Of a stretch of DNA of 64,000 nt, positions 1 through 64,000 are shown piece by piece. The position numbers and the translations under genes were made by a program. Numbering within the stretch: position 1 is the stretch's first letter; the number at the start of each line of letters is the position of its first letter. The stretch is from Trypanosoma brucei (lineage: Eukaryota), in contig AL929603.2 in NCBI GenBank assembly GCA_000002445.1, forward strand, positions 928,001 to 992,000. Reading direction: 5' to 3'. Below the pieces are notes generated by a model. The model was not told the DNA's origin. It searched no databases and worked only from the letters and a program-made list of their open reading frames with translations.

Positions 1-96
1 TGAGCCACCAACTCAGAGTGGCGCAGCATCGCGCTTTCGTACCATAGAATTTTGTGGTGGATCGGGAATGTGCGTATACACGTACATGTACACGTA

Positions 97-101
97 CACA
101 T

Positions 102-140
<39 letters not shown>
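97..140. repeat. (TA)n / (CATA)n microsatellite
   Basis: Run of 'atatatatat...' preceded by 'tacacatacacataca', read directly from the sequence. Confidence 0.9.
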
Positions 141-143
<3 letters not shown>

Positions 144-857
144 GATGCTTGAGGCAAATGTAACTTAAGCTCAGCGTGCCTCGTGAGGGGTGATGGATGA
201 GGACTCGGATCGAACGAGAACATGCGTGACAATGGATAGAAGGGAAGGGAAGGGAAGAGAGGGAGAGAAGTCTCTGTCTGTGTCTGTGTGTGTGTGTATT
301 TGTGTGTTGTGCGGGATGGGGTACATAGAGACATTGTTTGTTTCCAATGTGCGCATAGAAATCGGTGTTGGCAGGATGAAATCATAGGAACAACGGCTAT
401 TTATTTGGCTCACTGTGTGCAAGGGGTGTGGAGAGAGAGAGAGTATGTTTGGGCAGGCAAGAAAGAAAAAAAAAAAACTGTCAGGCGCGTGTGTAAAAGG
501 GAGGTTAGGCGAAAGGTAAAGTATTCCAGTTATAGTGTGGCAACAGTATCAAGGCTGATCTCCCTCTATTTGCAGTACATACTGCTTTTTTGCTGCCTGA
601 TGTGTTAATTTTCACTAAGATGTGCTCTTCTTTCTATTTATTCGTCAATCTGGCGCCAATTCTTTTTCATCTTTCATCTTACGTTTGTTTGTTTTCTTGT
701 TTCTATTAACCCGCACTGATGAGGATACGGAAAGCATGTGGTCCCAACTTGCCTGCTTTGTGCGTCAACATTTTCTTCTTTGTTATCCATTTTTCATTTT
801 AATTTCCCTCTGTAAAGTGACATATTGACTAGTAAGGGATAACATCTCATCACAGGC

Positions 858-1376
858 ATGACTTCCGCGTACCGCATTCGTGACGCCGCCCCTGCTGACG
901 CTGGGATTATGGTTCGGATGCTCATGTCTCTGGCTTCCGAGACGGAAAACGTGGAGCTTGACGAGGGCGAAGTTCGCCGGGGCGTCACAACTCTGTTCGA
1001 GCAAGGGAGCCTCGGTCGACTTTATGTTGCCGAAGAGGTCCCGAAAGGTGACACGAACATCAAAGGGCCATCCGATGGCAACCGGTCCTCTCCACAAATT
1101 GTTGGAGTGATGACCGTAACTTATGAATGGTCCGATTGGCGCGGCAAACTGTTCCTTTGGATTCAATCCGTCTACATTATTCCTTCGAAGCGCAAACAGG
1201 GTATTTTTCAAAAGTTTTATGATCATTTAATACGCATCATGGCTGAGGACCCCAAATACTGCGGATTGCGTTTGGCCGTAAATAGTAAGAACGAAAAAGC
1301 AATCAGGGCGTACAAGCAAGTGGGAATGAAGAGGGAGAAATACCAGTTGATGGGTCGCATGAAAAGCAAATATTGA
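858..1376 (+). CDS. GNAT-family N-acetyltransferase (172 aa)
   Basis: 172-aa ORF. The C-terminal half shows the classic GNAT motif A and B region ('IPSKRKQGIFQKF...CGLRLAVNSKNEKAIRAYKQVGMKRE'). It is preceded by a pyrimidine-rich tract at 770-815 suitable for trans-splicing. Confidence 0.65.
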   Translation: MTSAYRIRDAAPADAGIMVRMLMSLASETENVELDEGEVRRGVTTLFEQGSLGRLYVAEEVPKGDTNIKGPSDGNRSSPQIVGVMTVTYEWSDWRGKLFLWIQSVYIIPSKRKQGIFQKFYDHLIRIMAEDPKYCGLRLAVNSKNEKAIRAYKQVGMKREKYQLMGRMKSKY

Positions 1377-1379
1377 AGG

Positions 1380-4300
1380 GGAACTGTGTTTATATGCTTA
1401 CCTATTTTTGTGTTTTTTTTTCTTTTTTTTTCTTTTTGATTACTGTGGAGAAAAGAGAAGTTTGAGAAGGAAAAGAGGGAGAAAAGAGAAGGGGAACACT
1501 AAGCACAAATGGAAAAAGAGCCGTGTCGGCATAAGATGAATTATGCATGCGTAAGTGTGCGACAGACTGGGGGTTTTACTTGGTGGAAACTCCTTGGCTG
1601 CGTTATGATTATTACTGTTATTATTTTATTTACTGTTCCCTTTCTATTTCTCCTCTTGTGACCGGTGAAGCTCACAACCGCCATGTTTCCTTGGGTATGT
1701 TGGTATTGGCGGGCTGCTTTTTTTTTTCTTTCCATGGTGCGGGTTCCTCGTTTTGTTTTGTTTTGTTTATGTTTATGTTTATGTTTGTTTGTTTGTTTTT
1801 CCATCTCTGCCGATAATTCCCTCCCTTTTCCCTTCCATTCGCGTTTTGTACTCCTTCCATTTACTTTTCCCTTTCTTCTTTCCTTTAGTTTTGCCTTTTT
1901 TTTTTGTTTGGTCAAACGCTAATGCTTTCACTCTTTTATGTAATTTTCTTTTGGTAATGATTCTACCGTGTACCGTATAAGCATAAGAAAAAATGAGGAA
2001 ATCAGCACCGCAGAAAATGATTTTTTTTTTTCAAAAAGAAAAGAACTATTTTCCTTCTTTCCTATATTTCTAGCTATATATATATATATATATATATTAG
2101 TGCTCATATTTGAATCCGTCATATAAATTGTACAGATACGAAAGAATTACAACGTGCCGCGCGCTGCCGTCCGCCCCCCTCCTTCCCCATAAACGTCGTT
2201 TTTTCCTTTACTTTTTTGTATCCGAAAATAATTAAAGAAAAAAAAGTAAAGAAAGCGAAGAGAAAAAGTAAATAAATGAAGTAAAAGAACGCTCAAATAC
2301 CGAAAAAGAAATACATGTATGGGTAAATGCATACACGTATTTCTTATGAGGTTGAAACGCGCTATTGCTCAATTTGCTCATTTTTTTTTGTTTGTTTCTT
2401 TTTTTACTTTTTTTTTCTTTTAATTGTTCTTCTCTCATTTTCCTGAAGTGATGTCAATTCATTTGACCCACTGAGAAACGTAAATATAAAAAAAAAAAAG
2501 GAAAAGAAGTGATTGAGAGGAGGGGACATGAAAAAAAAGCAAAAAGCAAAAAGCAAAAAGCGAAAAGCAAAAAAAAAAAAGAGGAGGAGGAGAAAATAAA
2601 AGTACGTTTTGTCATTTTTTCTTTTTTTTTTTCAACACCTGAGGGAGGGAGAGGGGGAGGGAGAAGCGCGTGGTAGTAATTAGTTGTAAGCGCATGTGCG
2701 TTATTTTGCATGTGTGTTCAAAGAAAGCAAATCGTTAAATAAATATGTGTGTGTGTGTGTGTTTTTTTTTTTTTTAAAAAGACGAATAAATTATAAATGC
2801 GCTTTGTTTGTGCCCCCGACCAGGCCTTCGCGGAGTTTTTATTTTCCTTTTTTCCTTTTCTTTTTTTCCTTTTTTGAGAGCAATTTAATTTGTTTTTAGA
2901 AGGAGAGGGAACTTTTTGTTACTCTTTTTTTTTTCCTTTTTCCTTTTTCCTTTCCATTACTGTTCACCTCCACAATTTTTTTTTATTTTTACTTTTACTT
3001 TTGTGATTACAATATAATAAAAATATTACTTTACTTTATTTTCCTTTCCTTTCCTTTCCTCTTGTTTTTTATTGTTTTTTTTTTGTCACTACTGACTTCG
3101 CGGTGACCTCAGCAAGAGAAAAGGAAATAAATACATTCTTATATACATATACATATATATACATATGTATACGTACGTATATGTATTTCCATTATCATTT
3201 TTTATCATCATAGTTAATTGCTTTCAAGTGGTGTAACTTTATGGGATAAAAAAATAAAATAAAAATATAAAAAAATGATAAATTTTTTATATATTAACGT
3301 TTATAAATAAATAAATAGATAAATGAATATAAATAAATATTAATATTTATTAATTTGTGTAGATTTGTATAAATTAACCCGAAATTGCTTGTAATAAAAA
3401 GGAGGGAAGTGAAGATGTGAGAAGAGGTGGAAAGAAGGAAGATGAAGAAGAAAAAAAAAAGAAAAAGAAAAAGAAAAAAAGGAAAAGGAAAAGGAGTGAA
3501 GGGAGCGAAAGGAGTTTATTTTCCTCTTGTTTTTTTTATTTTGATTGAAAATTTAACTTTTAATACAAATTTTAAATATTTTAAATATTTTAAATATTTT
3601 ATTCTCCTTTTTTCCCTTTTTCCTTTTTTAAAAAAAAAATACTATTAGTGTTTTAAGGGAAAATTTCTGATAGAAAAAAAGAGAAAAGAAGGACGCAAGT
3701 AAAAGTAAAACAAATCGAAAAGAGCGACGAGGAAGTGTTTATAAAAGGAGAGAAGACACAAAACTGAAGAAGTAAATTAGTAAGTTAGTAGCTTGAGAGA
3801 GTGGCGGGTTTCAATGAACGGTTCAAAGGGAGCAAAAAAAAAAAAGAAAAAATAAACAAACAAGCGAAAAACCAAAAAAAAAAAGGCGTAAAAAAAAAAA
3901 GTAAACTGAAAGGCAGCGAAAACAAAAGAAAAGAAAAAGAAAAAGAAGAGGGAAGGGGGAAGGGGGAAGGGAAGAGGAGGGGAGGGGGATTAAAAAACAA
4001 AAAAAAAATCCAAAATTAAAGCACAATAAAAAATAAACTATGCTTTAAGTTATTAACAACACAACTCTATGAAATTATATGCGTATATAACTTTTTCTTA
4101 TATGTTGTTCATTCACTTTGATCTGTGACTACTTTATAATTCTCTACATTTTTCACATTATTTTTTGAATCTTTTTTTTTCTTTCTTTCTTTCATTTTTT
4201 GTTTTTTCTTTAATTCTTTTCAGTCATACAAAAAGAAAAATTGGTTAATAAATATTTTTTTTTTTTAAAAAGAAAGAAAACACACAAAGGCGCTGTAGTG

Positions 4301-4700
4301 AAAAAGACGGAAGGTTTTTTTTTTTTAAAAAAAGAAGGTGGAGAAGGGGGGAGGGGCATTTCATCGGTGTAAGTTTTCGCAGCGGAAGGGAAGGGAAGAA
4401 AATTATTGTGTGTGTGTGTGTCTGTGGAATTTCAACCAGCAAATAAATAAATAAATAATAGTAATAAAAAAGTAATAAGGAGAAGATTATTTACTTATTT
4501 ATTAATATACTATTATTACTACCGTTATTATTACCGTTACCACAATAGAAGTAACACCAACACCAACAGCAACGGCGTCAAAACAGCAAAACAGATATAT
4601 AAATATATAGAAGCAAAACTTTTCAAAAAATAATATAACAATATATATATATATATATAAAGGAATAAAAAGGGGTCGGGGAATAAAAAAAGAAAGAGAA
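1380..4700. repeat. Gene-free low-complexity interval with alternating polypyrimidine and polypurine tracts and microsatellites
   Basis: Only short low-complexity ORFs (F/L/S-rich or K/E-rich translations of homopolymer runs). It contains many A/T homopolymers, (TA)n at 2070-2098, (GT)n at 2745-2760 and 4412-4428, (GGAA) and purine blocks at 3400-3500 and 3800-4000. Confidence 0.8.
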
Positions 4701-4706
4701 GGGGCC

Positions 4707-5594
4707 ATGAAGGGTGCCGTGCCATCCACATGGGCGTCGCTTGCATCCGTATGGAAGAAAACAGTAGGAGAATTTGAACTGTCAACTCTTCTCATGGCGC
4801 AGGCGGTTGCGATGTTGGCACTTTATAAAGTAACTAATGGATTTCAAATGCCATTCCGCTCCCTCTTCTTTTTCATACTTGTGATTTATGTCATTTTACT
4901 CGCCCTGCACCTCGTCGGCGCTGTTCCCCTCCTTTTCGAGGTTTATGACATTATTGTACGGAATTATACCTCAACACAAGAGGGCGACAGTATGATTCAC
5001 CTTTGCAGGGATCTTCATGAGCTGGCTGAAACGGAGCGTGCGCGTGTGATGTTTGTTCTCACTCTTGTGTATGTTTTCCTTCAATCTTTTTGTCTACCGG
5101 GATCTGCACTCATCAACGCGGCGATTGGTGCCGTCATTGGCCTTCCATTAGGTGTGCCGTATTGTGTTTTAATGGGTACTGCTGGAGCCTCCAGTTGTTA
5201 CACAATTTCTCACATTATTGCGGGGAGATGTAATGGTCATAACAACCGTCTCGTGCAGAAACTCCGCAAACAAGTGGAGGAGCGAACTCCTAGTGATTTA
5301 TTTGCTTATTTTCTGTTGCTCCGACTTACGCCCGTCGTGCCAAATTGGCTACTTAACATGGCTTCCCCCGTTGCAGGCGTGCCGTTACCGACTTATGCTG
5401 CCGGTACGCTTATTGGAATTATTCCACAAACGTACATTTCTGTGAGATTTGGAGAGGCAGCACTCACTACGCTGTCAGGTGAGGAATTAATGATGACACC
5501 TTGGGATATGATGTGGATTGGAATTCTCTGCATTGTTGTGTTTGCCGGATGTATGCTCAAGAGACGTTATGGGAAAGTGGATTGCAACACGTAA
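4707..5594 (+). CDS. TVP38/TMEM64 (DedA / 'SNARE-associated Golgi protein') family multipass membrane protein
   Basis: 295-aa ORF with several hydrophobic segments. It carries the DedA-family signature 'LLLRLTPVVPNWLLNMASPVAGVPLPTYAAGTLIGIIPQTYISVRFG' (R-L-x-P...P-x-x-x-x-N...G...F...T-x-IG-x-xP). Confidence 0.7.
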   Translation: MKGAVPSTWASLASVWKKTVGEFELSTLLMAQAVAMLALYKVTNGFQMPFRSLFFFILVIYVILLALHLVGAVPLLFEVYDIIVRNYTSTQEGDSMIHLCRDLHELAETERARVMFVLTLVYVFLQSFCLPGSALINAAIGAVIGLPLGVPYCVLMGTAGASSCYTISHIIAGRCNGHNNRLVQKLRKQVEERTPSDLFAYFLLLRLTPVVPNWLLNMASPVAGVPLPTYAAGTLIGIIPQTYISVRFGEAALTTLSGEELMMTPWDMMWIGILCIVVFAGCMLKRRYGKVDCNT

Positions 5595-6354
5595 TGGAGA
5601 GTGTGGAGCAGTAAATGTGAGAAGTACCATACGACACGATACGGTACCATACCATGCTGTGCCCTGCCATGTGATATAATTTAAGCATTAGTGTTGTTGT
5701 TGTTTTTGTTACTGTTGTTATTGGTGGGAGAAAAGAAAGATTGCATAGAAGGTTGGATGTGGTGTGAAGGGGAGGGGAGAAAAGAAGAATGGAATGAGAG
5801 GGAGTGGAATTGAAGTTAAAACACTCACACACAAAAGCAAGGGCCGTGTGCGTGTATGTGTGATGGAAGACTGGGAGACAGAAAAGGGTAATGAAGAAGC
5901 AATAGAAGGGAGTGAAATGTTTCGCGAGTTGCAAAAGTTTAAGACGGTCGCGGCTCCACAGAAGTGTTTTGTGAAGTCGCATATTTGCTTCTCGCCTCTC
6001 CTGTTTTTGCTTTTATATCCTTCGGTATGTTGGAAGGTATTTATCCCATTATTTTATTTTTCATTGTTGCTATTATTGTCGTTGCATTGGCGTATTTAAT
6101 CCATTTCTCTCCGTGTATCCTCCTCTTCCTCTTCCCCTTTCCCTTCCTCATTTCATTTCATTTCCCTTCCTTTTCTGTTTCGCTTTCTTTTTTCTTAGCA
6201 TCTTTTGTTTGTTTGTTTGTTGCGGTTGTTTAACGTTTCTCCCCCCCTTTTTCACGAATTGCGAGGGCCACTTGACCCCTTAAACTTGCTACTTGTACTG
6301 GTGTTGCTGTTTCCACGCAACTTCTCCTTCTTACTCCTTTCCTCTTCCCCTGTT

Positions 6355-6392
6355 TCATTTCATTTCATTTCATTTCATTTCATTTGATTGAC
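6355..6392. repeat. (CATTT)n microsatellite
   Basis: 'catttcatttcatttcatttcatttcattt' read directly. Confidence 0.9.
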
Positions 6393-6735
6393 TGATTAAT
6401 ATATTAGCGTGCATATTTGTACACGTATTTGCATTGAAAAATATTATTGCAGTGGCAATTATAGTAATTGAGGGCGAGACGTACAAGCGCAAATATTATA
6501 CATAAATAACAGACAAAAAAGTAAATACAAGAACTATACGTACATATATATATATATATATATATATATCCCTAGTTTAGTTGAATTCTCGATTCTGCTC
6601 GCCGTCGCAGGCTATTTTGTAGTTTTTTTAAAAAAAAACCCTTTCCCCCCTTACATCTTTCCGCGCATAACGACGCGAGATCAGCCGCTGAGGCACTCCC
6701 CATCACTGCCGCCACCGCGGCTGAATGGTGGTGGA

Positions 6736-9138
6736 GTGAGTTCCCTTCCATCATTGGTAAATCGTTCGGTCGCTCATTCCGGCACCAGTGCCGTGAGTCC
6801 CATTTCAAACCAACAGCTCCCGCACCAACGGGGCCCAACCGTTTCGGAGTTGTTGCAGACCGTAGCAACTCAAAAGCAAGAAATAGAGAGACTTACGGAT
6901 AGTGTCAATGCTGTTCAGCGTAACTTTGAGCGGCTGAGTGAGATGTACAGCGGGGATCGTGCGGAGTTGCAGAGGTTGCGTGCGCGTGAGGCTGAGTTAG
7001 AAGAGGAGCGAAAAGCCTTGGCGGCCATGCGTGCAGAACTTGAGTCTCGTATTGGTGGGAGGATGAATGAGATTCATGAGATGGAGGAGAAGGTGAAGGG
7101 TATGTGGGAATTAGAGGATGTGAACGCAAAACTACGGGAAGAGTTGGACGAGCTTCGGGAGGTTCATGAGCAACAATGTGAGAAGGCAGAGGAAAAGCTG
7201 CGGAACGCAATGTGGGAGTTGACTGAGACGCAGCGCAAGGTGCAGAAGTTCGCCATGGAGGTACGCAACCGTTCAAATTCCATCAGTATATGCATTGACT
7301 CCAAACCCTCCGCTTCCGGGGCCAGTGGAGGTGATGGAAAGAGCTCGGATGGAAAGGCGAGTGGTAGTGACCCAAGTGGGCAACAGAGCGGATTTTCAAT
7401 AGAAGCGGAGCTGTGCGAGGCGTGGAATTGTGTAGACAAGTTATGTGTTGCTTGTTTAGAGGCACGTGTGGCATTGGAGGCTAAGCAGCAGCGTCGGGTG
7501 GCGTCGGCGGAAGGGAGGGCCGCAACTAAAGTCAATGCGGTAATGGAATTGCTGCCGGCGCTTATGGCAGAGCTGGAAGACGCCCGTCGACAGACGCTTA
7601 GTGAAGGGGAGCGCATGGAACGTCAGGCTATTTGCGGGAGTTGGGGCGATATGTCAGCGAGGGCAGTGGAGAACTGCCGCTTGTCTCATGAAAGGTTAGC
7701 AGCGGAGGAGGGGCGATATCGCATTGCATTTGAATGTTCTGAGTGGCAGGAGCGCTGCCAGATCTGCGAAGCGGCAGCTATGTCATCCTTTCGTTACTTG
7801 GCGGGTGCTCAGGATCAATTGAAGGCAACTCGTATCGCTGACGACGCTCAGCAGAAACAGCACGACATGGAGCTGAATCGACTCCGCGCGCAGATGAAAG
7901 AGGCAGAAGATATGTGGAACCGTGAGGTAAACGCGCGTCAGCGTGCACATGAGTGTGCTTTACTTGAGCAACAGAAGTGGCACGACTTGGCGATGAGGGA
8001 GGCACAAAATCGTCTCATGAAGGAATGGGAGGCCGAGAAGGAATCCTTTCAACAGCGTATAAATGCCTTAGATGAGGAAAGGTCTCACCATGCATTTTCC
8101 GTACTTTCTGAGGCGCAAAAGCGCGAGGAAGAGCTGCGCAAGGCTGCTGTGGAAATGCGTGAGGCGTTTGAAAAAAGTATTGCTGCGGCTTTGGAAACTA
8201 GTAGCGCAATGCTCGAACGTTACGAGTTTGAGACACGAGCAGGGCTCCTCAAGCTAGAACATGCGGAGCGCAGTATGTTGCGTGATCAGGAGCGTGAGGA
8301 TCGCGAGTCCAAGTGCACATCCACTCAGCACCTTAACATCCACCGAACAACGATAGAATTTTCGGCGGATATCCTGAATGCTGCCGCGGATTTCCGGTTA
8401 GACTTTCCATCAATGATGCTAGAGAGGACGAAAATTGTTGTGGACAATATGAAAGTCCTGCACGATCAGCGACTACGTGAGGTGCGGCGCCGGTATGACA
8501 ACGAGATGCGTGTTGCCGCTTCTGTGCCGCGAGAGCTTGCGAAGAAGCTTGAGCAGGAGTTAGAGGAAACAAAATGTTCCCTGCGGCAGGCTGCGGCAAC
8601 GAGTGAGCATTGTGAGGATGAGAATCGGCGGCTGACTGAGCAAATTCGCTCTCTACAGACGCAATTTGATGAACGGCCAGTCGCGCAAGAGATCCGTGTG
8701 GATGTGAAGAATTCCCTCTTGACAGCCATGCATCGTCTCATTGTAGCAGAGGAGGCAACTGAGTGTATTTTCTCCTGTGGGTTATGCATGCAGCCGCTGA
8801 AATCCCCACTTACATGTGTGCCATGCGGTCACACGTTCTGTGAAGAGTGCCTGTTGAAGCACCCTCGCAACATTACTAGCCTGCAAGCTGCGTCACAAAT
8901 GGATAGCAACAAGAGGGCACATCTCAAGGCTGGAAGTCCATTAGATGACAGCATGCCCGGAAATAAGTCCCGCAACCCCGTGCCATTAATTGTGCGGTAC
9001 TGCCCAGATTGTGCGCCCATGAACTGCAGCTCCGCTGTGCGTGTTCAGGTTCTAGACTCCCTCTCTGGAAATCTCCGGTACCGAAAGGGGGATATTGGTT
9101 TCTTACGGTCTGTCATGGCGGAAGTAGAGAAGTCGTGA
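6736..9138 (+). CDS. Coiled-coil protein with C-terminal C3HC4 RING finger (putative E3 ubiquitin ligase)
   Basis: 800-aa ORF. A long charged E/R/L/A heptad-rich central region suggests coiled coil. The C-terminus has 'CGLCMQPLKSPLTCVPCGHTFCEECLLKH' (C-x2-C-x11-C-x-H-x2-C-x2-C), with the final Cys pair ~50 residues later ('CPDCAP'). Confidence 0.7.
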   Translation: MSSLPSLVNRSVAHSGTSAVSPISNQQLPHQRGPTVSELLQTVATQKQEIERLTDSVNAVQRNFERLSEMYSGDRAELQRLRAREAELEEERKALAAMRAELESRIGGRMNEIHEMEEKVKGMWELEDVNAKLREELDELREVHEQQCEKAEEKLRNAMWELTETQRKVQKFAMEVRNRSNSISICIDSKPSASGASGGDGKSSDGKASGSDPSGQQSGFSIEAELCEAWNCVDKLCVACLEARVALEAKQQRRVASAEGRAATKVNAVMELLPALMAELEDARRQTLSEGERMERQAICGSWGDMSARAVENCRLSHERLAAEEGRYRIAFECSEWQERCQICEAAAMSSFRYLAGAQDQLKATRIADDAQQKQHDMELNRLRAQMKEAEDMWNREVNARQRAHECALLEQQKWHDLAMREAQNRLMKEWEAEKESFQQRINALDEERSHHAFSVLSEAQKREEELRKAAVEMREAFEKSIAAALETSSAMLERYEFETRAGLLKLEHAERSMLRDQEREDRESKCTSTQHLNIHRTTIEFSADILNAAADFRLDFPSMMLERTKIVVDNMKVLHDQRLREVRRRYDNEMRVAASVPRELAKKLEQELEETKCSLRQAAATSEHCEDENRRLTEQIRSLQTQFDERPVAQEIRVDVKNSLLTAMHRLIVAEEATECIFSCGLCMQPLKSPLTCVPCGHTFCEECLLKHPRNITSLQAASQMDSNKRAHLKAGSPLDDSMPGNKSRNPVPLIVRYCPDCAPMNCSSAVRVQVLDSLSGNLRYRKGDIGFLRSVMAEVEKS

Positions 9139-11175
9139 TGGATGTGTTCAAATAATGATAATGATAATAGTAACAATGGTAATAGTAATAAAAATATTGT
9201 TATGATTACAATTATGATGCTTATAGGTGAATATAGTTTATGTATATATACACACGTCTGGCGTCTATTTACTGTCCAAAAGGTATTAGACATTGGAACC
9301 TGAAGGTGCGTTCGTAGTTTCATTTTTTTTCTCTTTCGTTTTTTGTTTTGTTTTTGTTCTACTCCTTGCTTTTACCTTCTCAGTTTTTACCTCTATACAT
9401 CATTTTCATGATATATGTATATTTATTTATGTCCTTGTGAAAGAAAAAATGAGCGACCAACTTCCACGACATCAACGAAGAACTAGGAGTGGAGGTAAAG
9501 GATAAATGGGGATAAATGTATTCCTTCCTCTTGTATATTATATTATTTTTGTTATTATTGTGTGCTGTATTAATCAGTGAAAGCTGCAGTTATTTGGTGC
9601 TAACAACGGTGGAGACAAAGACTTTCGCGTCGATGTGACCCGCAGGATTGAGGAAAGGACCAATAAGCGAGGATCAATAAAGGGGGAAAATAAAGGCGAT
9701 AAGCGGATCATCTCTTTTTTTTTTTCTTAAGGTCATTGCTATCATTTCTTTATGGGGAATCACTCACAACTGTAAATGTAATCGCGTACAAGTAATTGCA
9801 TTAGTTCATATACCTTTGTTTTTTTCTATACTTAACGTGTGCAGTAATGCACACATCTGTGCGGACTGACGTTTCTCCGTGGGTAACCGAATTACGGAAG
9901 GCAATTCAAATAAATGAGGGAGTTGGACTCTTTGGAGTTTGCTACACGGTGCCTGTTTGCTTTTTTATTCCTTTTTAACTTAGTGATGCTAATTAGTGTA
10001 CAAGTCACGAAGGAAAGTAAAATGCAGCCGGCACATATGGATATTATATATATATATATATATATATTCATATTACTTTATACGTCTTAATATATGATTG
10101 TTCTTTACTTTCCAGAAGTTGGGTGATCCAAAATGGGAGTGTGTTCACAAAAGGGGGGGGGGAAAAACGTAGTTCCAGAAGAGGAACAGCACAACTCATC
10201 TCATCAGGTCGGTAGGAAGAGGGTTTGCGTATATTATATATATATATATATAAATGTTTATTTCCATACACAAATGTTCTAATATATGTAAATAAATATA
10301 TTTATGTGTGTACACCTGTACAGATAATTGAGTTCTCCCACTCTGGCCGGACATCATTTTTGTTCCACAACTACACTACAGTTTTGTTCATATTCTTTCT
10401 ATTTGCAAAGGATAGTCGATCCAATATAGAATCAGTTGAATTATAGCTTATAAAGTCTAAATTTGCGTTCCCTGCTACACTTACCGTTTAGGACGACGGT
10501 AGTGCATGTGAAGAGACAAGTGTGTGTGTAAGAAAAGTACAACAATTTAAGCATCTGTGAAACAAATAGGAACCCGTCCTGGTTGTCCATCTACCATTGA
10601 AAAATTGGAATGACACATTTACAACAATTCACAAAGAAATCATCAACGCCTCACACCAGCAAAGAGTCAACATATAAGAACACAACAATTATATCAACTA
10701 GGGACAAGCTACCTTAAAAAAATTAAGAAAATAACGGAAGAGGGAAAAAAGCACAGCAACGCCGGACGAAAATTAATTTAAACAAGACAAAAAAGTTAAA
10801 GCAAGTCAACCATTCTTCACAGCAACTGTTAACGCGAAATAATATATTTCCAAAAAAAAAAGAAATCCAAAAAGCGCAAAAGAGAGTAAAAGAATATTAA
10901 AGATGTGCCATCACAACGATAACTACAAAAAAAAGATCGAAAGTACGAATTTGCTTTGCACTGTCGATTCGTTTCTATGACGGTATGCTTTATGTTATCA
11001 TTGCTGTGCAGCAGATCTTATGACAAGTGTTTATTGTAATTGTGGTGTTGTGTGATGCAGCGGTAGATTGGACGTGTGTGTACACTTGCAGCAGTGCCTC
11101 GCACAAATCGTATCTCCTCCCGGGACTTGTGCATGCAAGTTCCCCAATTTTTAACCCGTGGCCTTGTCACCCGTT

Positions 11176-11262
11176 ACGCTGTGTCTGCTTTTCGTTTGTT
11201 TTGTCTCTTTCTCCCAAATTCCTTTTTGCTTCTACCTTCTGTTTATTGATGCGTGTGATAGT
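11176..11262 (+). promoter_or_regulatory. Polypyrimidine tract / probable spliced-leader trans-splice acceptor region upstream of array copy 1 (the same element recurs in every unit)
   Basis: A long C/T-rich run ('ctgtgtctgcttttcgtttgttttgtctctttctcccaaattcctttttgcttctaccttctgtttattg') followed by AG dinucleotides ~120 nt upstream of the ATG. This is the standard kinetoplastid mRNA processing signal. The exact acceptor site cannot be determined from sequence. Confidence 0.4.
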
Positions 11263-11384
11263 GTTTTCCGCTATCGGGACCAGAAGACCATAAGCAAGGT
11301 AACATCTGAGGCCAACCCAATTGCCATCATTTTCTTTGTCGTGAATTGTGAAGCAAACCTTTACCAAGCGTTATTTGAATAGCG

Positions 11385-12977
11385 GTGTACACGATGTTTT
11401 TGAAGGAGGGAAACAGTGAAATGCGGTTGAGCGGAGCTACGTTCTTGAAGGGCGCTGTTGATGATTTCAATGCATGTGAGTCCCCTGTTTTATCATCCGG
11501 AAGCAGTTTGGTTCTTACAAGTCCTGCTCTGAGCACCTCAGACACGTGCCGATCTGCGATGCGTGAAACCATCCCTTCCGTTTGTGCTGGCGCAGGCCTC
11601 AGCAGTCGCTGCTCAACTGATTGCACTGTGCTGAAGTGTGTGAACCCGCTGCATGTTAAGTTCCAGGAGCCGTCAGGGTTGTCAGGGGCTGATTCAGTGG
11701 ACTCGTTTGACTCGTTGGGTGACCTTTCCGAGTTGCATGAGGAACATCAACATGTTTCTTCTGTTGCCTCTGAAAAGCCTTTGACCCTTCACGATGTGCC
11801 GGAATCCGTCCTGTATGGTGCCATTCCATACCTTTCCCTTCCAGACGTCATTGCCTTATCACGGACATGTAAGAAGTTTCACAAACTGGTGCAGGGATAC
11901 TTTGCAGTGAATGAGCATGGCGTGATGAGCATCCCCGCCTTTGACACCCGCAGCTTCATGCAGTACCGTCCAGAGAGGAAACCTCCGGTAACGAAGGCGT
12001 CATCTATGGAACCCGCAACGAAAGCTTCGGACGTGAAACCCATCCGTCTGTTTTTTGGCCAGCAACGACGGGACCCACACCCCTCAGCTCTACGGCGTCT
12101 GCTGCGCTTCATTGCACCTGACCTTGTGATTGCTCACATGGAGGCTCACACGAACCCAGTTAACGGTCGTGGCAAAGGCTGCGCGTGGGTGTTCGCCCTG
12201 TCACAATTGGATGCGGAGCGACTGTTACGACTCAGTGGGCGTATCTTCCTTGACATAAATTCTAATGGTGAGGAGGTATACCTGTTCGCTCCCCCTAACT
12301 GCCGAGAGTGGTTGAATGAGCACGCGGAGTGTGCAGTCGCTTCCGCAGTTCGTCCAAGTCACTTGCCACGACAGCCGATGGTTGTGGAAGCCCCCAGGAA
12401 GTCGAGTGCCAAAGTGGAGAAGGGGTTGGAACAATGTGTGCGTCCCCATCCACAACATCGCGGTGTTACGGAGCAGCAGGCACCCGTCGCGGCGGCCCAG
12501 CAGATGCCCGACTCTGTGGAACCATTGGTACGAGTTGGGTCTCCACAGGATGAGGGCCTGCAGCAGCAGGAGCGGCCGTCCGAGGCGTGGACGACCAGCA
12601 ATCATTCGCAAGGCGACTCAACACACGGAAGGCGCAGGTCAGGGGAGGCTCTGCAGTCGGGTGAGTCCACACCTGAGCGTTTGCAAGCAAGGCGCCGCCC
12701 ATGGTTGGTTGCGGCGGATGCTTCAGCCACTCAGCGTGCCAGGGAACTTCGGTTTTGCAGCAATTCCTCAACTTCTCTTCATCATGAAATGTGGGGATTC
12801 CACCCGGGAGCACGCCTTGGCTCTGGGGTAGGCGGTGACAGATTTATTGCGTGTCCCGAGACGACAACACGCACTGTGCCCCACAACGTGTACACAAGCA
12901 CTATATGGACAGGCCCTAGGCGGTTCCGGCACGACCCGTACGTGTACGGCCCACTGTGCGTACTAGCGGCATCTTAG
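11385..12977 (+). CDS. CFB1: Cyclin F-box protein CFB1-like, array copy 1 (530 aa; F-box-like motif, RRM-like core, C-terminal RHDPY motif)
   Basis: Read from sequence:
- F-box-like 'LTLHDVPESVLYGAIPYLSLPDVIALSRTCKKFHKLV'.
- RRM-like beta1 'IRLFFGQQ' and RNP1-like 'GRGKGCAWVF'.
- C-terminal 'RFRHDPYVYGPL'.
This copy has the N-terminal variant T18/F27 and 'NHSQGD' (the other copies have NHLQGD). The CFB1 name comes from the known T. brucei chr1 locus organisation, recalled from memory. Confidence 0.8.
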   Translation: MYTMFLKEGNSEMRLSGATFLKGAVDDFNACESPVLSSGSSLVLTSPALSTSDTCRSAMRETIPSVCAGAGLSSRCSTDCTVLKCVNPLHVKFQEPSGLSGADSVDSFDSLGDLSELHEEHQHVSSVASEKPLTLHDVPESVLYGAIPYLSLPDVIALSRTCKKFHKLVQGYFAVNEHGVMSIPAFDTRSFMQYRPERKPPVTKASSMEPATKASDVKPIRLFFGQQRRDPHPSALRRLLRFIAPDLVIAHMEAHTNPVNGRGKGCAWVFALSQLDAERLLRLSGRIFLDINSNGEEVYLFAPPNCREWLNEHAECAVASAVRPSHLPRQPMVVEAPRKSSAKVEKGLEQCVRPHPQHRGVTEQQAPVAAAQQMPDSVEPLVRVGSPQDEGLQQQERPSEAWTTSNHSQGDSTHGRRRSGEALQSGESTPERLQARRRPWLVAADASATQRARELRFCSNSSTSLHHEMWGFHPGARLGSGVGGDRFIACPETTTRTVPHNVYTSTIWTGPRRFRHDPYVYGPLCVLAAS

Positions 12978-13840
12978 CGGTCCAACTGAGTGGTGAGCAC
13001 TCCATCGAGTCTGTGTGGTGATGCTGTGGACGGCGTGTCCCCACTGGTTGGACTGTAGTTTCTTCCCTCCCTTTTTTTATATTACGTTATGTTTTTTTTT
13101 TTTCATTTTCCACTCCCTTTCTTTGCCGTTTGCACTTTGCTCGCTTGCATTAAGGATGTCTTGGGGGTCTCTGGACCGAGTGCTGTAAGGAGGAGGGGGC
13201 AATCCTTCCCTATACAAATTACCACATATACTCATTTACACTTATACACATATACGCTTTCTATCAATCCCCACTATTTATATATACCGATTCAATTATA
13301 TGACCATGGAAAAAACATATATACAACTTCCTCCGTATGTAACAGCTTCCCCCGGTACGGCACATAGACCGTCACGGGCCTCCCATTGACATAACTTGTG
13401 CAAGACTCCTGTTCCCTGCTAATTGCAGGGAAGAGACGGCTAATTGGAACTACACCTTCCTCACCCTCATTGTTTTCATTGTTTTCTTTTGTATTTCTAT
13501 TAACCTAAGATAATTTCACTCGCTGTACTTTCTTCCCTCCCTACATCTATATGTTCCCTTATATAACTTTTATACACATGTTTTTTCCTCTCTTTTTCAT
13601 CCTATACAAACATATAAGCATACCTATATACACGTATATACATACATATATATGTTTGTTTTTATATGCCGTGACTTTGTTTCTTTTTTCCCCTTTTTAT
13701 CTCTTTTTATCCCTTTCTTTCTTTTTTTACTTTTTCATTTTGAATGCCCTTATGTAAGTAAATGCTTCTTACTAATAGAGGATTGTCCTTGGCAATTTCT
13801 CTCTTATCATTTTATTTTCCTCTCCCTTGTTCTTTTCGTT

Positions 13841-13921
13841 TTATATCATTTTTCATTTCGTTTCATTTTATATCATTTTTCATTTCGTTTCATTTTATAT
13901 CATTTTTCATTTCGTTTCATT
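13841..13921. repeat. 27-nt minisatellite (ttatatcatttttcatttcgtttcatt) x3 in the inter-copy spacer (long-type unit)
   Basis: Three exact head-to-tail copies, counted base by base. Short-type units carry only one copy (16966-16992 and 26287-26313). A second ~28-nt motif 'tactattttattttactttYgtttcatt' x2 follows at 13922-13977. Confidence 0.9.
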
Positions 13922-13993
13922 TACTATTTTATTTTACTTTCGTTTCATTTACTATTTTATTTTACTTTTGTTTCTATTTTTGTTTCCGCTGCT

Positions 13994-14014
13994 CACACAC
14001 ACACACACACACAC
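13994..14014. repeat. (CA)~10 microsatellite in the spacer (long-type unit; (CA)~5 in short-type units)
   Basis: 'cacacacacacacacacacac' here versus 'cacacacacac' at 17066-17076. Together with the minisatellite copy number this accounts for the 65-nt unit length difference. Confidence 0.85.
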
Positions 14015-14512
14015 CCTGCTCTTCCAGTTGCATGACATCATTACACACTAATTGCAGTGGTGCTCCATTTGCTGTTTGCTGAAACGTTTGATTTATTTCT
14101 TGTCCCTTTCCTCAAGCATCTCTTCGTTTAGGCAACACACCATCTTTATGACAAGTGTTTATTGTAATTGTGGTGTTGTGTGATGCAGCGGTAGATTGGA
14201 CGTGTGTGTACACTTGCAGCAGTGCCTCGCACAAATCGTATCTCCTCCCGGGACTTGTGCATGCAAGTTCCCCAATTTTTAACCCGTGGCCTTGTCACCC
14301 GTTACGCTGTGTCTGCTTTTCGTTTGTTTTGTCTCTTTCTCCCAAATTCCTTTTTGCTTCTACCTTCTGTTTATTGATGCGTGTGATAGTGTTTTCCGCT
14401 ATCGGGACCAGAAGACCATAAGCAAGGTAACATCTGAGGCCAACCCAATTGCCATCATTTTCTTTGTCGTGAATTGTGAAGCAAACCTTTACCAAGCGTT
14501 ATTTGAATAGCG

Positions 14513-16105
14513 GTGTACACGATGTTTTTGAAGGAGGGAAACAGTGAAATGCGGTTGAGCGGAGCAGCGTTCTTGAAGGGCGCTGTTGATGATATCAATG
14601 CATGTGAGTCCCCTGTTTTATCATCCGGAAGCAGTTTGGTTCTTACAAGTCCTGCTCTGAGCACCTCAGACACGTGCCGATCTGCGATGCGTGAAACCAT
14701 CCCTTCCGTTTGTGCTGGCGCAGGCCTCAGCAGTCGCTGCTCAACTGATTGCACTGTGCTGAAGTGTGTGAACCCGCTGCATGTTAAGTTCCAGGAGCCG
14801 TCAGGGTTGTCAGGGGCTGATTCAGTGGACTCGTTTGACTCGTTGGGTGACCTTTCCGAGTTGCATGAGGAACATCAACATGTTTCTTCTGTTGCCTCTG
14901 AAAAGCCTTTGACCCTTCACGATGTGCCGGAATCCGTCCTGTATGGTGCCATTCCATACCTTTCCCTTCCAGACGTCATTGCCTTATCACGGACATGTAA
15001 GAAGTTTCACAAACTGGTGCAGGGATACTTTGCAGTGAATGAGCATGGCGTGATGAGCATCCCCGCCTTTGACACCCGCAGCTTCATGCAGTACCGTCCA
15101 GAGAGGAAACCTCCGGTAACGAAGGCGTCATCTATGGAACCCGCAACGAAAGCTTCGGACGTGAAACCCATCCGTCTGTTTTTTGGCCAGCAACGACGGG
15201 ACCCACACCCCTCAGCTCTACGGCGTCTGCTGCGTTTCATTGCACCTGACCTTGTGATTGCTCACATGGAGGCTCACACGAACCCGGTTAACGGTCGTGG
15301 CAAAGGCTGCGCGTGGGTGTTCGCCCTGTCACAATTGGATGCGGAGCGACTGTTACGACTCAGTGGGCGTATCTTCCTTGACATAAATTCTAATGGTGAG
15401 GAGGTATACCTGTTCGCTCCCCCTAACTGCCGAGAGTGGTTGAATGAGCACGCGGAGTGTGCAGTCGCTTCCGCAGTTCGTCCAAGTCACTTGCCACGAC
15501 AGCCGATGGTTGTGGAAGCCCCCAGGAAGTCGAGTGCCAAAGTGGAGAAGGGGTTGGAACAATGTGTGCGTCCCCATCCACAACATCGCGGTGTTACGGA
15601 GCAGCAGGCACCCGTCGCGGCGGCCCAGCAGATGCCCGACTCTGTGGAACCATTGGTACGAGTTGGGTCTCCACAGGATGAGGGCCTGCAGCAGCAGGAG
15701 CGGCCGTCCGAGGCGTGGACGACCAGCAATCATTTGCAAGGCGACTCAACACACGGAAGGCGCAGGTCAGGGGAGGCTCTGCAGTCGGGTGAGTCCACAC
15801 CTGAGCGTTTGCAAGCAAGGCGCCGCCCATGGTTGGTTGCGGCGGATGCTTCAGCCACTCAGCGTGCCAGGGAGCTTCGGTTTTGCAGCAATTCCTCAAC
15901 TTCTCTTCATCATGAAATGTGGGGATTCCACCCGGGAGCACGCCTTGGCTCTGGGGTAGGCGGTGACAGATTTATTGCGTGTCCCGAGACGACAACACGC
16001 ACTGTGCCCCACAACGTGTACACAAGCACTATATGGACAGGCCCTAGGCGGTTCCGGCACGACCCGTACGTGTACGGCCCACTGTGCGTACTAGCGGCAT
16101 CTTAG
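14513..16105 (+). CDS. CFB1: CFB1-like F-box protein, array copy 2 (530 aa)
   Basis: Identical to copy 1 except the N-terminal variant A18/I27 ('GAAFLKGAVDDINACE') and NHLQGD. Short-type spacer downstream. Confidence 0.8.
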   Translation: MYTMFLKEGNSEMRLSGAAFLKGAVDDINACESPVLSSGSSLVLTSPALSTSDTCRSAMRETIPSVCAGAGLSSRCSTDCTVLKCVNPLHVKFQEPSGLSGADSVDSFDSLGDLSELHEEHQHVSSVASEKPLTLHDVPESVLYGAIPYLSLPDVIALSRTCKKFHKLVQGYFAVNEHGVMSIPAFDTRSFMQYRPERKPPVTKASSMEPATKASDVKPIRLFFGQQRRDPHPSALRRLLRFIAPDLVIAHMEAHTNPVNGRGKGCAWVFALSQLDAERLLRLSGRIFLDINSNGEEVYLFAPPNCREWLNEHAECAVASAVRPSHLPRQPMVVEAPRKSSAKVEKGLEQCVRPHPQHRGVTEQQAPVAAAQQMPDSVEPLVRVGSPQDEGLQQQERPSEAWTTSNHLQGDSTHGRRRSGEALQSGESTPERLQARRRPWLVAADASATQRARELRFCSNSSTSLHHEMWGFHPGARLGSGVGGDRFIACPETTTRTVPHNVYTSTIWTGPRRFRHDPYVYGPLCVLAAS

Positions 16106-17575
16106 CGGTCCAACTGAGTGGTGAGCACTCCATCGAGTCTGTGTGGTGATGCTGTGGACGGCGTGTCCCCACTGGTTGGACTGTAGTTTCTTCCCTCCCT
16201 TTTTTTATATTACGTTATGTTTTTTTTTTTCATTTTCCACTCCCTTTCTTTGCCGTTTGCACTTTGCTCGCTTGCATTAAGGATGTCTTGGGGGTCTCTG
16301 GACCGAGTGCTGTAAGGAGGAGGGGGCAATCCTTCCCTATACAAATTACCACATATACTCATTTACACTTATACACATATACGCTTTCTATCAATCCCCA
16401 CTATTTATATATACCGATTCAATTATATGACCATGGAAAAAACATATATACAACTTCCTCCGTATGTAACAGCTTCCCCCGGTACGGCACATAGACCGTC
16501 ACGGGCCTCCCATTGACATAACTTGTGCAAGACTCCTGTTCCCTGCTAATTGCAGGGAAGAGACGGCTAATTGGAACTACACCTTCCTCACCCTCATTGT
16601 TTTCATTGTTTTCTTTTGTATTTCTATTAACCTAAGATAATTTCACTCGCTGTACTTTCTTCCCTCCCTACATCTATATGTTCCCTTATATAACTTTTAT
16701 ACACATGTTTTTTCCTCTCTTTTTCATCCTATACAAACATATAAGCATATCTATATACACGTATATACATACATATATATGTTTGTTTTTATATGCCGTG
16801 ACTTTGTTTCTTTTTCCCCCTTTTTATCTCTTTTTATCCCTTTCTTTCTTTTTTTACTTTTTCATTTTGAATGCCCTTATGTAAGTAAACGCTTCTTACT
16901 AATAGAGGATTGTCCTTGGCAATTTCTCTCTTATCATTTTATTTTCCTCTCCCTTGTTCTTTTCGTTTTATATCATTTTTCATTTCGTTTCATTTACTAT
17001 TTTATTTTACTTTTGTTTCATTTACTATTTTATTTTACTTTTGTTTCTATTTTTGTTTCCGCTGCTCACACACACACCCTGCTCTTCCAGTTGCATGACA
17101 TCATTACACACTAATTGCAGTGGTGCTCCATTTGCTGTTTGCTGAAACGTTTGATTTATTTCTTGTCCCTTTCCTCAAGCATCTCTTCGTTTAGGCAACA
17201 CACCATCTTTATGACAAGTGTTTATTGTAATTGTGGTGTTGTGTGATGCAGCGGTAGATTGGACGTGTGTGTACACTTGCAGCAGTGCCTCGCACAAATC
17301 GTATCTCCTCCCGGGACTTGTGCATGCAAGTTCCCCAATTTTTAACCCGTGGCCTTGTCACCCGTTACGCTGTGTCTGCTTTTCGTTTGTTTTGTCTCTT
17401 TCTCCCAAATTCCTTTTTGCTTCTACCTTCTGTTTATTGATGCGTGTGATAGTGTTTTCCGCTATCGGGACCAGAAGACCATAAGCAAGGTAACATCTGA
17501 GGCCAACCCAATTGCCATCATTTTCTTTGTCGTGAATTGTGAAGCAAACCTCTACCAAGCGTTATTTGAATAGCG

Positions 17576-19168
17576 GTGTACACGATGTTTTTGAAGGAGG
17601 GAAACAGTGAAATGCGGTTGAGCGGAGCTACGTTCTTGAAGGGCGCTGTTGATGATTTCAATGCATGTGAGTCCCCTGTTTTATCATCCGGAAGCAGTTT
17701 GGTTCTCACAAGTCCTGCTCTGAGCACCTCAGACACGTGCCGATCTGCGATGCGTGAAACCATCCCTTCCGTTTGTGCTGGCGCAGGCCTCAGCAGTCGC
17801 TGCTCAACTGATTGCACTGTGCTGAAGTGTGTGAACCCGCTGCATGTTAAGTTCCAGGAGCCGTCAGGGTTGTCAGGGGCTGATTCAGTGGACTCGTTTG
17901 ACTCGTTGGGTGACCTTTCCGAGTTGCATGAGGAACATCAACATGTTTCTTCTGTTGCCTCTGAAAAGCCTTTGACCCTTCACGATGTGCCGGAATCCGT
18001 CCTGTATGGTGCCATTCCATACCTTTCCCTTCCAGACGTCATTGCCTTATCACGGACATGTAAGAAGTTTCACAAACTGGTGCAGGGATACTTTGCAGTG
18101 AATGAGCATGGCGTGATGAGCATCCCCGCCTTTGACACCCGCAGCTTCATGCAGTACCGTCCAGAGAGGAAACCTCCGGTAACGAAGGCGTCATCTATGG
18201 AACCCGCAACGAAAGCTTCGGACGTGAAACCCATCCGTCTGTTTTTTGGCCAGCAACGACGGGACCCACACCCCTCAGCTCTACGGCGTCTGCTGCGCTT
18301 CATTGCACCTGACCTTGTGATTGCTCACATGGAGGCTCACACGAACCCAGTTAACGGTCGTGGCAAAGGCTGCGCGTGGGTGTTCGCCCTGTCACAATTG
18401 GATGCGGAGCGACTGTTACGACTCAGTGGGCGTATCTTCCTTGACATAAATTCTAATGGTGAGGAGGTATACCTGTTCGCTCCCCCTAACTGCCGAGAGT
18501 GGTTGAATGAGCACGCGGAGTGTGCAGTCGCTTCTGCAGTTCGTCCAAGTCACTTGCCACGACAGCCGATGGTTGTGGAAGCCCCCAGGAAGTCGAGTGC
18601 CAAAGTGGAGAAGGGGTTGGAACAATGTGTGCGTCCCCATCCACAACATCGCGGTGTTACGGAGCAGCAGGCACCCGTCGCGGCGGCCCAGCAGATGCCC
18701 GACTCTGTGGAACCATTGGTACGAGTTGGGTCTCCACAGGATGAGGGCCTGCAGCAGCAGGAGCGGCCGTCCGAGGCGTGGACGACCAGCAATCATTTGC
18801 AAGGCGACTCAACACACGGAAGGCGCAGGTCAGGGGAGGCTCTGCAGTCGGGTGAGTCCACACCTGAGCGTTTGCAAGCAAGGCGCCGCCCATGGTTGGT
18901 TGCGGCGGATGCTTCAGCCACTCAGCGTGCCAGGGAGCTTCGGTTTTGCAGCAATTCCTCAACTTCTCTTCATCATGAAATGTGGGGATTCCACCCGGGA
19001 GCACGCCTTGGCTCTGGGGTAGGCGGTGACAGATTTATTGCGTGTCCCGAGACGACAACACGCACTGTGCCCCACAACGTGTACACAAGCACTATATGGA
19101 CAGGCCCTAGGCGGTTCCGGCACGACCCGTACGTGTACGGCCCACTGTGCGTACTAGCGGCATCTTAG
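17576..19168 (+). CDS. CFB1: CFB1-like F-box protein, array copy 3 (530 aa)
   Basis: Variant T18/F27 and NHLQGD. Long-type spacer. Confidence 0.8.
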   Translation: MYTMFLKEGNSEMRLSGATFLKGAVDDFNACESPVLSSGSSLVLTSPALSTSDTCRSAMRETIPSVCAGAGLSSRCSTDCTVLKCVNPLHVKFQEPSGLSGADSVDSFDSLGDLSELHEEHQHVSSVASEKPLTLHDVPESVLYGAIPYLSLPDVIALSRTCKKFHKLVQGYFAVNEHGVMSIPAFDTRSFMQYRPERKPPVTKASSMEPATKASDVKPIRLFFGQQRRDPHPSALRRLLRFIAPDLVIAHMEAHTNPVNGRGKGCAWVFALSQLDAERLLRLSGRIFLDINSNGEEVYLFAPPNCREWLNEHAECAVASAVRPSHLPRQPMVVEAPRKSSAKVEKGLEQCVRPHPQHRGVTEQQAPVAAAQQMPDSVEPLVRVGSPQDEGLQQQERPSEAWTTSNHLQGDSTHGRRRSGEALQSGESTPERLQARRRPWLVAADASATQRARELRFCSNSSTSLHHEMWGFHPGARLGSGVGGDRFIACPETTTRTVPHNVYTSTIWTGPRRFRHDPYVYGPLCVLAAS

Positions 19169-20030
19169 CGGTCCAACTGAGTGGTGAGCACTCCATCGAG
19201 TCTGTGTGGTGATGCTGTGGACGGCGTGTCCCCACTGGTTGGACTGTAGTTTCTTCCCTCCCTTTTTTTATATTACGTTATGTTTTTTTTTTTCATTTTC
19301 CACTCCCTTTCTTTGCCGTTTGCACTTTGCTCGCTTGCATTAAGGATGTCTTGGGGGTCTCTGGACCGAGTGCTGTAAGGAGGAGGGGGCAATCCTTCCC
19401 TATACAAATTACCACATATACTCATTTACACTTATACACATATACGCTTTCTATCAATCCCCACTATTTATATATACCGATTCAATTATATGACCATGGA
19501 AAAAACATATATACAGCTTCCTCCGTATGTAACAGCTTCCCCCGGTACGGCACATAGACCGTCACGGGCCTCCCATTGACATAACTTGTGCAAGACTCCT
19601 GTTCCCTGCTAATTGCAGGGAAGAGACGGCTAATTGGAACTACACCTTCCTCACCCTCATTGTTTTCATTGTTTTCTTTTGTATTTCTATTAACCTAAGA
19701 TAATTTCACTCGCTGTACTTTCTTCCCTCCCTACATCTATATGTTCCCTTATATAACTTTTATACACATGTTTTTTCCTCTCTTTTTCATCCTATACAAA
19801 CATATAAGCATACCTATATACACGTATATACATACATATATATGTTTGTTTTTATATGCCGTGACTTTGTTTCTTTTTTCCCCTTTTTATCTCTTTTTAT
19901 CCCTTTCTTTCTTTTTTTACTTTTTCATTTTGAATGCCCTTATGTAAGTAAATGCTTCTTACTAATAGAGGATTGTCCTTGGCAATTTCTCTCTTATCAT
20001 TTTATTTTCCTCTCCCTTGTTCTTTTCGTT

Positions 20031-20111
20031 TTATATCATTTTTCATTTCGTTTCATTTTATATCATTTTTCATTTCGTTTCATTTTATATCATTTTTCAT
20101 TTCGTTTCATT
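20031..20111. repeat. 27-nt minisatellite x3 (unit 3 spacer)
   Basis: The same 27-mer as at 13841, three copies. The unit 4 spacer has another three copies at 23158-23238. Confidence 0.85.
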
Positions 20112-20702
20112 TACTATTTTATTTTACTTTCGTTTCATTTACTATTTTATTTTACTTTTGTTTCTATTTTTGTTTCCGCTGCTCACACACACACACACAC
20201 ACACCCTGCTCTTCCAGTTGCATGACATCATTACACACTAATTGCAGTGGTGCTCCATTTGCTGTTTGCTGAAACGTTTGATTTATTTCTTGTCCCTTTC
20301 CTCAAGCATCTCTTCGTTTAGGCAACACACCATCTTTATGACAAGTGTTTATTGTAATTGTGGTGTTGTGTGATGCAGCGGTAGATTGGACGTGTGTGTA
20401 CACTTGCAGCAGTGCCTCGCACAAATCGTATCTCCTCCCGGGACTTGTGCATGCAAGTTCCCCAATTTTTAACCCGTGGCCTTGTCACCCGTTACGCTGT
20501 GTCTGCTTTTCGTTTGTTTTGTCTCTTTCTCCCAAATTCCTTTTTGCTTCTACCTTCTGTTTATTGATGCGTGTGATAGTGTTTTCCGCTATCGGGACCA
20601 GAAGACCATAAGCAAGGTAACATCTGAGGCCAACCCAATTGCCATCATTTTCTTTGTCGTGAATTGTGAAGCAAACCTTTACCAAGCGTTATTTGAATAG
20701 CG

Positions 20703-22295
20703 GTGTACACGATGTTTTTGAAGGAGGGAAACAGTGAAATGCGGTTGAGCGGAGCAGCGTTCTTGAAGGGCGCTGTTGATGATATCAATGCATGTGAGTC
20801 CCCTGTTTTATCATCCGGAAGCAGTTTGGTTCTTACAAGTCCTGCTCTGAGCACCTCAGACACGTGCCGATCTGCGATGCGTGAAACCATCCCTTCCGTT
20901 TGTGCTGGCGCAGGCCTCAGCAGTCGCTGCTCAACTGATTGCACTGTGCTGAAGTGTGTGAACCCGCTGCATGTTAAGTTCCAGGAGCCGTCAGGGTTGT
21001 CAGGGGCTGATTCAGTGGACTCGTTTGACTCGTTGGGTGACCTTTCCGAGTTGCATGAGGAACATCAACATGTTTCTTCTGTTGCCTCTGAAAAGCCTTT
21101 GACCCTTCACGATGTGCCGGAATCCGTCCTGTATGGTGCCATTCCATACCTTTCCCTTCCAGACGTCATTGCCTTATCACGGACATGTAAGAAGTTTCAC
21201 AAACTGGTGCAGGGATACTTTGCAGTGAATGAGCATGGCGTGATGAGCATCCCCGCCTTTGACACCCGCAGCTTCATGCAGTACCGTCCGGAGAGGAAAC
21301 CTCCGGTAACGAAGGCGTCATCTATGGAACCCGCAACGAAAGCTTCGGACGTGAAGCCCATCCGTCTGTTTTTTGGCCAGCAACGACGGGACCCACACCC
21401 CTCAGCTCTACGGCGTCTGCTGCGCTTCATTGCACCTGACCTTGTGATTGCTCACATGGAGGCTCACACGAACCCAGTTAACGGTCGTGGCAAAGGCTGC
21501 GCGTGGGTGTTCGCCCTGTCACAATTGGATGCGGAGCGACTGTTACGACTCAGTGGGCGTATCTTCCTTGACATAAATTCTAATGGTGAGGAGGTATACC
21601 TGTTCGCTCCCCCTAACTGCCGAGAGTGGTTGAATGAGCACGCGGAGTGTGCAGTCGCTTCCGCAGTTCGTCCAAGTCACTTGCCACGACAGCCGATGGT
21701 TGTGGAAGCCCCCAGGAAGTCGAGTGCCAAAGTGGAGAAGGGGTTGGAACAATGTGTGCGTCCCCATCCACAACATCGCGGTGTTACGGAGCAGCAGGCA
21801 CCCGTCGCGGCGGCCCAGCAGATGCCCGACTCTGTGGAACCATTGGTACGAGTTGGGTCTCCACAGGATGAGGGCCTGCAGCAGCAGGAGCGGCCGTCCG
21901 AGGCGTGGACGACCAGCAATCATTTGCAAGGCGACTCAACACACGGAAGGCGCAGGTCAGGGGAGGCTCTGCAGTCGGGTGAGTCCACACCTGAGCGTTT
22001 GCAAGCAAGGCGCCGCCCATGGTTGGTTGCGGCGGATGCTTCAGCCACTCAGCGTGCCAGGGAGCTTCGGTTTTGCAGCAATTCCTCAACTTCTCTTCAT
22101 CATGAAATGTGGGGATTCCACCCGGGAGCACGCCTTGGCTCTGGGGTAGGCGGTGACAGATTTATTGCGTGTCCCGAGACGACAACACGCACTGTGCCCC
22201 ACAACGTGTACACAAGCACTATATGGACAGGCCCTAGGCGGTTCCGGCACGACCCGTACGTGTACGGCCCACTGTGCGTACTAGCGGCATCTTAG
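20703..22295 (+). CDS. CFB1: CFB1-like F-box protein, array copy 4 (530 aa)
   Basis: Variant A18/I27 and NHLQGD. Long-type spacer. One synonymous-looking difference from the other copies ('ccggagagg' and 'gtgaagccc' around 21290-21360). Confidence 0.8.
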   Translation: MYTMFLKEGNSEMRLSGAAFLKGAVDDINACESPVLSSGSSLVLTSPALSTSDTCRSAMRETIPSVCAGAGLSSRCSTDCTVLKCVNPLHVKFQEPSGLSGADSVDSFDSLGDLSELHEEHQHVSSVASEKPLTLHDVPESVLYGAIPYLSLPDVIALSRTCKKFHKLVQGYFAVNEHGVMSIPAFDTRSFMQYRPERKPPVTKASSMEPATKASDVKPIRLFFGQQRRDPHPSALRRLLRFIAPDLVIAHMEAHTNPVNGRGKGCAWVFALSQLDAERLLRLSGRIFLDINSNGEEVYLFAPPNCREWLNEHAECAVASAVRPSHLPRQPMVVEAPRKSSAKVEKGLEQCVRPHPQHRGVTEQQAPVAAAQQMPDSVEPLVRVGSPQDEGLQQQERPSEAWTTSNHLQGDSTHGRRRSGEALQSGESTPERLQARRRPWLVAADASATQRARELRFCSNSSTSLHHEMWGFHPGARLGSGVGGDRFIACPETTTRTVPHNVYTSTIWTGPRRFRHDPYVYGPLCVLAAS

Positions 22296-23831
22296 CGGTC
22301 CAACTGAGTGGTGAGCACTCCATCGAGTCTGTGTGGTGATGCTGTGGACGGCGTGTCCCCACTGGTTGGACTGTAGTTTCTTCCCTCCCTTTTTTTATAT
22401 TACGTTATGTTTTTTTTTTTCATTTTCCACTCCCTTTCTTTGCCGTTTGCACTTTGCTCGCTTGCATTAAGGATGTCTTGGGGGTCTCTGGACCGAGTGC
22501 TGTAAGGAGGAGGGGGCAATCCTTCCCTATACAAATTACCACATATACTCATTTACACTTATACACATATACGCTTTCTATCAATCCCCACTATTTATAT
22601 ATACCGATTCAATTATATGACCATGGAAAAAACATATATACAACTTCCTCCGTATGTAACAGCTTCCCCCGGTACGGCACATAGACCGTCACGGGCCTCC
22701 CATTGACATAACTTGTGCAAGACTCCTGTTCCCTGCTAATTGCAGGGAAGAGACGGCTAATTGGAACTACACCTTCCTCACCCTCATTGTTTTCATTGTT
22801 TTCTTTTGTATTTCTATTAACCTAAGATAATTTCACTCGCTGTACTTTCTTCCCTCCCTACATCTATATGTTCCCTTATATAACTTTTATACACATGTTT
22901 TTTCCTCTCTTTTTCATCCTATACAAACATATAAGCATACCTATATACACGTATATACATACATATATATGTTTGTTTTTATATGCCGTGACTTTGTTTC
23001 TTTTTTCCCCTTTTTATCTCTTTTTATCCCTTTCTTTCTTTTTTTACTTTTTCATTTTGAATGCCCTTATGTAAGTAAATGCTTCTTACTAATAGAGGAT
23101 TGTCCTTGGCAATTTCTCTCTTATCATTTTATTTTCCTCTCCCTTGTTCTTTTCGTTTTATATCATTTTTCATTTCGTTTCATTTTATATCATTTTTCAT
23201 TTCGTTTCATTTTATATCATTTTTCATTTCGTTTCATTTACTATTTTATTTTACTTTCGTTTCATTTACTATTTTATTTTACTTTTGTTTCTATTTTTGT
23301 TTCCGCTGCTCACACACACACACACACACACACCCTGCTCTTCCAGTTGCATGACATCATTACACACTAATTGCAGTGGTGCTCCATTTGCTGTTTGCTG
23401 AAACGTTTGATTTATTTCTTGTCCCTTTCCTCAAGCATCTCTTCGTTTAGGCAACACACCATCTTTATGACAAGTGTTTATTGTAATTGTGGTGTTGTGT
23501 GATGCAGCGGTAGATTGGACGTGTGTGTACACTTGCAGCAGTGCCTCGCACAAATCGTATCTCCTCCCGGGACTTGTGCATGCAAGTTCCCCAATTTTTA
23601 ACCCGTGGCCTTGTCACCCGTTACGCTGTGTCTGCTTTTCGTTTGTTTTGTCTCTTTCTCCCAAATTCCTTTTTGCTTCTACCTTCTGTTTATTGATGCG
23701 TGTGATAGTGTTTTCCGCTATCGGGACCAGAAGACCATAAGCAAGGTAACATCTGAGGCCAACCCAATTGCCATCATTTTCTTTGTCGTGAATTGTGAAG
23801 CAAACCTTTACCAAGCGTTATTTGAATAGCG

Positions 23832-25424
23832 GTGTACACGATGTTTTTGAAGGAGGGAAACAGTGAAATGCGGTTGAGCGGAGCTACGTTCTTGAAGGGC
23901 GCTGTTGATGATTTCAATGCATGTGAGTCCCCTGTTTTATCATCCGGAAGCAGTTTGGTTCTTACAAGTCCTGCTCTGAGCACCTCAGACACGTGCCGAT
24001 CTGCGATGCGTGAAACCATCCCTTCCGTTTGTGCTGGCGCAGGCCTCAGCAGTCGCTGCTCAACTGATTGCACTGTGCTGAAGTGTGTGAACCCGCTGCA
24101 TGTTAAGTTCCAGGAGCCGTCAGGGTTGTCAGGGGCTGATTCAGTGGACTCGTTTGACTCGTTGGGTGACCTTTCCGAGTTGCATGAGGAACATCAACAT
24201 GTTTCTTCTGTTGCCTCTGAAAAGCCTTTGACCCTTCACGATGTGCCGGAATCCGTCCTGTATGGTGCCATTCCATACCTTTCCCTTCCAGACGTCATTG
24301 CCTTATCACGGACATGTAAGAAGTTTCACAAACTGGTGCAGGGATACTTTGCAGTGAATGAGCATGGCGTGATGAGCATCCCCGCCTTTGACACCCGCAG
24401 CTTCATGCAGTACCGTCCAGAGAGGAAACCTCCGGTAACGAAGGCGTCATCTATGGAACCCGCAACGAAAGCTTCGGACGTGAAACCCATCCGTCTGTTT
24501 TTTGGCCAGCAACGACGGGACCCACACCCCTCAGCTCTACGGCGTCTGCTGCGCTTCATTGCACCTGACCTTGTGATTGCTCACATGGAGGCTCACACGA
24601 ACCCAGTTAACGGTCGTGGCAAAGGCTGCGCGTGGGTGTTCGCCCTGTCACAATTGGATGCGGAGCGACTGTTACGACTCAGTGGGCGTATCTTCCTTGA
24701 CATAAATTCTAATGGTGAGGAGGTATACCTGTTCGCTCCCCCTAACTGCCGAGAGTGGTTGAATGAGCACGCGGAGTGTGCAGTCGCTTCCGCAGTTCGT
24801 CCAAGTCACTTGCCACGACAGCCGATGGTTGTGGAAGCCCCCAGGAAGTCGAGTGCCAAAGTGGAGAAGGGGTTGGAACAATGTGTGCGTCCCCATCCAC
24901 AACATCGCGGTGTTACGGAGCAGCAGGCACCCGTCGCGGCGGCCCAGCAGATGCCCGACTCTGTGGAACCATTGGTACGAGTTGGGTCTCCACAGGATGA
25001 GGGCCTGCAGCAGCAGGAGCGGCCGTCCGAGGCGTGGACGACCAGCAATCATTTGCAAGGCGACTCAACACACGGAAGGCGCAGGTCAGGGGAGGCTCTG
25101 CAGTCGGGTGAGTCCACACCTGAGCGTTTGCAAGCAAGGCGCCGCCCATGGTTGGTTGCGGCGGATGCTTCAGCCACTCAGCGTGCCAGGGAACTTCGGT
25201 TTTGCAGCAATTCCTCAACTTCTCTTCATCATGAAATGTGGGGATTCCACCCGGGAGCACGCCTTGGCTCTGGGGTAGGCGGTGACAGATTTATTGCGTG
25301 TCCCGAGACGACAACACGCACTGTGCCCCACAACGTGTACACAAGCACTATATGGACAGGCCCTAGGCGGTTCCGGCACGACCCGTACGTGTACGGCCCA
25401 CTGTGCGTACTAGCGGCATCTTAG
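23832..25424 (+). CDS. CFB1: CFB1-like F-box protein, array copy 5 (530 aa)
   Basis: Variant T18/F27 and NHLQGD. Short-type spacer. Confidence 0.8.
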   Translation: MYTMFLKEGNSEMRLSGATFLKGAVDDFNACESPVLSSGSSLVLTSPALSTSDTCRSAMRETIPSVCAGAGLSSRCSTDCTVLKCVNPLHVKFQEPSGLSGADSVDSFDSLGDLSELHEEHQHVSSVASEKPLTLHDVPESVLYGAIPYLSLPDVIALSRTCKKFHKLVQGYFAVNEHGVMSIPAFDTRSFMQYRPERKPPVTKASSMEPATKASDVKPIRLFFGQQRRDPHPSALRRLLRFIAPDLVIAHMEAHTNPVNGRGKGCAWVFALSQLDAERLLRLSGRIFLDINSNGEEVYLFAPPNCREWLNEHAECAVASAVRPSHLPRQPMVVEAPRKSSAKVEKGLEQCVRPHPQHRGVTEQQAPVAAAQQMPDSVEPLVRVGSPQDEGLQQQERPSEAWTTSNHLQGDSTHGRRRSGEALQSGESTPERLQARRRPWLVAADASATQRARELRFCSNSSTSLHHEMWGFHPGARLGSGVGGDRFIACPETTTRTVPHNVYTSTIWTGPRRFRHDPYVYGPLCVLAAS

Positions 25425-26894
25425 CGGTCCAACTGAGTGGTGAGCACTCCATCGAGTCTGTGTGGTGATGCTGTGGACGGCGTGTCCCCACTGGTTGGAC
25501 TGTAGTTTCTTCCCTCCCTTTTTTTATATTACGTTATGTTTTTTTTTTTCATTTTCCACTCCCTTTCTTTGCCGTTTGCACTTTGCTCGCTTGCATTAAG
25601 GATGTCTTGGGGGTCTCTGGACCGAGTGCTGTAAGGAGGAGGGGGCAATCCTTCCCTATACAAATTACCACATATACTCATTTACACTTATACACATATA
25701 CGCTTTCTATCAATCCCCACTATTTATATATACCGATTCAATTATATGACCATGGAAAAAACATATATACAACTTCCTCCGTATGTAACAGCTTCCCCCG
25801 GTACGGCACATAGACCGTCACGGGCCTCCCATTGACATAACTTGTGCAAGACTCCTGTTCCCTGCTAATTGCAGGGAAGAGACGGCTAATTGGAACTACA
25901 CCTTCCTCACCCTCATTGTTTTCATTGTTTTCTTTTGTATTTCTATTAACCTAAGATAATTTCACTCGCTGTACTTTCTTCCCTCCCTACATCTATATGT
26001 TCCCTTATATAACTTTTATACACATGTTTTTTCCTCTCTTTTTCATCCTATACAAACATATAAGCATATCTATATACACGTATATACATACATATATATG
26101 TTTGTTTTTATATGCCGTGACTTTGTTTCTTTTTCCCCCTTTTTATCTCTTTTTATCCCTTTCTTTCTTTTTTTACTTTTTCATTTTGAATGCCCTTATG
26201 TAAGTAAACGCTTCTTACTAATAGAGGATTGTCCTTGGCAATTTCTCTCTTATCATTTTATTTTCCTCTCCCTTGTTCTTTTCGTTTTATATCATTTTTC
26301 ATTTCGTTTCATTTACTATTTTATTTTACTTTTGTTTCATTTACTATTTTATTTTACTTTTGTTTCTATTTTTGTTTCCGCTGCTCACACACACACCCTG
26401 CTCTTCCAGTTGCATGACATCATTACACACTAATTGCAGTGGTGCTCCATTTGCTGTTTGCTGAAACGTTTGATTTATTTCTTGTCCCTTTCCTCAAGCA
26501 TCTCTTCGTTTAGGCAACACACCATCTTTATGACAAGTGTTTATTGTAATTGTGGTGTTGTGTGATGCAGCGGTAGATTGGACGTGTGTGTACACTTGCA
26601 GCAGTGCCTCGCACAAATCGTATCTCCTCCCGGGACTTGTGCATGCAAGTTCCCCAATTTTTAACCCGTGGCCTTGTCACCCGTTACGCTGTGTCTGCTT
26701 TTCGTTTGTTTTGTCTCTTTCTCCCAAATTCCTTTTTGCTTCTACCTTCTGTTTATTGATGCGTGTGATAGTGTTTTCCGCTATCGGAACCAGAAGACCA
26801 TAAGCAAGGTAACATCTGAGGCCAACCCAATTGCCATCATTTTCTTTGTCGTGAATTGTGAAGCAAACCTCTACCAAGCGTTATTTGAATAGCG

Positions 26895-28334
26895 GTGTAC
26901 ACGATGTCCTTGGAGGAGGGAAGCAGTGAAATGCGGTTGAGCGGAGCAGCGTTCTTGAAGGGCGCTGTTGATGATTTCCATGCGGGTAAATCTTCTGCTT
27001 TGTCATCTGGTAGCAGTCCTGCGCTTACTGTGTCTGTTTTTAGTACGCCGGCGTTCGGTTGTTCGACATTTGGTAACTCATCGCCGGTTTGTGGCGGCCA
27101 TGAAGCCAACTACGAAGCTGTTGCGCTCCGTGATGCCCCCTTGAGCAGTCGAGGTATCGTTGCTTGGGATAGGATGAAGTGTGAGAGCTCACTTTTTGTG
27201 AAACTTCAGGCGTCTTCAGGGTTGTCCGGAACCGACTCAGAGGACATAGCTAACCCGTTAGTGGATCTTTCGGATGCTTGCGGAACAGATGCCCTTTCCG
27301 AGTTGCGTGAGGAACATCAACATATTTCTTCTGTTGCCTCTGAAAAGCCTTTGACCCTTCACGATGTGCCGGAATCCGTCCTGTATGGTGCCATTCCATA
27401 CCTTTCCCTTCCAGACGTCATTGCCTTATCACGGACATGTAAGAAGTTTCACAAACTGGTGCAGGGATACTTTGCAGTGAATGAGCATGGCGTGATGAGC
27501 ATCCCCGCCTTTGACACCCGCAGCTTCATGCAGTACCGTCCAGAGAGGAAACCTCCGGTAACGAAGGTCACAGCCGCGGGACCCGCCCCTAAAATTCCTG
27601 GTGTGAAACCCATCCGTCTGTTTTTTGGCCAGCAACGACGGGACGTTTATCCCTCAGCTCTACGGCGTCTGCTGCGCTTCATTGCACCTGACCTTGTTAT
27701 CACTCACATGGAGGCTCACGTGAATGAGGCAACTGGTCGGGGCAAAGGCTGCGCATGGGTTATTGTTCCTTCAGTGTTGGAGGCGAAACGACTGTTACGA
27801 CTCAGTGGGCGTATCTTCCTTGACATAAATTCTAATGGTGAGGAGGTATACCTGTTCGCTCCCCCTAACTGCCGAGAGTGGTTAAGTGAGTACGCCGACT
27901 ACGTTGTCTCCTCAACAACTCGTGCAAGCCATCTTCCGTACTTACCAATGGTTGTTGGAGTACCGAAGAAGGAGTGTATATATGTACGTGAGCTTTTGGC
28001 ACCTTATATTTATGATCCCAATCGCGGTGACTGTCCGCCATATGCCGACGCGGTTTCGGAGTTTAAGGGCTTATTGGAGGATCATGCGTTACTTCCAGTA
28101 TCTTCCGCCGTATCGGGCATTATTCCTCCTTTTGCTTCTGTTCCTCCTATGGTGCAGACTTGCATGTTTTCTTCCTCTTTTGATCGTAGAGAATACTTTG
28201 AAGCCCCCAACGTTTATACCAGCACGGTGTGGACTGGCTTCAGTCGGTACCGCCATGATCCGTATGTGTTTGATCCACTACGGGAGCCAACGAACATGTT
28301 ACCGCTGCATGAAGTGGATTACGCTGAGATGTAG
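26895..28334 (+). CDS. CFB2: CFB2-like divergent F-box paralog (479 aa): mosaic of CFB1-identical blocks and unique sequence, with C-terminal 'RYRHDPYVF' MKT1-binding-type motif
   Basis: The ~370 nt upstream (26528-26894) is near-identical to the CFB1 upstream region. The protein N-terminus is partly related ('MYTMSLEEGSSEMRLSGAAFLKGAVDDFH'). Central blocks 27296-27565 and 27600-27890 are near-identical to CFB1 (F-box and RRM-like region). The N- and C-terminal thirds are unique, and so is the downstream flank. Confidence 0.75.
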   Translation: MYTMSLEEGSSEMRLSGAAFLKGAVDDFHAGKSSALSSGSSPALTVSVFSTPAFGCSTFGNSSPVCGGHEANYEAVALRDAPLSSRGIVAWDRMKCESSLFVKLQASSGLSGTDSEDIANPLVDLSDACGTDALSELREEHQHISSVASEKPLTLHDVPESVLYGAIPYLSLPDVIALSRTCKKFHKLVQGYFAVNEHGVMSIPAFDTRSFMQYRPERKPPVTKVTAAGPAPKIPGVKPIRLFFGQQRRDVYPSALRRLLRFIAPDLVITHMEAHVNEATGRGKGCAWVIVPSVLEAKRLLRLSGRIFLDINSNGEEVYLFAPPNCREWLSEYADYVVSSTTRASHLPYLPMVVGVPKKECIYVRELLAPYIYDPNRGDCPPYADAVSEFKGLLEDHALLPVSSAVSGIIPPFASVPPMVQTCMFSSSFDRREYFEAPNVYTSTVWTGFSRYRHDPYVFDPLREPTNMLPLHEVDYAEM

Positions 28335-28339
28335 TGACT

Positions 28340-31300
28340 TCTCTTTTTGTTGATTCGCTGCGAAAATTTTCATATATTAGTGTTTCTTATGCTTCGGTAT
28401 GAAAGTTTTTTCTCTGTCGTAATGATTCGTTACGACCATTGCAGCTGAGTCATTGAGTTTGTTCTCGGTGCGCGTGCCTTTGTGTGTTTTATATCTTCTT
28501 GTTTTACTTATGCTCGGAAGTGCATCTTTCTTTCATGTATGACGGAGTGTTCGTCTCTCTGTACGGTACTTTCTTGCTGGATGGAATGCAGTCTTTCCCT
28601 CCTTTTCCTTCTTTTTTTTTAATTTTTTTTTCTCTTCATTTATATTTTGTGTGTGTGTGTGTTTTTTTTTTATTATTTATATTATTTGATTGGAATGAAA
28701 GAGGCGCTCGCTTGGATGGGATAGTGTTGGGAGAGGTGTTTTGCTGTTCCCTTTCTCTTCTTTTTTTTTTGTTCGTGGGGCTGTTTGGAAGGCGGGAAAT
28801 AATATAATGATGAAAATTGTATAATGATGCAGTTTTATACCAGTTTATGAAAAAAAAAAAGAGGAAGAAAAGTCGGGGAATGGAAGTGAAAAAGAAAAAA
28901 TATAACAAAAGCAAAAGCATGCGCACATTTGTGTATGTATGATGATGTCTTATTATTGCTATTATTTTGTGTCTACCATCTTTGCTCGATTTTCTTTTCT
29001 CATCTTTGCTTTCGCTACATTTACTGAACTGTTTTTCTCTTATACACAAATATAAGTAAATATTTAAATATACCTTCATGAGAAAAGAGAAAAGAGAAAA
29101 GGGAAAAGAGAAAAAAGAAAAAGAAGCGAAAGAAACCGAAGCGAAAAAATGTTTCGGCTCCGCTTTCATTTTTCTGCATCCTCCTTTCTCTCTGTTTTTA
29201 TATCTTTTTGATATATATTTATTTATTTATTTATGTGTGTACGATGCAGCAGTCGGATACGTTTTGCTAATGTAGAACTGAGAGAGCAGGTTCCATTATT
29301 ATTATTATTAATATTCTTATTATTAATGATTTTAGTGGGAAACTCTTCTTTCTTTTTTTTTTTGTTCCCGTCGCAAGAGAAACAGGGAAATAATTGTGTG
29401 AAAAGGAAAAATAAATAAATAAATGAATAGTTGGAAGTGCATGGCCTTCTGTTTTCCTCACTGGAATTCATTTGTTCACCTAATGCAAAACTCAAAAAAA
29501 AAAAAAGCAAGAAATGAACAGAAGAGAGGGGGAAAAAAATGAGGGAAAAATAACTTGTTTTTGGGAGCAATTGGGACGTGTGCGACGGGGAGCTGAGCTG
29601 TTGGAATTTCATTTTATATTTGATTTTTCCAATTCACTTGACTTCATGTTAAGTCGGATTTCGGTTGCAGCAGTTTTATTTCATTTCATCTTTTTTGTGT
29701 GCTTTTTTTTTTCTTCTCCCCTCCTTTTCACCCTTCCATTCTTTCATCTTTTATTATTTTCATTATTACTTTGAGTGTAATTCTGCATCATATGTATATA
29801 TATATATATAAATATATTTATATATATAAATATATTTACATACATATATTTGTTATTTCATTTTATTCTCCCGCTTTCCAAACAGTTTTTTTTGTTTGCG
29901 CGTGTTCTTGCGAGTTTTATTATCAGTTTTATTATTATTATTATTGATGGTGTTTTCGTTTTTTTGTACTAAGTTTATAGAGTTATGGGAGGGAAAATGA
30001 AGGCACAAAAAGCAGAAAGAAAGAGGAAAAAAAAAGAAAAAAAATGAAGCTGAAATGATTTCGAGTGAAATTTTTTCTTTTCTTTTCTTTTTTTGCTCGT
30101 TTTTATTTCGTTTTGTTGGGTATTAATAAAATATTTGTTGCTATTATCTACAGAGAAGCAAACAAATATTTATTATTAATCTGTTCTTTCTTCTTTTTTT
30201 TCTTTTTGTGCCTTTTGAGTGGGCTTATATTATTCTTAATATCACTTCTCCCGATTATTATTATTATTATTAATATATTATTATTATTATCCGCCAGTGA
30301 GTCGCCATCATTATTCATTTTTCATCCATCTCAAGAAGATAAAACAAAACAAGACAACAGTAATAAAATCAATTTAGCAAAAAAAAAAGTGAAAATCGAA
30401 AAAAAATCGAAACATAAAAGAATATGGAAAAAAAAAAGAAGAGAAAATAATTATTAAAAAAAAAAGAAGGAAGGGAGAGGAGGTATTTGCTCCTTTTTGT
30501 TTTTGTTTTTGTTTTTTTTTCCACCCACACACGCTTAAAAGTTTGTATGACGTGCAGTCGTATGGCTGTAATTTTTCTGTTGTGCATTCTTTTGGTTTGT
30601 CTTTTTTTTTTTTCCTCCTCCCCCCCCCAATAATCTTCGTATTCTAGTTGTTTCTAATTATTCTCATATAAAATATATAAATATATAAATGAATATATAA
30701 ATGAAAGGTTAAATATATTTATATATATAAATATATATTTAATCAGATGTACAGATGTATGATTGCGTGTTGCTGATGAGTAGCCGCATATTTAATGTGT
30801 GGCGGGAGAGGTGATGAATCACTATTTGGCACGTGCGAAAGCGAAATGACGGTTTTCTTTTTATTATTATTATTATTGATGTTTTTTGTTTTGTTGCCTC
30901 TCTGATGTATTTCACCGTCATACCACCTTGTTCATTTTTTATATTTGTTTATTTATTAGTGTTTGTATATGCGTTTGTTTGTTTGTGTTTGTTTTTGTTT
31001 TTGTGTTTGTATTTGTGTTTGTGTAGTGAAGAAGATTATGATGATGATGATGATTATTATTATTATTATTATTATGAAAATGATGATGATAGCAAATGAA
31101 TTAGATAATTATATGGATATGAAAGTGTGTGAAACGGTACACGTGATTTGAAATGAATCGATGTAAATGAATTGCTAGTTTCCTTCTACATGAGGGTTCA
31201 ATTTATTTCATTTCATTTATGCATTTAAATATCTATTTGTTTAGTTAAAAACTTGCAAAAAAGAAAAAGAAAAAAAAAGGAAAGAAAAAAAAAAGGAAAA

Positions 31301-33191
31301 GAAAAAGAAAAATTAAAAATTAAAAAAAATGTGAAAAAAAAAAGAGTCAGACAGGCACAAAAACACAAACACGCAAACACACGCATATGCGCACACATAT
31401 AAATACACATATAGATAAATACAAATAATGATGGGAAAAAAAATGTAAATAGCTATTACTATTATTACTATTATTATTATTATTACTATTATTATTATTG
31501 TTATTAGTTCGTCATTATTATGAGTTTTCGCTTTTTGTTCATTCCCCATTTGCACAAAACATATGAAACACACACATGTATGCATATTCGCGTCCATTCG
31601 CTCATAGAAAGCAGAAAAGAAGAAACAAAAACAACAACAACAGCAACAACAACAGAAAAAAGATTCAAATGACAAAAATCATCAGAAGAAAAAAAAAGAA
31701 AAAAGAGAAAACGTTTATGTAAATATAATTAAGAAAAGTTACGTTAGCGTTTGGATGCGGGCGCATATTTATGTGTTTTGTGTGTTTTATGTGTGTGGAA
31801 TAAATGTTTGAGGAATGAAATAATGAGCTGGCAGAAGCTGACGGTACGAAATGACAGCAAAAAACAATAACAACACCCCTCATCTTTTTCTTTTTCTTCT
31901 TTTTTTTTTTTCATCATTTTCTGAATGGGAAATTTCCCTTCTTTTTCTTTTTTTTCTTTTTTTCTTCTTTTTTTTCCACTCATGAGTTTCATTTATTTAT
32001 CTATTTGTTGAATGACTGATCGTTTCCTGTACTACCTTTTTTTTATTTGAAGCTCAGGGTGAAGTGATGCGTTTCATTTGCATCATTATTAACAACAAGA
32101 AGTTCAAAGAAAAGAAAAAAAAACGAAAGAAATAAAACAAAGCGAAAATAAAATAAAATAAAATAAAAAAAGAACAAAAGTAAAATCAAGTGGGAGAGCA
32201 ATTCGTTTGTTTTGATTTGATTTGATTTGGTTTCATCTTATATTTTTAGTTCAACAAATAAATAAATAAATATGTTGCCTCAAAAGCGCGAAATGAAAAT
32301 GAATGAATGAATGAATGAATGTTAAAGAAACCCCGCCCCCCCCCCCCCCAAAAAAAAAGAAAATAAAAAAATGACAAAAAAAAAACACAAACCTGCAATT
32401 AAAAAAAAAAAACAACAAAACAACAACAACCCACTAAACAAAAAAAAAAGAAGAGAAATTGTAAAAAAAAAAAGGAAACAACACAAAATAAATAAATGTG
32501 TTCATTTTTAGTAATAACAACAGGTAAGAGACAGAACCAAAGAGAGAGAGAGAGAGAAAAAAAAAAAAGGAGATGAAGAAGAAGAAGGGGGAGGGAGATA
32601 ATTTTCCTTTTGCCATCCTCTACCTTCTTTTTTTTTCCTTTGTTCTTTAAAATTATTATTCCCTCTTATCCTTTTTCTCTTTTTGAAAAAAATAAATTAA
32701 AAAAAAACAAAGTGAGTTTAAACAAAAAATAAATAAATAAATAAACAGGCGACGCGGCTCAAATTAAAAATGACTATTTTCCCTCCCTCCCTCTCTCTCT
32801 CTCTTACTTTACTTTGCTTTGCTTTGATTTGATTTGATTTGCTTTTTCTTGTTTTAATTCTTTACAACAAGAGGAAAGTTCAGAAGTGGGAAAAGTGAGA
32901 AAATGTTTGTTCTGCGCGCGTGTTTGTATTTAAAAGAAGCAACAAAAAAAATAAAAATAAAAATAAAAAAATAAAAAAAAAAGCGAGAAAAGAAAATAAA
33001 AAAGAAGACAACAGAAACAAGAAGCAAAAGAAGAAAGATGAAATGAAATGAAATGATATGATGTTTCGATTGGAAGGAAAATGAGGACATGCAGAGAAAC
33101 GGTTTTTTTTATTTAAAAAAAAAGAGGAAAATAAAGAGGAAGCTGAAGAAAAAAACAAAACAAAACGAGCAGACAAACGAATCAGTCATAA

Positions 33192-33222
<31 letters not shown>

Positions 33223-34700
33223 GTTGTGACTATTATTATTATTATTATTGTTGTTGTTGTTGTTATGAATCTGAGTGGAATGCAGCATCAGCAGTAACAT
33301 CAACGAGAGAAAAAGGAAGGGAGATCAAAGAGACATGACAACACGAAATTAAAGAGAAGAAAAATAAAGATAAAAACGAAACAGAAAAGATGAAATGAAT
33401 GAATGAGAGAAAATTGAAGTTATTTCTCTTTTACCCAACGCTTTGGATTTTTTTTTTGTTACAGGTGATTATGGCGAAAAGCGAAAAAGGGAGAAGAGAA
33501 ACAACGGTTGCCAAATCCCAAATCCAAGCAGAGGGTTAAGAAAATAAAAGGAGAAATAAAAAAACAAAAACAAGTTGCCACTGAAGAGTTTTTTAAAACT
33601 TTCTTATGTTTGTCCCTTTGCCATTTCATTATTACCACGATCATCATATACGTATACATGCAAATATATAAATATATAAATATATAAATATATAATTTAT
33701 ATATATATATATATTTATATTTATTTATGTGCGTGTTTCGCCGCATTTTCTTTCTTACTTTTCCGTCGTGTTTGTGCGTTTTTCCTCTTTCCTCTTTCCT
33801 CTTTCTTTTTTTTTTCTTCGTTTTGCTTTTTTTTATTTTTTTTAAAAATATAATTGCTCACCTCCCTCTTTCTTTCCTTCCTTCCTTCCTGTATTCTTTC
33901 CCTCTCTTCCACTTACCTTTTTTTTTTCTTTTTGGTGTGCGTTCCCTGAGGTATTTTTGAACGTTTTAGAGATAAACACCTCGGGCTGAAGTGAATAAAA
34001 AAGGAAGAAAAAGAAAAAGAAAAAAAAAGGAAGTAACAAATAAGGAGAAAAGGAGAGAAGGAAAGGAAAAGAGAAAAAAAGAGTGAGAGAAAAAGAAAAA
34101 GAAAAAGAAAAAGGAGAAAGAAGAAAACCCAAATTGAACGCGGAATCGCATATTAGAAATACGAAGAGGAGAAAATATGTTGACAATATTAAAATAAAAA
34201 TAAAAAAAAAAGCAACGACATATCATCATCTACAGCATCATCTCCATATGATTTAAAAATGACAGTGCCCTTCAGTGGCGTTTCTTTCTTATTGAATTTC
34301 AACAAATTCCTCATCTTTATCTGTTTATTTATTTATTTATTTATTCGTCCATTCACTTCCTCTCTCACTTGTCTGCCTTTTCTTTTCTTTTCTTTTCCTT
34401 TCTTTTTTTTTCCTCTCTAAATTTATGAATGCTTTGTTTCAATAATTTCTACAGTTGGCTTGTGGTACTTAGTGTGGATAGAATAGGAGAAAAGTACTTG
34501 CCAACATTTAAGGTGAAGATTTTTGTTGTTTTTTTTTTGATTTGTTTACATTCAAATTATAATTAGTTTCACATTTATTCATTTAAAGTTGTTGAATTAA
34601 ATCGGGTGCGATAGGGTATTACACACGGGAGCAAACGCATTACGGTGAATTGCTTAACGTGTTTGAAACTTTTGCTCTGACGAGAGTTCGGATAAGAAGT
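28340..34700. repeat. ~6.3 kb gene-free, AT-rich, microsatellite-dense interval downstream of the CFB2-like gene
   Basis: No ORF longer than 177 aa, and all are low-complexity. Dense (ATT)n and (TTA)n at 33190-33260, (AATG)n at 32288-32312, poly-A, poly-T and poly-C runs at 32335-32350, (GA)n at 32535-32560, and (ATAAATAT) repeats at 33660-33700. Polypurine and polypyrimidine blocks alternate. Confidence 0.8.
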
Positions 34701-34749
34701 TGTGTTGTGTGGATTAGGACGGACAGACAAGAAAAAAAAAAAGAAAATT

Positions 34750-35745
34750 ATGTCAACAGAGGAACTCGTGCAGCGGGTTGTACAAATGCAAATGACGAGT
34801 CCTCATTTTGCGGAATATTGCGTTGCTCACGTCACAGATTCCAAACATAAGTTTTTATTCGATGCAACAGATAGTGAAGAGAGGCGACTTTACTGCGCGC
34901 TTCTTCAGAGGATGAGGGGGGGATTTATTAGTGACGAGTCGAGGGAATGTGCGGGAGCGACGGCGGCAGGAACGGAGCGTCAGCGGCAGCGGCATCGGCA
35001 TCGCATGTTAACATTATGGCAATCGCTATCACATTATTTTACGAGTGCTGGTGCCGCTGGTGCCACCACTTTTTGTAGTCGTGTGGCAGCCTCAGCTGCT
35101 GTTGTGTATGGTCCACATATGCCGCATATGTTTCGCAACATAAAGGATTTGGCTGCATTTGTTGAAATGGTTGATGCGGCCCCACGTGGTGAAGAACATC
35201 AGCGTGCCATTGTGCAATTCATGCGAGGGAGGCTCCCCATGACGGAGGTGTTTCTCCATGTGATGCTTCAGTTATGTGATGGTTACGTATATGAGGCCTG
35301 GTGCATGCAAGCGCAGAAACCCGTGGAAGAAATGTGCATGAGGGGCGGAAAAAACCAAAAAGAGGAGGAGGGAGGCAGCGCTTACGGTATGGCGAGTAGA
35401 CGAAAAGATGCTGCCAGTTGGAGCACAAACTACACGGCTCCATCTGATATTATGGTGGATGAAGCGGCGTTGCAGAAGGGCGGAACGGTGATTTTTCTCG
35501 CGAATATGTTGATGGCAGAACACGAGACATTTGGGCGACCGCTGCGGTATGGGGCGGTATTTGAGCATTATATTCTTCGTATGGTGCAGTTGTTGGCGAG
35601 ATATGCGATGGATGGTTCCGAGGCGTTGGCATTTGTGAGGGAAACGGTGGAAGTTTGGACGGAGGGAAATGTGTTTGCGCCCGCAACCCTGCAAGACATG
35701 CGTGATGCTGTTGGAATCAAAGCTAATGCGAATAATCACAGATAA
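34750..35745 (+). CDS. Hypothetical protein (331 aa; ORF extends in frame to 34702 through an A-rich tract)
   Basis: Long ORF with balanced composition. I recognise no motif. I placed the start at the second ATG, 'MSTEELVQRV', because the upstream in-frame codons are poly-Lys from an A-run typical of UTR. Confidence 0.5.
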   Translation: MSTEELVQRVVQMQMTSPHFAEYCVAHVTDSKHKFLFDATDSEERRLYCALLQRMRGGFISDESRECAGATAAGTERQRQRHRHRMLTLWQSLSHYFTSAGAAGATTFCSRVAASAAVVYGPHMPHMFRNIKDLAAFVEMVDAAPRGEEHQRAIVQFMRGRLPMTEVFLHVMLQLCDGYVYEAWCMQAQKPVEEMCMRGGKNQKEEEGGSAYGMASRRKDAASWSTNYTAPSDIMVDEAALQKGGTVIFLANMLMAEHETFGRPLRYGAVFEHYILRMVQLLARYAMDGSEALAFVRETVEVWTEGNVFAPATLQDMRDAVGIKANANNHR

Positions 35746-36185
35746 CCGGCTCTGCTTTTTTTCTTCTTTTGAGTGAGTGGAGGATCAGGAAGTGGAGAAG
35801 GAAATACGGCAACATATGCGAATTATATGGCGATGAAAAGCCAAAAAAAAAAGAAAAAGAAGCAAGTACCAATAAGGGAAGGAGGAGGAATCAATCAATA
35901 TAAATAAATAAATGTATATATATGCACATTTGCGATTGTGCGTGTATTGCCGTGATCCTGCCTTACTATAATCGTCGTCATTGTCACTGTTTTGAAATTC
36001 TACTTCCACTCTAGCCTTTATTTTTAACTTTCTTTTCGTAAATACAGCGCTTGTAAGTGGGCTGCTGCCACATATTTTCCTTTGATAATAAAGACAATAA
36101 TAGTAATAATAGCAGGACGAACGGGCAGCATTTGAGACGCCTTGTATTCACAAAAATAAGAAAAAGTGGTTTACCGCGTGCAACA

Positions 36186-37223
36186 ATGACGGTGGACGCA
36201 AATGCCGCCTCCAGCACTACAACGACTACAGATTATTATTTTGATTCTTACAGCCATTATGGAATTCACATGGAAATGTTGAAGGATTGCCATCGCACCA
36301 CATCATATCGTGATGCCATGTGGCGTAATGCGTACCTTTTTAAGGACAAGGTTGTGCTTGATGTTGGTTGCGGGACGGGAATCCTTTCTATGTTTGCTGC
36401 AAAAGCGGGTGCGCGGAAGGTGATTGGGGTCGACTGCAGTACTGTTGCCGTGCAAGCGAGGGAAATTGTAAGAGATAACGGTTTTGAGGATGTTATTACA
36501 ATAATTCAAGGTAAGGTTGAGGAAATACAATTGGATGAGAAGGTGGATATTATTATTAGTGAATGGATGGGTTACTTCCTACTTTATGAGTCTATGTTAA
36601 ACACCGTTTTGTACGCTCGTGATAATTTGGGTACTCCTGATGTGAAGATGTTCCCGGATAAAGCTAACATGCACGTATGCGGCATTACTGACGAGCAGTA
36701 CATCCAAGAACGCTTCAACATTTGGGACAATGTGCAGGGAATTGACTTTTCCTACTTCAAACGCCTAAGTTTCATTGAGCCGCTTGTGGACACGGTGGAA
36801 CGATCACAAATTGTTACCAATGTAGCACCTCTCGTTTCATTTGACATCAATACCGTAAAAGAAGCGGATCTTAGCTTCACATCGGAGTTTGCACTTGAGG
36901 CACAGGCCTCCCGCGGAAAGCGTAATGGTGGTAATAGCATTATTTATGTTCATGCGCTTTCTGTTCACTTTGACACGCCCTTCACCGCTGGTCATGAAGT
37001 GGTGATACTTGACACAACTCCATATTCCCCTCCCACGCATTGGAGGCAAACGGTTTTATATCTTTTTAACCCGCTTCGGATGCGTGCGGGAGAGCGAGCC
37101 ACCTTTCGCATGAAATGCAGCCCAAATGCACTCAATGGGCGAGATCTTGACATTTCACTTCATGTTGACTTCGAAGGGGCACTTCAGATTAGTCATTATG
37201 ACCAGGATTTTCGGCTGCGGTAG
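36186..37223 (+). CDS. PRMT1: Protein arginine N-methyltransferase, type I (PRMT1 catalytic subunit-like, 345 aa)
   Basis: - SAM-binding motif I 'VLDVGCGTGILSMFAAKAGA' and post-I 'VIGVDCS'.
- Double-E loop region 'IISEWMGYFLLYESML'.
- THW loop 'PPTHWRQTV'.
I chose the start at 'MTVDANA' (the ORF is open upstream to 36057), which gives 345 aa, the length I recall for TbPRMT1. Confidence 0.8.
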   Translation: MTVDANAASSTTTTTDYYFDSYSHYGIHMEMLKDCHRTTSYRDAMWRNAYLFKDKVVLDVGCGTGILSMFAAKAGARKVIGVDCSTVAVQAREIVRDNGFEDVITIIQGKVEEIQLDEKVDIIISEWMGYFLLYESMLNTVLYARDNLGTPDVKMFPDKANMHVCGITDEQYIQERFNIWDNVQGIDFSYFKRLSFIEPLVDTVERSQIVTNVAPLVSFDINTVKEADLSFTSEFALEAQASRGKRNGGNSIIYVHALSVHFDTPFTAGHEVVILDTTPYSPPTHWRQTVLYLFNPLRMRAGERATFRMKCSPNALNGRDLDISLHVDFEGALQISHYDQDFRLR

Positions 37224-37991
37224 AGGTACTGGGCGATTCAAGGGCGAAAGCAATAAAAAAAAAAGAAAAGAAGATAAAAAAGAAAAGGAAGAAAAGAAGG
37301 TTGTGAAGAGTTATCACGTCTTTGTGAATGTGAGCTATGGGGTGTGGGTGTGTGGGGAATTATGATTGATCGAAAGTGCATAAGAAAGAGAAAGAAAGAA
37401 AGGGAACGAGGACTAAAGGAGTTGGAGTTGATGTGGGGTTAGTAAACCATTGCAGCGACAACAACCATCAGCACAGTAATAATATTAACATAATGAATGA
37501 ATAACACGTATCGGGTGGTTTAAGGGCACAATTCGCCCCAATGGGATTAATGAGGGGCGGTTGCGTTTCCTCGGGAAACAAAAGGTGTGCAAATGAAACG
37601 ATGGGGATGATGCGGTTCCATCCACTTGTTTTGCTTGCGCGTTGTAGCAACGTATGTGAGTGCGTGATCGGCACCGAGGATTCAAATATATATATATATA
37701 TATATATATATGTTTCTGTTCTCGTGCCTCTCCCTCGTTCTCACTGCTTTGTTTGTTTGCCACAAATTGAACCCCTCTTTTACCTTCTCCTTCCGCTCTT
37801 CCACTTCTTCGGAAAATAGAACGGCTTGGGTTCTTTAACTTGTAGTTCGATCAAGCGGTAACATTCCTCTCATTTCATTTGTTGGTATTCTTTTTATTAT
37901 TATTGTTATTATTTTGTTTTTCCTTTTTTTTTTCGTTGACGCTATTGTTATCGCGTGTGTGTGTGTGTGTGTCTGTGGAGAGTATTAGTGT

Positions 37992-38996
37992 GTGAATTTG
38001 AGTCCGTCATTAGCGTTAAAAAACATTTTGTCCCTGATGCATACCGATGACAAGCAGGCACAGCGGTATCCGAGAACGAGTGATGCTGCGCGGGTTCATT
38101 CCACCTTAAGAGTTGGACAAAACACATCCGATAAGGTTCCGTATGGCCGTTTGAGCAGTCAAAGCGGGCCCGGCACCCCACGCGGTGATTTGTTTCCGCC
38201 TTCCAATGGACTTTCAAAGGTAGAAGGGGAAGAGACACCAGCAGCAGGTGCATGGCAATACCCATCCGAACCCATGGCAACACCCAACACGCGATCGGTC
38301 CAGTTGAATGGTGCACTACCGGTTAAAAATGAAGAGGGAGAGACGAAATGTAGTGGTGATGCCATACGGGAGGAGGGAACAAAAGATGGAGGTGATGGAG
38401 TTATTATTGGAATAGATGCTGCTGTGGAGGCAGGAGTGTTAGTTGCAAACGAAGAGAGTGGCAAGGAGGATGAGAATAGGGAGAGTAATGTCAACAGTAC
38501 GCCTTGTGCCAGTGGCACCAATGAAACCATTGCTACTGCCACACCTACCCTTAGTAACGCTACCGCAGCTTCTGTTGTATTAACACCTGCAGTGCCTGCT
38601 TCCACTGGATTGCGTGCATCCAGGCGTTTGTTGGATTTCACGGGCTCCACAAACGTTAGTAATGGCCCTCGTGCCGCTAGTAGACTTTTCGACGTCAAAC
38701 CAGTGGGAGGCGGGGCTCAGGCGGCATCACAAGGGGTTGGATTTCTTCGTCTCTCCAAAACGGTTCCATCAGCAGCATCGCAAGCGGTGAGTGCTCGAAT
38801 GAGGACTTCTCGAAAAAATGGACCGACTCTTAGCGCCACTAGCAGGGGTCACAGCAGTACCGCTCATGAGAATCTCCCCTGCCGTAACGATTACACGTCG
38901 TTAAGGTTAAAGGAGCAACGGAGACGGGAATTGTACGCATGGAATGAAGAGTTACGGCGGCAGGATAAAAGTGACATGTCCGCTGATGCCGTGTGA
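37992..38996 (+). CDS. Hypothetical S/T/A/G-rich, probably disordered protein (334 aa)
   Basis: Only ORF of this size in a 2.5 kb gap between flanking genes. The composition is low-complexity, so coding status is uncertain. Confidence 0.4.
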   Translation: MNLSPSLALKNILSLMHTDDKQAQRYPRTSDAARVHSTLRVGQNTSDKVPYGRLSSQSGPGTPRGDLFPPSNGLSKVEGEETPAAGAWQYPSEPMATPNTRSVQLNGALPVKNEEGETKCSGDAIREEGTKDGGDGVIIGIDAAVEAGVLVANEESGKEDENRESNVNSTPCASGTNETIATATPTLSNATAASVVLTPAVPASTGLRASRRLLDFTGSTNVSNGPRAASRLFDVKPVGGGAQAASQGVGFLRLSKTVPSAASQAVSARMRTSRKNGPTLSATSRGHSSTAHENLPCRNDYTSLRLKEQRRRELYAWNEELRRQDKSDMSADAV

Positions 38997-39787
38997 TTAC
39001 TTTCCTCCTTTTCTTTTCTTTTCTTTTCTTTCTTTTCCTCCTTTTTCTTTTTAGTTTTTACCTTTTAGTGTGTGAATTGCTTGAAATGTCATGAGCGGGA
39101 ACGGCAGAGCTCCCTTTTTTTTTGTTTCCGAGGTTGTTGTTCTGCTTCGTTCCATCTCTCTGTACTTTTGCCCTGTTTAGCGTTTACATGTATGTGATCA
39201 TTTTAGTGCGTTAAAGCGTGCATGCGCAAACGTAGATGAAAAAAAAAGTATATAAATATATGTTTATTTATCAGTGAATGTGTTTGTGAGCCGTGGATTT
39301 ATTAGTGTTTGCGGTTATTATGATGTACGGGAGGGAACACGAAAAAGGGTACCGAGAGGAAGTAAAGGGAAAGTGCACACCTGTGAAGTGTCTTCTTTTT
39401 TTTTTTTTGAAGTGGAGAAGACGGGACGACGAAGTTTGAAAGTATTGTACCCTTTCTTTTTCTTTTTTCGCTATTTTACTAATTTGTTTATTTGTTTATT
39501 ATCTTTTTACATATTTACACGCATGTTTGAATCCTCCTTTCGTGCCACCACCCACTCTCGATGTGTTTTTCGGTGCTTTTTTTTTTGAACTCTTTCTTTT
39601 TTACTTTCTTTTCTTTAATTGCGTTGACCAAAAAAGAAAAAAAAACGTGAAGGGAAGGGAAGGGAAACGAAGAGAGAAACACAAACACATACATCTATTT
39701 AAAGTAACTAATAATAATAATAATAGCACTGTAATTACCATTTATTGTTATTATTGAGAGTTCCTTTTATTTATTTATTTTAGAGCC

Positions 39788-40324
39788 ATGAGCGGATTGC
39801 CTGGAAGTGGCACGCAATTACACAACTACTTTGATCTCATTGTTAACAGCGACCCGCGAGTTGCTTTTGATATTCTCCACCCCGCCGTGATGAATGCCAT
39901 TGAAAAAATGGAAAGGTCTCAACGTCGCAGTCATCACGCGGATGCAAATGATGATGATGAGGAAGAAGGAGAAGGTGAAGGTGAAGGCGAGGATGGTGAT
40001 GAATATGGTGAGGGCGGAGGTGATTGTCTGATGGGTGCTGCTGCGGTTAGTGCCAAAACAAATGAGGAGGCGACGGCAATAGTGGTGAATAATGACGTGA
40101 GGGCATGTTTTGTTATTCCGACACATCAATCAGTGCTTGACACGAGACATGTACATCAACCTGACTTGGCGGGCATGGAAGCATTTAACAGTCAAAAAAA
40201 TCATCACCTCGCCCATCAAGTGTTAGGACCAGCGTTAATGCATGAAGTGCAGAAGTTTGGGCTGCAAAAGCGAAGGCGGAATGAGGTGGAAGGTGTGGAG
40301 GAGGAGGACCAGTCGACGGAGTAA
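39788..40324 (+). CDS. Hypothetical acidic protein (178 aa; D/E/G-rich stretch 'DDDEEEGEGEGEGEDGDEYGEGGGD')
   Basis: ORF with a non-repetitive N- and C-terminus around an acidic linker, preceded by a pyrimidine tract at 39560-39640. Confidence 0.45.
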   Translation: MSGLPGSGTQLHNYFDLIVNSDPRVAFDILHPAVMNAIEKMERSQRRSHHADANDDDEEEGEGEGEGEDGDEYGEGGGDCLMGAAAVSAKTNEEATAIVVNNDVRACFVIPTHQSVLDTRHVHQPDLAGMEAFNSQKNHHLAHQVLGPALMHEVQKFGLQKRRRNEVEGVEEEDQSTE

Positions 40325-40762
40325 GCACTCGAATACGGATGGCGGGCGGTATGTGATATACACAAATAAATATAAATATATATTAAGGTTGCTGGTGTCA
40401 TACATGCACATGTGTGGAGTGTAGAATCGCTTGTTGCTGATGGATGAAAAGAGAAATTACATGGAGGGGATGCCGCTGTTCGTCGGGGTGTTAACTTGTA
40501 CATTAAAGGCCGAAGCTTTGTTGAAATTATTATTATTGTTATTATTATTATTATTATTACTTTTTGATACCGCACCTCTTACCTTTTCTTCGGCTTTTTT
40601 ACCACCGTACTTTCCTCACCTGTATCAATGATGTGTTTGGCCTCTGATCCCTTCCTCTTGCTTTTCCACCCACAATTGCTTTGTTTACTGATAATTGGTA
40701 TGAACTGAACAGGACGGATCACAGGCCGCATTTTATCCCCGTTTGGCAGAAGGAGAAACGCT

Positions 40763-42679
40763 GTGGTGGGCACAACAGTTGCCATGGAGGAGTTGCGTAA
40801 ACGCGGTAATGAACTTTTCCCCACAGATCCTCGTGCCGCCGTTGTCATGTATCGGGAAGCAATTGATTTATACGATACGCTAAAGGACGCAGCGGGGGTG
40901 GATTCGGTTGCGGTGAAGGAGGAATATACCCGATGCGCTGGCAATGCACTCACTTGTTTGTTTAAGTTGGGGCAACATGAGGAATGTGCGGCATTGGCTG
41001 TGAAGGTGCAGCGTGTGAACCCCTTGATTGCGAAGGCGTATGCTTTTATTGGGCGTTGCATGCTTCTGGGAAATTTCCCTTCACTTCCAAAGCGACAATA
41101 TGGAATTGGTCCACTGCAGTATTTGTGTCGTGCCGTATATTTGCTCCCATCCATGGCGGAGTCCATGCGGCCTTTCATTGGTGAGGCTCTTGATAAACTC
41201 TTAGCTGAGATTTTGCCGCCAAAACGTGAGGGTAATGACGATGGCGAACAAACAATTGAGGAAGAGCCTTCCATTGAGGTGAAAGAGGGCGATTGTGGAA
41301 AATCTGTTGTGGCTGTCACGCGTCTGCCAGCCCATCTTGCGGTGAGTTCGACTTTACACCCTTTCAGTGTCTGTTCATTTGACGAGTCATGTGGTGTTGG
41401 TGTGTGTTATAACTGTGGAATTGTTTATCCCTTATCTGAGAGTGATGAACCGAAGGGTACAACCCAAAAGGATAAATATGCGTGTGGCCACTGCAAACTT
41501 GTGGGGTATTGCTCTGCGGAGTGTGCGGCTAAGCATCGAATTCAGCACGACAAGTACGAGTGCCGACTGTTGCAACGGTTGAAGAACATGCGGGATTCCC
41601 TGCAAGCATCTCATGAGGAGCGGGAGCGGGAGGGACAAGTCGTTTCCATCACGGACAGCGTTGACGAGTTTTTTACGACGGCTGTGCATTGCATCACCAC
41701 ATTGTCGGGCGTTAGGGTTCACCGTCCCGGTTACAACGCTGTGGAGCACCAGTTGGAGGGCCATCCTGTTGAAGTAGCGCAAAGTCTTGGAAATTTGGTG
41801 CGCATTGTGCATGAGCTGTTGGACGGTGAAAAGGAACATGGTGAAGTGGCGAGGCTTATTGGCGTTATTCGTTGCAACGCAATTGAGATTTGTGATGATT
41901 CAGGTCTAGGCGTTGGGCAGGCACTTCACGCGGCAAGTATTACGTCTTACTTCAATCATTCCTGTGCACCAAATTGTGCTATTCAGAGCGACGCAATTGT
42001 GACAACGCGTGTCGTTGAAGCTGGTGAAGAGCTCACCATTGCGTACATTCCGCAATTGTACTGGCCGACGGAGTTAAGGCGTGGGGAGCTCGCGGAAAAA
42101 TATTTCTTCCATTGCCGCTGCGTTCGCTGTTGTTGTTGCTGCGGTGGTGGCAGTGATGATCCATATGAAGCTGCCCTTACGGCAATGTTACGCTCTGGAA
42201 GTAACAAAGGTGGTATTGACGGCAAGAAGGATAGCGGTGATAGTGTCTGTGATACACACAGTAAACTAATCGGGGATGTTCAGCTGCTTTGCGGTCGTGT
42301 TCGTTCGAAAGATGCGTGTGATATCAGCAGGTCAGACAAGGATGCGTTACAACGTTTACTGCAGAAGTGTTGTGCTGAACTGTATCCTTTCCATTACCTT
42401 TGTCACGAGTTGCGTAATGCACTAACCTTCGTGTACACTGTTCTCGGTGATACGCGATGTTGTCTGCAGAGTTGCCTCGATGAGTTCCTGCTGTGGGAGT
42501 CCATCGTGCCTGGAGCTCATCCAGTGAAGCGTCTTAAATTATTGAATGCTTTACAGTGCTGCGAGGATCTGAAAGATACCGGAGATAACGGTGGTTGTAA
42601 CGCTAATGTGAGTGCCGGTTGTGGCGGCCTCACTTTACTGCCGCATCTACAGAAATTGGCGCAGGTTTATTACCTTTAG
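40763..42679 (+). CDS. SET-domain lysine methyltransferase with MYND zinc finger (SMYD-like, 638 aa)
   Basis: - MYND: 'CYNCGIVYPL...YACGHCKLVGYCSAECAAKHRIQHDKYEC'.
- SET core: 'NHSCAPNCAIQSDAIVTTRVVEAGEELTIAYI'.
- Post-SET Cys cluster: 'FHCRCVRCCCCCGG'.
The N-terminal region is TPR-like. Confidence 0.75.
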   Translation: MVGTTVAMEELRKRGNELFPTDPRAAVVMYREAIDLYDTLKDAAGVDSVAVKEEYTRCAGNALTCLFKLGQHEECAALAVKVQRVNPLIAKAYAFIGRCMLLGNFPSLPKRQYGIGPLQYLCRAVYLLPSMAESMRPFIGEALDKLLAEILPPKREGNDDGEQTIEEEPSIEVKEGDCGKSVVAVTRLPAHLAVSSTLHPFSVCSFDESCGVGVCYNCGIVYPLSESDEPKGTTQKDKYACGHCKLVGYCSAECAAKHRIQHDKYECRLLQRLKNMRDSLQASHEEREREGQVVSITDSVDEFFTTAVHCITTLSGVRVHRPGYNAVEHQLEGHPVEVAQSLGNLVRIVHELLDGEKEHGEVARLIGVIRCNAIEICDDSGLGVGQALHAASITSYFNHSCAPNCAIQSDAIVTTRVVEAGEELTIAYIPQLYWPTELRRGELAEKYFFHCRCVRCCCCCGGGSDDPYEAALTAMLRSGSNKGGIDGKKDSGDSVCDTHSKLIGDVQLLCGRVRSKDACDISRSDKDALQRLLQKCCAELYPFHYLCHELRNALTFVYTVLGDTRCCLQSCLDEFLLWESIVPGAHPVKRLKLLNALQCCEDLKDTGDNGGCNANVSAGCGGLTLLPHLQKLAQVYYL

Positions 42680-43015
42680 TGTTGGGAACATCATGTGCTC
42701 GACGTGAGTGGGGAGGGGGAATAAGAGTTATTAAATGACTGGTGTGTGTGTGTGTGTGGGGGGGGAGGGGGCTGATGAGCTGCGGTGGCCTTCGCAATCA
42801 CGTAACGTTTCACTTTTTTTCCCCTCACCCGCAGTGTTGTGCCACGAGTGTGTGTGTGTGTCCCGCTTCTTCACTTGTTCTCCCTTATTTATCACACAAT
42901 GAATGAAGCATGTTTGATTTCCTTCCTTTTGCGAACGCGTTATAAGGACAGGGTACGTCTGTCTTTTTTTTTTCTTTCTCTTACATTATTCTATTTGTTG
43001 TAAAAGCATACTTCC

Positions 43016-43492
43016 ATGGAAGGACAAAACTCAGTTTCTCTTCCTGATTTGGTATCCGAGGGCCAATGCAATGCGCCTGTGGTAATACATTCGCTGCCAG
43101 TGAAGACAAATTTCCGTGGGACAACAGATGTCACTGTAAACTTTACGCAACATACGGTACGTGGAGAAGGAGGCGAGCTCCGCAATGCATTACGCGGGCG
43201 TACGCTTATGGGACGTGAAGTAATATTGCCATCTTCATATGTTATTGCCTGCGCAAGTTTCACCAATAAACCTCCAATTGCGGAGGCGGGTGGGAGGAAG
43301 TCTGGTGGAGCTGCTGCCTGTTTTGATACCACTCAGCCGTCTTCAGCGCAGGTGGAAGCGGCAGCGGGGGACATGCGCATCACAGCCGTGGCTGAGAGTT
43401 TTTGCATATGGGAGCATGACAAGAAACCTGAGAGATCAGAGATGGTAACTCAGTGGCTGCGCTTGTCAAATGATCTGCACTGTTATGAGTAG
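43016..43492 (+). CDS. Hypothetical protein (158 aa)
   Basis: Non-repetitive ORF that fills the gap between the SMYD-like and FAM91-like genes. No motif recognised. Confidence 0.4.
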   Translation: MEGQNSVSLPDLVSEGQCNAPVVIHSLPVKTNFRGTTDVTVNFTQHTVRGEGGELRNALRGRTLMGREVILPSSYVIACASFTNKPPIAEAGGRKSGGAAACFDTTQPSSAQVEAAAGDMRITAVAESFCIWEHDKKPERSEMVTQWLRLSNDLHCYE

Positions 43493-43902
43493 GAATGTTG
43501 GGTGTTCAGGAGGAAGTCACGTGGCTCATTTTCTTTCATTTGCATTACTGGTTCATGCGCTGCTGTTGGGTTATAGAATTAATGGCGGTGAAGGGATTCA
43601 CACACATGCAGACACACGTATATATATATATATATATCACATTCCTACACTCACGTGTTATTTCACCAATTATGCTTCAATTGAGTGGATGGGTAGGATT
43701 AACTACCTTGTGGTTTATGTTGTTGTTGTTCGAACGTATACCCTCAACAACAGGGCCCCAATACGAGGCATGTTTATTTGTGTCTGTTTCTTTTTTTTTT
43801 TTAAGATCTTTTTTTTTTCTCATTTGAGGAGGGTTGTCACGATCTCTGCATTTGATTTATTTAAGTACTTAGCCTTTTACTCCTTTCTCCTTTGAAGTAG
43901 TA

Positions 43903-46900
43903 GTGGTTTCCTGTGTTCAACCCGTTTTCTTTGTTATTGCAAGCAGGCCTTTACTGATGACCGCAAACTACCACACGGCGGAATTGCACCAGGCCCTGGG
44001 GGCCGGTGTCTCGTACGCGGAGCTTTGTTTTGCTCTGCAGCAGCGCATGTCTGTGGCTGAATATCAAGAGCAAGCCGTTCTCTTTGGAGCCATGCGCTAC
44101 TGGTCGTATCGGCGGCTGCCGAATTTTGTACGAGAAGATGTCTCTGAGGAAAAATACTACGTGTCAATGGTGCAGCACCTCAAGGCAAGGCTTCAACTTT
44201 TTCCCTACCCTCATGTGGAAGCTGTTGTACGGTACACTCACGAAACGCCACTTGTGTATTACACCGTGATGATTGCGGAGCTTCTGAAGAAGGAGCGCAG
44301 TTACGATACGCTCCCAAATTTCACCGCCGTGGACGTGCTTAATTGTATAGGAATTGGGCGGAACGAATACCTTGAGCTTACACGCGAAGTAAGGAGTAAA
44401 GTGCGATGGCATGTCAACAGAGGTTTTGTAAAGGACCATCTGCCCGCTCGCCTTCTTTCTACTATGGAATTAACACCCTTTTGCCGTGTGCTTCCTGTGG
44501 ATGGGTCGGCGGAACCGCGTAAGAAATCAGAGCTGACGAAGGAGGAGTTATTGATGCACAACCATTTGCTTCAGTGTTACAAGGACCAAGACAGTAAGGA
44601 CAGCAGTGGTGAAACGATTGTGAAGAACCCTGAGAACATAAGGTCCAAAAATGGCGGTAGTGGTGGTCCTGAAGTTAAGAAAGTTGAAGGCGATTTTGGT
44701 CGAATGGGTAGTCAATGCGGTGCTGTTTCTGCGGCATCTGCATCATCGCCAAGAACGCCACTGGGCGCGCCACCATCGGCTCACTCCGGTGCTTCTGTGG
44801 CTGCAGACGGCACTCCTATTGTGCCCTCACCGAAGTCTGCAGATGATGCGGCATCTATTGCTCATAGATGCTGTTATGCGTGTGAGTTATCAAGGGTAGA
44901 GCTTCTTGGTTTGTACCATAAGGGGCTCGTTTGCACTATATTGGATGTAAGCATCGAGGATCAAATTGTTGTGCCCCCACTGGAGCATTTCGTGATGAAT
45001 CGCACTTCCGACGACCCCATTGAAGTGTTGTTGTATAAGGTTCTTGGAACAATTGACGATCGTACCTCTCTAAGGCAGTTAGCCAAGCTTCTTGTACTTG
45101 AGGAGGAAGATCTGTGCTTGGCAGTGCAAATGTGTATCCGACTTCGCTTGGCGCAACCACGCACGAACCGCATACCTAAGGATTTCGAGCCCTTCGTCGA
45201 GCGTGTTCACACTTCATGGAGTGAGTTGGTGCAACCATTCCTCACAGAGGAATCTTCTTCCCCTGTTGCTGAAACTGAATCGACAGATGGTTTTGGCGTT
45301 ATTGTTGGTGATGATATTAACAGTGGTGCACTCGCTGACAGCTTGGTGGAATCCTCATGGCAGCCTTCAATAGACACTGAAGGGTTGGATATTGCTGTTC
45401 ATTTCGATGGGGATTGTATAAAGAATAGCAGCAACGAAGTGAACGTGCAGAGCATCATTTCTAATGCCTGTGGTACTGAAGGACAACCGGCGAAGCGACT
45501 GGTACTTTTGTACGACACGAGTTTGTTGGGGTTTCTCATGATGACAAACTTGAGTACCGACCCTTCGTTCAGGCAACACGTTGTGACGCTCTTCGAGATG
45601 GGAAAGCTCTCAGATGAAACTATGGGCGGTTTTATTGAAAAGCTGGAACAGGTACAAGGTGCCAGAGCGGAGTGTGGTTTATTCGGTGAAGCGGCGCAGT
45701 ATGTTCAGAATGTGCTTTCTCTCCGTGAGGTGGTGAAGAAGCTGCGACAGGTTGTTGGACCCGAAGGTGAACAGGGTTTGGATATGCTCAAAGTGGAATC
45801 CGTAAATGAGCAGGACCCAACGACGCGTTACTCCCTCCTTGCGCGGAATTACTGGGCCTACTTCGTTGCATCACCGGTAGCACAGGCTCCGCTGATTGAC
45901 GTTAGTATTAAGGGCGTGTATGGAAGTAGTGTGAGTCTCATGCCGTCGCCGTGGATGATGCTCTTTTTATACGAAAAGGTGCACATGGGACCACCTTCAG
46001 TTCTTTTGCCTGTTGGCTTGCCGCTCTTTGCTTGGCCGCCTGCATTACAAGATAGCAGGAAGCGTTGCGTGGCGAAGTTAAGGCTTCAGCCGTTCATGGT
46101 GAATGCTGAGGTCACGTATGCGGAGGTTGCCACGTCCCTTATTCTTGCGAATGAAATGACAGCAACAGCTCCACTCTTTGTGCAACGTGTTGTTGATGTT
46201 CCACTTGAAATACCAGCGCCTTCAGCCATGGCGGCTGCTGCTGCAGAGGCGGCATATGAAGACGGTGGTTTGGAGGGTGATGTGACGTGTGCGATGAATG
46301 GTGTTGTGGTGGAGTCGCCCTTTCACATGTTACTGACCGTGTTGGTCCCTTTTACCGCATCGGATGACGAGGCAGTCGAGTTACTCTGCAAAGCAGTGCA
46401 GCACAAGAAACCTTCAGTTGCGGCATTGCGTTTCATTAGTAACCAAACGCGTAACACAACCACGTTTACTCCCCAAGTTAACGATACCAACAACACAATA
46501 ATTAGTGAAGAGGGTGTAGCCAGTGACGGTGGGTGCGACACTCCCACTGCCGATGTTGAGGAATCCGACAAGGTTGTGACACCAAGGGCCAGTGCTTCCG
46601 TTATGGAGGAAACACACCCAATGATGTATGTTGAATGCTTTCGTAGTGCAGTAGAAGCATTGCAACTCCAGGACTCATTGGGACATTTTAACTTTCACGT
46701 TTCGTTGTATGAAGTAGGTAACACGTCAACGGATTCAGGTAATGCATATCTGTTTCGTGTGGACGCGGCTCACATTGTGGATATGGGCCTAGGTATTGCT
46801 TTAGCGGATCAGCCATGCTGTGAATTAATGGTAAAACATCTTGAAGGGTTGTTGAGTGAGTCGAGGATGGAGGCACATTCAAAAGCAATGTTGCAACTCT

Positions 46901-47136
46901 CGCGAGAGATGGGTAACTTTCTTGAGCGTCACTCAACCTTAACAACGACGGAGCGAGAACACATGGCATTGCAGTCAGCAGCCATTGCGGGCCCTCTCAC
47001 TCAACAACATGTAAGGCGTTTAGGTGAGAAGGGTAATAGCGGTGCTCCATTTCCAAATTGTGTGTTACTCTTCGATGGAGAACGCCTCTCCGCGATTGAT
47101 GACTGGGATCCGCTTGTGGAGTTGTGGCAAGTATGA
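43903..47136 (+). CDS. FAM91-family protein homolog (1077 aa as ORF; the start may be the ATG at 43957, 'MTANYH')
   Basis: The N-terminal region 'YYVSMVQHLKARLQLFPYPHVEAVVRYTHETPLVYYTVMIAELLKKERSYDTLPNFTAVDVLNCIGIGRNEYLELTREVRSK' closely parallels the conserved FAM91 N-terminal domain as I recall it (…LMLYPYHL…[34 protein letters not shown]). Confidence 0.6.
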   Translation: MVSCVQPVFFVIASRPLLMTANYHTAELHQALGAGVSYAELCFALQQRMSVAEYQEQAVLFGAMRYWSYRRLPNFVREDVSEEKYYVSMVQHLKARLQLFPYPHVEAVVRYTHETPLVYYTVMIAELLKKERSYDTLPNFTAVDVLNCIGIGRNEYLELTREVRSKVRWHVNRGFVKDHLPARLLSTMELTPFCRVLPVDGSAEPRKKSELTKEELLMHNHLLQCYKDQDSKDSSGETIVKNPENIRSKNGGSGGPEVKKVEGDFGRMGSQCGAVSAASASSPRTPLGAPPSAHSGASVAADGTPIVPSPKSADDAASIAHRCCYACELSRVELLGLYHKGLVCTILDVSIEDQIVVPPLEHFVMNRTSDDPIEVLLYKVLGTIDDRTSLRQLAKLLVLEEEDLCLAVQMCIRLRLAQPRTNRIPKDFEPFVERVHTSWSELVQPFLTEESSSPVAETESTDGFGVIVGDDINSGALADSLVESSWQPSIDTEGLDIAVHFDGDCIKNSSNEVNVQSIISNACGTEGQPAKRLVLLYDTSLLGFLMMTNLSTDPSFRQHVVTLFEMGKLSDETMGGFIEKLEQVQGARAECGLFGEAAQYVQNVLSLREVVKKLRQVVGPEGEQGLDMLKVESVNEQDPTTRYSLLARNYWAYFVASPVAQAPLIDVSIKGVYGSSVSLMPSPWMMLFLYEKVHMGPPSVLLPVGLPLFAWPPALQDSRKRCVAKLRLQPFMVNAEVTYAEVATSLILANEMTATAPLFVQRVVDVPLEIPAPSAMAAAAAEAAYEDGGLEGDVTCAMNGVVVESPFHMLLTVLVPFTASDDEAVELLCKAVQHKKPSVAALRFISNQTRNTTTFTPQVNDTNNTIISEEGVASDGGCDTPTADVEESDKVVTPRASASVMEETHPMMYVECFRSAVEALQLQDSLGHFNFHVSLYEVGNTSTDSGNAYLFRVDAAHIVDMGLGIALADQPCCELMVKHLEGLLSESRMEAHSKAMLQLSREMGNFLERHSTLTTTEREHMALQSAAIAGPLTQQHVRRLGEKGNSGAPFPNCVLLFDGERLSAIDDWDPLVELWQV

Positions 47137-47843
47137 AGTTTCTTTTTCTTTTGTCTTTTTAGGGAAGAGGAATTATAATGAAGCAATGTTTTGTTTTCTA
47201 TCTACTGTTTCTTTCTTTTTTTCCTTTTCCTTTTTTTTCTTTCAATTGGGCATGTCCTCACCTCCCTATGTTTTTTTTTGAACATTGGGCCATATAGTGG
47301 ATTGGTGCTTAGCCTCACCTCCCTTTTTTTTGTTTTCTGTAGGATGAAAAGGTACTTTTTTTGCAACCTCTCATCGGCGTTCATGAATGAAGTTATGAAG
47401 CCATGGAAGGCGGAAAACACAAAAACTTCTGCTGCTTTTAGTTGTTTACACGCACCTGAAGTTTTGTTGTTTTACATTGTTTATACGCCTCTGCCTAATT
47501 GTTTATTTGTCGTGGTTAACTTTTACGACTGCCATTCTTCCTGTTTGTTTTTGCTTGTTATTTAGTATTTGGTTGATTAGTGTTGCCGTGCGTGTGTGTA
47601 TGTGTTGGGAGTGTGAGTTATGCCCGCCTAATTTATTATTATTATGATTATGATTAAAATCGCTGTTACACCGCCCCTGCGGTTTGATGGATGTTCGCTA
47701 CTGTTGCTGTACTTATTCATCGTAACCCCCCTTTCCCCATCTTTGTCCTTCTTTTATTTTTCTTTGCCATATGCAGCATGTAGCGGTTGAGGGGTATCGC
47801 AACCTTGTCTATTTTAGGTACCGAATTAAATATCCATTGAACA

Positions 47844-50800
47844 ATGTCGTCTTACGAGGCCTTTCGCCTACGTGAGTTGAAACAGAAGATTCCATACGTG
47901 ATTGAATCCATAACTACAGCAGGGAACCTTGTTTTTATCGGTACAAATGACGGTAAACTTATCGTTTACGAACTTTCCCCCAGCAAAGGGGATCTTCGTT
48001 GTTTGCATATTCACACGGCCAGACGGAAACACCCTATTCTCGCCACTATTCCCATTGTGGAAAAGCAGATTCTTGTTGCGGTTGCGGACGACGCAATTTT
48101 GGTGTTCCGATTGGAAGAGCCGATAACATCTGCAGCGACGGATCACCCGCGGGAGGATCAGTTGCAGGAGCTTAGTGCAATAACTGGAATGAAGGACATT
48201 ACCGCCGTGCATGTTAAGCGGCAAAAGGGAATATTTTCCATGGCGGTACTGCAACGCAAAAAGGTCAGCATTTATGAGTATAGGGAGCAGGGACAACGGC
48301 AGGAGTTTATACCAGTGAGGGATGGGTTGCAGGTACCGGATGGCGGAAAGTCACTTACGTGGGCCAGTCGAAATATTATGGTAGCACTTCGTCGTGAATA
48401 TCTTTTAGTGGATGTGGCGAGTGGCATGGTGGAGTGTCTTTACCCTACTAGTAATAGCAAAGGTGTCAATCCCCTTCTGTTGCCGCTTGACCCCGTGCCG
48501 GAGGTTCTCGTAGACAATGGAAGAGGTAACGGGGCGCGCGCCCTCCATGACGGAACAATTCTCGCCGGTAATGAAGCCAACACGTTGGTGTGGTCCTCTC
48601 CACCAAATGGTGCAACGTATGTTCATCCTTTTTTGCTTACAGTACACAGCAGTAGCGGACTGGAGGTGCGGTTACCGTTTGCGAGTACAACACGCGGCTG
48701 CTCGGAAACCACGCCGCTGGGGCAAAGCATTGGTTGTAAAGGAATTGAACGTATTTCCCATCGTTCATACGCTGACTTTGATGTGACGCTGCCAACTAAA
48801 AGTACGCCAGCCGATGCGTTTCGCAGAGATGTGACCATCGCAACAAGTAGCAGTGGTGGTAGTACCAATACGGTTTATTTGGTTGAGATGGTGCCGCCAC
48901 GCGAGCAGGTGATGGGTCTCATCTCCGCCAAACAATTCGAGTTTGGATTGTTACTGTATGAGCTTTGTGTGAATGAGGTAGAGGAGGCTTTGGCAAAAAG
49001 CATGCAAACTCATTATGCGCTGTGGTGTGTTTACAAGCGTGGGGATGTTAAGACCGCCATTTTGCGCTTCCGCGACGCACGGGTCGACCCTCGGTTGGTT
49101 ATTAGTCTCTTCCCCGGGTTTCTCACACAACGTGCGCGTGATGCGTGGCAGGTACCCGCTGATCTGAGCGAGTTGCTGTCGTCTTTCCGTGCGTTTGAGG
49201 GTGTTGTGTGCTCAAATGAGTCTGTGGATCTTCTTCTTGACTACGTGACTTCTCTCCGCCCAGAATATATTGCCGCTGGTAGCAGCGCGTCCGTGGGAAT
49301 GGATACGTCTCTCTACCCTGATGTGGATGTGGTGCTTGAGGCGGTCGATACGGCAATTCTGAGGGCATATGTTTTCTTGGGACAAGAGAAGGAGCTCTTA
49401 AATTTTTTGTGCACGGAAAACGCATGTGCTCCCAGGGATTCGGAGCAGTGTCTTTTGAAAGGTGAGCAATGGGTGGGGCTGGTGGCTTTATGGTACCGCC
49501 AGGGCTTACATAGCAGAAGTTTAGAGTTATTGAAGGAACTTGCTGTGACGGGGGAACCAACATGTAGTGCCATTGGTTCATCCGTAAATAAGGAAGGAGA
49601 AGGGATAGACACGGTGCCGAACACTATCCAGGATGATAATGTTATACGAGATTCTTTTAATGATGAGTTTCTCTCCGTGCTGCGGCGTCTGCTTCCCAAA
49701 GTAATGATACCTGAGCATGAGACAAGTGGTATATTTATTTCCCAGAGTGATATTTATAGCCACATGGAAGCGCCAATGGACCAAGAGGAGGACCTTCAGC
49801 AGTCGGCACGGTTGCTTCGGCGTTGTGTGGGTGTTGTGACGACAATTCTTTATTGCAGAAAACTTGCGTGGGACATACCAGAGACCCTCCAGTTGGTGGC
49901 GCGTCACGCTCTTTGGGTTCTGGCAAATATTCCACCACTGTGGTCAGTTATGTTATTTCCAGTAGACAAAATGACGGCTGAACAACAAGCCGCTGTGCTT
50001 CGATTAGTTCGCACCGACATGATGGGCGTTGGAACCACCAATATGCATGAGCGAGTGGTAGAGTGGTTATCTCTCATTCTTGGAAACCAATATGACACCT
50101 GCAGGGATGCGGCAATGCATGACGCCTACTGGAAAAGTTTGGTGGAAGTGGTGTTCGTTGAGGGCGAACAGGCGAAATCAGTGGGTGTTGGTGCTGAAAT
50201 TGAGGTGGAGGAAACCGAAATTAGGCAGAGGCGGAGGAAGGTGCTTTGTGACTTCTTGAGCTCTTCGTCTTTCATGAACCTTTCAGTTGTACGCGCGTAT
50301 TTGGAGCAGCCAACCGTGCGCTCTCAGGCATATCCCGAACGGGCAATAATTTATCAGCGCTTGAAGTTGCATGGGGAAGCCGTTCGCATGTGTCTCTACG
50401 AGATGAACCAATTGGAGGAGGCGAAGTACTATGCGATTCGGGCCAGCCGTGATGAAGAGGATGTATTCCTCGTGCTTCTTAAGGAATTACTTCGTCCCTC
50501 AACCGGTGCGGAGCCACGACTCGAGGAAGCGATGTCTATTGCGAGTACGTGTGGGAGTATTGAACCCCTTGCTGTTCTTGAGTTGCTGCCTGATAATACA
50601 CCCATTGCAGTTGTGGAGGATTTTCTCAGACGCTCGCTTTCCGTTGCTGCCATGCGGAACCGAAGTGCGGCCATTTACGCCAGCGTGTTAGAAGCCCGAG
50701 TGCGGCAGGCGGAAAAGGTGCTTGAGCTTGAGAAGTCGCGGCGAGTTGTAATCGACATCGAAAGCTCCTGCGCGGTATGCGGGAAGAAACTACGGCCGGG

Positions 50801-50930
50801 GACGGTTTTCGCCCGCTTTCCAAATGGCATCCTTGTGCATCACGTCTGCATAGATGATGAAAGTGTCTGTCCTGTTACGCATAAAGACTTCCGAAAGGGT
50901 GTTGAGGTCCTATTGCGGGAAGTGTTGTAA
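47844..50930 (+). CDS. Vps39/Vam6/TRAP1-family protein (CNH N-terminal domain and C-terminal Zn-finger; HOPS/CORVET-type tethering subunit, 1028 aa)
   Basis: The N-terminus 'IESITTAGNLVFIGTNDGKLIVYEL' is typical of the citron-homology (CNH) beta-propeller. The extreme C-terminus 'CAVCGKKLRPGTVFARFPNGILVHHVC…CPVTH' matches the Vps39/Vps3/TGFBRAP1 C-terminal zinc-finger pattern. Confidence 0.6.
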   Translation: MSSYEAFRLRELKQKIPYVIESITTAGNLVFIGTNDGKLIVYELSPSKGDLRCLHIHTARRKHPILATIPIVEKQILVAVADDAILVFRLEEPITSAATDHPREDQLQELSAITGMKDITAVHVKRQKGIFSMAVLQRKKVSIYEYREQGQRQEFIPVRDGLQVPDGGKSLTWASRNIMVALRREYLLVDVASGMVECLYPTSNSKGVNPLLLPLDPVPEVLVDNGRGNGARALHDGTILAGNEANTLVWSSPPNGATYVHPFLLTVHSSSGLEVRLPFASTTRGCSETTPLGQSIGCKGIERISHRSYADFDVTLPTKSTPADAFRRDVTIATSSSGGSTNTVYLVEMVPPREQVMGLISAKQFEFGLLLYELCVNEVEEALAKSMQTHYALWCVYKRGDVKTAILRFRDARVDPRLVISLFPGFLTQRARDAWQVPADLSELLSSFRAFEGVVCSNESVDLLLDYVTSLRPEYIAAGSSASVGMDTSLYPDVDVVLEAVDTAILRAYVFLGQEKELLNFLCTENACAPRDSEQCLLKGEQWVGLVALWYRQGLHSRSLELLKELAVTGEPTCSAIGSSVNKEGEGIDTVPNTIQDDNVIRDSFNDEFLSVLRRLLPKVMIPEHETSGIFISQSDIYSHMEAPMDQEEDLQQSARLLRRCVGVVTTILYCRKLAWDIPETLQLVARHALWVLANIPPLWSVMLFPVDKMTAEQQAAVLRLVRTDMMGVGTTNMHERVVEWLSLILGNQYDTCRDAAMHDAYWKSLVEVVFVEGEQAKSVGVGAEIEVEETEIRQRRRKVLCDFLSSSSFMNLSVVRAYLEQPTVRSQAYPERAIIYQRLKLHGEAVRMCLYEMNQLEEAKYYAIRASRDEEDVFLVLLKELLRPSTGAEPRLEEAMSIASTCGSIEPLAVLELLPDNTPIAVVEDFLRRSLSVAAMRNRSAAIYASVLEARVRQAEKVLELEKSRRVVIDIESSCAVCGKKLRPGTVFARFPNGILVHHVCIDDESVCPVTHKDFRKGVEVLLREVL

Positions 50931-51542
50931 TCAGGGAAGATAATGGTATAACTATATTTTGCTCTGTGTAAAATTTGGTGCTTCCGAGTCGTATGATGTG
51001 GGCACACGTGCGTGTTTGTGGAGGTGATGTTAAAAGAAATAAAGGAGGGGGAAACTGCATATGCTGTAAGGATATTCAGCTTGGAAACTGAAGAGCTTTC
51101 ATCACTCAAAGGTGAGATGTTTTAAACTTTCTTTGGCGTATGCTCCACCGCCTATGGATTCACTTAGGCCTCTCCCCCTCCTCTTTTCCCTTCTCTCTCT
51201 TACGCTCATTCATTCATTCATTCATTTTAATTTTTATGTGCGGGTTCTTGTGATCCGCATTGGTATTCTCACCTTCCACTTCAATGGCCGTGGTAAACCG
51301 CCCTCCTGCTGCGCGCCATTCATCTTTTTAACATATGTTTTACGATCATGTTGTAAGTGTGCTTGTGATTCAGTTTCTCTCTTTCTCTTCATTATTTCTT
51401 TCATATTTTCGTGATGCGCTACGCAAATATCCGCATTCGGAAATAACAATGCGAATTGTGCACAATAATAATAATAATAATATATAATATTAACAATAAA
51501 ATAGGCGAAGGCATTGAAGTGCTTTTTTTTCTTGGTGGGGGC

Positions 51543-53555
51543 ATGGCGGCCTTCTTCGGTTCGCTGGTAAAGTCTTTTATTCTTCCCAAGCCTTCTCCTA
51601 CTTATAGTGCAGACAAACACCCTGGTAAACTGGTGCATATACCGAGGGTTGACTGGGATACACGGAAGGAAAATGGCACCTTTACGTACGGGTTGCTACT
51701 GCTCGACACGGCTGCTAAATTCATCATCATCTACGCTCACACAAATGCCGTAGACGTTGCGATGGTGTTTGAAACAATGTCATATGTAAGTAAGCGTACC
51801 TCTACCTCTGTACTGCTTGTGGAATACACGGGTTACGGAATTGCATATGGTGAGACGACAGAGCGTTCCATGAATGAAGATGTGCTGTCGGCGTATTATT
51901 ACGCTGTGCGTCACATGCGGGTGCCCGCTGATCGCGTAGTGCTGATGGGCTGTTCCATCGGTACGGGGCCATCAGCTCAAGTATGTGCGCTTCTGCAAGG
52001 TGAAGAGGAGGTTCCAGCACTTCTTGTGCTTCAATCCCCTTTTACATCACTAAAGGAATGCGCAAATGATATGACGCCCAATGTGGGCTCAATTGTGGGC
52101 TACTTGGGTTATGATTGGTTTCGTACCATTGACGTGGTTGCGCAGGTGCGATGCCCCATCATTATTCACCACGGGCAATGCGATGATGTGGTGCCGTTTG
52201 AACACGCGCAGCAGCTAAAACGGACCATCGAAGAGGCAACACCACCCGGTGTAGTGGAGCTCCATGCGGAACCGAATCGCGGTCACAACGATCTTCCCAC
52301 AGAGAGCGCGAATCGTTTTATAGATAAGAAACTACGATCGTTTGGGCAGCCGCGATGTCTACAACCCAGATGCCGGCCCTATCATTTAGTAAACCCATCC
52401 ATTTACGAGTATCTCTTCTGCGTGAAAGAGCAACCCATAATCAACATGGAAGAACTTCTAAAGCACTGGAATGAAACTTTATCCATAGGTTCCTTCGCCT
52501 ATAAGCGAGAGAAGCTGTACGTACTTCTCACAGCTTCCGTGTCACTCTTCGCTATGCGATGTGCCAGGGCGTGGCAACATTACGCGGGAAGTCGGAAGCG
52601 GCATTACGGTAACAGTTATAGCGCCAGTTGCAATGGCAGTGTTGGTGTTGTTGGTGGTAGTGGTGGTAACGGTGATGGCAGTGGCAGCGGTGCAGAGGAG
52701 TTATATTGTGCTAAGGAGGATATCATTAAGAGGTGTTTAGCCTGTTGGGGAAGTCCTCTTGGTGCCTACTTAAGTGTACGTGGCCCTCCAATCCGTCACA
52801 AGATATTTGGCGTTCACTTGGATGTGTGTGTGGAGAATGTGGTGGCTAGCGATGGTATTAGCAATGAATCGGGTTTCCGTTCTTGTGGAGGCAATCCCTA
52901 TTTCCTGAAGCGTGATACAGGGGAGGCATACTTGAGCGTAGCGGAGTTGGAGTTTACGCATGGCTTAACAAGAAGCGTCGCTGCAGCCATGTCCACCGCT
53001 CCCACTCTTGGCGGTGAGGAAGATGAAATGGACGTGTTTCTTCAGAAGAATGTGGTTACGAGAATACAGACACAATGTGAGCGTGTGGTTGCGTTTCTTG
53101 ATAGTAATGAGTGGGAGAATATGTTGGAAGTTCTCGTGAGATTTGGCCAGCGAGCACCATCGTTTCTCAGCAGTAAAGCGCTGCAGTATTATTCGGAGTG
53201 CTCATCTCAGGCACGCTTCGGTGACAGTTGTGGGACCGGTGCCGCGTGTTGCGGTAATGATAGCGGCCCGGCACCACGCAGCGAAGTGATGGAAACCATT
53301 GAAGATGTTGATGAGTGGCTCAGGCCGTGGGTTGTTAGTCCTGACACGCGAATGCAATTGGGAACGGAGGTGCCTTGGGATTATTACCTTTTGAAGGCTC
53401 GTCTTTGTGTCATTGAATACACGCCGCTGGGACCCGATACGAGTTGGGAGGAGGCGCGACGCATTACTGACGCGTGGAGGGTTGTGAAGATAATTCATGA
53501 CCTCTTTTGTAGTTACTCCCGCCGTGTCCTCCACCCCTCTTTCAGCGCGTCATGA
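51543..53555 (+). CDS. Alpha/beta-hydrolase, ABHD17/FAM108-like serine hydrolase domain (N-terminal ~300 aa) fused to a ~370-aa C-terminal extension
   Basis: - 'MAAFFGSLVKSFILPKPSPTY…' N-terminus, as in ABHD17-type depalmitoylases.
- Nucleophile elbow 'GCSIGTG' (G-x-S-x-G).
- 'IIHHGQCDDVVPFEHAQ…NRGHND' (acid and His region).
The start is at the second ATG; the upstream in-frame codons are poly-Ile from an AT-run. The C-terminal extension has a G/S-rich linker. Confidence 0.65.
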   Translation: MAAFFGSLVKSFILPKPSPTYSADKHPGKLVHIPRVDWDTRKENGTFTYGLLLLDTAAKFIIIYAHTNAVDVAMVFETMSYVSKRTSTSVLLVEYTGYGIAYGETTERSMNEDVLSAYYYAVRHMRVPADRVVLMGCSIGTGPSAQVCALLQGEEEVPALLVLQSPFTSLKECANDMTPNVGSIVGYLGYDWFRTIDVVAQVRCPIIIHHGQCDDVVPFEHAQQLKRTIEEATPPGVVELHAEPNRGHNDLPTESANRFIDKKLRSFGQPRCLQPRCRPYHLVNPSIYEYLFCVKEQPIINMEELLKHWNETLSIGSFAYKREKLYVLLTASVSLFAMRCARAWQHYAGSRKRHYGNSYSASCNGSVGVVGGSGGNGDGSGSGAEELYCAKEDIIKRCLACWGSPLGAYLSVRGPPIRHKIFGVHLDVCVENVVASDGISNESGFRSCGGNPYFLKRDTGEAYLSVAELEFTHGLTRSVAAAMSTAPTLGGEEDEMDVFLQKNVVTRIQTQCERVVAFLDSNEWENMLEVLVRFGQRAPSFLSSKALQYYSECSSQARFGDSCGTGAACCGNDSGPAPRSEVMETIEDVDEWLRPWVVSPDTRMQLGTEVPWDYYLLKARLCVIEYTPLGPDTSWEEARRITDAWRVVKIIHDLFCSYSRRVLHPSFSAS

Positions 53556-54544
53556 GTTGGCTGCAAACGCTGTGAGAGTAGTAAAAGTATACATGAAAGT
53601 TAATTAGGAGATAAGAAGGCAGAAAAAGGAAGGCTGGTGGCAATGGTGAAGTACGCGGGACAGTGCCATTGCCAATGGATCACATTCCGTGAAACCAGCA
53701 GCGGCAGTTACATAAGCGTAAAGCGGAACAATAACTAAGCAATCAGTTATGAGGCGCGGAATGAGGGGAAATAGCGATGCAGATAAGTTTAAAAGCAGGA
53801 AGAGCAACAAATAAATGTGCAAAATCCGCTCTGCGTGAGGCATACCCGCGTTAAAGGAGATTAAGCGAAAGGTTGGGTGGGAGAACCGGCTGCCTTCTTA
53901 TGCGGGGGTTTCCGACACAAGTTTCGCTTGTATGATCATCTCGCGGTTTCTTAATGGGCTCACTTCCACATGTCCGCTCTCTTTAAATGCACCTTGCTGG
54001 TCGTGTACCGCAGTTTCAAAGTGAACATATTTCCGTACCTCTTTCTTTTCCATTTTAGTCTTGTTTGTCCGTTAATTCGATGCAAAAGTTGCTTTCGTCG
54101 ATGCTCTCGTTGTTATTATTATTATTATTTGTTACAGTTGCCAGTTATTGCAATTTTTGTCTTGCCGTGGTCTCTGGATTTTGGAGTTCACGCGCTTATA
54201 TCTTCTCGCGCCGTTTTTTCGCTCACTCAATTTGTTTGTCTCTCCGCTATTTCTTCTATTTGTTTATTTATTTCGGCCTCCGCTACTGCGTTTGCTATTT
54301 CTATCCTTTCTTTTGACCTTTGTAGAAGGGAACTGTTGTAGTTTCTTTTTCTGTCATTGCGTCTTACTTCAGGGCGCGTAGCGGATACTCAATAATTGTA
54401 GTAGAGGCACGGGTCTCAACTCTGTGGATCTTCTCGCATAGAAAAGGGCAGAAGTATATACATTCATAAATAAATATATATATATATATATCAGCACAAG
54501 CATACAGATTGTAGCAAACTCCATATAAAATTTAAAACAGTTAA

Positions 54545-55948
54545 ATGCGCTCGCGCGAGGTGTACAGCGGATCGCAACCCATAGAGGAATATCATTCACC
54601 CAGTTCCCCATCAATTTCAAGTTCTGGTGACCCCTGTCGTGAGCCCATATCACCTTTGGGGGATCGCACGTTGATTATGGCTTTAGACGGAATGTTGCAT
54701 GCCTCCCGCAAGGATGGCGGATTTGAGGGAGTGCTACGTTACGACGACTTGCGGCAGTTGTTGGCGAGGTTGGGCCTTACGTGGGAAACAGATCGTATTG
54801 ATGACTGTTGGTATGATATAGTGAGGGGTCATGCCGCGCCAGTTGCGGATGACATGTCATGGGTTCGACATTGCGTTTGTGAACACCTCTATGGAGAGTG
54901 CGCTGGGATAAGCACCACAGAGCTTTTGAGTGAGCAGCAGACACTTTCACCGCGGGACGAATTCTGTAATCTCGCGGAACTAAATGCCATCTCTGCATGG
55001 CGTACACCCGCGAAAGAAAAGAGGGATCGAACACAAGCGGTAGCGCCGTCGAAATTCACGTTAAGGGCGAAAACTGTGGTTAAAGGAGGTGCCGGTTTGG
55101 AAGGGACGTCGCCTAAACGAGAAGCGCAGCCGCAACGACAGCGGTCTCCGCCGCGGTCAGCGACATCACCTCAATTGTTGTTCGATGAGGCGGTGTGCGG
55201 CAGAGGTATTAGTCCACGTCAGGGCATCTGCTTTACGTCACCTACGATGTCAAGTATGCGGAGGGGGCGCGCTACCGCTGTAATGTCGAGGCACCGGTCT
55301 GGATTAAGTACTGACAGTTTCCCTAGACGAAGGAGTCCCTCACCATCGTCGCATGGTGATGTGTTCCACCGCCTAACAGAAGATGCCCACAGCAGGAGAA
55401 ATCGGCAACTTGCCGTTGCTGCAGCAGCCGTTGAGGCTCAATCGGCAGCGCAAACGGGGGGCACCGTTTCCACAAGTCCTGCGCGATCCCGTCGTCCATC
55501 ACCTGGTGGGCGTGGGATGTGGGAACGGCCAACAAAATCATACCAGGCTAAGTTTTCTGGTGAGCCTCCACCATTTGACCCTCTTGAGTCACAACCGGCC
55601 ACTCCACCCGTGACGAGGCATAAACCACCGGGACCTTCGTCTTTTGTACCAACGGGATATGTAGAGGCGGTAGCGCGGTTGCGAAAATACGCATCATCAC
55701 GCCCACATTATCAGGACTTCATGAGCTCTCTTCGTTCAGAGCCCGTAACTTCTCACGTAGTCGATGATACGCCAATTCTTAGATTGCCAGTGCGGGGGGG
55801 TGCTCGGCAGTTTTCGGGAAAAGTTGTTGATGTGCGACTCGCAACGCCCACACGGTCACGATCCAACGATGTGCTTCGTGATGTGCCGTATGATGATCCA
55901 TCGCGGGTGATTTATCAAAACATGCTGCGGGGAAGGCGGTGTGCATAA
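54545..55948 (+). CDS. Hypothetical S/P/R-rich, probably disordered protein (467 aa)
   Basis: Long ORF. The N-terminal ~150 aa are non-repetitive. The remainder is proline-, serine- and arginine-rich. No motif recognised. Confidence 0.45.
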   Translation: MRSREVYSGSQPIEEYHSPSSPSISSSGDPCREPISPLGDRTLIMALDGMLHASRKDGGFEGVLRYDDLRQLLARLGLTWETDRIDDCWYDIVRGHAAPVADDMSWVRHCVCEHLYGECAGISTTELLSEQQTLSPRDEFCNLAELNAISAWRTPAKEKRDRTQAVAPSKFTLRAKTVVKGGAGLEGTSPKREAQPQRQRSPPRSATSPQLLFDEAVCGRGISPRQGICFTSPTMSSMRRGRATAVMSRHRSGLSTDSFPRRRSPSPSSHGDVFHRLTEDAHSRRNRQLAVAAAAVEAQSAAQTGGTVSTSPARSRRPSPGGRGMWERPTKSYQAKFSGEPPPFDPLESQPATPPVTRHKPPGPSSFVPTGYVEAVARLRKYASSRPHYQDFMSSLRSEPVTSHVVDDTPILRLPVRGGARQFSGKVVDVRLATPTRSRSNDVLRDVPYDDPSRVIYQNMLRGRRCA

Positions 55949-56447
55949 GTTTTATACGCCGAGGCGGCATAGACGCGATTTCCATAGGGATGTTTTGTTT
56001 TTGTTTTTTACTTTCCCTGCTTTTATATCATTATTGTTAGTCTTTTTTTTCTTTTTTGAACGATTTTCTTCCGCATTTTTATTTTGAATATCAGGCACGC
56101 TAGAATTTTTAATTTCATAGAAAAATGTACGTTTTGAGCTTCTGTATTGCGTATTCTCGTGAAATGAGTTCATTCCTTTCTTTTTTTAAAAAAATTGTTG
56201 ATCCTTTTTTTTTCCCCCTCCCCTGTTCCTACCGGCCCCATGTCTTTTAACCATTGTGCTTGTGACCCATCGCTTGTAATGAAAATAACATTTTCTTTCC
56301 ATATAAATTTGTTTGTAATGTATCTGTATTTGTGTGTGTTTACTTTAGGCGTAGTGACACACACACACACAAAAAAAAAAAAATAGGAGGGGAAACCTGT
56401 AAGTCCAGCCCAACCGCGTGAGGTTGCGTATAGTTTGAGCCACTGCA

Positions 56448-57101
56448 GTGGGCATTTCAATGCGGTTGTCTAATCGTTGCCTCATAAAGCGGGATTTTGA
56501 TGCTTGGGCTTATAACATATACTGGCCGCAGAAAAAGGCGTTTCTTCCACTAATGGGCTTCGCGAGTTTAACAGTTGAGGATATTAAGTTTGCATACAAT
56601 GCGTGGTGTCTCTTGCGTCTCGCAATGTTTTATGGTGCCACACACCCAAAGGTTCTCAGTCCATTAGTGAACTGCACTCCATCAATGGACATCATACATG
56701 GCGGAAATCGAATTTTTTACATGCACTCGCAAGTGTCCACTCCCCTTTCACAACGAAAAATAAAAGTTGCACTAACTCCCTGCCATCCCGGGGCACAATT
56801 ACTGCAGTCATTTCCGTGGGAAACTGCAGCTCAACAGGGCGGTTGGGGTTCAACGGAGGGCGATGATAATTGCGGCGTGGAGATAATTCTCGGAATGGAA
56901 AATGGCATGTCTGAAGAGGTACGTGCGGGATGTGATTATTGCCTTTACGTGCCTCAATACGGTTCTGTAGGTTCACTTTCAATGCTTTCAGCAATGGCAA
57001 TTGCCGTACATTTGGCCTTCTGTGCGCGGTGGATGAGGCGGGGTACTGAAGTGAATGAACGACTTGTACCATTTTTGGGGGCATATGCCTTTGAGCAGTG
57101 A
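56448..57101 (+). CDS. SpoU/TrmH-like RNA 2'-O-methyltransferase-fold protein (217 aa; motif 1 degenerate)
   Basis: Motif 2-like 'VEIILGMENGMSEEV' and motif 3-like 'DYCLYVPQYGSVGSLSMLSAMAIAVHLAF' (the SpoU family consensus is lvlGnEg.Gls … v.IPm.g…SLNvsvAaaI). The motif 1 position is degenerate ('AYNAWCLLRLAMFYGAT' versus NxGaiiRta.afG). Confidence 0.5.
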   Translation: MGISMRLSNRCLIKRDFDAWAYNIYWPQKKAFLPLMGFASLTVEDIKFAYNAWCLLRLAMFYGATHPKVLSPLVNCTPSMDIIHGGNRIFYMHSQVSTPLSQRKIKVALTPCHPGAQLLQSFPWETAAQQGGWGSTEGDDNCGVEIILGMENGMSEEVRAGCDYCLYVPQYGSVGSLSMLSAMAIAVHLAFCARWMRRGTEVNERLVPFLGAYAFEQ

Positions 57102-57912
57102 CGCCAATGGCACAATTGCGCCCTGTACGCTTCCACATGAGAAAAATCTTATACACTTTAGTAATGAAGAAATTCGAGCTTTACTTGCGGAGAGGCGCCT
57201 GCAGTATCGAATGCAGCTTTCCGTGATGGTATATAATGAGTTTGGTGATCGCAACATTGGGGCCATCATGCGCAATGCAAATGTGTTCAATTGCGAGGAA
57301 CTTATTGTTCTGAATCGTCGCAAGTTTAACCGGCGGGGTGCCGTTGGTACACATCATGTGCTCACGACGACATTTCACGCTACTTTGCACGACAGGAGTT
57401 GTCAGTCACGTTTGCAGGGTTATGTGTTGTGGCTACTGCATCAATATTATCCATATCTGAAAGTTTATGGTGCATCTCCATCTCCATCTAATGATAATGA
57501 TAATGATAATGATGTTGCCACTTTCCTTCGACACGACAACATTCACTTGCAACGTTGGCTTCGATGTAATGGTTACCAACACAATGAAGCGGGCCCAATC
57601 GCTAATATAACTGCAAGTTTTGGAACTGGTGACCACTGGGTTCATCTTATTGGAAAGGAAGTTTATCTTGACGATGAGAGTTCACTTGTGTCCGCAGTAA
57701 AGTCAGCTGCTGCAGCGGGATATCGCGGCATAATGTTAGTGGTTCCTGAAGAGGGCGCAACATTACCATTAGAATTGGTGAAAGAGTCACAACGCGTAGT
57801 TTTTATTGCACATCCCAATCGACTTGCACGGGATGTGCAGCGTGGACTTAATGGTGCACTCGCGACGGCGGTTGCTCTCGAGCGCCTTCGAACCGCAATC
57901 GATAATATTTAA
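57055..57912 (+). CDS. SpoU/TrmH-like RNA 2'-O-methyltransferase (285 aa ORF; overlaps the preceding ORF by 47 nt in the +1 frame)
   Basis: - Motif 1 'NEFGDRNIGAIMRNANVF'.
- Motif 2-like 'IMLVVPEEGATLP'.
- Motif 3-like 'RGLNGALATAVALERL'.
The true start could be an internal ATG at 57211 or 57223. Confidence 0.55.
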   Translation: MNDLYHFWGHMPLSSDANGTIAPCTLPHEKNLIHFSNEEIRALLAERRLQYRMQLSVMVYNEFGDRNIGAIMRNANVFNCEELIVLNRRKFNRRGAVGTHHVLTTTFHATLHDRSCQSRLQGYVLWLLHQYYPYLKVYGASPSPSNDNDNDNDVATFLRHDNIHLQRWLRCNGYQHNEAGPIANITASFGTGDHWVHLIGKEVYLDDESSLVSAVKSAAAAGYRGIMLVVPEEGATLPLELVKESQRVVFIAHPNRLARDVQRGLNGALATAVALERLRTAIDNI

Positions 57913-58717
57913 GCATTCGGTGCTCTTCCGCCACGAGAAGTCACACGTGTAACATTAACTTGATTGCCCGCTTTTTTTTTACAATTTTGAAAAAAAAATT
58001 AACAAAAAAAAACCCTTTTCTCTCCTCCACTCTTCCCAGTATTTGTGTTCATGATGCGTGTGCCCGTGTGTATATATGTATATATATATGTGTGTGTGTG
58101 TTCAACCTTTGTTGTCATTTATCTTAACTGTTGAATGTCCACCATATAATGGCTTATGCAAGTGCCTCTTCACAGTTTCTTTCTTTTTTCTTATATTTGG
58201 AAGGAGAGAAGAAGGGGAGGGAGGGGGGACAAGGCTTTTTTTAAAAGATTTTTTTAAAAATTTTTATTTTCACAGATGGGGAGGGGAATTTATTAAAGTA
58301 CTGGGGGCGACATTAACTCCCATATGCATTTCGTTTCAGCAGTATGTGAGGGCCTGTTGCTCCCTCTTTCCTGCAATTATCGTCTAACAATAGTAGTTAT
58401 TATAATTATTGTTATTATTATTATCATCATCGTTATTTCTTCTCCTCACCATTTGGCACGTGAGGGAATTTGACATTTTCCATGGGAAGTGTCCTGCATT
58501 TCGTCTCTTCTTTCCTTTTCTTTCCTCACCTCTCTTTTTCTTTTTTATTTTCGAAGCGTAAGTTAACACAAGGTGTATGTTAATAAATTAAAAAAAAAAA
58601 GAGAAAGAAAGAAAGAAGTATCCACCGCAAGTGGCGCTGTCGTATAGGTTTATTTTAGGAGAGAAGTGATTCAGAAATACTTCACACACACCAATTGGAA
58701 TCATTTTATAAGGAATC

Positions 58718-59620
58718 ATGTCGGAACCCGTTGATCAGTTATTAAAAACGTACCTTCAGTCATGTGATTATTCAATTGATTCCTCTTCCAGGAAGAAAGC
58801 ACTTGAAATGTCATGTTTGTGTTGCCATGTTTATGGTGGTGAAGGACATCTTCCTGATGGTTGGCTCGTATGCACTCGTGAAGTTGAGGGACTTAAAAAA
58901 AGGGACGAGAGTTGCGGTTTTCGATCTGAATTGTACACAAATGGTTCCAAATATGTACTCGCCTTTGCGGGAGTTCACGACAACCGAAGCGCTTTTGAAA
59001 GTGCGCTGCAATTAGTTGGAAAATCGGATGCGTACAAGTTAGCAGCGGCAAATGCGGCGTTGGTGGTTTCCGCTTTTGGATTATCAAATGTTTCATTCAC
59101 GGGGCATTCGCTTGGCGGTGGTTTGGCGACTGCAGCTGCTGTTTTTACCGGCGCTCCCGCCATTACCTTCAATCCCGCTTGGCTTTCATCATCCACAAGA
59201 TCCGAGTTGTTAAAATTCCCTTCGGTTGAGGTAATTAATTATGTTATTTTTGCCGAAGCGCTTGATGTGTTCCAACGACATCCGCAACTTCTGAACTCCG
59301 TCCCTGCTGGAGCTTTTTTTGCTGGACTTCTCAGTAACAGCAAAATTCAACAGTTTGGCACATTTAAATATATTTACTGTAAAGTTATACATGACAGGCC
59401 ACATTATATTGATGCTCACCTCATAGAGACAATTATTGAGGAATTACGGAAGGAAAATGGAGAAAAAATTTCAGCTTCCGACCTGGCCGCTTCATCACTC
59501 CATGAAGATGTTATGGGAGGTATGGCACAACTTGTGCAACAAAAGATGTCAGTTATTATGGAAGTTGTTGCGTCTGTCATGTCAAAGCAATTTTCTGCCG
59601 GAGGGTTCGGTTCTTCATGA
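58718..59620 (+). CDS. Alpha/beta-hydrolase, lipase-like protein with GHSLGG nucleophile elbow (300 aa)
   Basis: 'VSFTGHSLGGGLATAAAVFTGAP' is a classic G-H-S-x-G lipase or esterase serine motif. 'AFAGVHDNRSAFES' upstream resembles the preceding strand of the fold. Confidence 0.55.
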   Translation: MSEPVDQLLKTYLQSCDYSIDSSSRKKALEMSCLCCHVYGGEGHLPDGWLVCTREVEGLKKRDESCGFRSELYTNGSKYVLAFAGVHDNRSAFESALQLVGKSDAYKLAAANAALVVSAFGLSNVSFTGHSLGGGLATAAAVFTGAPAITFNPAWLSSSTRSELLKFPSVEVINYVIFAEALDVFQRHPQLLNSVPAGAFFAGLLSNSKIQQFGTFKYIYCKVIHDRPHYIDAHLIETIIEELRKENGEKISASDLAASSLHEDVMGGMAQLVQQKMSVIMEVVASVMSKQFSAGGFGSS

Positions 59621-61770
59621 ACTCATAACGCAAAAAAAAAAAAGAACAATAACAACAACAACAACAACAAAAGAAGTAAAATGAAAAAAAAAAAAGAAAA
59701 AGAAAAAGAAAAGAAAAGAAGAAAAGCCACGGGAGTGTGAAGGAGAAGTAATGGGTCGGGAAAAAGAGAAATGTTGCCGGACACCTGCAGCGCTAAATCA
59801 ATGGAAAGTCCCTTAAATTGTCAATCCGCTTTCTCACAACCTCGTGGCATTTTTTTTTGTTTTTTGTTTTCCGCAATGCGACTTAAAGAGGTGTGTGACG
59901 GCAGAAGGGCCCGTGGGATGAAGTTGTAAGCGTATACATTTGTGTACATAAATATATAAATATGTAAATATGTATTTATATACGTGCATTTCATTCCTGT
60001 CTGTAATATTTGTTTGTGAGGTTGCGGCACATTTCGTTGTATTCGGCGTCCATAACTTTCCAACATTTTTGTTTTTTTTCTCCTCTTTCCAAAAAATGTT
60101 GGTTCCCACTTCCCTCGCATTCCCCCGCTTATTCTTCTGTGCCATTTTTTTTGGAGACTATTTTCCATTCCTATTTATTATTACTAATTATTGTTATTAT
60201 TATCACTATTATTATTATTATTAATTGCCATTTATGTCATTATTACAAAATAACCAATTATTATTATTATTACTATTTTTATTAAAGCTGTTGCACTGCG
60301 GAGGACATTTGATGCCCTTTCGCGTTTGAAGTAATTGCGATGTTGACTGTCTGAATTTCATATATATAAATATATATATATATATTTATTTATTTCTTTC
60401 CTCCCTTCCTCTTTTGTTTATTCCTCTGTTATTTCTGTAGCGAATGTAACGAAGAAGTGATGTTGCCGGCGCCAGTTCATTAAGAGGAGATGTTTCTGTT
60501 CTGTTCTGTTTTTTTTTTTGATTCTCCCACAATTCCACGTTTAACCTTCCAACTGTGTGACTGGTGGTAGAGAAAAATAAAAAATATTTTTTTCTGGTTT
60601 AAACAAAGAAAATCCGCTTCCAATTTGAATTGCGCAAAAACCCTCGTCAAAGCCAGTGATTTCTTGAGATGCGGGAATTCCAAATATATTCGAGCGATGG
60701 AGTCGCGTCAGATGTTGTGTCATAACTTCACAATTAACTCCCAAACACACACGCGCACACAAAAATAAGATAAAAATAAATCAAATAAAAATAAATAATG
60801 GGAAGCGTTGCGGCACACTCCAAATGTGCAGGGACTCATGAAGTGCATTTTGGTTTCGATGCCTTCGCAGTGATATTTTTTTTCTGGCGCATTTTCCTCT
60901 TATTTGTGCGTTACGCAAATGTTAATTTGTGAAATGTCGCACGGGGGAAAAGAGAAAAAAAGAAAACACAAGCAGAGATGGAGCCTCAAAGAAAGCGCTG
61001 TATTTTTTTTTTTTTGTGGTTGCAGCTCCAAAGAAATTAATTGGTGGAGGCGACGCCGGTTAACGATATGTTTTGCAACCGTTGCAGCACTGAGAGTTGT
61101 CGCGGCATCCCAACTTCATAGTTCCCGTACGCGATAAATAAATGAGAAGTTAAGTGTTAACTGCTGAAACAAATAAATGCAAAATTAGTCTTAAAGGCGA
61201 GAATAAAAAAAAAAGGAATGGAGGGAGGGGTGACGGTTGAATTGTTGATGTTTATGGAAAGTACTGCGAGTTGAGGGGTTTAACAATTTATAATAATAAT
61301 TTTCTACTTGCGATAACGAAGTGTCTGCGATCGTCCTGAGGTTTGCAGGCAACCAATAATATTTGTGCCCACATTGAGCTGATGAACAGAAGGTATTACA
61401 CGGCAACCAAAAAATAAGACCAAACAAAATTAAGCCTCTCTCCCCTTTGCCGAACTTGAAAATAAACTAAAAAAATTGTTAACTCAGAGTCCGATAGTGC
61501 GTAGGTATTTCAAGGAGAATGGAAGGAAACGCAAGGGAAGTGTCGATGACGATGATGTTATAGATGAAGAAGGATTTACAATGAGGAAGCAACATACCCT
61601 AATGGGTTTAATGGCTTTTGCAGCAGTTTTGGTTATGTAATTCAATGTTATATTTTATGCTACGGTTCTGTTATTGGTATTGTGCGTTTGTGATACCCAC
61701 TGCTTTTTTGTGTAATGGAGGGGATGTGTTTTTCCTCTTTTATATCTTTTGCCACATGTGATTGTAGGTA

Positions 61771-62757
61771 ATGAAAGTTACGATAGCGGAATTGGTTGTT
61801 TTGTTATTTTCTGTAATTTGTATTGATGGGAAGGAGGACAATGGGTGTACGTTGATAACAGATTATCACGGTGATGCACCTTTAAGTGAGTCCGTATGTT
61901 ATCTCAGTTGTCTTTCGAATGCATTAAATAAATTGTACAGCGAGGGAGAGAGGAGGCTGTTTGTGAATGAGGAAGTGTATGCAAATGCATTTCGTATATT
62001 GGATGATATGGAAGGAAGAGCAGGTGAAAGTGTTAGATATTTGAGTATTATTAGTGTTGCGATGGTAAAGGAAAATAATAGGTTGGAAAAGCTTATATCT
62101 CATGGAAATGCAATGGGAGACCTTGTAGCTAAGGCTGGTGGATTATTTGCTGAGGTTAATGAAAGTGTGAGGGCAGTGAGGAAAGAAATACCTGGTGCCC
62201 TTATAAAAGTGAATAAATATTATACGGCTATTGCTGAGATCACAAGGACTGTGTGGGATGATGTTAAAGCTGTGGAAAGTGGAAAGCACGAATGTAAAGA
62301 TCAAGAGTTTAGAGGTGTTAAAGAGTTTGACGTTACATGTGGAGATAACGCATGTCTGCTGGCACATGGTGTGAGTGAGGGCGCCCTCAAACATTATAAG
62401 AATGGGCTTCTTGAAATAAACGTGATGACAAAGTCCGGTGGGGTGAGCAAATGCCTCAACTTACCACGCAATAACCTGTATAAGAGTGGTGCGGTAAACA
62501 ATTCAAACAAAGTACTGGATTGGCGTGATGATGCTGACACTGTCACTCACTTTCTACTCAAACTGAAAATACGGGACATCTTTAGCACCCTCATCGCACC
62601 TTTTGCTGCTGGACAACCACCTTCTGCACTCTTGGACATGATGGCCAATATCACTTCACTTTACTCCCGTTTCAATGAAGTCCACAGGAGTTTCACTTCG
62701 TTGCTGTTCGACACGAATAGCATTGATAATGTGAAAAGCACTAATTCTACCATCTGA
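61771..62757 (+). CDS. Putative secreted or surface protein with N-terminal signal peptide (328 aa), possibly related to a VSG or surface-glycoprotein N-terminal domain
   Basis: - Hydrophobic N-terminus 'MKVTIAELVVLLFSVICIDG' followed by a Cys-containing, helix-rich sequence with several N-x-S/T sites.
- No C-terminal hydrophobic or GPI-like tail.
- Codon and base composition (AT-rich, G+T-skewed flanks) differ from the neighbouring housekeeping genes. Confidence 0.45.
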   Translation: MKVTIAELVVLLFSVICIDGKEDNGCTLITDYHGDAPLSESVCYLSCLSNALNKLYSEGERRLFVNEEVYANAFRILDDMEGRAGESVRYLSIISVAMVKENNRLEKLISHGNAMGDLVAKAGGLFAEVNESVRAVRKEIPGALIKVNKYYTAIAEITRTVWDDVKAVESGKHECKDQEFRGVKEFDVTCGDNACLLAHGVSEGALKHYKNGLLEINVMTKSGGVSKCLNLPRNNLYKSGAVNNSNKVLDWRDDADTVTHFLLKLKIRDIFSTLIAPFAAGQPPSALLDMMANITSLYSRFNEVHRSFTSLLFDTNSIDNVKSTNSTI

Positions 62758-64000
62758 CAGATATTTTCAGATATTTTCCCTCGTTCTATAATAAAAATAA
62801 CTTTACGCGTGCGTGCTCTCATCCTTTTCAACTGATAATTTCTTTATCTGGAGTGTCCCTGTCTTGGTTATCTTAATTGTGAGTGTTAGTGACTGTGGTT
62901 GTCGCTCCACCATTTGTGTTGTAGGGTAGTGGGGTGTGTTAATTCTTTCTGCATGTGAAGTAAGGAAGAAATATTTGGTTTTGTGCTCACAAGAGTAGTT
63001 TTGTTGCCATTTATTTTTGGTTATGCAAAGAACCTGCGTGCAATGAAGATAAATGAGAATTCATTGAAAGGATGAGCGGTTACGTATGTAATATCCGTTT
63101 TTTTCTACCAGAGTGTCTCTAAGGATGGTGACTGGTGGGTGTGGCAAATGATCTAAATGGAGGTAATAACAGGGAGGGTCACTCGTTATTTTGGAACTGT
63201 TCTATTTTTTGGTGTGTTGGTGGCTAACATAATATCCCATCATGTCACCACATAATCAGCGGTTTCAGTAATGAGCATAATTGTTTGAGACGGTGTTTTG
63301 AGAATGCAACTTTTATCTTTATCATTTTGTGGCTTAAGAAAATGGAAGGGAGGAGGTTGTGCATGTTCACAAAGAGAGGAGCAAAGGCTGTTGTCAATAC
63401 CTGTATGAAAGGAGGAGGATGTGCTAAATGAGGCTCAGTAGCAAAGTTGTGTGCATTGGATAAGGGTAAGACATACATGCAAATTAAGCGCGTAATCTAT
63501 TAGAGAGTAAAGGCATAAAGTAACAACTGAAAGTAATGGGGTCAGAGGAGGGTATGGAAAAACATAGCATGAATGTGCAAGTACTCATTATGGTAGTGGA
63601 AGTGTTCATCTGGAGAGTAGATGAGCTCATTGAGAAACTCAAGAAATCGGTAGCACAACTAAGTTGGGAAAGTGTAATTACCTGGCATGGAGAGTAAGGA
63701 AGTGAATATGTTGGATGAAGAAATTAGGAGAAATGGTGTAACGAAAAGGAGAATACCGCAGTTGTGAGGAAGTCTAACGTTGATATCTAACTTCAGGCAA
63801 GGGAATTCATGTAACTGCGTGTTTCCGACGTGTGTTACGTTGTGTTGGGTGCTGCTGTAATTGGTTTGTGTCAGGCACTTTCAAGATCCGATATTTGGTT
63901 GTATATGTCTGTTGAGTGTGTCTGCCAATATCAGTAATGACTGTAATTATAAGCTTTTGTTTTTTCCTCCTTTTCGGCGGATGAATGTATAGGCAAAATT

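What the first reader, a model, noticed from the sequence alone, without database searches (positions are those of the whole stretch)
11012..28334. Five-copy CFB1-like tandem array capped by a mosaic CFB2-like paralog: concerted evolution with a sharp break at the last unit
Five 530-aa genes are virtually identical at nucleotide level across ~3.1 kb units. The sixth unit keeps the identical ~370-nt upstream region and two internal coding blocks (27296-27565 and 27600-27890). Its N-terminal third, C-terminal third and whole 3' flank are unique. This is the pattern expected if gene conversion homogenises the array but is blocked, or selected against, in the terminal copy, which has acquired a different 3' UTR and regulation. 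From memory, it matches the published T. brucei chr1 CFB1 x5 / CFB2 locus, in which CFB2 is bloodstream-form specific and binds VSG mRNA. The array itself is therefore probably not novel. The exact conversion boundaries and the copy-number state are the sequence-level observations.
Basis: partly seen in the sequence, partly recalled or inferred. Interest (0 to 1): 0.55.

Follow-up and report, generated by a model that had tools for sequence, protein, structure and literature searches.

The report
Known trypanosome CFB1×5 / CFB2 gene array
This is the already published Trypanosoma brucei chromosome 1 locus with five near-identical CFB1 genes followed by CFB2 (the protein that stabilises the parasite's surface-coat mRNA); the only additions here are a fine map of where the two gene types still exchange sequence and evidence that their shared central region has an RNA-binding (RRM) fold.

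Summary
There are five 527-aa genes (ATGs at 11394, 14522, 17585, 20712, 23841) in 3063–3129-nt units that differ at about 24 alignment positions. A sixth, 476-aa gene (26904–28334) shares the upstream 370 nt (368–369/370 identical). Exact protein look-ups and published coordinates place the window at T. b. brucei TREU927 chr1 928001–992000. The array is Tb927.1.4540–4650, that is CFB1×5 + CFB2, and was already catalogued as a concerted array (Jackson 2007).

Gene conversion, not purifying selection, explains the mosaic:
- Block A (27294–27567, containing the F-box) has dS = 0 between CFB1 and CFB2, but dS ≈ 1.65 against T. vivax and >1 in adjacent segments.
- Block B is 88% identical, not identical. 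It consists of exact runs of 42, 47 and 95 nt separated by old patches (dS 1.2–1.45).

The boundary is leaky and differs between strains:
- T. b. equiperdum CFB2 carries a private CFB1-derived tract of 15–58 nt.
- TREU927 CFB1 copies 2 and 4 carry CFB2 bases.
- DAL972 holds a CFB2::CFB1 chimera, which may be an assembly artefact.

Five substitutions fixed across all five copies between strains show concerted evolution directly.

Side finding: block B encodes an RRM fold (pLDDT 94; all top PDB matches are RRMs).

Novelty: already known. Interest is low.

The parts
11015..27017 (+). Continuous tandem-array homology: five full CFB1 units plus the first 494 nt of a sixth unit (370-nt upstream region plus the first 123 nt of the CFB2 ORF)
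   Evidence: Self-BLAST and unit alignment. The left edge is at 11015–11018.
11394..12977 (+). CFB1 copy 1 (527 aa; exact match to CAJ16660.1)
14522..16105 (+). CFB1 copy 2 (527 aa; protein identical to copy 4; CAJ16662/16666)
17585..19168 (+). CFB1 copy 3 (527 aa; protein identical to copy 5; CAJ16664/16669)
20712..22295 (+). CFB1 copy 4
23841..25424 (+). CFB1 copy 5. The MKT1-binding motif PRRFRHDPY is encoded near its 3' end (HDPY at 25377–25388).
   Evidence: the motif was tested in PMC3985637
13830..13979 (+). 27-nt minisatellite in the CFB1 spacer. Its length makes 'long' units (1, 3, 4) and 'short' units (2, 5). The equivalent sites are near 16990, 20020, 23150 and 26310.
26525..26907 (+). 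Upstream region of CFB2, homogenised with the array (368–369/370 identical). It presumably holds the common 5' UTR and trans-splice acceptor region (inferred).
26904..28334 (+). CFB2 (476 aa; exact match to CAJ16671.1 / Q4GYB3 = Tb927.1.4650)
26908..27017 (+). CFB2 codons 2–41: partly homogenised (86% identical to CFB1, dS 0.38). It contains the AG dinucleotide (26948–26949) that is also found in CFB1 copies 2 and 4.
27018..27293 (+). CFB2-specific N-terminal segment (56% identical to CFB1, dS about 1.5, with indels)
27294..27567 (+). Block A: recent CFB1/CFB2 conversion tract (2 differences; 243-nt exact run at 27325–27567; dS = 0). The F-box lies at 27363–27464.
27568..27602 (+). Diverged linker patch (dS about 1.2, dN 0.62)
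27603..27890 (+). Block B: a mosaic of exact runs (27603–27644, 27651–27697, 27789–27883) and old patches (27698–27788, dS 1.45). It encodes the core of an RRM fold (β1 at about 27612 to β5 at about 27857).
27703..27760 (+). Outer bounds of the lineage-specific CFB1-to-CFB2 conversion tract seen in T. b. equiperdum. Nine changed sites lie at 27720–27734 (VNEAT to TNPVN, the β2–β3 loop of the RRM). In this window the segment is CFB2-type.
27891..28334 (+). CFB2-specific C-terminal third. Only the MKT1-binding motif region (HDPY at 28254–28265) is conserved, and only at protein level (pS 0.79).
28335..34701 (+). Unique AT-rich (29% GC) stretch downstream of CFB2, with no ORF of 200 codons or more and rich in purine and pyrimidine tracts. 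It is most likely the long CFB2 3' UTR plus spacer.
   Evidence: T. b. equiperdum has the same 6.4-kb gap. PMC11405848 lists CFB2 among transcripts with >2-kb tract-rich 3' UTRs.

Best explanation
**Identity.** The region is the CFB locus of Trypanosoma brucei brucei TREU927 chromosome 1 (Tb927.1.4540–4650). It holds five tandem CFB1 genes and, at the 3' end of the array, the older paralogue CFB2. All lie on one strand of a polycistronic unit.

**Homogenisation of the CFB1 units.** The five CFB1 units are kept nearly identical by unequal exchange or gene conversion that is faster than the divergence between subspecies.

**How CFB2 takes part.**
- CFB2 shares the array's upstream spacer, and homogenisation stops almost exactly at its start codon.
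- Downstream, CFB2 has an unrelated, long, AT-rich 3' flank. The terminal gene therefore has homology on one side only.
- Inside the CFB2 coding region, short conversion tracts of about 15–270 nt still pass between CFB1 and CFB2 wherever sequence similarity is high enough. These are the F-box block and the core strands and helices of the central domain.
- The intervening segments remain anciently diverged (dS > 1). They are the N-terminal segment (codons 42–134), the linker, the loops and α2 helix of the central domain, and the C-terminal third.

**Inferred, not shown.** Heteroduplex rejection at diverged patches, together with selection for CFB2-specific function, maintains the mosaic. The CFB2-specific 3' UTR gives it its own developmental regulation.

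**Protein function, from the literature.** Both proteins have an F-box (SKP1 binding), a central conserved domain and a C-terminal HDPY motif that recruits MKT1. CFB2 binds and stabilises VSG mRNA. Here the central domain is shown to have an RRM fold, which is the most likely RNA-binding module (inferred).
For: **Identity**
- Exact protein matches to TREU927 entries.
- The 16,941-nt span equals the published coordinates.
- The literature describes the locus.

**Concerted evolution within CFB1**
- Pairwise CDS differences are 1–7 of 1593 nt.
- CDS variants group copies 2+4, but spacer variants group 2+5. All four combinations occur, so the units have exchanged sequence.
- Five substitutions are fixed in all five copies between the TREU927 and T. 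b. equiperdum arrays, with no shared polymorphism. Two of them (11999, 12170) are TREU927-derived and did not reach CFB2.

**Conversion between CFB1 and CFB2**
- Block A has 0 synonymous differences over 63 synonymous sites, while flanking segments have dS of 1.0–1.8.
- The same block has dS 1.65 and dN 0.46 against T. vivax, so there is no nucleotide-level constraint.
- The C-terminal HDPY region is conserved in protein but has pS 0.79. This is an internal control for what purifying selection alone looks like.
- Permutation tests gave 0 of 20,000, also when restricted to codons with identical amino acids.
- Patches within block B have dS 1.2–1.45.

**Ongoing and bidirectional exchange**
- T. 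b. equiperdum CFB2 differs from TREU927 and DAL972 CFB2 at 9 clustered sites, all matching the CFB1 state.
- CFB1 copies 2 and 4 carry the CFB2 AG at 11438–11439.

**Copy number**
- A separate assembly of T. b. equiperdum (GCA_003543875.1), with its own SNPs and only short units, also has 5 CFB1 + CFB2.

**3' flank**
- It is unrelated to the CFB1 flank, 29% GC and tract-rich. The long CFB2 3' UTR is in the literature.

**Domains**
- F-box against the SKP2 F-box, E = 0.0011.
- RRM: the domain profile hits only RRM chains in the PDB (CELF1, 4e-6). The AF2 domain model has pLDDT 94.2, and the top 50 Foldseek PDB matches are all RRMs.
Against: - The published survey of T. brucei arrays lists no discrete gene-conversion event for this array in its Table S1, although its tree test favoured concerted evolution. 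The tracts reported here rest on my own tests.
- The direction and age of the block A event cannot be determined, because both paralogues are identical there.
- The roles of mismatch-dependent heteroduplex rejection and of selection in holding the boundary are inferences.
- Copy number is known to change in culture, so 'five' describes these assemblies and is not a constant.
- I could not verify whether the T. b. equiperdum assembly was scaffolded on TREU927.
- The Pfam F-box scores are below the gathering threshold (18.6 against 24.3 bits).
- RNA binding by the RRM-like domain has not been tested.
Confidence: 0.9

Rival explanations
1. The blocks shared by CFB1 and CFB2 are conserved only because purifying selection acts on the F-box and the central domain. 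On this reading there is no gene conversion between the two gene types.
For: The blocks coincide with functional domains (F-box; RRM fold). The central domain is conserved in protein sequence across T. congolense and T. vivax.
Against: - Selection on the protein does not remove synonymous differences. Block A has dS = 0 over 63 synonymous sites, against dS 1.65 versus T. vivax and >1 in neighbouring segments.
- Block A is less conserved across species (dN 0.46) than block B (dN about 0.2), yet it is the block that is identical between the paralogues.
- The HDPY region shows what pure protein-level constraint looks like (pS 0.79).
- The T. b. equiperdum tract changes four amino acids to the CFB1 state in one stroke.
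Confidence: 0.03
2. The structure is an assembly artefact: a collapsed or expanded repeat, or a CFB2 that is chimeric because reads were misjoined through the shared block.
For: - Tandem repeats in TREU927 are known to have been collapsed elsewhere, for example HSP70.
- The DAL972 assembly of this locus has N gaps, a CFB2::CFB1 chimera and CFB1 copies placed after CFB2.
- Copy number changes in culture.
Against: - The five units are individually distinguishable by SNPs and by long or short spacers.
- The same 5+1 layout and the same CFB2 mosaic occur in T. b. equiperdum, with its own SNPs and no gaps. The same CFB2 mosaic also occurs in DAL972.
- Published RNA-seq coverage after CFB2 RNAi shows reads shared between CFB1 and CFB2 only over part of the coding region.
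Confidence: 0.05
3. CFB2 is a recent duplicate of a CFB1 unit. Its divergent segments arose by very fast positive selection, or by import from a third and distant locus, rather than CFB2 being an old paralogue patched by CFB1.
For: - The upstream region and block A are virtually identical, as expected for a young duplicate.
Against: - Divergent segments have saturated synonymous divergence (dS 1.2–1.8). Positive selection does not create that.
- No third close CFB paralogue of T. brucei appeared in either protein search.
- In several divergent segments CFB2, not CFB1, keeps the residues seen in T. congolense and T. vivax (for example GSSPALT and VPSxAEAKRL), while CFB1 keeps them elsewhere (RDPHPS, LPRQPMVVE). 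This fits two old lineages.
Confidence: 0.05

Closest known systems
T. brucei CFB1/CFB2 locus, Tb927.1.4540–4650 (Benz & Clayton 2007, cited; Melo do Nascimento et al. 2021, PMC8051951)
   Same: It is the same sequence. All six proteins match exactly and the coordinates correspond. [quoted passage not shown]
   Different: Nothing differs in the sequence. Added here are nucleotide-level tract boundaries, dS per segment, comparison between subspecies, and the RRM assignment of the 'conserved central region'. The papers held in the library call CFB2 an 'unconventional RNA-binding protein' and do not mention an RRM or gene conversion.
Tandem arrays with 'mixed dynamics' in T. brucei (Jackson 2007, BMC Evol Biol 7:54, PMC1855330)
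   Same: That paper describes arrays in which most copies evolve in concert while an atypical copy, often at an end of the array, diverges together with a remodelled spacer or UTR. This array is its number 6 (Ds 0.2068, Dn 0.1227; the concerted topology was preferred).
   Different: Its Table S1 records no discrete conversion event for array 6. Here several tracts are resolved, including strain-specific ones. Unlike the paper's example Tb105a, where both UTRs of the divergent copy are unrelated to the others, the CFB2 5' spacer is fully homogenised and only its 3' flank is unique.
CELF/Bruno-type RRM domains (for example CELF1 RRM1/2: PDB 2dhs, 3nmr)
   Same: The central domain of CFB1/CFB2 has RNP2-like R(L/V)F(F/V)GQ and RNP1-like GRGKGCAWV motifs that align with CELF kMFVGQ and skGCcFV. 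The fold is βαββαβ.
   Different: Similarity is too weak for Pfam RRM_1 (no hit at E ≤ 1). The domain carries a C-terminal extension (extra β-strand, a long helix and an RPxxLPRQP motif). It occurs in a distinct family of more than 100 clusters, many with an upstream CxxC motif. RNA binding through it is untested.

Membership tests
T. brucei CFB1/CFB2 locus (Tb927.1.4540–4650) | Protein sequences identical to the reference CFB1 and CFB2 entries | tested here: met
   Exact-sequence look-up: CFB2 = CAJ16671.1/XP_001219158.1/Q4GYB3; CFB1 = CAJ16660, 16662/16666 and 16664/16669, all on the 1,064,672-bp TREU927 record.
T. brucei CFB1/CFB2 locus (Tb927.1.4540–4650) | Genomic position and layout: six same-strand copies on chr1 at 939394–956334, with CDS lengths of 1431 and about 1582–1584 nt | tested here: met
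   Window 11394–28334 is 16,941 nt, the same span as the published coordinates. The last copy is 1431 nt. The neighbours (RING-finger gene upstream, PRMT downstream) are the same in T. b. equiperdum, and PRMT is also downstream in T. vivax.
F-box proteins | Sequence match to the F-box profile | tested here: inconclusive
   Pfam F-box-like scores 18.6 and 17.8 bits against a gathering threshold of 24.3; F-box scores 16.8 and 16.0 against 20.5. The family profile matches the SKP2 F-box in the PDB at E = 0.0011.
F-box proteins | Binding to SKP1 | not testable with these tools
   Reported for CFB2 by yeast two-hybrid, and lost on mutation of F-box residues (PMC8051951).
MKT1-recruiting proteins with the H(N/D)PY motif | Presence of the HDPY motif near the C-terminus | tested here: met
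   CFB1 has PRRFRHDPY and CFB2 has SRYRHDPY. D-P-Y is invariant across T. brucei, T. congolense and T. vivax. The CFB nonapeptide bound MKT1 in two-hybrid assays (PMC3985637).
Concertedly evolving tandem array | Substitutions fixed in all copies of one lineage and absent from all copies of a sister lineage | tested here: met
   Five fixed differences and no shared polymorphism between the five TREU927 copies and the five T. b. equiperdum copies.
Inter-paralogue gene conversion (CFB1↔CFB2) | Tracts with near-zero synonymous divergence embedded in saturated divergence, longer than chance allows | tested here: met
   Block A has dS = 0 against flanks with dS ≥ 1. The 243-nt exact run was reached in 0 of 20,000 shuffles. 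The cross-species control gives dS 1.65.
Inter-paralogue gene conversion (CFB1↔CFB2) | Lineage-specific tracts in which one paralogue acquires the other's states | tested here: met
   T. b. equiperdum CFB2 carries 9 clustered CFB1-state sites at 27720–27734. TREU927 CFB1 copies 2 and 4 carry the CFB2 AG.
RRM (RNA recognition motif) domains | βαββαβ fold with RNP1 and RNP2 motifs on β3 and β1 | tested here: met
   AF2 domain model with pLDDT 94.2 and pTM 0.86. The top 50 Foldseek PDB matches are all RRMs, with TM-score up to 0.78 normalised on the target. The sequence profile hits only RRM chains, best CELF1 at E = 4e-6.
RRM (RNA recognition motif) domains | Match to the curated Pfam RRM_1 model | tested here: not met
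   No RRM family was reported for CFB1 or CFB2 at E ≤ 1, or for ten homologues at E ≤ 0.01.
RRM (RNA recognition motif) domains | RNA binding through the β-sheet surface | not testable with these tools
   CFB2 associates with VSG mRNA in vivo (PMC8051951), but the responsible domain has not been mapped in the papers held in the library.

The most novel reading that the evidence does not exclude
The 'unconventional' RNA-binding protein CFB2 may in fact bind RNA through a divergent RRM. This domain is the conserved central region, which is block B of the mosaic. Because CFB1 repeatedly overwrites the RRM core and the F-box of CFB2, the determinants that make CFB2 specific for VSG mRNA would be confined to the segments that resist conversion. 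These are the RRM loops and the end of β3/α2 (27645–27650, 27698–27788), the linker, the N-terminal segment 27018–27293 and the C-terminal third. The natural T. b. equiperdum variant, whose β2–β3 loop has been replaced by the CFB1 version, would already show that this loop is dispensable for specificity. The conversion map would then serve as a ready-made domain-swap guide for a key virulence regulator.
Probability: 0.35. Interest if true: 0.4.

Novelty: already known. Interest (0 to 1): 0.2.

Why it matters
CFB2 is essential for stabilising the VSG mRNA that underlies immune evasion by African trypanosomes, so its locus is of real biological interest. The locus, its copy structure, the partial sequence sharing with CFB1 and its concerted evolution are all already in the literature and in the reference annotation.

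This analysis adds three modest things:
- A segment-by-segment map showing which parts of CFB2 are still being overwritten by CFB1 and which are protected. This doubles as a guide to where CFB2-specific function must reside. It also warns that reads, RNAi fragments or peptides from 27294–27567 and from parts of 27603–27890 cannot distinguish the two genes.
- Direct evidence that the exchange is ongoing and differs between subspecies.
- A structural assignment of the conserved central region as an RRM fold, which offers a testable RNA-binding surface.

Tried and rejected
- **Rfam scan.** A scan of the whole window at gathering thresholds gave no hits, so there is no known structured RNA in the spacers or in the long CFB2 3' flank.
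- **Pfam.** It gave only sub-threshold F-box matches and no RRM for CFB1 or CFB2.
- **Word-indexed protein searches.** The searches with a single sequence and with a profile returned only six African-trypanosome clusters. The exhaustive HMMER search was needed to reach T. rangeli and the wider domain family.
- **Full-length AF2 model.** The CFB2 model built with a 5-sequence alignment was unusable (pLDDT 38). Only the domain model with 32 sequences was confident.
- **AlphaFold-database fold library.** It was unavailable, so I could not see how the public models of these proteins are described.
- **Benz & Clayton 2007.** The paper is not held in the library, so its original description of the locus could be used only through citing papers.
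- **Rejected explanations.** Purifying selection alone, assembly artefact and recent duplication with fast divergence were considered and rejected, for the reasons given under the rival explanations.
- **Downstream long genes.** I checked whether two long genes at 43903–47136 and 47844–50930 are paralogues. They are not (FAM91-like versus Vps39-like; BLASTP E = 1.9).

Full report
**1. The observation**

ORF listing and direct comparison confirm five ORFs of 530 codons at 11385, 14513, 17576, 20703 and 23832. The first ATG is at codon 4, giving 527 aa. Their coding sequences differ pairwise at only 1–7 of 1593 nt.

- Self-BLAST shows uninterrupted array homology from 11015 to 27017.
- Aligning the five units gives lengths of 3128, 3063, 3127, 3129 and 3063 nt. 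Only about 24 positions or indel blocks vary in 3130 columns.
- The 65-nt length difference lies in a 27-nt minisatellite in the spacer.
- The sixth gene (ATG 26904 to stop 28334, 476 aa) shares the 370 nt upstream of the ORF with the CFB1 copies at 368–369/370. The first CFB2-specific differences appear at 26908, the fifth nucleotide of the coding sequence.

- Block A (27294–27567) is indeed virtually identical (271/273, with a 243-nt exact run). Block B (27603–27890) is only 87.7% identical. It is a mosaic of exact runs of 42, 47 and 95 nt separated by diverged patches.
- The N-terminal third is not entirely unique. Codons 1–41 are 86% identical, and the C-terminus keeps a conserved motif at protein level.

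The 3' flanks of CFB1 and CFB2 are effectively unrelated; the best hit is 66 nt at 73%.

**2. What it is**

An exact-sequence look-up finds all six proteins in T. brucei brucei TREU927, on the 1,064,672-bp chromosome 1 record.

- The 476-aa protein is CAJ16671.1/XP_001219158.1/Q4GYB3.
- The 527-aa proteins are CAJ16660 (copy 1), CAJ16662 = CAJ16666 (copies 2 and 4) and CAJ16664 = CAJ16669 (copies 3 and 5).

A supplementary table of Jackson (2007, PMC1855330) lists array 6 as 'Tb927.1.4540-4650', chromosome 1, six copies, 1431–1582 nt, coordinates 939394–956334, F-box domain. That span is 16,941 nt, exactly the distance from 11394 to 28334 here. The window is therefore chr1 928001–992000.

Tb927.1.4650 is CFB2. 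The literature states the following:

- CFB2 lies downstream of several CFB1 genes.
- The two share some coding sequence but have different UTRs.
- CFB2 binds and stabilises VSG mRNA.

**3. Concerted evolution of the five CFB1 units**

Within TREU927, coding variants group copies 2 and 4, while spacer variants (several SNPs plus the deletions) group units 2 and 5. All four combinations occur, which requires exchange among units.

I fetched the orthologous locus from T. b. equiperdum (GCA_003543875.1; loci L001, L003, L004). It also has five CFB1 genes followed by CFB2, with no gaps, only 'short' units (3060–3064 nt) and its own SNPs.

Comparing the two arrays gives five substitutions fixed in all five copies of one strain against all five of the other. 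Eleven polymorphisms are private to TREU927, five are private to T. b. equiperdum, and none are shared. New mutations therefore spread through the array faster than the subspecies diverge. Two of the fixed differences (11999, 12170) are TREU927-derived states that reached all five CFB1 copies but not CFB2.

**4. Gene conversion between CFB1 and CFB2**

A codon-wise Nei–Gojobori analysis of CFB1 copy 5 against CFB2 gave these values:

| Segment | dS (or pS) |
|---|---|
| Codons 1–41 | 0.38 |
| N-terminal segment 27018–27293 | about 1.5 |
| Block A (91 codons, 63 synonymous sites) | 0 |
| Linker | about 1.0–1.2 |
| Block B overall | 0.29 |
| Internal patch 27698–27788 within block B | 1.45 |
| C-terminal variable region | about 1.8 |
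| HDPY region (conserved in protein) | pS 0.79 |

The HDPY region serves as an internal control. Purifying selection on the protein leaves synonymous sites saturated, whereas block A has none changed.

Against the T. vivax orthologue (L005), block A has dS 1.65 and dN 0.46. There is thus no nucleotide-level constraint, and block A is even less conserved across species than block B.

Shuffling tests never reproduce the observed identical runs (0 of 20,000). This holds also when only third positions, or only codons with identical amino acids, are used.

Block A and the three exact runs in block B are therefore conversion tracts laid over an old divergence.

**5. The boundary is leaky and strain-specific**

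- T. b. equiperdum CFB2 differs from both TREU927 and DAL972 CFB2 at nine clustered sites (27720–27734), each carrying the CFB1 state. The flanking diagnostic sites at 27702 and 27761 remain CFB2-type. This is a CFB1-to-CFB2 tract of 15–58 nt that changes VNEAT to TNPVN.
- In the other direction, TREU927 CFB1 copies 2 and 4 carry the CFB2-type AG at 11438–11439. All T. b. equiperdum and DAL972 CFB1 copies have TA there.
- The DAL972 assembly (L002) contains an in-frame hybrid with a CFB2 5' part and a CFB1 3' part. The switch lies inside block A, there is one nonsense codon, and the hybrid sits immediately upstream of CFB2. That is the product expected from one unequal crossover between CFB2 and the last CFB1. 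However, that assembly has N gaps in the array and places CFB1 copies after CFB2, so an assembly misjoin cannot be excluded.

**6. How it most likely works**

*Shown:* the array is homogenised up to the CFB2 start codon. CFB2 lacks array homology on its 3' side. Short tracts pass in both directions where identity is high, and the intervening segments are old.

*Inferred:* conversion or unequal exchange needs homology. The terminal gene is anchored on one side only, and diverged patches stop heteroduplex extension. Identical islands therefore stay identical and diverged islands stay diverged, with selection for CFB2-specific function acting on top.

The 6.4-kb stretch after CFB2 (28335–34701) is 29% GC, has no ORF of 200 codons or more, and has about four times the purine/pyrimidine-tract density of the gene-dense part of the window. 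The same gap is present in T. b. equiperdum. It fits the report that CFB2 belongs to a cohort of bloodstream-form up-translated transcripts with tract-rich 3' UTRs longer than 2 kb (PMC11405848). That the 3' flank is what gives CFB2 its distinct regulation is inference.

**7. Comparison with what is known**

The locus is the reference locus itself. The general pattern was described by Jackson (2007) as 'mixed dynamics': concerted copies plus an atypical duplicate accompanied by remodelled spacers. That study included this array, with Ds 0.2068 and Dn 0.1227, and rejected the orthologous topology in favour of the concerted one.

Its Table S1 lists no discrete conversion events for array 6. The eLife paper does not use the term gene conversion. 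The tract map and the comparison between subspecies are therefore incremental additions, not a new phenomenon. Amplification of the CFB1/CFB2 cluster in culture has been reported (PMC8459984), so copy number is not fixed.

**8. Side finding: the central conserved region is an RRM fold**

- An exhaustive profile search found 127 cluster representatives. Most match only profile positions of about 240–362, a domain of about 120 aa that also occurs outside CFB proteins. T. rangeli has a full-length orthologue.
- A 32-sequence domain alignment (A3) searched against PDB sequences hit 28 chains, all of them RRM proteins. The best were CELF1 RRM1/2 (E = 4e-6 and 7.8e-6), CELF2 (4.4e-5) and hnRNP A1 (about 0.03). 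The RNP2-like RvFlGQ and RNP1-like GkGCAwV motifs align with CELF kMFVGQ and skGCcFV.
- AF2 on this alignment gave pLDDT 94.2 and pTM 0.86, with β-α-β-β-α-β-β-α topology. The top 50 Foldseek matches in the PDB are all RRMs, including RBM39 RRM2, TIA-1 RRM2, CELF2, HuR and PABP.
- Pfam's RRM model does not detect the domain.
- The papers held in the library call CFB2 an 'unconventional RNA-binding protein' and do not link it to an RRM. I could not check public AlphaFold or InterPro annotation.

Within this domain the exact CFB1/CFB2 tracts cover β1/RNP2, α1, RNP1 and β4–β5. The CFB2-specific patches fall on the β1–α1 loop, the β2–β3 loop, the end of β3 and α2.

**9. Verdict**

The feature is the known CFB1×5/CFB2 locus of the T. 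brucei reference genome, so novelty is 'already known' and interest is low. The residual value lies in the conversion map, the evidence for ongoing bidirectional exchange, and the RRM assignment.

Noticed in passing
window 27579–27980 (CFB2 aa 226–359); equivalent in CFB1 copy 5 at 24456–24857: The 'conserved central region' of CFB1/CFB2 has an RRM fold with CELF-like RNP1 and RNP2 motifs. The AF2 domain model has pLDDT 94, all top PDB fold and sequence-profile matches are RRMs, and Pfam RRM_1 misses it. The papers held in the library describe CFB2 as an unconventional RNA-binding protein without naming a domain.
   Followed up: yes
proteins P0028–P0145, segments listed: The same RRM-like domain of about 120 aa (R-x-F-x-G-Q-L-R-K … G-R-G-K-G-C-A-W-V … R-P-x-x-L-P-R-Q-P) occurs in more than 100 other protein clusters. 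Most are unnamed and come from metagenome or transcriptome assemblies. Many have a CxxC…C zinc-ribbon-like motif just upstream and no F-box. The family has no Pfam model that matched.
   Followed up: partly
L002:6897–8540 (T. b. gambiense DAL972, FN554964.1): A hybrid gene with a CFB2 5' part and a CFB1 3' part. The switch lies inside block A, the reading frame is kept, and there is one nonsense codon (283). It sits directly upstream of CFB2. This is the expected product of one unequal crossover, but the assembly has N gaps here and places CFB1 copies downstream of CFB2, so it may be a misassembly.
   Followed up: partly
L005:1–16164 (T. vivax, SOPI01000705.1): The syntenic T. vivax locus (PRMT gene downstream, as in the window) carries at least eight tandem 543-aa CFB genes at a 2266-nt period. 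Divergence follows a gradient along the array: copies 6–7 differ from copies 1–4 at 10–12 nt. No strongly divergent terminal copy is seen in this stretch. A 492-aa variant (P0005) lies on a separate short contig.
   Followed up: partly
window 13830–13979, 20020–20169, 23147–23296 (long form); 16991–17052, 26310–26371 (short form): A 27-nt minisatellite in the CFB1 spacer exists in two length states within one array (units 1, 3, 4 against units 2, 5). All five T. b. equiperdum units have the short state.
   Followed up: partly
window 28335–34701: A 6.4-kb stretch downstream of CFB2 with 27–35% GC, no ORF of 200 codons or more and no Rfam match. It is dense in poly-purine and poly-pyrimidine tracts and simple repeats. 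The only ORF of at least 150 aa there is a minus-strand one at 28636–29169, which is probably spurious.
   Followed up: partly
window 12316–12831 and the equivalent position in each CFB1 copy; 27886–28353 in CFB2: Each CFB1 gene contains a 171-codon ORF in another frame on the same strand, and CFB2 has a 155-codon one. They are repeated only because the genes are repeated and are probably not genes. Not examined further.
   Followed up: no
window 43903–47136 and 47844–50930: These neighbouring genes have the CDS lengths (3180 and 3087 nt) and the start coordinate of the entry 'Tb927.1.4740-4790, 2 copies' in the Jackson 2007 supplementary array list. They are unrelated proteins, one FAM91-like and one Vps39-like (BLASTP E = 1.9). 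The listed end coordinate does not match either gene.
   Followed up: partly
whole window: All ORFs of at least 200 aa except one overlapping minus-strand ORF (40579–41319) are on the + strand. Cumulative GC skew rises across most of the window but dips across the CFB array (about 12–28 kb), where GC skew and AT skew turn negative.
   Followed up: no

What the first reader, a model, noticed from the sequence alone, without database searches (positions are those of the whole stretch)
56448..57912. Two adjacent SpoU/TrmH-like methyltransferase ORFs overlapping by 47 nt in different frames, with no intervening trans-splicing region
Both ORFs carry recognisable SpoU motifs 2 and 3. The first has a degenerate motif 1 (a possibly inactive paralog). 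The second has a good motif 1. Kinetoplastid mRNAs are individually trans-spliced, so overlapping genes are not expected. There is no polypyrimidine tract between the stop of ORF1 (57101) and the first plausible internal ATGs of ORF2 (57211 or 57223). There are three possibilities. One is a single ancestral tandem-SpoU fusion gene carrying a +1 frameshift, either a sequencing error, strain pseudogenisation or genuine recoding. Another is an inactive/active SpoU heterodimer pair, as seen in trypanosome mitochondrial ribosome assembly factors. The third is a spurious upstream ORF.
Basis: partly seen in the sequence, partly recalled or inferred. Interest (0 to 1): 0.6.

Follow-up and report, generated by a model that had tools for sequence, protein, structure and literature searches.

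The report
One methyltransferase gene split by frameshift
The two overlapping "genes" are the two halves of one conserved trypanosome RNA-methyltransferase gene, broken in this reference sequence by a single extra G, so the finding is an ordinary frameshift (sequencing error or strain-private mutation) and not a new gene arrangement.

Summary
Both ORFs exist exactly as described: 56448-57101 and 57055-57912, with a 47-nt overlap and ORF2 in the +1 frame. They are not two genes. The window is Trypanosoma brucei brucei TREU927 chromosome 1. Every orthologue found is one protein of 438-495 aa spanning both ORFs. This holds in T. b. gambiense, T. equiperdum, T. congolense, T. cruzi, Leishmania and Perkinsela.

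DNA alignment with seven T. brucei-group assemblies puts the difference at one base. The window has GGGGG at 57077-57081 and all seven others have GGGG. Removing one G restores a 483-aa ORF reading ...VPFLGHMPLSS....

The intact protein is a fusion of two SpoU/TrmH domains. Only the fused protein passes Pfam's cut-off, and AlphaFold gives a confident compact model (pTM 0.89). This architecture has already been described, from AlphaFold models, as a "doubly knotted" SpoU-SpoU protein, with kinetoplastid proteins as examples.

Conserved programmed recoding and a two-gene heterodimer are both refuted. I could not decide whether the extra G is a reference error or a real TREU927-private null allele, because no independent TREU927 data were reachable. 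Low interest.

The parts
56460..57912 (+). Single tandem-SpoU methyltransferase gene, orthologue of T. b. gambiense CBH09167.1 (481 aa). The frame is broken in this record; deleting one G gives a 483-aa ORF.
   Evidence: The orthologue passes Pfam PF00588 at 51.3 bits with 2 stretches.
57077..57081 (+). Frameshift site: a G5 run directly after a T5 run (57072-57076). All seven other T. brucei-group assemblies have G4 here. The 0-frame stop follows at 57099-57101.
56562..57035 (+). N-terminal SpoU domain (residues about 35-192), which is the coding content of ORF1.
   Evidence: Pfam hit; TrmJ/RlmB/TrmH alignments over motifs 2-3; AF2 secondary structure.
56598..56636 (+). N-domain motif 1, NAWCLLRLAMFYG. 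Asn47 and Arg53 are kept; the canonical Gly is replaced by Trp.
   Evidence: Alignment of 34 orthologues.
56889..57011 (+). N-domain motif 2 (LGMENGMS) and motif 3 (VPQYGSVGSLSMLSAMAIAVH). These are the best-conserved knot/SAM-pocket motifs in the protein. The motif-3 Asn is Ser in trypanosomatids but Asn in prokinetoplastid relatives.
57036..57207 (+). Low-confidence inter-domain linker (residues about 193-249). It contains the frameshift and the conserved GHMPLS / LPHE segments.
   Evidence: pLDDT below 50 at residues 213-225; alignment.
57208..57909 (+). C-terminal SpoU domain, with an insert of about 70 aa. This is the coding content of ORF2 from its residue 52 onward.
57247..57291 (+). 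C-domain motif 1, DRNIGAIMRNANVFN. Invariant Asn265 and Arg271 at canonical spacing.
57727..57888 (+). C-domain motif 2 (GIMLVVPEEG) and motif 3 (QRGLNGALATAVALERL).
   Evidence: fold.
57479..57511 (+). In-frame SP/ND microsatellite inside the C-domain insert. Its length varies between strains.
56202..56224 (+). Longest upstream polypyrimidine tract (23 nt). It is a candidate trans-splicing signal for the single mRNA; this is inference only.

Best explanation
This is one gene, not two. It encodes a protein of about 481-483 aa made of two fused SpoU/TrmH-type SPOUT domains joined by a flexible linker. The gene is conserved as a single ORF across Kinetoplastea.

In this record (T. b. brucei TREU927 chromosome 1) one extra G in a T5G5 homopolymer junction (57077-57081) shifts the frame inside the linker. 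A mechanical ORF scan therefore reports the N-domain as ORF1, which stops 7 codons after the shift. It reports the C-domain as ORF2, whose first 8 'codons' are out-of-frame N-domain linker sequence.

How the intact protein most likely works is inferred, not shown. The two domains probably pack against each other like the two subunits of a SpoU homodimer, giving a monomeric pseudo-dimer that methylates the 2'-O-ribose of an RNA. The best-conserved elements are the N-domain SAM-pocket motifs 2/3 and the C-domain motif-1 Asn/Arg. In TrmH-type dimers these two elements come from opposite subunits of one active site, so at least one composite catalytic site is plausibly intact.

The cause of the extra G is unresolved. 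I put about 50% on a base-count error in the deposited sequence and about 45% on a real, recent TREU927-private (possibly heterozygous) null allele. Either way the overlap is not a designed gene arrangement. The confidence given here applies to the single-gene, one-extra-G claim, not to the cause.
For: - The neighbouring ORFs are exact matches to TREU927 proteins CAJ16686.1, CAJ16689.1 (PLA1), CAJ16682.1 and CAJ16693.1.
- All 34 ORF2 homologues are single proteins of 392-495 aa carrying PF00588.
- The 90%-identity cluster contains intact 481/485-aa proteins from T. b. gambiense DAL972, T. equiperdum OVI, T. b. equiperdum and four Logan assemblies.
- DNA alignments show G4 in 7 of 7 relatives against G5 in the window.
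- Removing one G gives a 483-aa ORF.
- Downstream of the shift, TREU927 carries no further disabling change. Its only other private changes are one synonymous, one Ile-to-Asn in a low-complexity repeat, and a repeat-length change.
- Within the T. brucei group there are 9 nonsynonymous and 11 synonymous polymorphic codons, none of them in a motif.
- The fused protein passes Pfam at 51.3 bits with 2 stretches, and 34 of 34 orthologues match.
- Tandem relatives occur in Perkinsela and Prokinetoplastina PhF-6.
- PMC11187310 lists the PF00588-PF00588 fusion as the largest class of predicted doubly knotted proteins. Its examples Q4DMW6, Q4D5S2 and A4I142 have domains at 35-185 / 255-407, and the models look like a fused TrmH-type dimer.
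Against: - No independent TREU927 data could be reached. Neither the frameshifted ORFs nor the repaired protein occur in the 15-billion-protein collection, and TREU927 is not in the gene-position index. Error and real allele therefore cannot be separated.
- I had no model coordinates or PAE, so the intramolecular dimer geometry rests on the high pTM and on published models of orthologues.
- The two halves are not significantly similar to each other by profile comparison (hhalign E = 0.21), so an internal duplication is not shown.
- The motif-3 Asn is Ser in the trypanosomatid N-domain, and the motif-3 Ser is Gly in the C-domain, so catalytic competence is uncertain.
- I did not verify by sequence that Q4DMW6 is the direct orthologue.
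Confidence: 0.93

Rival explanations
1. The extra G is a real mutation private to TREU927, or to one of its two alleles. The reference strain would then carry a null or truncated allele that makes only the 213-aa N-domain plus 6 foreign residues. That would be a natural knockout of a conserved RNA methyltransferase. This is a sub-case of the main explanation and concerns only the cause of the extra G.
For: The TREU927 haplotype has other private variants in this gene (56921A, 57509A, repeat length), so private polymorphism does occur here. No TREU927 protein for this locus exists in NCBI/UniRef-derived data under any start codon tested. The TREU927-based AlphaFold survey in PMC11187310 lists only one T. 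brucei tandem SpoU, Q381U1, whose domain boundaries match a different subgroup from this gene's. Both points fit annotators having treated the locus as a pseudogene.
Against: The gene is kept intact across all Kinetoplastea sampled and in 7 of 7 close relatives. There is no secondary decay downstream of the shift. The change is a single-base length difference in a homopolymer, which is also a typical base-calling error.
Confidence: 0.45
2. The extra G is an error in the deposited reference sequence (a miscounted G-run). The living strain would then have an intact 483-aa gene. This too is a sub-case of the main explanation.
For: The difference is exactly one base in a T5G5 homopolymer junction. 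It is private to this record. The rest of the reading frame is pristine. The family is under purifying selection. A T. cruzi TCC gene model for the same gene (P0001) is likewise truncated by an apparent frameshift, which shows that such breaks do arise in assemblies of this gene.
Against: The record is finished sequence (a 1,064,672-bp contig), for which error rates are low (background knowledge). I found no independent TREU927 reads or assemblies that show G4.
Confidence: 0.5
3. The frameshift is real and the full-length protein is still made, by programmed +1 ribosomal frameshifting at UUU-UUG-GGG-G. Alternatively, the two halves are translated separately and reassemble as a SPOUT heterodimer.
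For: SPOUT domains normally work as non-covalent dimers, so a split pseudo-dimer could in principle reassemble. An in-frame ATG for the C-half lies at 57085, 16 nt before the ORF1 stop.
Against: The shift site is absent from every relative, so it cannot be a conserved recoding signal. No polypyrimidine tract or other trans-splicing signal lies between the halves. From background knowledge, no nuclear +1 programmed frameshift is known in trypanosomatids, and reinitiation after a 213-codon ORF is inefficient in eukaryotes.
Confidence: 0.02
4. These are two bona fide adjacent genes, an inactive and an active SpoU paralogue forming a heterodimer, as in the mitoribosome assembly intermediates. Or ORF1 is simply a spurious ORF.
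For: Each ORF alone has a partial SpoU hit. Trypanosome mito-LSU assembly intermediates do contain SpoU-family factors (PMC7703582, PMC7957421).
Confidence: 0.01

Closest known systems
Kinetoplastid PF00588-PF00588 'doubly knotted' SpoU-SpoU fusion proteins (Perlinska et al. 2024, PMC11187310; examples Q4DMW6 and Q4D5S2, whose accession series I take from memory to be T. cruzi, and A4I142, likewise L. infantum)
   Same: Two SpoU domains in one chain of about 470 aa. The published domain boundaries (35-185 and about 255 onward) match those found here. AlphaFold models are compact and look like a fused TrmH-type dimer. Function has not been characterised.
   Different: In this TREU927 record the ORF is interrupted by one extra G, so no protein entry exists for it. 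I did not confirm direct orthology to Q4DMW6 by sequence. The paper's only T. brucei entry (Q381U1) has domain boundaries matching a different subgroup (53-212 / 321-473).
T. b. gambiense DAL972 'SpoU type methylase, putative' (CBH09167.1, 481 aa), with T. equiperdum SCU64377.1 and T. b. equiperdum RHW74192.1
   Same: Same locus and synteny (S9 peptidase, 467-aa hypothetical protein, this gene, phospholipase A1). The DNA is about 99% identical to the Logan relative aligned pairwise, and only 20 codons vary across all eight sequences.
   Different: Those records have G4 and an uninterrupted ORF; the window has G5. There are also small in-frame differences in the SP/ND repeat.
Single-domain SpoU/TrmH 2'-O-ribose methyltransferases (TrmH 1v2x, TrmJ 4cnf/5gm8, RlmB 1gz0, AviRb 1x7o, human MRM3 7oi6_z)
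   Different: Here the two 'subunits' are covalently fused and have diverged from each other (hhalign E 0.21). Each has one non-canonical motif-3 residue. The C-domain carries an insert of about 70 aa. Sequence similarity to any solved chain is marginal (best E 0.006).
Trypanosome mitoribosome LSU assembly factors of the SpoU family (mt-LAF5/mt-LAF6, 'MRM'; PDB 6yxy, 7aoi, 7am2)
   Same: SpoU fold in a kinetoplastid. At least one of these factors is catalytically dead and acts as a scaffold (PMC7957421).
TrmD-Tm1570 fusion of Calditerrivibrio nitroreducens (PDB 8b1n)
   Same: Two SPOUT knots in one polypeptide, experimentally verified.
   Different: It fuses two different SPOUT families. The domains barely touch within a chain, and the protein works as a homodimer rather than as an intramolecular pseudo-dimer (PMC11187310).

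Membership tests
SpoU/TrmH methyltransferase family (Pfam PF00588) | Profile match above Pfam's gathering score | tested here: met
   The intact orthologue P0039 scores 51.3 bits against a cut-off of 29.7, with 2 stretches, and 34 of 34 orthologues match. The split ORFs alone fall below the cut-off at 24.2 and 29.1 bits.
SpoU/TrmH methyltransferase family (Pfam PF00588) | SPOUT alpha/beta fold in each domain | tested here: met
SpoU/TrmH methyltransferase family (Pfam PF00588) | Deep trefoil knot forming the SAM pocket | not testable with these tools
PMC11187310 reports 3_1#3_1 knots for the kinetoplastid PF00588-PF00588 models.
SpoU/TrmH methyltransferase family (Pfam PF00588) | Catalytic and SAM-binding residues of motifs 1-3: Asn and Arg at +6 spacing, the motif-2 Glu, and the motif-3 Ser-x-Asn (TrmH numbering from background knowledge) | tested here: inconclusive
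   N-domain: N47, R53, E147 and S172 are present, but the motif-3 Asn is Ser174. C-domain: N265, R271, E428/E429 and N462 are present, but the motif-3 Ser is Gly460. Prokinetoplastid relatives keep a canonical SSLN in the N-domain.
SpoU/TrmH methyltransferase family (Pfam PF00588) | SAM-dependent 2'-O-methylation of RNA | not testable with these tools
   This needs biochemistry. No substrate is known.
PF00588-PF00588 single-chain pseudo-dimer (doubly knotted SPOUT fusions, PMC11187310) | Two SpoU domains in one polypeptide, conserved as one ORF | tested here: met
   In this window the condition holds only after removing one G.
PF00588-PF00588 single-chain pseudo-dimer (doubly knotted SPOUT fusions, PMC11187310) | The two domains pack like a SpoU homodimer (perpendicular arrangement) | tested here: inconclusive
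   A pTM of 0.89 for a two-domain 481-aa chain implies a confident fixed arrangement. The interface geometry could not be inspected. Published models of the family show it.
Programmed +1 ribosomal frameshift (recoding) genes | The shift site and the two-frame organisation are conserved among orthologues | tested here: not met
   Seven of seven T. brucei-group sequences and all more distant orthologues are in one frame. The G5 run is private to this record.
Trypanosome mitoribosome assembly SpoU factors (mt-LAF5/6, MRM) | Sequence identity or clear homology to the chains in PDB 6yxy, 7aoi or 7am2 | tested here: not met
   phmmer and profile searches of all PDB chains return only weak bacterial TrmJ, RlmB and TrmH hits (best E 0.006) and no trypanosome chain.

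The most novel reading that the evidence does not exclude
The G5 run is real and homozygous in TREU927, and the strain still obtains function from the locus. This could be by low-level +1 slippage at the UUU-UUG-GGG-G junction. It could also be by separate translation of the C-half (ATG at 57085) followed by non-covalent reassembly of the two SPOUT domains, which would be a natural 'un-fusion' of a pseudo-dimer. A weaker but likelier version is that TREU927 is simply a natural knockout, showing that this pan-kinetoplastid enzyme is dispensable through the whole life cycle.
Probability: 0.03. Interest if true: 0.5.

Novelty: already known. Interest (0 to 1): 0.12.

Why it matters
The practical point is annotation. 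A conserved kinetoplastid RNA-methyltransferase gene appears to be absent from the protein set of the main T. brucei reference strain: no TREU927 protein for this locus was found under any start codon tested. Resources that rely on those gene models could therefore miss it. This includes proteomics databases, AlphaFold DB surveys, genome-wide tagging and RNAi screens. One read-mapping check would settle whether the reference needs a one-base correction or whether TREU927 is a natural (possibly heterozygous) null.

The protein itself, a fused and probably doubly knotted SpoU pseudo-dimer, is a curiosity that is already in the literature. Its RNA target and cellular location are still unknown.

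Tried and rejected
- Exact-sequence look-ups in the 15-billion-protein collection were all negative. I tried ORF1 (three starts), ORF2 (four starts) and the repaired protein (two starts). So there is no independent evidence for either version of the TREU927 allele.
- Looking up the TREU927 contig through its neighbouring genes failed. TREU927 is not in the gene-position index, and only the T. equiperdum contig was returned.
- The homology search with ORF1 alone returned a single T. cruzi fragment and missed the obvious 98%-identical proteins. I treated this as a limit of the word index and did not use it as evidence of absence.
- Literature searches for Tb927.1.4780-4825 identifiers located only the upstream S9 peptidase, Tb927.1.4780. 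The T. b. gambiense genome paper does not mention this locus. A search for the chromosome I paper found nothing.
- An hhalign comparison of the N-half against the C-half was not significant (E 0.21), although it aligned motifs 2/3 in register. Internal duplication therefore stays an inference.
- The afdb50 fold library was unavailable.
- The bacterial promoter/terminator scan of the junction found nothing and is not relevant to a trypanosome.
- The minus-strand ORFs that overlap the locus (154 aa and 111 aa) have no Pfam hit. I regard them as chance ORFs.

Full report
**Observation.** The ORF scan confirms the coordinates. ORF1 runs 56448..57101 (217 aa from a GTG; the first ATG is at 56460). 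ORF2 runs 57055..57912 (285 aa). They overlap by 47 nt, and ORF2 lies in the +1 frame relative to ORF1. Each ORF gives a partial, sub-threshold Pfam SpoU_methylase match. ORF1 matches profile positions 95-141 (motifs 2-3) at 24.2 bits. ORF2 matches positions 2-77 (motif 1) at 29.1 bits. The cut-off is 29.7. No pyrimidine run of 8 nt or more lies between 56750 and 57520, while both flanking intergenic regions carry tracts of 15-24 nt. One small correction: the in-frame ATGs of ORF2 are at 57085, 57211 and 57226, and 57223 is a GTG.

**Source of the window.** Four neighbouring ORFs are exact matches to proteins of Trypanosoma brucei brucei TREU927, on a contig of 1,064,672 bp. They include CAJ16686.1 just upstream and phospholipase A1 (CAJ16689.1) just downstream. 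The S9 peptidase ORF at 51456..53555 fits Tb927.1.4780. The window is therefore chromosome 1 of the reference strain.

**One gene, not two.** A homology search with ORF2 returned 34 proteins. Apart from one 392-aa Logan protein, they are 438-495 aa long, and all carry PF00588. They come from T. congolense, T. vivax, T. grayi, T. cruzi, T. rangeli, T. theileri, Leishmania, Leptomonas, Phytomonas, Strigomonas, Angomonas and others. The best hit is 98% identical and 485 aa long, and it spans both ORFs. Its 90% cluster holds intact 481/485-aa proteins from T. b. gambiense DAL972 (CBH09167.1, 'SpoU type methylase, putative'), T. equiperdum OVI, T. b. equiperdum and four Logan assemblies.

- **Synteny.** The order is the same in all three annotated relatives: peptidase, 467-aa protein, this gene, phospholipase.
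- **The single-base difference.** At the DNA level the window is 99% identical to the first Logan relative aligned pairwise. In the 8-sequence alignment, the only frame-changing difference is one extra G: GGGGG at 57077-57081 against GGGG in all seven other sequences, directly after a T5 run.
- **Repair.** Deleting one G yields an uninterrupted 483-aa ORF from the ATG at 56460, reading ...ERLVPFLGHMPLSSD... as in the relatives.
- **What the ORFs really are.** ORF1 is the N-terminal half plus six out-of-frame residues. ORF2's first eight residues are out-of-frame linker sequence.

**What the intact protein is.** The full-length orthologue passes Pfam's SpoU threshold (51.3 bits, two stretches), and all 34 aligned orthologues match.

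The alignment shows two SpoU-like motif sets:
- **N-domain:** YNAWSLLRLAMFFG, with Asn and Arg at the canonical +6 spacing; LVLGMENGLS; IPQYGSIGSLSM.
- **C-domain:** DRNIGAVMRNANVFN; AVPEEG; QRGLNxALSTAIALERL.

The structural evidence is consistent with two SPOUT domains:
- AlphaFold2 on this alignment gives a confident model: pLDDT 82.9 and pTM 0.89, with a disordered linker around residues 213-225.

The two halves are not significantly similar to each other by profile comparison (E 0.21), although motifs 2/3 align in register.

An exhaustive HMM search found 858 relatives, including further tandem proteins. The named ones are from Perkinsela and Prokinetoplastina PhF-6, so the fusion predates the divergence of Kinetoplastea. 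In those distant relatives the N-domain has canonical GHENxG and SSLN motifs, and the C-domain keeps the motif-1 Asn/Arg.

**How it probably works (inferred).** SpoU enzymes are obligate dimers. In TrmH the catalytic motif-1 Arg of one subunit acts on the SAM pocket (motifs 2-3) of the other; this comes from background knowledge of the family. Three things point to a monomeric pseudo-dimer with at least one composite active site: the fused chain, the high pTM, and the complementary conservation pattern (the N-domain pocket and the C-domain motif 1 are the best conserved). The short basic N-terminus hints at a mitochondrial location, but I did not test this. The RNA substrate is unknown.

The architecture itself has been published. 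Perlinska et al. 2024 (PMC11187310) list PF00588-PF00588 fusions as the largest class of predicted doubly knotted proteins.
- Their example proteins Q4DMW6, Q4D5S2 and A4I142 have domains at 35-185 and 255-407, which is the same layout as here.
- They describe the models as a fused TrmH-like dimer.
- Their only T. brucei entry, Q381U1, has domain boundaries matching a different subgroup. This fits TREU927 having no protein entry for this locus.

**Cause of the frameshift.**
- **Conserved programmed recoding is excluded.** The shift site is private to this record.
- **Error versus real allele cannot be decided here.**
  - TREU927 has three other private changes in the gene: one synonymous, one Ile-to-Asn in a low-complexity repeat, and a repeat-length change. 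There is no further damage downstream of the shift.
  - Polymorphism in the T. brucei group (9 nonsynonymous and 11 synonymous codons, none in a motif) indicates continuing constraint.
  - No independent TREU927 assembly or protein could be reached.
  - I estimate roughly equal odds for a miscounted G-run in the deposited sequence and for a recent, possibly heterozygous, null allele.

**Verdict.** The heterodimer-pair and spurious-ORF readings are wrong. The feature is an ordinary one-base frame break in a known, annotated gene family. Its main value is as an annotation flag for the reference strain.

Noticed in passing
window 11385-28334: A tandem array of about 3.13-kb units on the + strand, with five identical-length 530-aa ORFs and a sixth of 479 aa. 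None has a Pfam hit. It matches the six-copy 'hypothetical protein Tb927.1.4540' array listed as recombining in the T. b. gambiense genome paper (PMC2854126, Table 2).
   Followed up: partly
P0001 (T. cruzi C3747_78g136, 175 aa): This T. cruzi gene model for the same gene matches the orthologues for about 86 residues and then diverges into unrelated sequence. That looks like another assembly- or strain-specific frameshift in this gene.
   Followed up: no
window 57479-57511: An in-frame SP/ND microsatellite inside the C-domain insert varies in length between T. brucei-group strains: SPSPS-NDNDNDND in TREU927, SPS-NDNDNDID in most others, and SPSPS-NDNDID in T. equiperdum OVI.
   Followed up: partly
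L001, L003, L005, L006 (Logan contigs ERR7929161/164/162/157): All four independent contigs begin at exactly the same base, equivalent to window 56412. That is 28 nt downstream of an A13 run. Most of them end in poly-T or TA/TG repeats. This probably reflects k-mer assembly breaks at low-complexity sequence and not transcript ends.
   Followed up: no
window 58718-59620 and L002 5290-6192: The downstream gene is phospholipase A1 (exact match to CAJ16689.1). Its DAL972 counterpart in the same 90%-identity cluster is named 'expression site-associated gene (ESAG) protein' in the T. b. gambiense annotation, so the naming is inconsistent. A separate ESAG1-like ORF lies at 61771-62757.
   Followed up: no
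literature (PMC11187310, Table S2): Three proteins whose accession series I take to be T. cruzi and T. brucei (Q4CYG6, Q4D7N4, Q381U1) have domains at 53-212 and about 317-473. A fourth (A4I7Y6) has different boundaries, 171-276 / 430-582. This suggests at least one further tandem SpoU-SpoU paralogue group besides this gene. Its relation to this gene was not examined.
   Followed up: no
The word-indexed homology search with ORF1 (217 aa) collected only 80 candidates and missed the 98%-identical full-length proteins that the ORF2 search found. Absence of hits from that tool is not reliable for this query.
   Followed up: partly

What the first reader, a model, noticed from the sequence alone, without database searches (positions are those of the whole stretch)
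61771..64000. Signal-peptide protein gene and a compositional shift at the 3' end of the window
From ~60300 onward the sequence becomes AT-rich with G+T-skewed stretches. The 328-aa ORF encodes a cleavable signal peptide, multiple Cys, N-glycosylation sequons and long predicted helices. These features are reminiscent of trypanosome surface-glycoprotein or VSG N-terminal domains, but it has no C-terminal GPI or TM signal. It might be a truncated surface-antigen-family pseudogene or a secreted protein embedded in a housekeeping PTU. The window ends before the downstream context is visible.
Basis: inference. Interest (0 to 1): 0.5.

Follow-up and report, generated by a model that had tools for sequence, protein, structure and literature searches.

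The report
Chromosome-internal ESAG1 gene of Trypanosoma brucei
The open reading frame is an intact, already annotated copy of ESAG1, a secreted-type glycoprotein gene family found only in Trypanosoma brucei, sitting where the housekeeping core of chromosome 1 gives way to a block of expression-site-type genes, so it is real but ordinary.

Summary
The 328-aa ORF at 61771-62757 (+) is real. It matches Pfam ESAG1 over the whole profile (E=1.2e-116) and is 100% identical to CAJ16693.1, "ESAG1, putative", on T. brucei TREU927 chromosome 1. It is full length for its family: every member ends in a hydrophilic ...NSTI tail with no GPI or TM signal. It is therefore neither a truncated VSG nor a pseudogene, and dN/dS against paralogues is 0.17-0.40.

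It follows phospholipase A1, the last core gene in the window. From about 61452 the DNA belongs to a repeated ESAG2-ESAG11-ESAG1 cassette:
- a 62-codon relic of the ESAG11 3' end (61452-61640);
- ESAG1;
- a 1.24-kb spacer that, in a collinear T. b. equiperdum locus, stops 3 nt before an ESAG2 start codon.

The gene is a mosaic. dS to its positional orthologue is 0.28, against 0.005 for neighbouring PLA1, and homology to that orthologous locus ends inside the 3' end of the CDS.

An AlphaFold model (pLDDT 75) shows a long three-helix bundle. It is closest to trypanosome HpHbR, GARP, FHR, MISP and ISG65, not to VSG. The compositional shift is real but modest and not unique in the window.

Verdict: already known. 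The fold prediction is the only mildly new point.

The parts
58718..59620 (+). Context: phospholipase A1 gene (TbPLA1), the last core, non-ESAG gene before the ESAG block.
   Evidence: The exact protein is CAJ16689.1, 'phospholipase A1, putative', T. b. brucei TREU927. TbPLA1 is Tb927.1.4830. There is a weak Lipase_3 hit at the GHSLGG motif. It is 99.6% identical in DNA to the T. b. equiperdum orthologue.
59621..61451 (.). Locus-specific intergenic DNA: low complexity, GC 0.36. It is shared only with the syntenic T. b. equiperdum locus, not with other ESAG1 loci.
   Evidence: It aligns to L001 at about 88-100% per 200-bp bin. It has no match in L002, L003 or L004 upstream of about 61444-61455. 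It contains only simple repeats.
61452..61640 (+). Relic of the 3' end of an ESAG11 gene: 62 in-frame codons plus a stop, ending in a GPI-signal-like hydrophobic tail (...DDDDVIDEEGFTMRKQHTLMGLMAFAAVLVM*). There is no start codon and no upstream 310 codons. It marks the proximal edge of the duplicated ESAG cassette.
   Evidence: In-frame translation. It is nearly identical to the last codons of L004 8749-9870, a protein named ESAG11 by NCBI (RHW71319.1). Similarity to L004 starts at about window 61444-61455.
61641..61770 (+). ESAG11-ESAG1 intergenic spacer. It has a polypyrimidine tract (about 61729-61752, TTTTTCCTCTTTTATATCTTTTGCC) followed by an AG (61767-61768). This is the presumed trans-splice acceptor for ESAG1.
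   Evidence: The sequence was read directly. It is almost invariant across the window, L001 and L004. The splice-site role is inferred from the general kinetoplastid rule, not tested.
61771..62757 (+). ESAG1-family coding sequence, 328 aa. Residues 1-20 are the signal peptide. The predicted helices are 37-97, 102-167 and 284-313. Residues about 170-265 form a Cys-rich head.
   Evidence: ORF. Pfam PF03238, 388.5 bits, E=1.2e-116, profile positions 1-227 of 227. 100% identical to CAJ16693.1 / XP_001219178.1. Family alignment. AF2 model. dN/dS 0.17-0.40.
62400..62705 (+). Recombination zone in the 3' third of the CDS. Identity to the positional orthologue falls to 0.71-0.84, and homology to that locus ends at 62705. 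From 62588 onwards the sequence is instead 95% identical to a locus on another T. b. equiperdum chromosome.
   Evidence: Identity profile. BLAST end points. Three-way alignment. The best match changes from one 40-aa segment to the next.
62758..64000 (+). ESAG1 3' flank, an inter-cassette spacer. It is G-rich on the + strand (GC skew +0.33) and has no ORF longer than 77 aa. By collinearity it runs up to an ESAG2 start codon 3 nt beyond the window end.
   Evidence: Window 62588-64000 matches L004 5796-7207 at 95%. The last 121 nt are 100% identical to L004 7087-7207, and an ATG follows at L004 7211. That ORF hits VSG_B, as expected for ESAG2. The published gene order is Tb927.1.4880 hypothetical, 4890 ESAG2, 4900 ESAG11. 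There are no tandem or 70-bp repeats and no Rfam hit.

Best explanation
The ORF is an intact chromosome-internal member of the ESAG1 family (a 'GRESAG1') on chromosome 1 of Trypanosoma brucei TREU927. It is already annotated as CAJ16693.1. From consecutive accession numbering I infer that it is Tb927.1.4870.

Locus. The gene lies exactly where the conserved core ends, with TbPLA1 as the last core gene. A head-to-tail block of ESAG2-ESAG11-ESAG1 cassettes, the promoter-distal gene set of bloodstream VSG expression sites, begins there.

Origin (shown by comparison). The first cassette is truncated. Only the last 62 codons of ESAG11 survive upstream of ESAG1, so the segment arose by duplication or transposition of an ESAG11-ESAG1 piece into this site.

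Maintenance (shown).
- The coding sequence is under purifying selection.
- It is a patchwork of tracts shared with different paralogues.
- It is far more diverged from its positional orthologue than the neighbouring gene is.
- This is the known gene-conversion behaviour of the ESAG1 family.

Expression (inferred). The gene is probably transcribed by RNA polymerase II as the tail of the long + strand polycistron. It is probably trans-spliced at the polypyrimidine/AG site just upstream of the ATG. Stage control is probably post-transcriptional.

Product (partly shown, in silico).
- A cleavable signal peptide would take it into the ER.
- It has up to four N-glycan sites.
- The mature ~34-kDa protein (~308 residues, before glycosylation) is predicted to be an elongated three-helix bundle with a small Cys-rich head.
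- It has no membrane anchor.

Most likely role (inferred, weak). It is a soluble, or only peripherally membrane-bound, ligand-binding glycoprotein of the secretory or endocytic lumen. It is probably not a coat or plasma-membrane protein.
For: Identity:
- Pfam ESAG1 E=1.2e-116.
- 100% identical to CAJ16693.1 on a 1,064,672-bp T. brucei TREU927 contig.
- 88% identical to T. b. rhodesiense 'ESAG Ia'.
- The family is limited to the T. brucei group: only 4 cluster representatives among 1.84 billion proteins. This agrees with Jackson 2013.

Context:
- All 20 upstream ORFs of at least 180 aa except one overlapping ORF are on the + strand, and those with Pfam matches are housekeeping-type (VTT, RING, PRMT, SET, FAM91, Vps39, S9 peptidase, SpoU).
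- PLA1 is CAJ16689.1.
- The syntenic T. b. equiperdum locus has the same gene order.

Cassette:
- ESAG11 relic.
- Window tail collinear with spacer-ESAG2-ESAG11-ESAG1 in L004.
- The literature lists ESAG2 and ESAG11 as Tb927.1.4890 and 4900, and again as 5100 and 5110 followed by an ESAG at 5120.
- The BES gene order is ...ESAG2, ESAG11, ESAG1.

Mosaicism:
- dS is 0.28 for ESAG1 against 0.005 for PLA1, in the same pair of genomes.
- Identity collapses after 62400 and homology ends at 62705.
- The best-matching paralogue changes from segment to segment.
- Published mean recombination tract length is 90 bp for ESAG1.

Coding constraint: dN/dS is 0.17-0.40 in all comparisons.

Fold:
- AF2 pLDDT 75, pTM 0.68, with core helices above 90.
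- The top 10 Foldseek PDB hits are all African-trypanosome three-helix-bundle proteins; HpHbR E=3.9e-4.

Against: - Expression of this particular copy was not tested. It is not among the chromosome-1 genes listed as bloodstream-up-regulated, while its neighbours Tb927.1.4880-4900 are.
- It lacks the family's usual Cys at about position 214 (GCL becomes GLL), which leaves seven Cys in the mature protein. It also has Leu in place of the near-invariant Pro196.
- The alignment behind the model is shallow: 38 sequences, all at least 53% identical to the query.
- No sequence-profile link to any solved structure or to ESAG11.
- The locus tag, the Pol II transcription and the splice site are inferences.
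- The ESAG2 gene beyond the window is inferred from another subspecies' locus plus a published gene list, not read directly.
Confidence: 0.9

Rival explanations
1. One reading: a truncated VSG or other surface-antigen-family pseudogene that has lost its C-terminal domain and GPI signal.
For: It has a signal peptide, Cys residues, sequons and long helices but no anchor. The predicted fold belongs to the broad class of long helical bundles that also includes VSG N-terminal domains; VSG545 reaches Foldseek E=0.15.
Against: - No VSG_A or VSG_B Pfam hit even at E<=1.
- The length and the C-terminus are the family norm in all 38 ESAG1 sequences.
- dN/dS is 0.17-0.40.
- The protein is 100% identical to an annotated full-length ESAG1.
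Confidence: 0.02
2. The ORF is intact but this copy is a silent or decaying spare. It would be kept open mainly because gene conversion from expressed paralogues keeps overwriting it, and it would serve at most as a sequence donor for expression-site ESAG1 genes.
For: - It has lost a consensus Cys and the near-invariant Pro196.
- It is not listed in the up-regulated chromosome-1 clusters, although the genes just downstream are.
- It is extensively mosaic.
Against: - The ORF is full length, and dN/dS is about 0.3 even in the 5' half compared with its positional orthologue.
- The presumed splice-acceptor region is conserved almost base for base across three loci.
- The same Cys loss is shared with P0002 and P0003, so this is a lineage variant rather than recent decay.
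- Absence from one tag-based expression list is weak evidence for a multi-copy gene.
Confidence: 0.12
3. The window end is part of a telomeric bloodstream or metacyclic VSG expression site, so this is a true Pol I-transcribed ESAG1 followed by 70-bp repeats and a VSG.
For: ESAG1 is the last ESAG before the 70-bp repeats in a BES. An ESAG11 remnant lies just upstream, as in a BES.
Against: - Housekeeping genes run up to 2.1 kb upstream on the same strand.
- There are no 70-bp or other tandem repeats downstream.
- The downstream DNA is collinear with a spacer leading into ESAG2-ESAG11-ESAG1.
- In the NJ tree the Lister 427-type BES copies form a separate clade.
- The syntenic locus lies 874-895 kb into a 967-kb chromosome, and at least another 56 kb follows it.
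Confidence: 0.01

Closest known systems
ESAG1 (Pfam PF03238) of T. brucei bloodstream VSG expression sites, e.g. VSG expression site-associated proteins 117A and 221A
   Same: It has the same family signature over the whole Pfam profile. It shares the length, the signal peptide, the conserved Cys framework (C43, C47, C175, C190, C195), the NITS sequon and the hydrophilic ...NSTI C-terminus. It shows the same mosaic, gene-conversion style of evolution.
   Different: It is only 53-63% identical to the BES copies 221A and 117A. It is not telomeric and is not followed by 70-bp repeats and a VSG. It lies next to housekeeping genes. It lacks the consensus Cys at about 214 and Pro196.
Chromosome-internal ESAG1-related genes (GRESAG1), e.g. 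T. b. rhodesiense 'ESAG Ia/If' (AAB04048.1, AAB04051.1) and the chromosome-1 paralogue CAJ16718.1
   Same: These are the closest sequences: 88% to ESAG Ia, 71% to CAJ16718.1, and 82% to the positional orthologue in T. b. equiperdum. They form one clade in the NJ tree. They share the loss of the Cys at about 214.
   Different: The match is patchy. The rhodesiense gene is best in residues 161-328 but poor in 81-120 (0.62), while the equiperdum orthologue is best in 121-160 but poor in 241-280 (0.42). No single known gene is collinear throughout.
African-trypanosome three-helix-bundle surface receptors: HpHbR (4x0j, 4e40), GARP (2y44), factor H receptor (6xz6), MISP (5vtl), ISG65 (7pi6)
VSG N-terminal domain and the VSG-like transferrin receptor (ESAG6/7)
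   Same: Both are long helical, Cys-containing, N-glycosylated trypanosome secretory proteins.

Membership tests
ESAG1 protein family (Pfam PF03238) | Significant full-length match to the family profile | tested here: met
   388.5 bits against a cut-off of 27, E=1.2e-116, profile positions 1-227 of 227. 43 homologues were found, all named ESAG1 where named.
ESAG1 protein family (Pfam PF03238) | Family-typical length, N-terminal signal peptide, conserved Cys framework and hydrophilic C-terminus without an anchor | tested here: met
   The protein is 328 aa against 309-334 aa in the family. It shares all 39 invariant columns, including C43, C47, C175, C190 and C195. Hydropathy supports the signal peptide and the lack of an anchor. 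Exceptions: the consensus Cys at about 214 is absent, and Pro196 is Leu.
Expression-site-associated gene in the strict sense (a gene inside a telomeric VSG expression site) | Location in a BES: downstream of ESAG2/ESAG11 and upstream of 70-bp repeats and a telomeric VSG | tested here: not met
   Housekeeping genes and PLA1 lie upstream, and only a 62-codon ESAG11 relic remains. There are no 70-bp repeats. The downstream DNA is collinear with a spacer leading into ESAG2. It is therefore a chromosome-internal 'GRESAG1'.
Expression-site-associated gene in the strict sense (a gene inside a telomeric VSG expression site) | Co-transcription with the active VSG by RNA polymerase I | not testable with these tools
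   This needs nuclear run-on or alpha-amanitin data, or RNA-seq assigned to this copy.
VSG (Pfam PF00913 A-type, PF13206 B-type) | Profile match to a VSG N-terminal domain family | tested here: not met
   ESAG1 was the only Pfam family at E<=1.
VSG (Pfam PF00913 A-type, PF13206 B-type) | C-terminal domain plus GPI-anchor signal | tested here: not met
   The C-terminus is ...DNVKSTNSTI, with mean hydropathy -0.19 over the last 20 residues.
Trypanosome three-helix-bundle receptors (HpHbR / GARP / FHR / ISG) | Elongated bundle of three long helices with a membrane-distal head | tested here: inconclusive
   The predicted model shows this architecture. The best PDB neighbours are these proteins. 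However, this is a prediction (pLDDT 75), TM-scores are 0.3-0.45, and generic bundles score similarly.
Trypanosome three-helix-bundle receptors (HpHbR / GARP / FHR / ISG) | Membrane attachment (GPI or a single TM helix) and cell-surface or flagellar-pocket location | tested here: not met
   There is no anchor signal. Published tagging found ESAG1 not to be surface-associated.
Trypanosome three-helix-bundle receptors (HpHbR / GARP / FHR / ISG) | Detectable sequence homology to a member | tested here: not met
   The ESAG1 profile against all PDB sequences gave 0 hits at E<=10. hhalign against the ISG-like ESAG11 gave probability 0.3%.

The most novel reading that the evidence does not exclude
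ESAG1 has been described as one of only two ESAG families with no homology outside T. brucei, possibly evolved de novo in the expression site (Jackson 2013). It may instead be an anchorless, highly diverged derivative of the African-trypanosome three-helix-bundle receptor fold seen in HpHbR, GARP, the factor H receptor, MISP and ISG65. If so, it would be a soluble ligand-binding protein of the secretory or endocytic lumen, and it would have an evolutionary origin like that of the other ESAGs.
Probability: 0.4. Interest if true: 0.35.

Novelty: already known. Interest (0 to 1): 0.15.

Why it matters
There is little new for the gene itself. It is an annotated ESAG1 copy in a reference genome, and internal ESAG clusters on chromosome 1 are already published.

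The analysis does place three things precisely:
- the core-to-ESAG-cassette boundary, at about window 61452;
- a truncated ESAG11 as the footprint of how the cassette was inserted;
- the ESAG1 CDS itself as a recombination hotspot where synteny between T. brucei subspecies breaks.

If the predicted three-helix-bundle fold holds, it gives a testable lead for ESAG1, an expression-site gene family to which the papers consulted here assign no function. ESAG1 would then be a soluble binding module related to known host-ligand receptors.

Tried and rejected
- Downstream sequence of TREU927 chromosome 1: an exact-protein look-up for P0001 and for the paralogue P0004 found nothing on record. T. b. equiperdum loci were used as proxies instead.
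- The 10 kb downstream of the syntenic equiperdum ESAG1 (L001): no homology to the window tail, no Pfam family in its ORFs apart from one sub-threshold DUF hit, and no tandem repeats. It says nothing about TREU927.
- A homologue search with the 62-aa ESAG11 relic found no candidates in the word index, after a first try with wrong-frame coordinates. Identity was established instead by DNA alignment and by the source's name for the L004 protein.
- A sequence route to a structure failed: phmmer and profile searches of PDB sequences gave nothing meaningful.
- The idea that ESAG1 is a diverged paralogue of the adjacent ISG-like ESAG11 was rejected by hhalign (probability 0.3%).
- The AFDB Foldseek library was unavailable.
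- Rfam found no RNA family in the whole window.
- Repeat scans of 57.9-64 kb found only low-complexity AT, A or TTA runs and no 70-bp repeats. No ORF in the tail exceeds 77 aa.
- Literature: the chromosome I paper and the 1996 ESAG I paper were not in the held library. No paper linking ESAG1 to a predicted fold was found. The 2026 complement-receptor preprint does not mention any ESAG.
Full report
**Observation.**
- The N-terminus MKVTIAELVVLLFSVICIDG is the most hydrophobic 19-residue window of the protein (Kyte-Doolittle 2.02). It is followed by a charged KED stretch, with I at -3 and G at -1. This is a heuristic signal-peptide call; no SignalP was available.
- There are eight Cys and four N-X-S/T sequons.
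- The last 20 residues are hydrophilic (mean -0.19). No internal segment reaches a transmembrane-like hydropathy; the maximum is 1.17, around residues 258-288.
- The compositional statement holds with qualifications. GC drops to 0.32-0.40 in the last 6 kb, but the drop starts near 57.8 kb rather than 60.3 kb.
- Intergenic GC there (0.36) is typical of intergenic DNA elsewhere in the window. The 6.4-kb gene-free stretch 28335-34701 is more AT-rich, at 0.294.
- Two things are special at the 3' end. The last two genes have the lowest coding GC of the 16 CDSs examined (PLA1 0.435, ESAG1 0.410). The G>C skew is strong: +0.25 in the CDS and +0.33 in 62758-64000.

**Identity.**
- The protein matches Pfam PF03238 (ESAG1) over the complete profile, with 388.5 bits and E=1.2e-116. 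No other family appears even at E<=1.
- It is 100% identical to CAJ16693.1 / XP_001219178.1, 'expression site-associated gene 1 (ESAG1) protein, putative'. That protein sits on a 1,064,672-bp contig of Trypanosoma brucei brucei TREU927, which I take to be chromosome 1.
- The neighbouring 300-aa ORF (58718-59620) is exactly CAJ16689.1, phospholipase A1, which the literature gives as Tb927.1.4830.
- Counting accessions forward, the ESAG1 gene should be Tb927.1.4870. The paralogue CAJ16718.1 should be Tb927.1.5120, which a published table lists as an ESAG following ESAG2 (5100) and ESAG11 (5110). This locus tag is an inference.
- A profile of 38 family members found only four cluster representatives among 1.84 billion proteins, all from the T. 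brucei group. This agrees with Jackson et al. 2013 that ESAG1 has no homology beyond T. brucei.

**Not truncated, not a pseudogene.**
- All 38 aligned ESAG1 proteins are 309-334 aa and end in the same hydrophilic ...N-S-T-I type tail. The missing GPI or TM signal is a family trait.
- Nei-Gojobori dN/dS between this gene and four relatives is 0.17-0.40, in both halves of the gene. This indicates purifying selection on the protein.
- There are two departures from the consensus. The usual Cys at about position 214 is absent (GCL becomes GLL), leaving seven Cys after signal-peptide removal. The near-invariant Pro196 is Leu.
- The Cys loss is shared with the closest relatives P0002 and P0003, so it is a lineage variant.

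**Genomic setting.**
- Upstream, all ORFs of at least 180 aa except one overlapping ORF are on the + strand. Those with Pfam matches are housekeeping-type: VTT, RING, PRMT, SET/MYND, FAM91, Vps39, an S9-type hydrolase and a SpoU methylase.
- The syntenic locus in T. b. equiperdum (L001, CM010672.1:874376-895359) has the same order: S9 hydrolase, a 467-aa protein, SpoU methylase, PLA1, ESAG1.
- Window 52001-62705 aligns to it at 96.7%. Identity is 0.93-1.0 per 200-bp bin through most of the region and 0.88-0.89 in the low-complexity bins 60001-60400. It is 0.94-0.96 in the 5' two-thirds of ESAG1 and 0.71-0.84 in 62401-62705. Homology stops at 62705, inside the CDS.
- dS between the two ESAG1 genes is 0.28 (0.11 in the 5' part, 0.48 in the 3' part), against 0.005 for the adjacent PLA1 genes. 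The two 'orthologues' have therefore been overwritten by paralogous sequence.
- The closest family member changes from one 40-residue segment to the next: P0005, P0024, P0005, P0003, P0002, P0003, P0002, P0002. This fits the published mean recombination tract of 90 bp for ESAG1.
- In a neighbour-joining tree this gene groups with T. b. rhodesiense 'ESAG Ia', the equiperdum copies P0003 and P0005, and the chromosome-1 paralogue. Expression-site copies such as 221A form another clade.

**The cassette.** Comparison with a locus on another T. b. equiperdum chromosome (L004, CM010678.1) explains both flanks.
- Gene order in L004: L004 carries an ESAG1 3' fragment plus spacer, then a VSG_B-type ORF split in two (ESAG2-like). 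An ESAG11 gene follows (373 aa, named ESAG11 by NCBI), and then ESAG1.
- Upstream flank: window 61444-62766 matches the end of that ESAG11, the intergenic spacer and ESAG1. Over 61455-61790 the match is nearly base-perfect.
- ESAG11 relic: in the window, 61452-61640 reads in frame as the last 62 codons of ESAG11 (...DDDDVIDEEGFTMRKQHTLMGLMAFAAVLVM*), with nothing of the first 310 codons. The ESAG block therefore begins at about 61452 with a truncated ESAG11.
- Downstream flank: window 62588-64000 is 95% identical to L004 5796-7207.
- Window end: the last 121 nt of the window are 100% identical to L004 7087-7207. The ESAG2-like ORF starts at L004 7211.
- Agreement with the literature: published lists put ESAG2 at Tb927.1.4890 and ESAG11 at Tb927.1.4900. 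The window most probably ends 3 nt before an ESAG2 start codon.
- Gene order in expression sites: ESAG2-ESAG11-ESAG1 is the promoter-distal gene order of bloodstream expression sites.
- What is absent: there are no 70-bp or other tandem repeats, no Rfam families, and no ORF longer than 77 aa in the tail.

**Protein architecture.**
- An AlphaFold2 model built on the 38-sequence alignment has mean pLDDT 75 and pTM 0.68. Helices 37-97, 102-167 and 284-313 score mostly above 90, and a less confident Cys-rich region lies between them.
- The ten best Foldseek matches in the PDB are all African-trypanosome three-helix-bundle proteins: T. brucei and T. congolense HpHbR (best E=3.9e-4), MISP, the factor H receptor, ISG65 and GARP. 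A VSG N-terminal domain (E=0.15) and the transferrin receptor (E=0.21) rank far lower.
- There is no sequence-level link. The ESAG1 profile finds nothing in PDB sequences, and hhalign against the ISG-like ESAG11 gives probability 0.3%.
- I therefore treat the three-helix-bundle architecture as a reasonable prediction. Homology to that receptor class remains an open possibility.

**How it most likely works.**
- Shown: this is an intact ESAG1-family gene at the core/ESAG-cassette boundary. It was derived from an ESAG11-ESAG1 segment, it is kept under coding constraint, and it has been reshaped by gene conversion.
- Inferred from kinetoplastid gene organisation: Pol II transcribes it as the distal part of the + strand polycistron, and it is trans-spliced at the conserved polypyrimidine/AG just upstream of the ATG.
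- Inferred from sequence and model: the product enters the ER, is N-glycosylated, and is a soluble or peripherally bound elongated protein.
- Gadelha et al. 2015 tagged the BES1 ESAG1 and found it neither in the surface proteome nor at the cell surface. A lumenal, endosomal or secreted role is therefore more likely than a coat or receptor role at the plasma membrane.
- The papers consulted here assign no function to ESAG1. ESAG1 is reported as not essential within an active expression site.

**Verdict.** Its interpretation is right in spirit (a trypanosome-specific secretory glycoprotein at the edge of a housekeeping unit). It is wrong in the specifics, since the gene is not VSG-like, not truncated and not a pseudogene. 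The gene is already annotated. Chromosome-internal ESAG2/ESAG11 clusters on chromosome 1, and ESAG1 mosaicism, are published. The only mildly new elements are the exact cassette boundary with its ESAG11 relic, the synteny break inside the ESAG1 CDS, and the predicted three-helix-bundle fold.

Noticed in passing
window 11385-28334 (+): There is a tandem array with a period of about 3.06-3.13 kb. It holds five near-identical 530-aa ORFs (11385, 14513, 17576, 20703, 23832) plus a 479-aa variant (26895-28334). None has a Pfam hit. The sequence contains an F-box-like motif (LTLHDVPESVLYGAIPYLSLPDVIALSRTCKKFHKLV). From memory, this looks like the CFB1 array followed by CFB2 on T. brucei chromosome 1. 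That identification was not checked.
   Followed up: partly
window 28335-34701: A 6.4-kb gene-free, very AT-rich (GC 0.294) low-complexity stretch follows the last array copy. It is full of poly(A), poly(T), TTA and AT runs. It is more extreme than the compositional shift in the finding. It may be a very long 3' UTR or intergenic region.
   Followed up: partly
window 56448-57912 (+), indel at 57077: The SpoU-methylase-like gene is split into two overlapping ORFs (217 aa and 285 aa). The cause is one extra G at 57077 relative to T. b. equiperdum, where it is a single 481-aa gene. This is either a real frameshift in TREU927 or a reference sequencing error.
   Followed up: partly
window 58718-59620 (+): This is the phospholipase A1 gene (TbPLA1, CAJ16689.1). 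A 2023 review reports it as probably acquired by horizontal transfer from a Sodalis-like bacterium. It has the lowest GC3 (0.355) of all CDSs in the window. It is the last gene before the ESAG block, so two lineage-specific acquisitions sit side by side at the edge of the core.
   Followed up: partly
protein P0050 (CBH09169.1, T. b. gambiense DAL972), orthologue of window 58718-59620: The T. b. gambiense orthologue of phospholipase A1 sits in the same 90%-identity cluster as the window protein. It is named 'expression site-associated gene 1 (ESAG1) protein, putative' in NCBI and UniProt. This appears to be an annotation-transfer error from the neighbouring gene.
   Followed up: no
L004 4356-5339; L003 5492-6283; L002 4556-4936 and 15713-16375: Ser/Gly/Pro/Gln-rich ORFs of 126-327 aa recur near the ESAG1 or ESAG2 genes in these three T. 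equiperdum / T. b. equiperdum loci; the longer ones have hydrophobic N-termini. Of the two that were scanned (L004 4356-5339 and L002 15758-16375, within the last ORF), neither has a Pfam match. This may be another small family associated with these cassettes. It is absent from the window.
   Followed up: no
L001 10985-20984 (T. b. equiperdum, downstream of the syntenic ESAG1): The 10 kb after the orthologous ESAG1 has no similarity to the window tail. It has only short overlapping ORFs without Pfam hits, plus a 271-aa ORF at 19521-20336. Either the ESAG cassette array is absent or rearranged at this position in that strain, or the assembly is collapsed there.
   Followed up: partly
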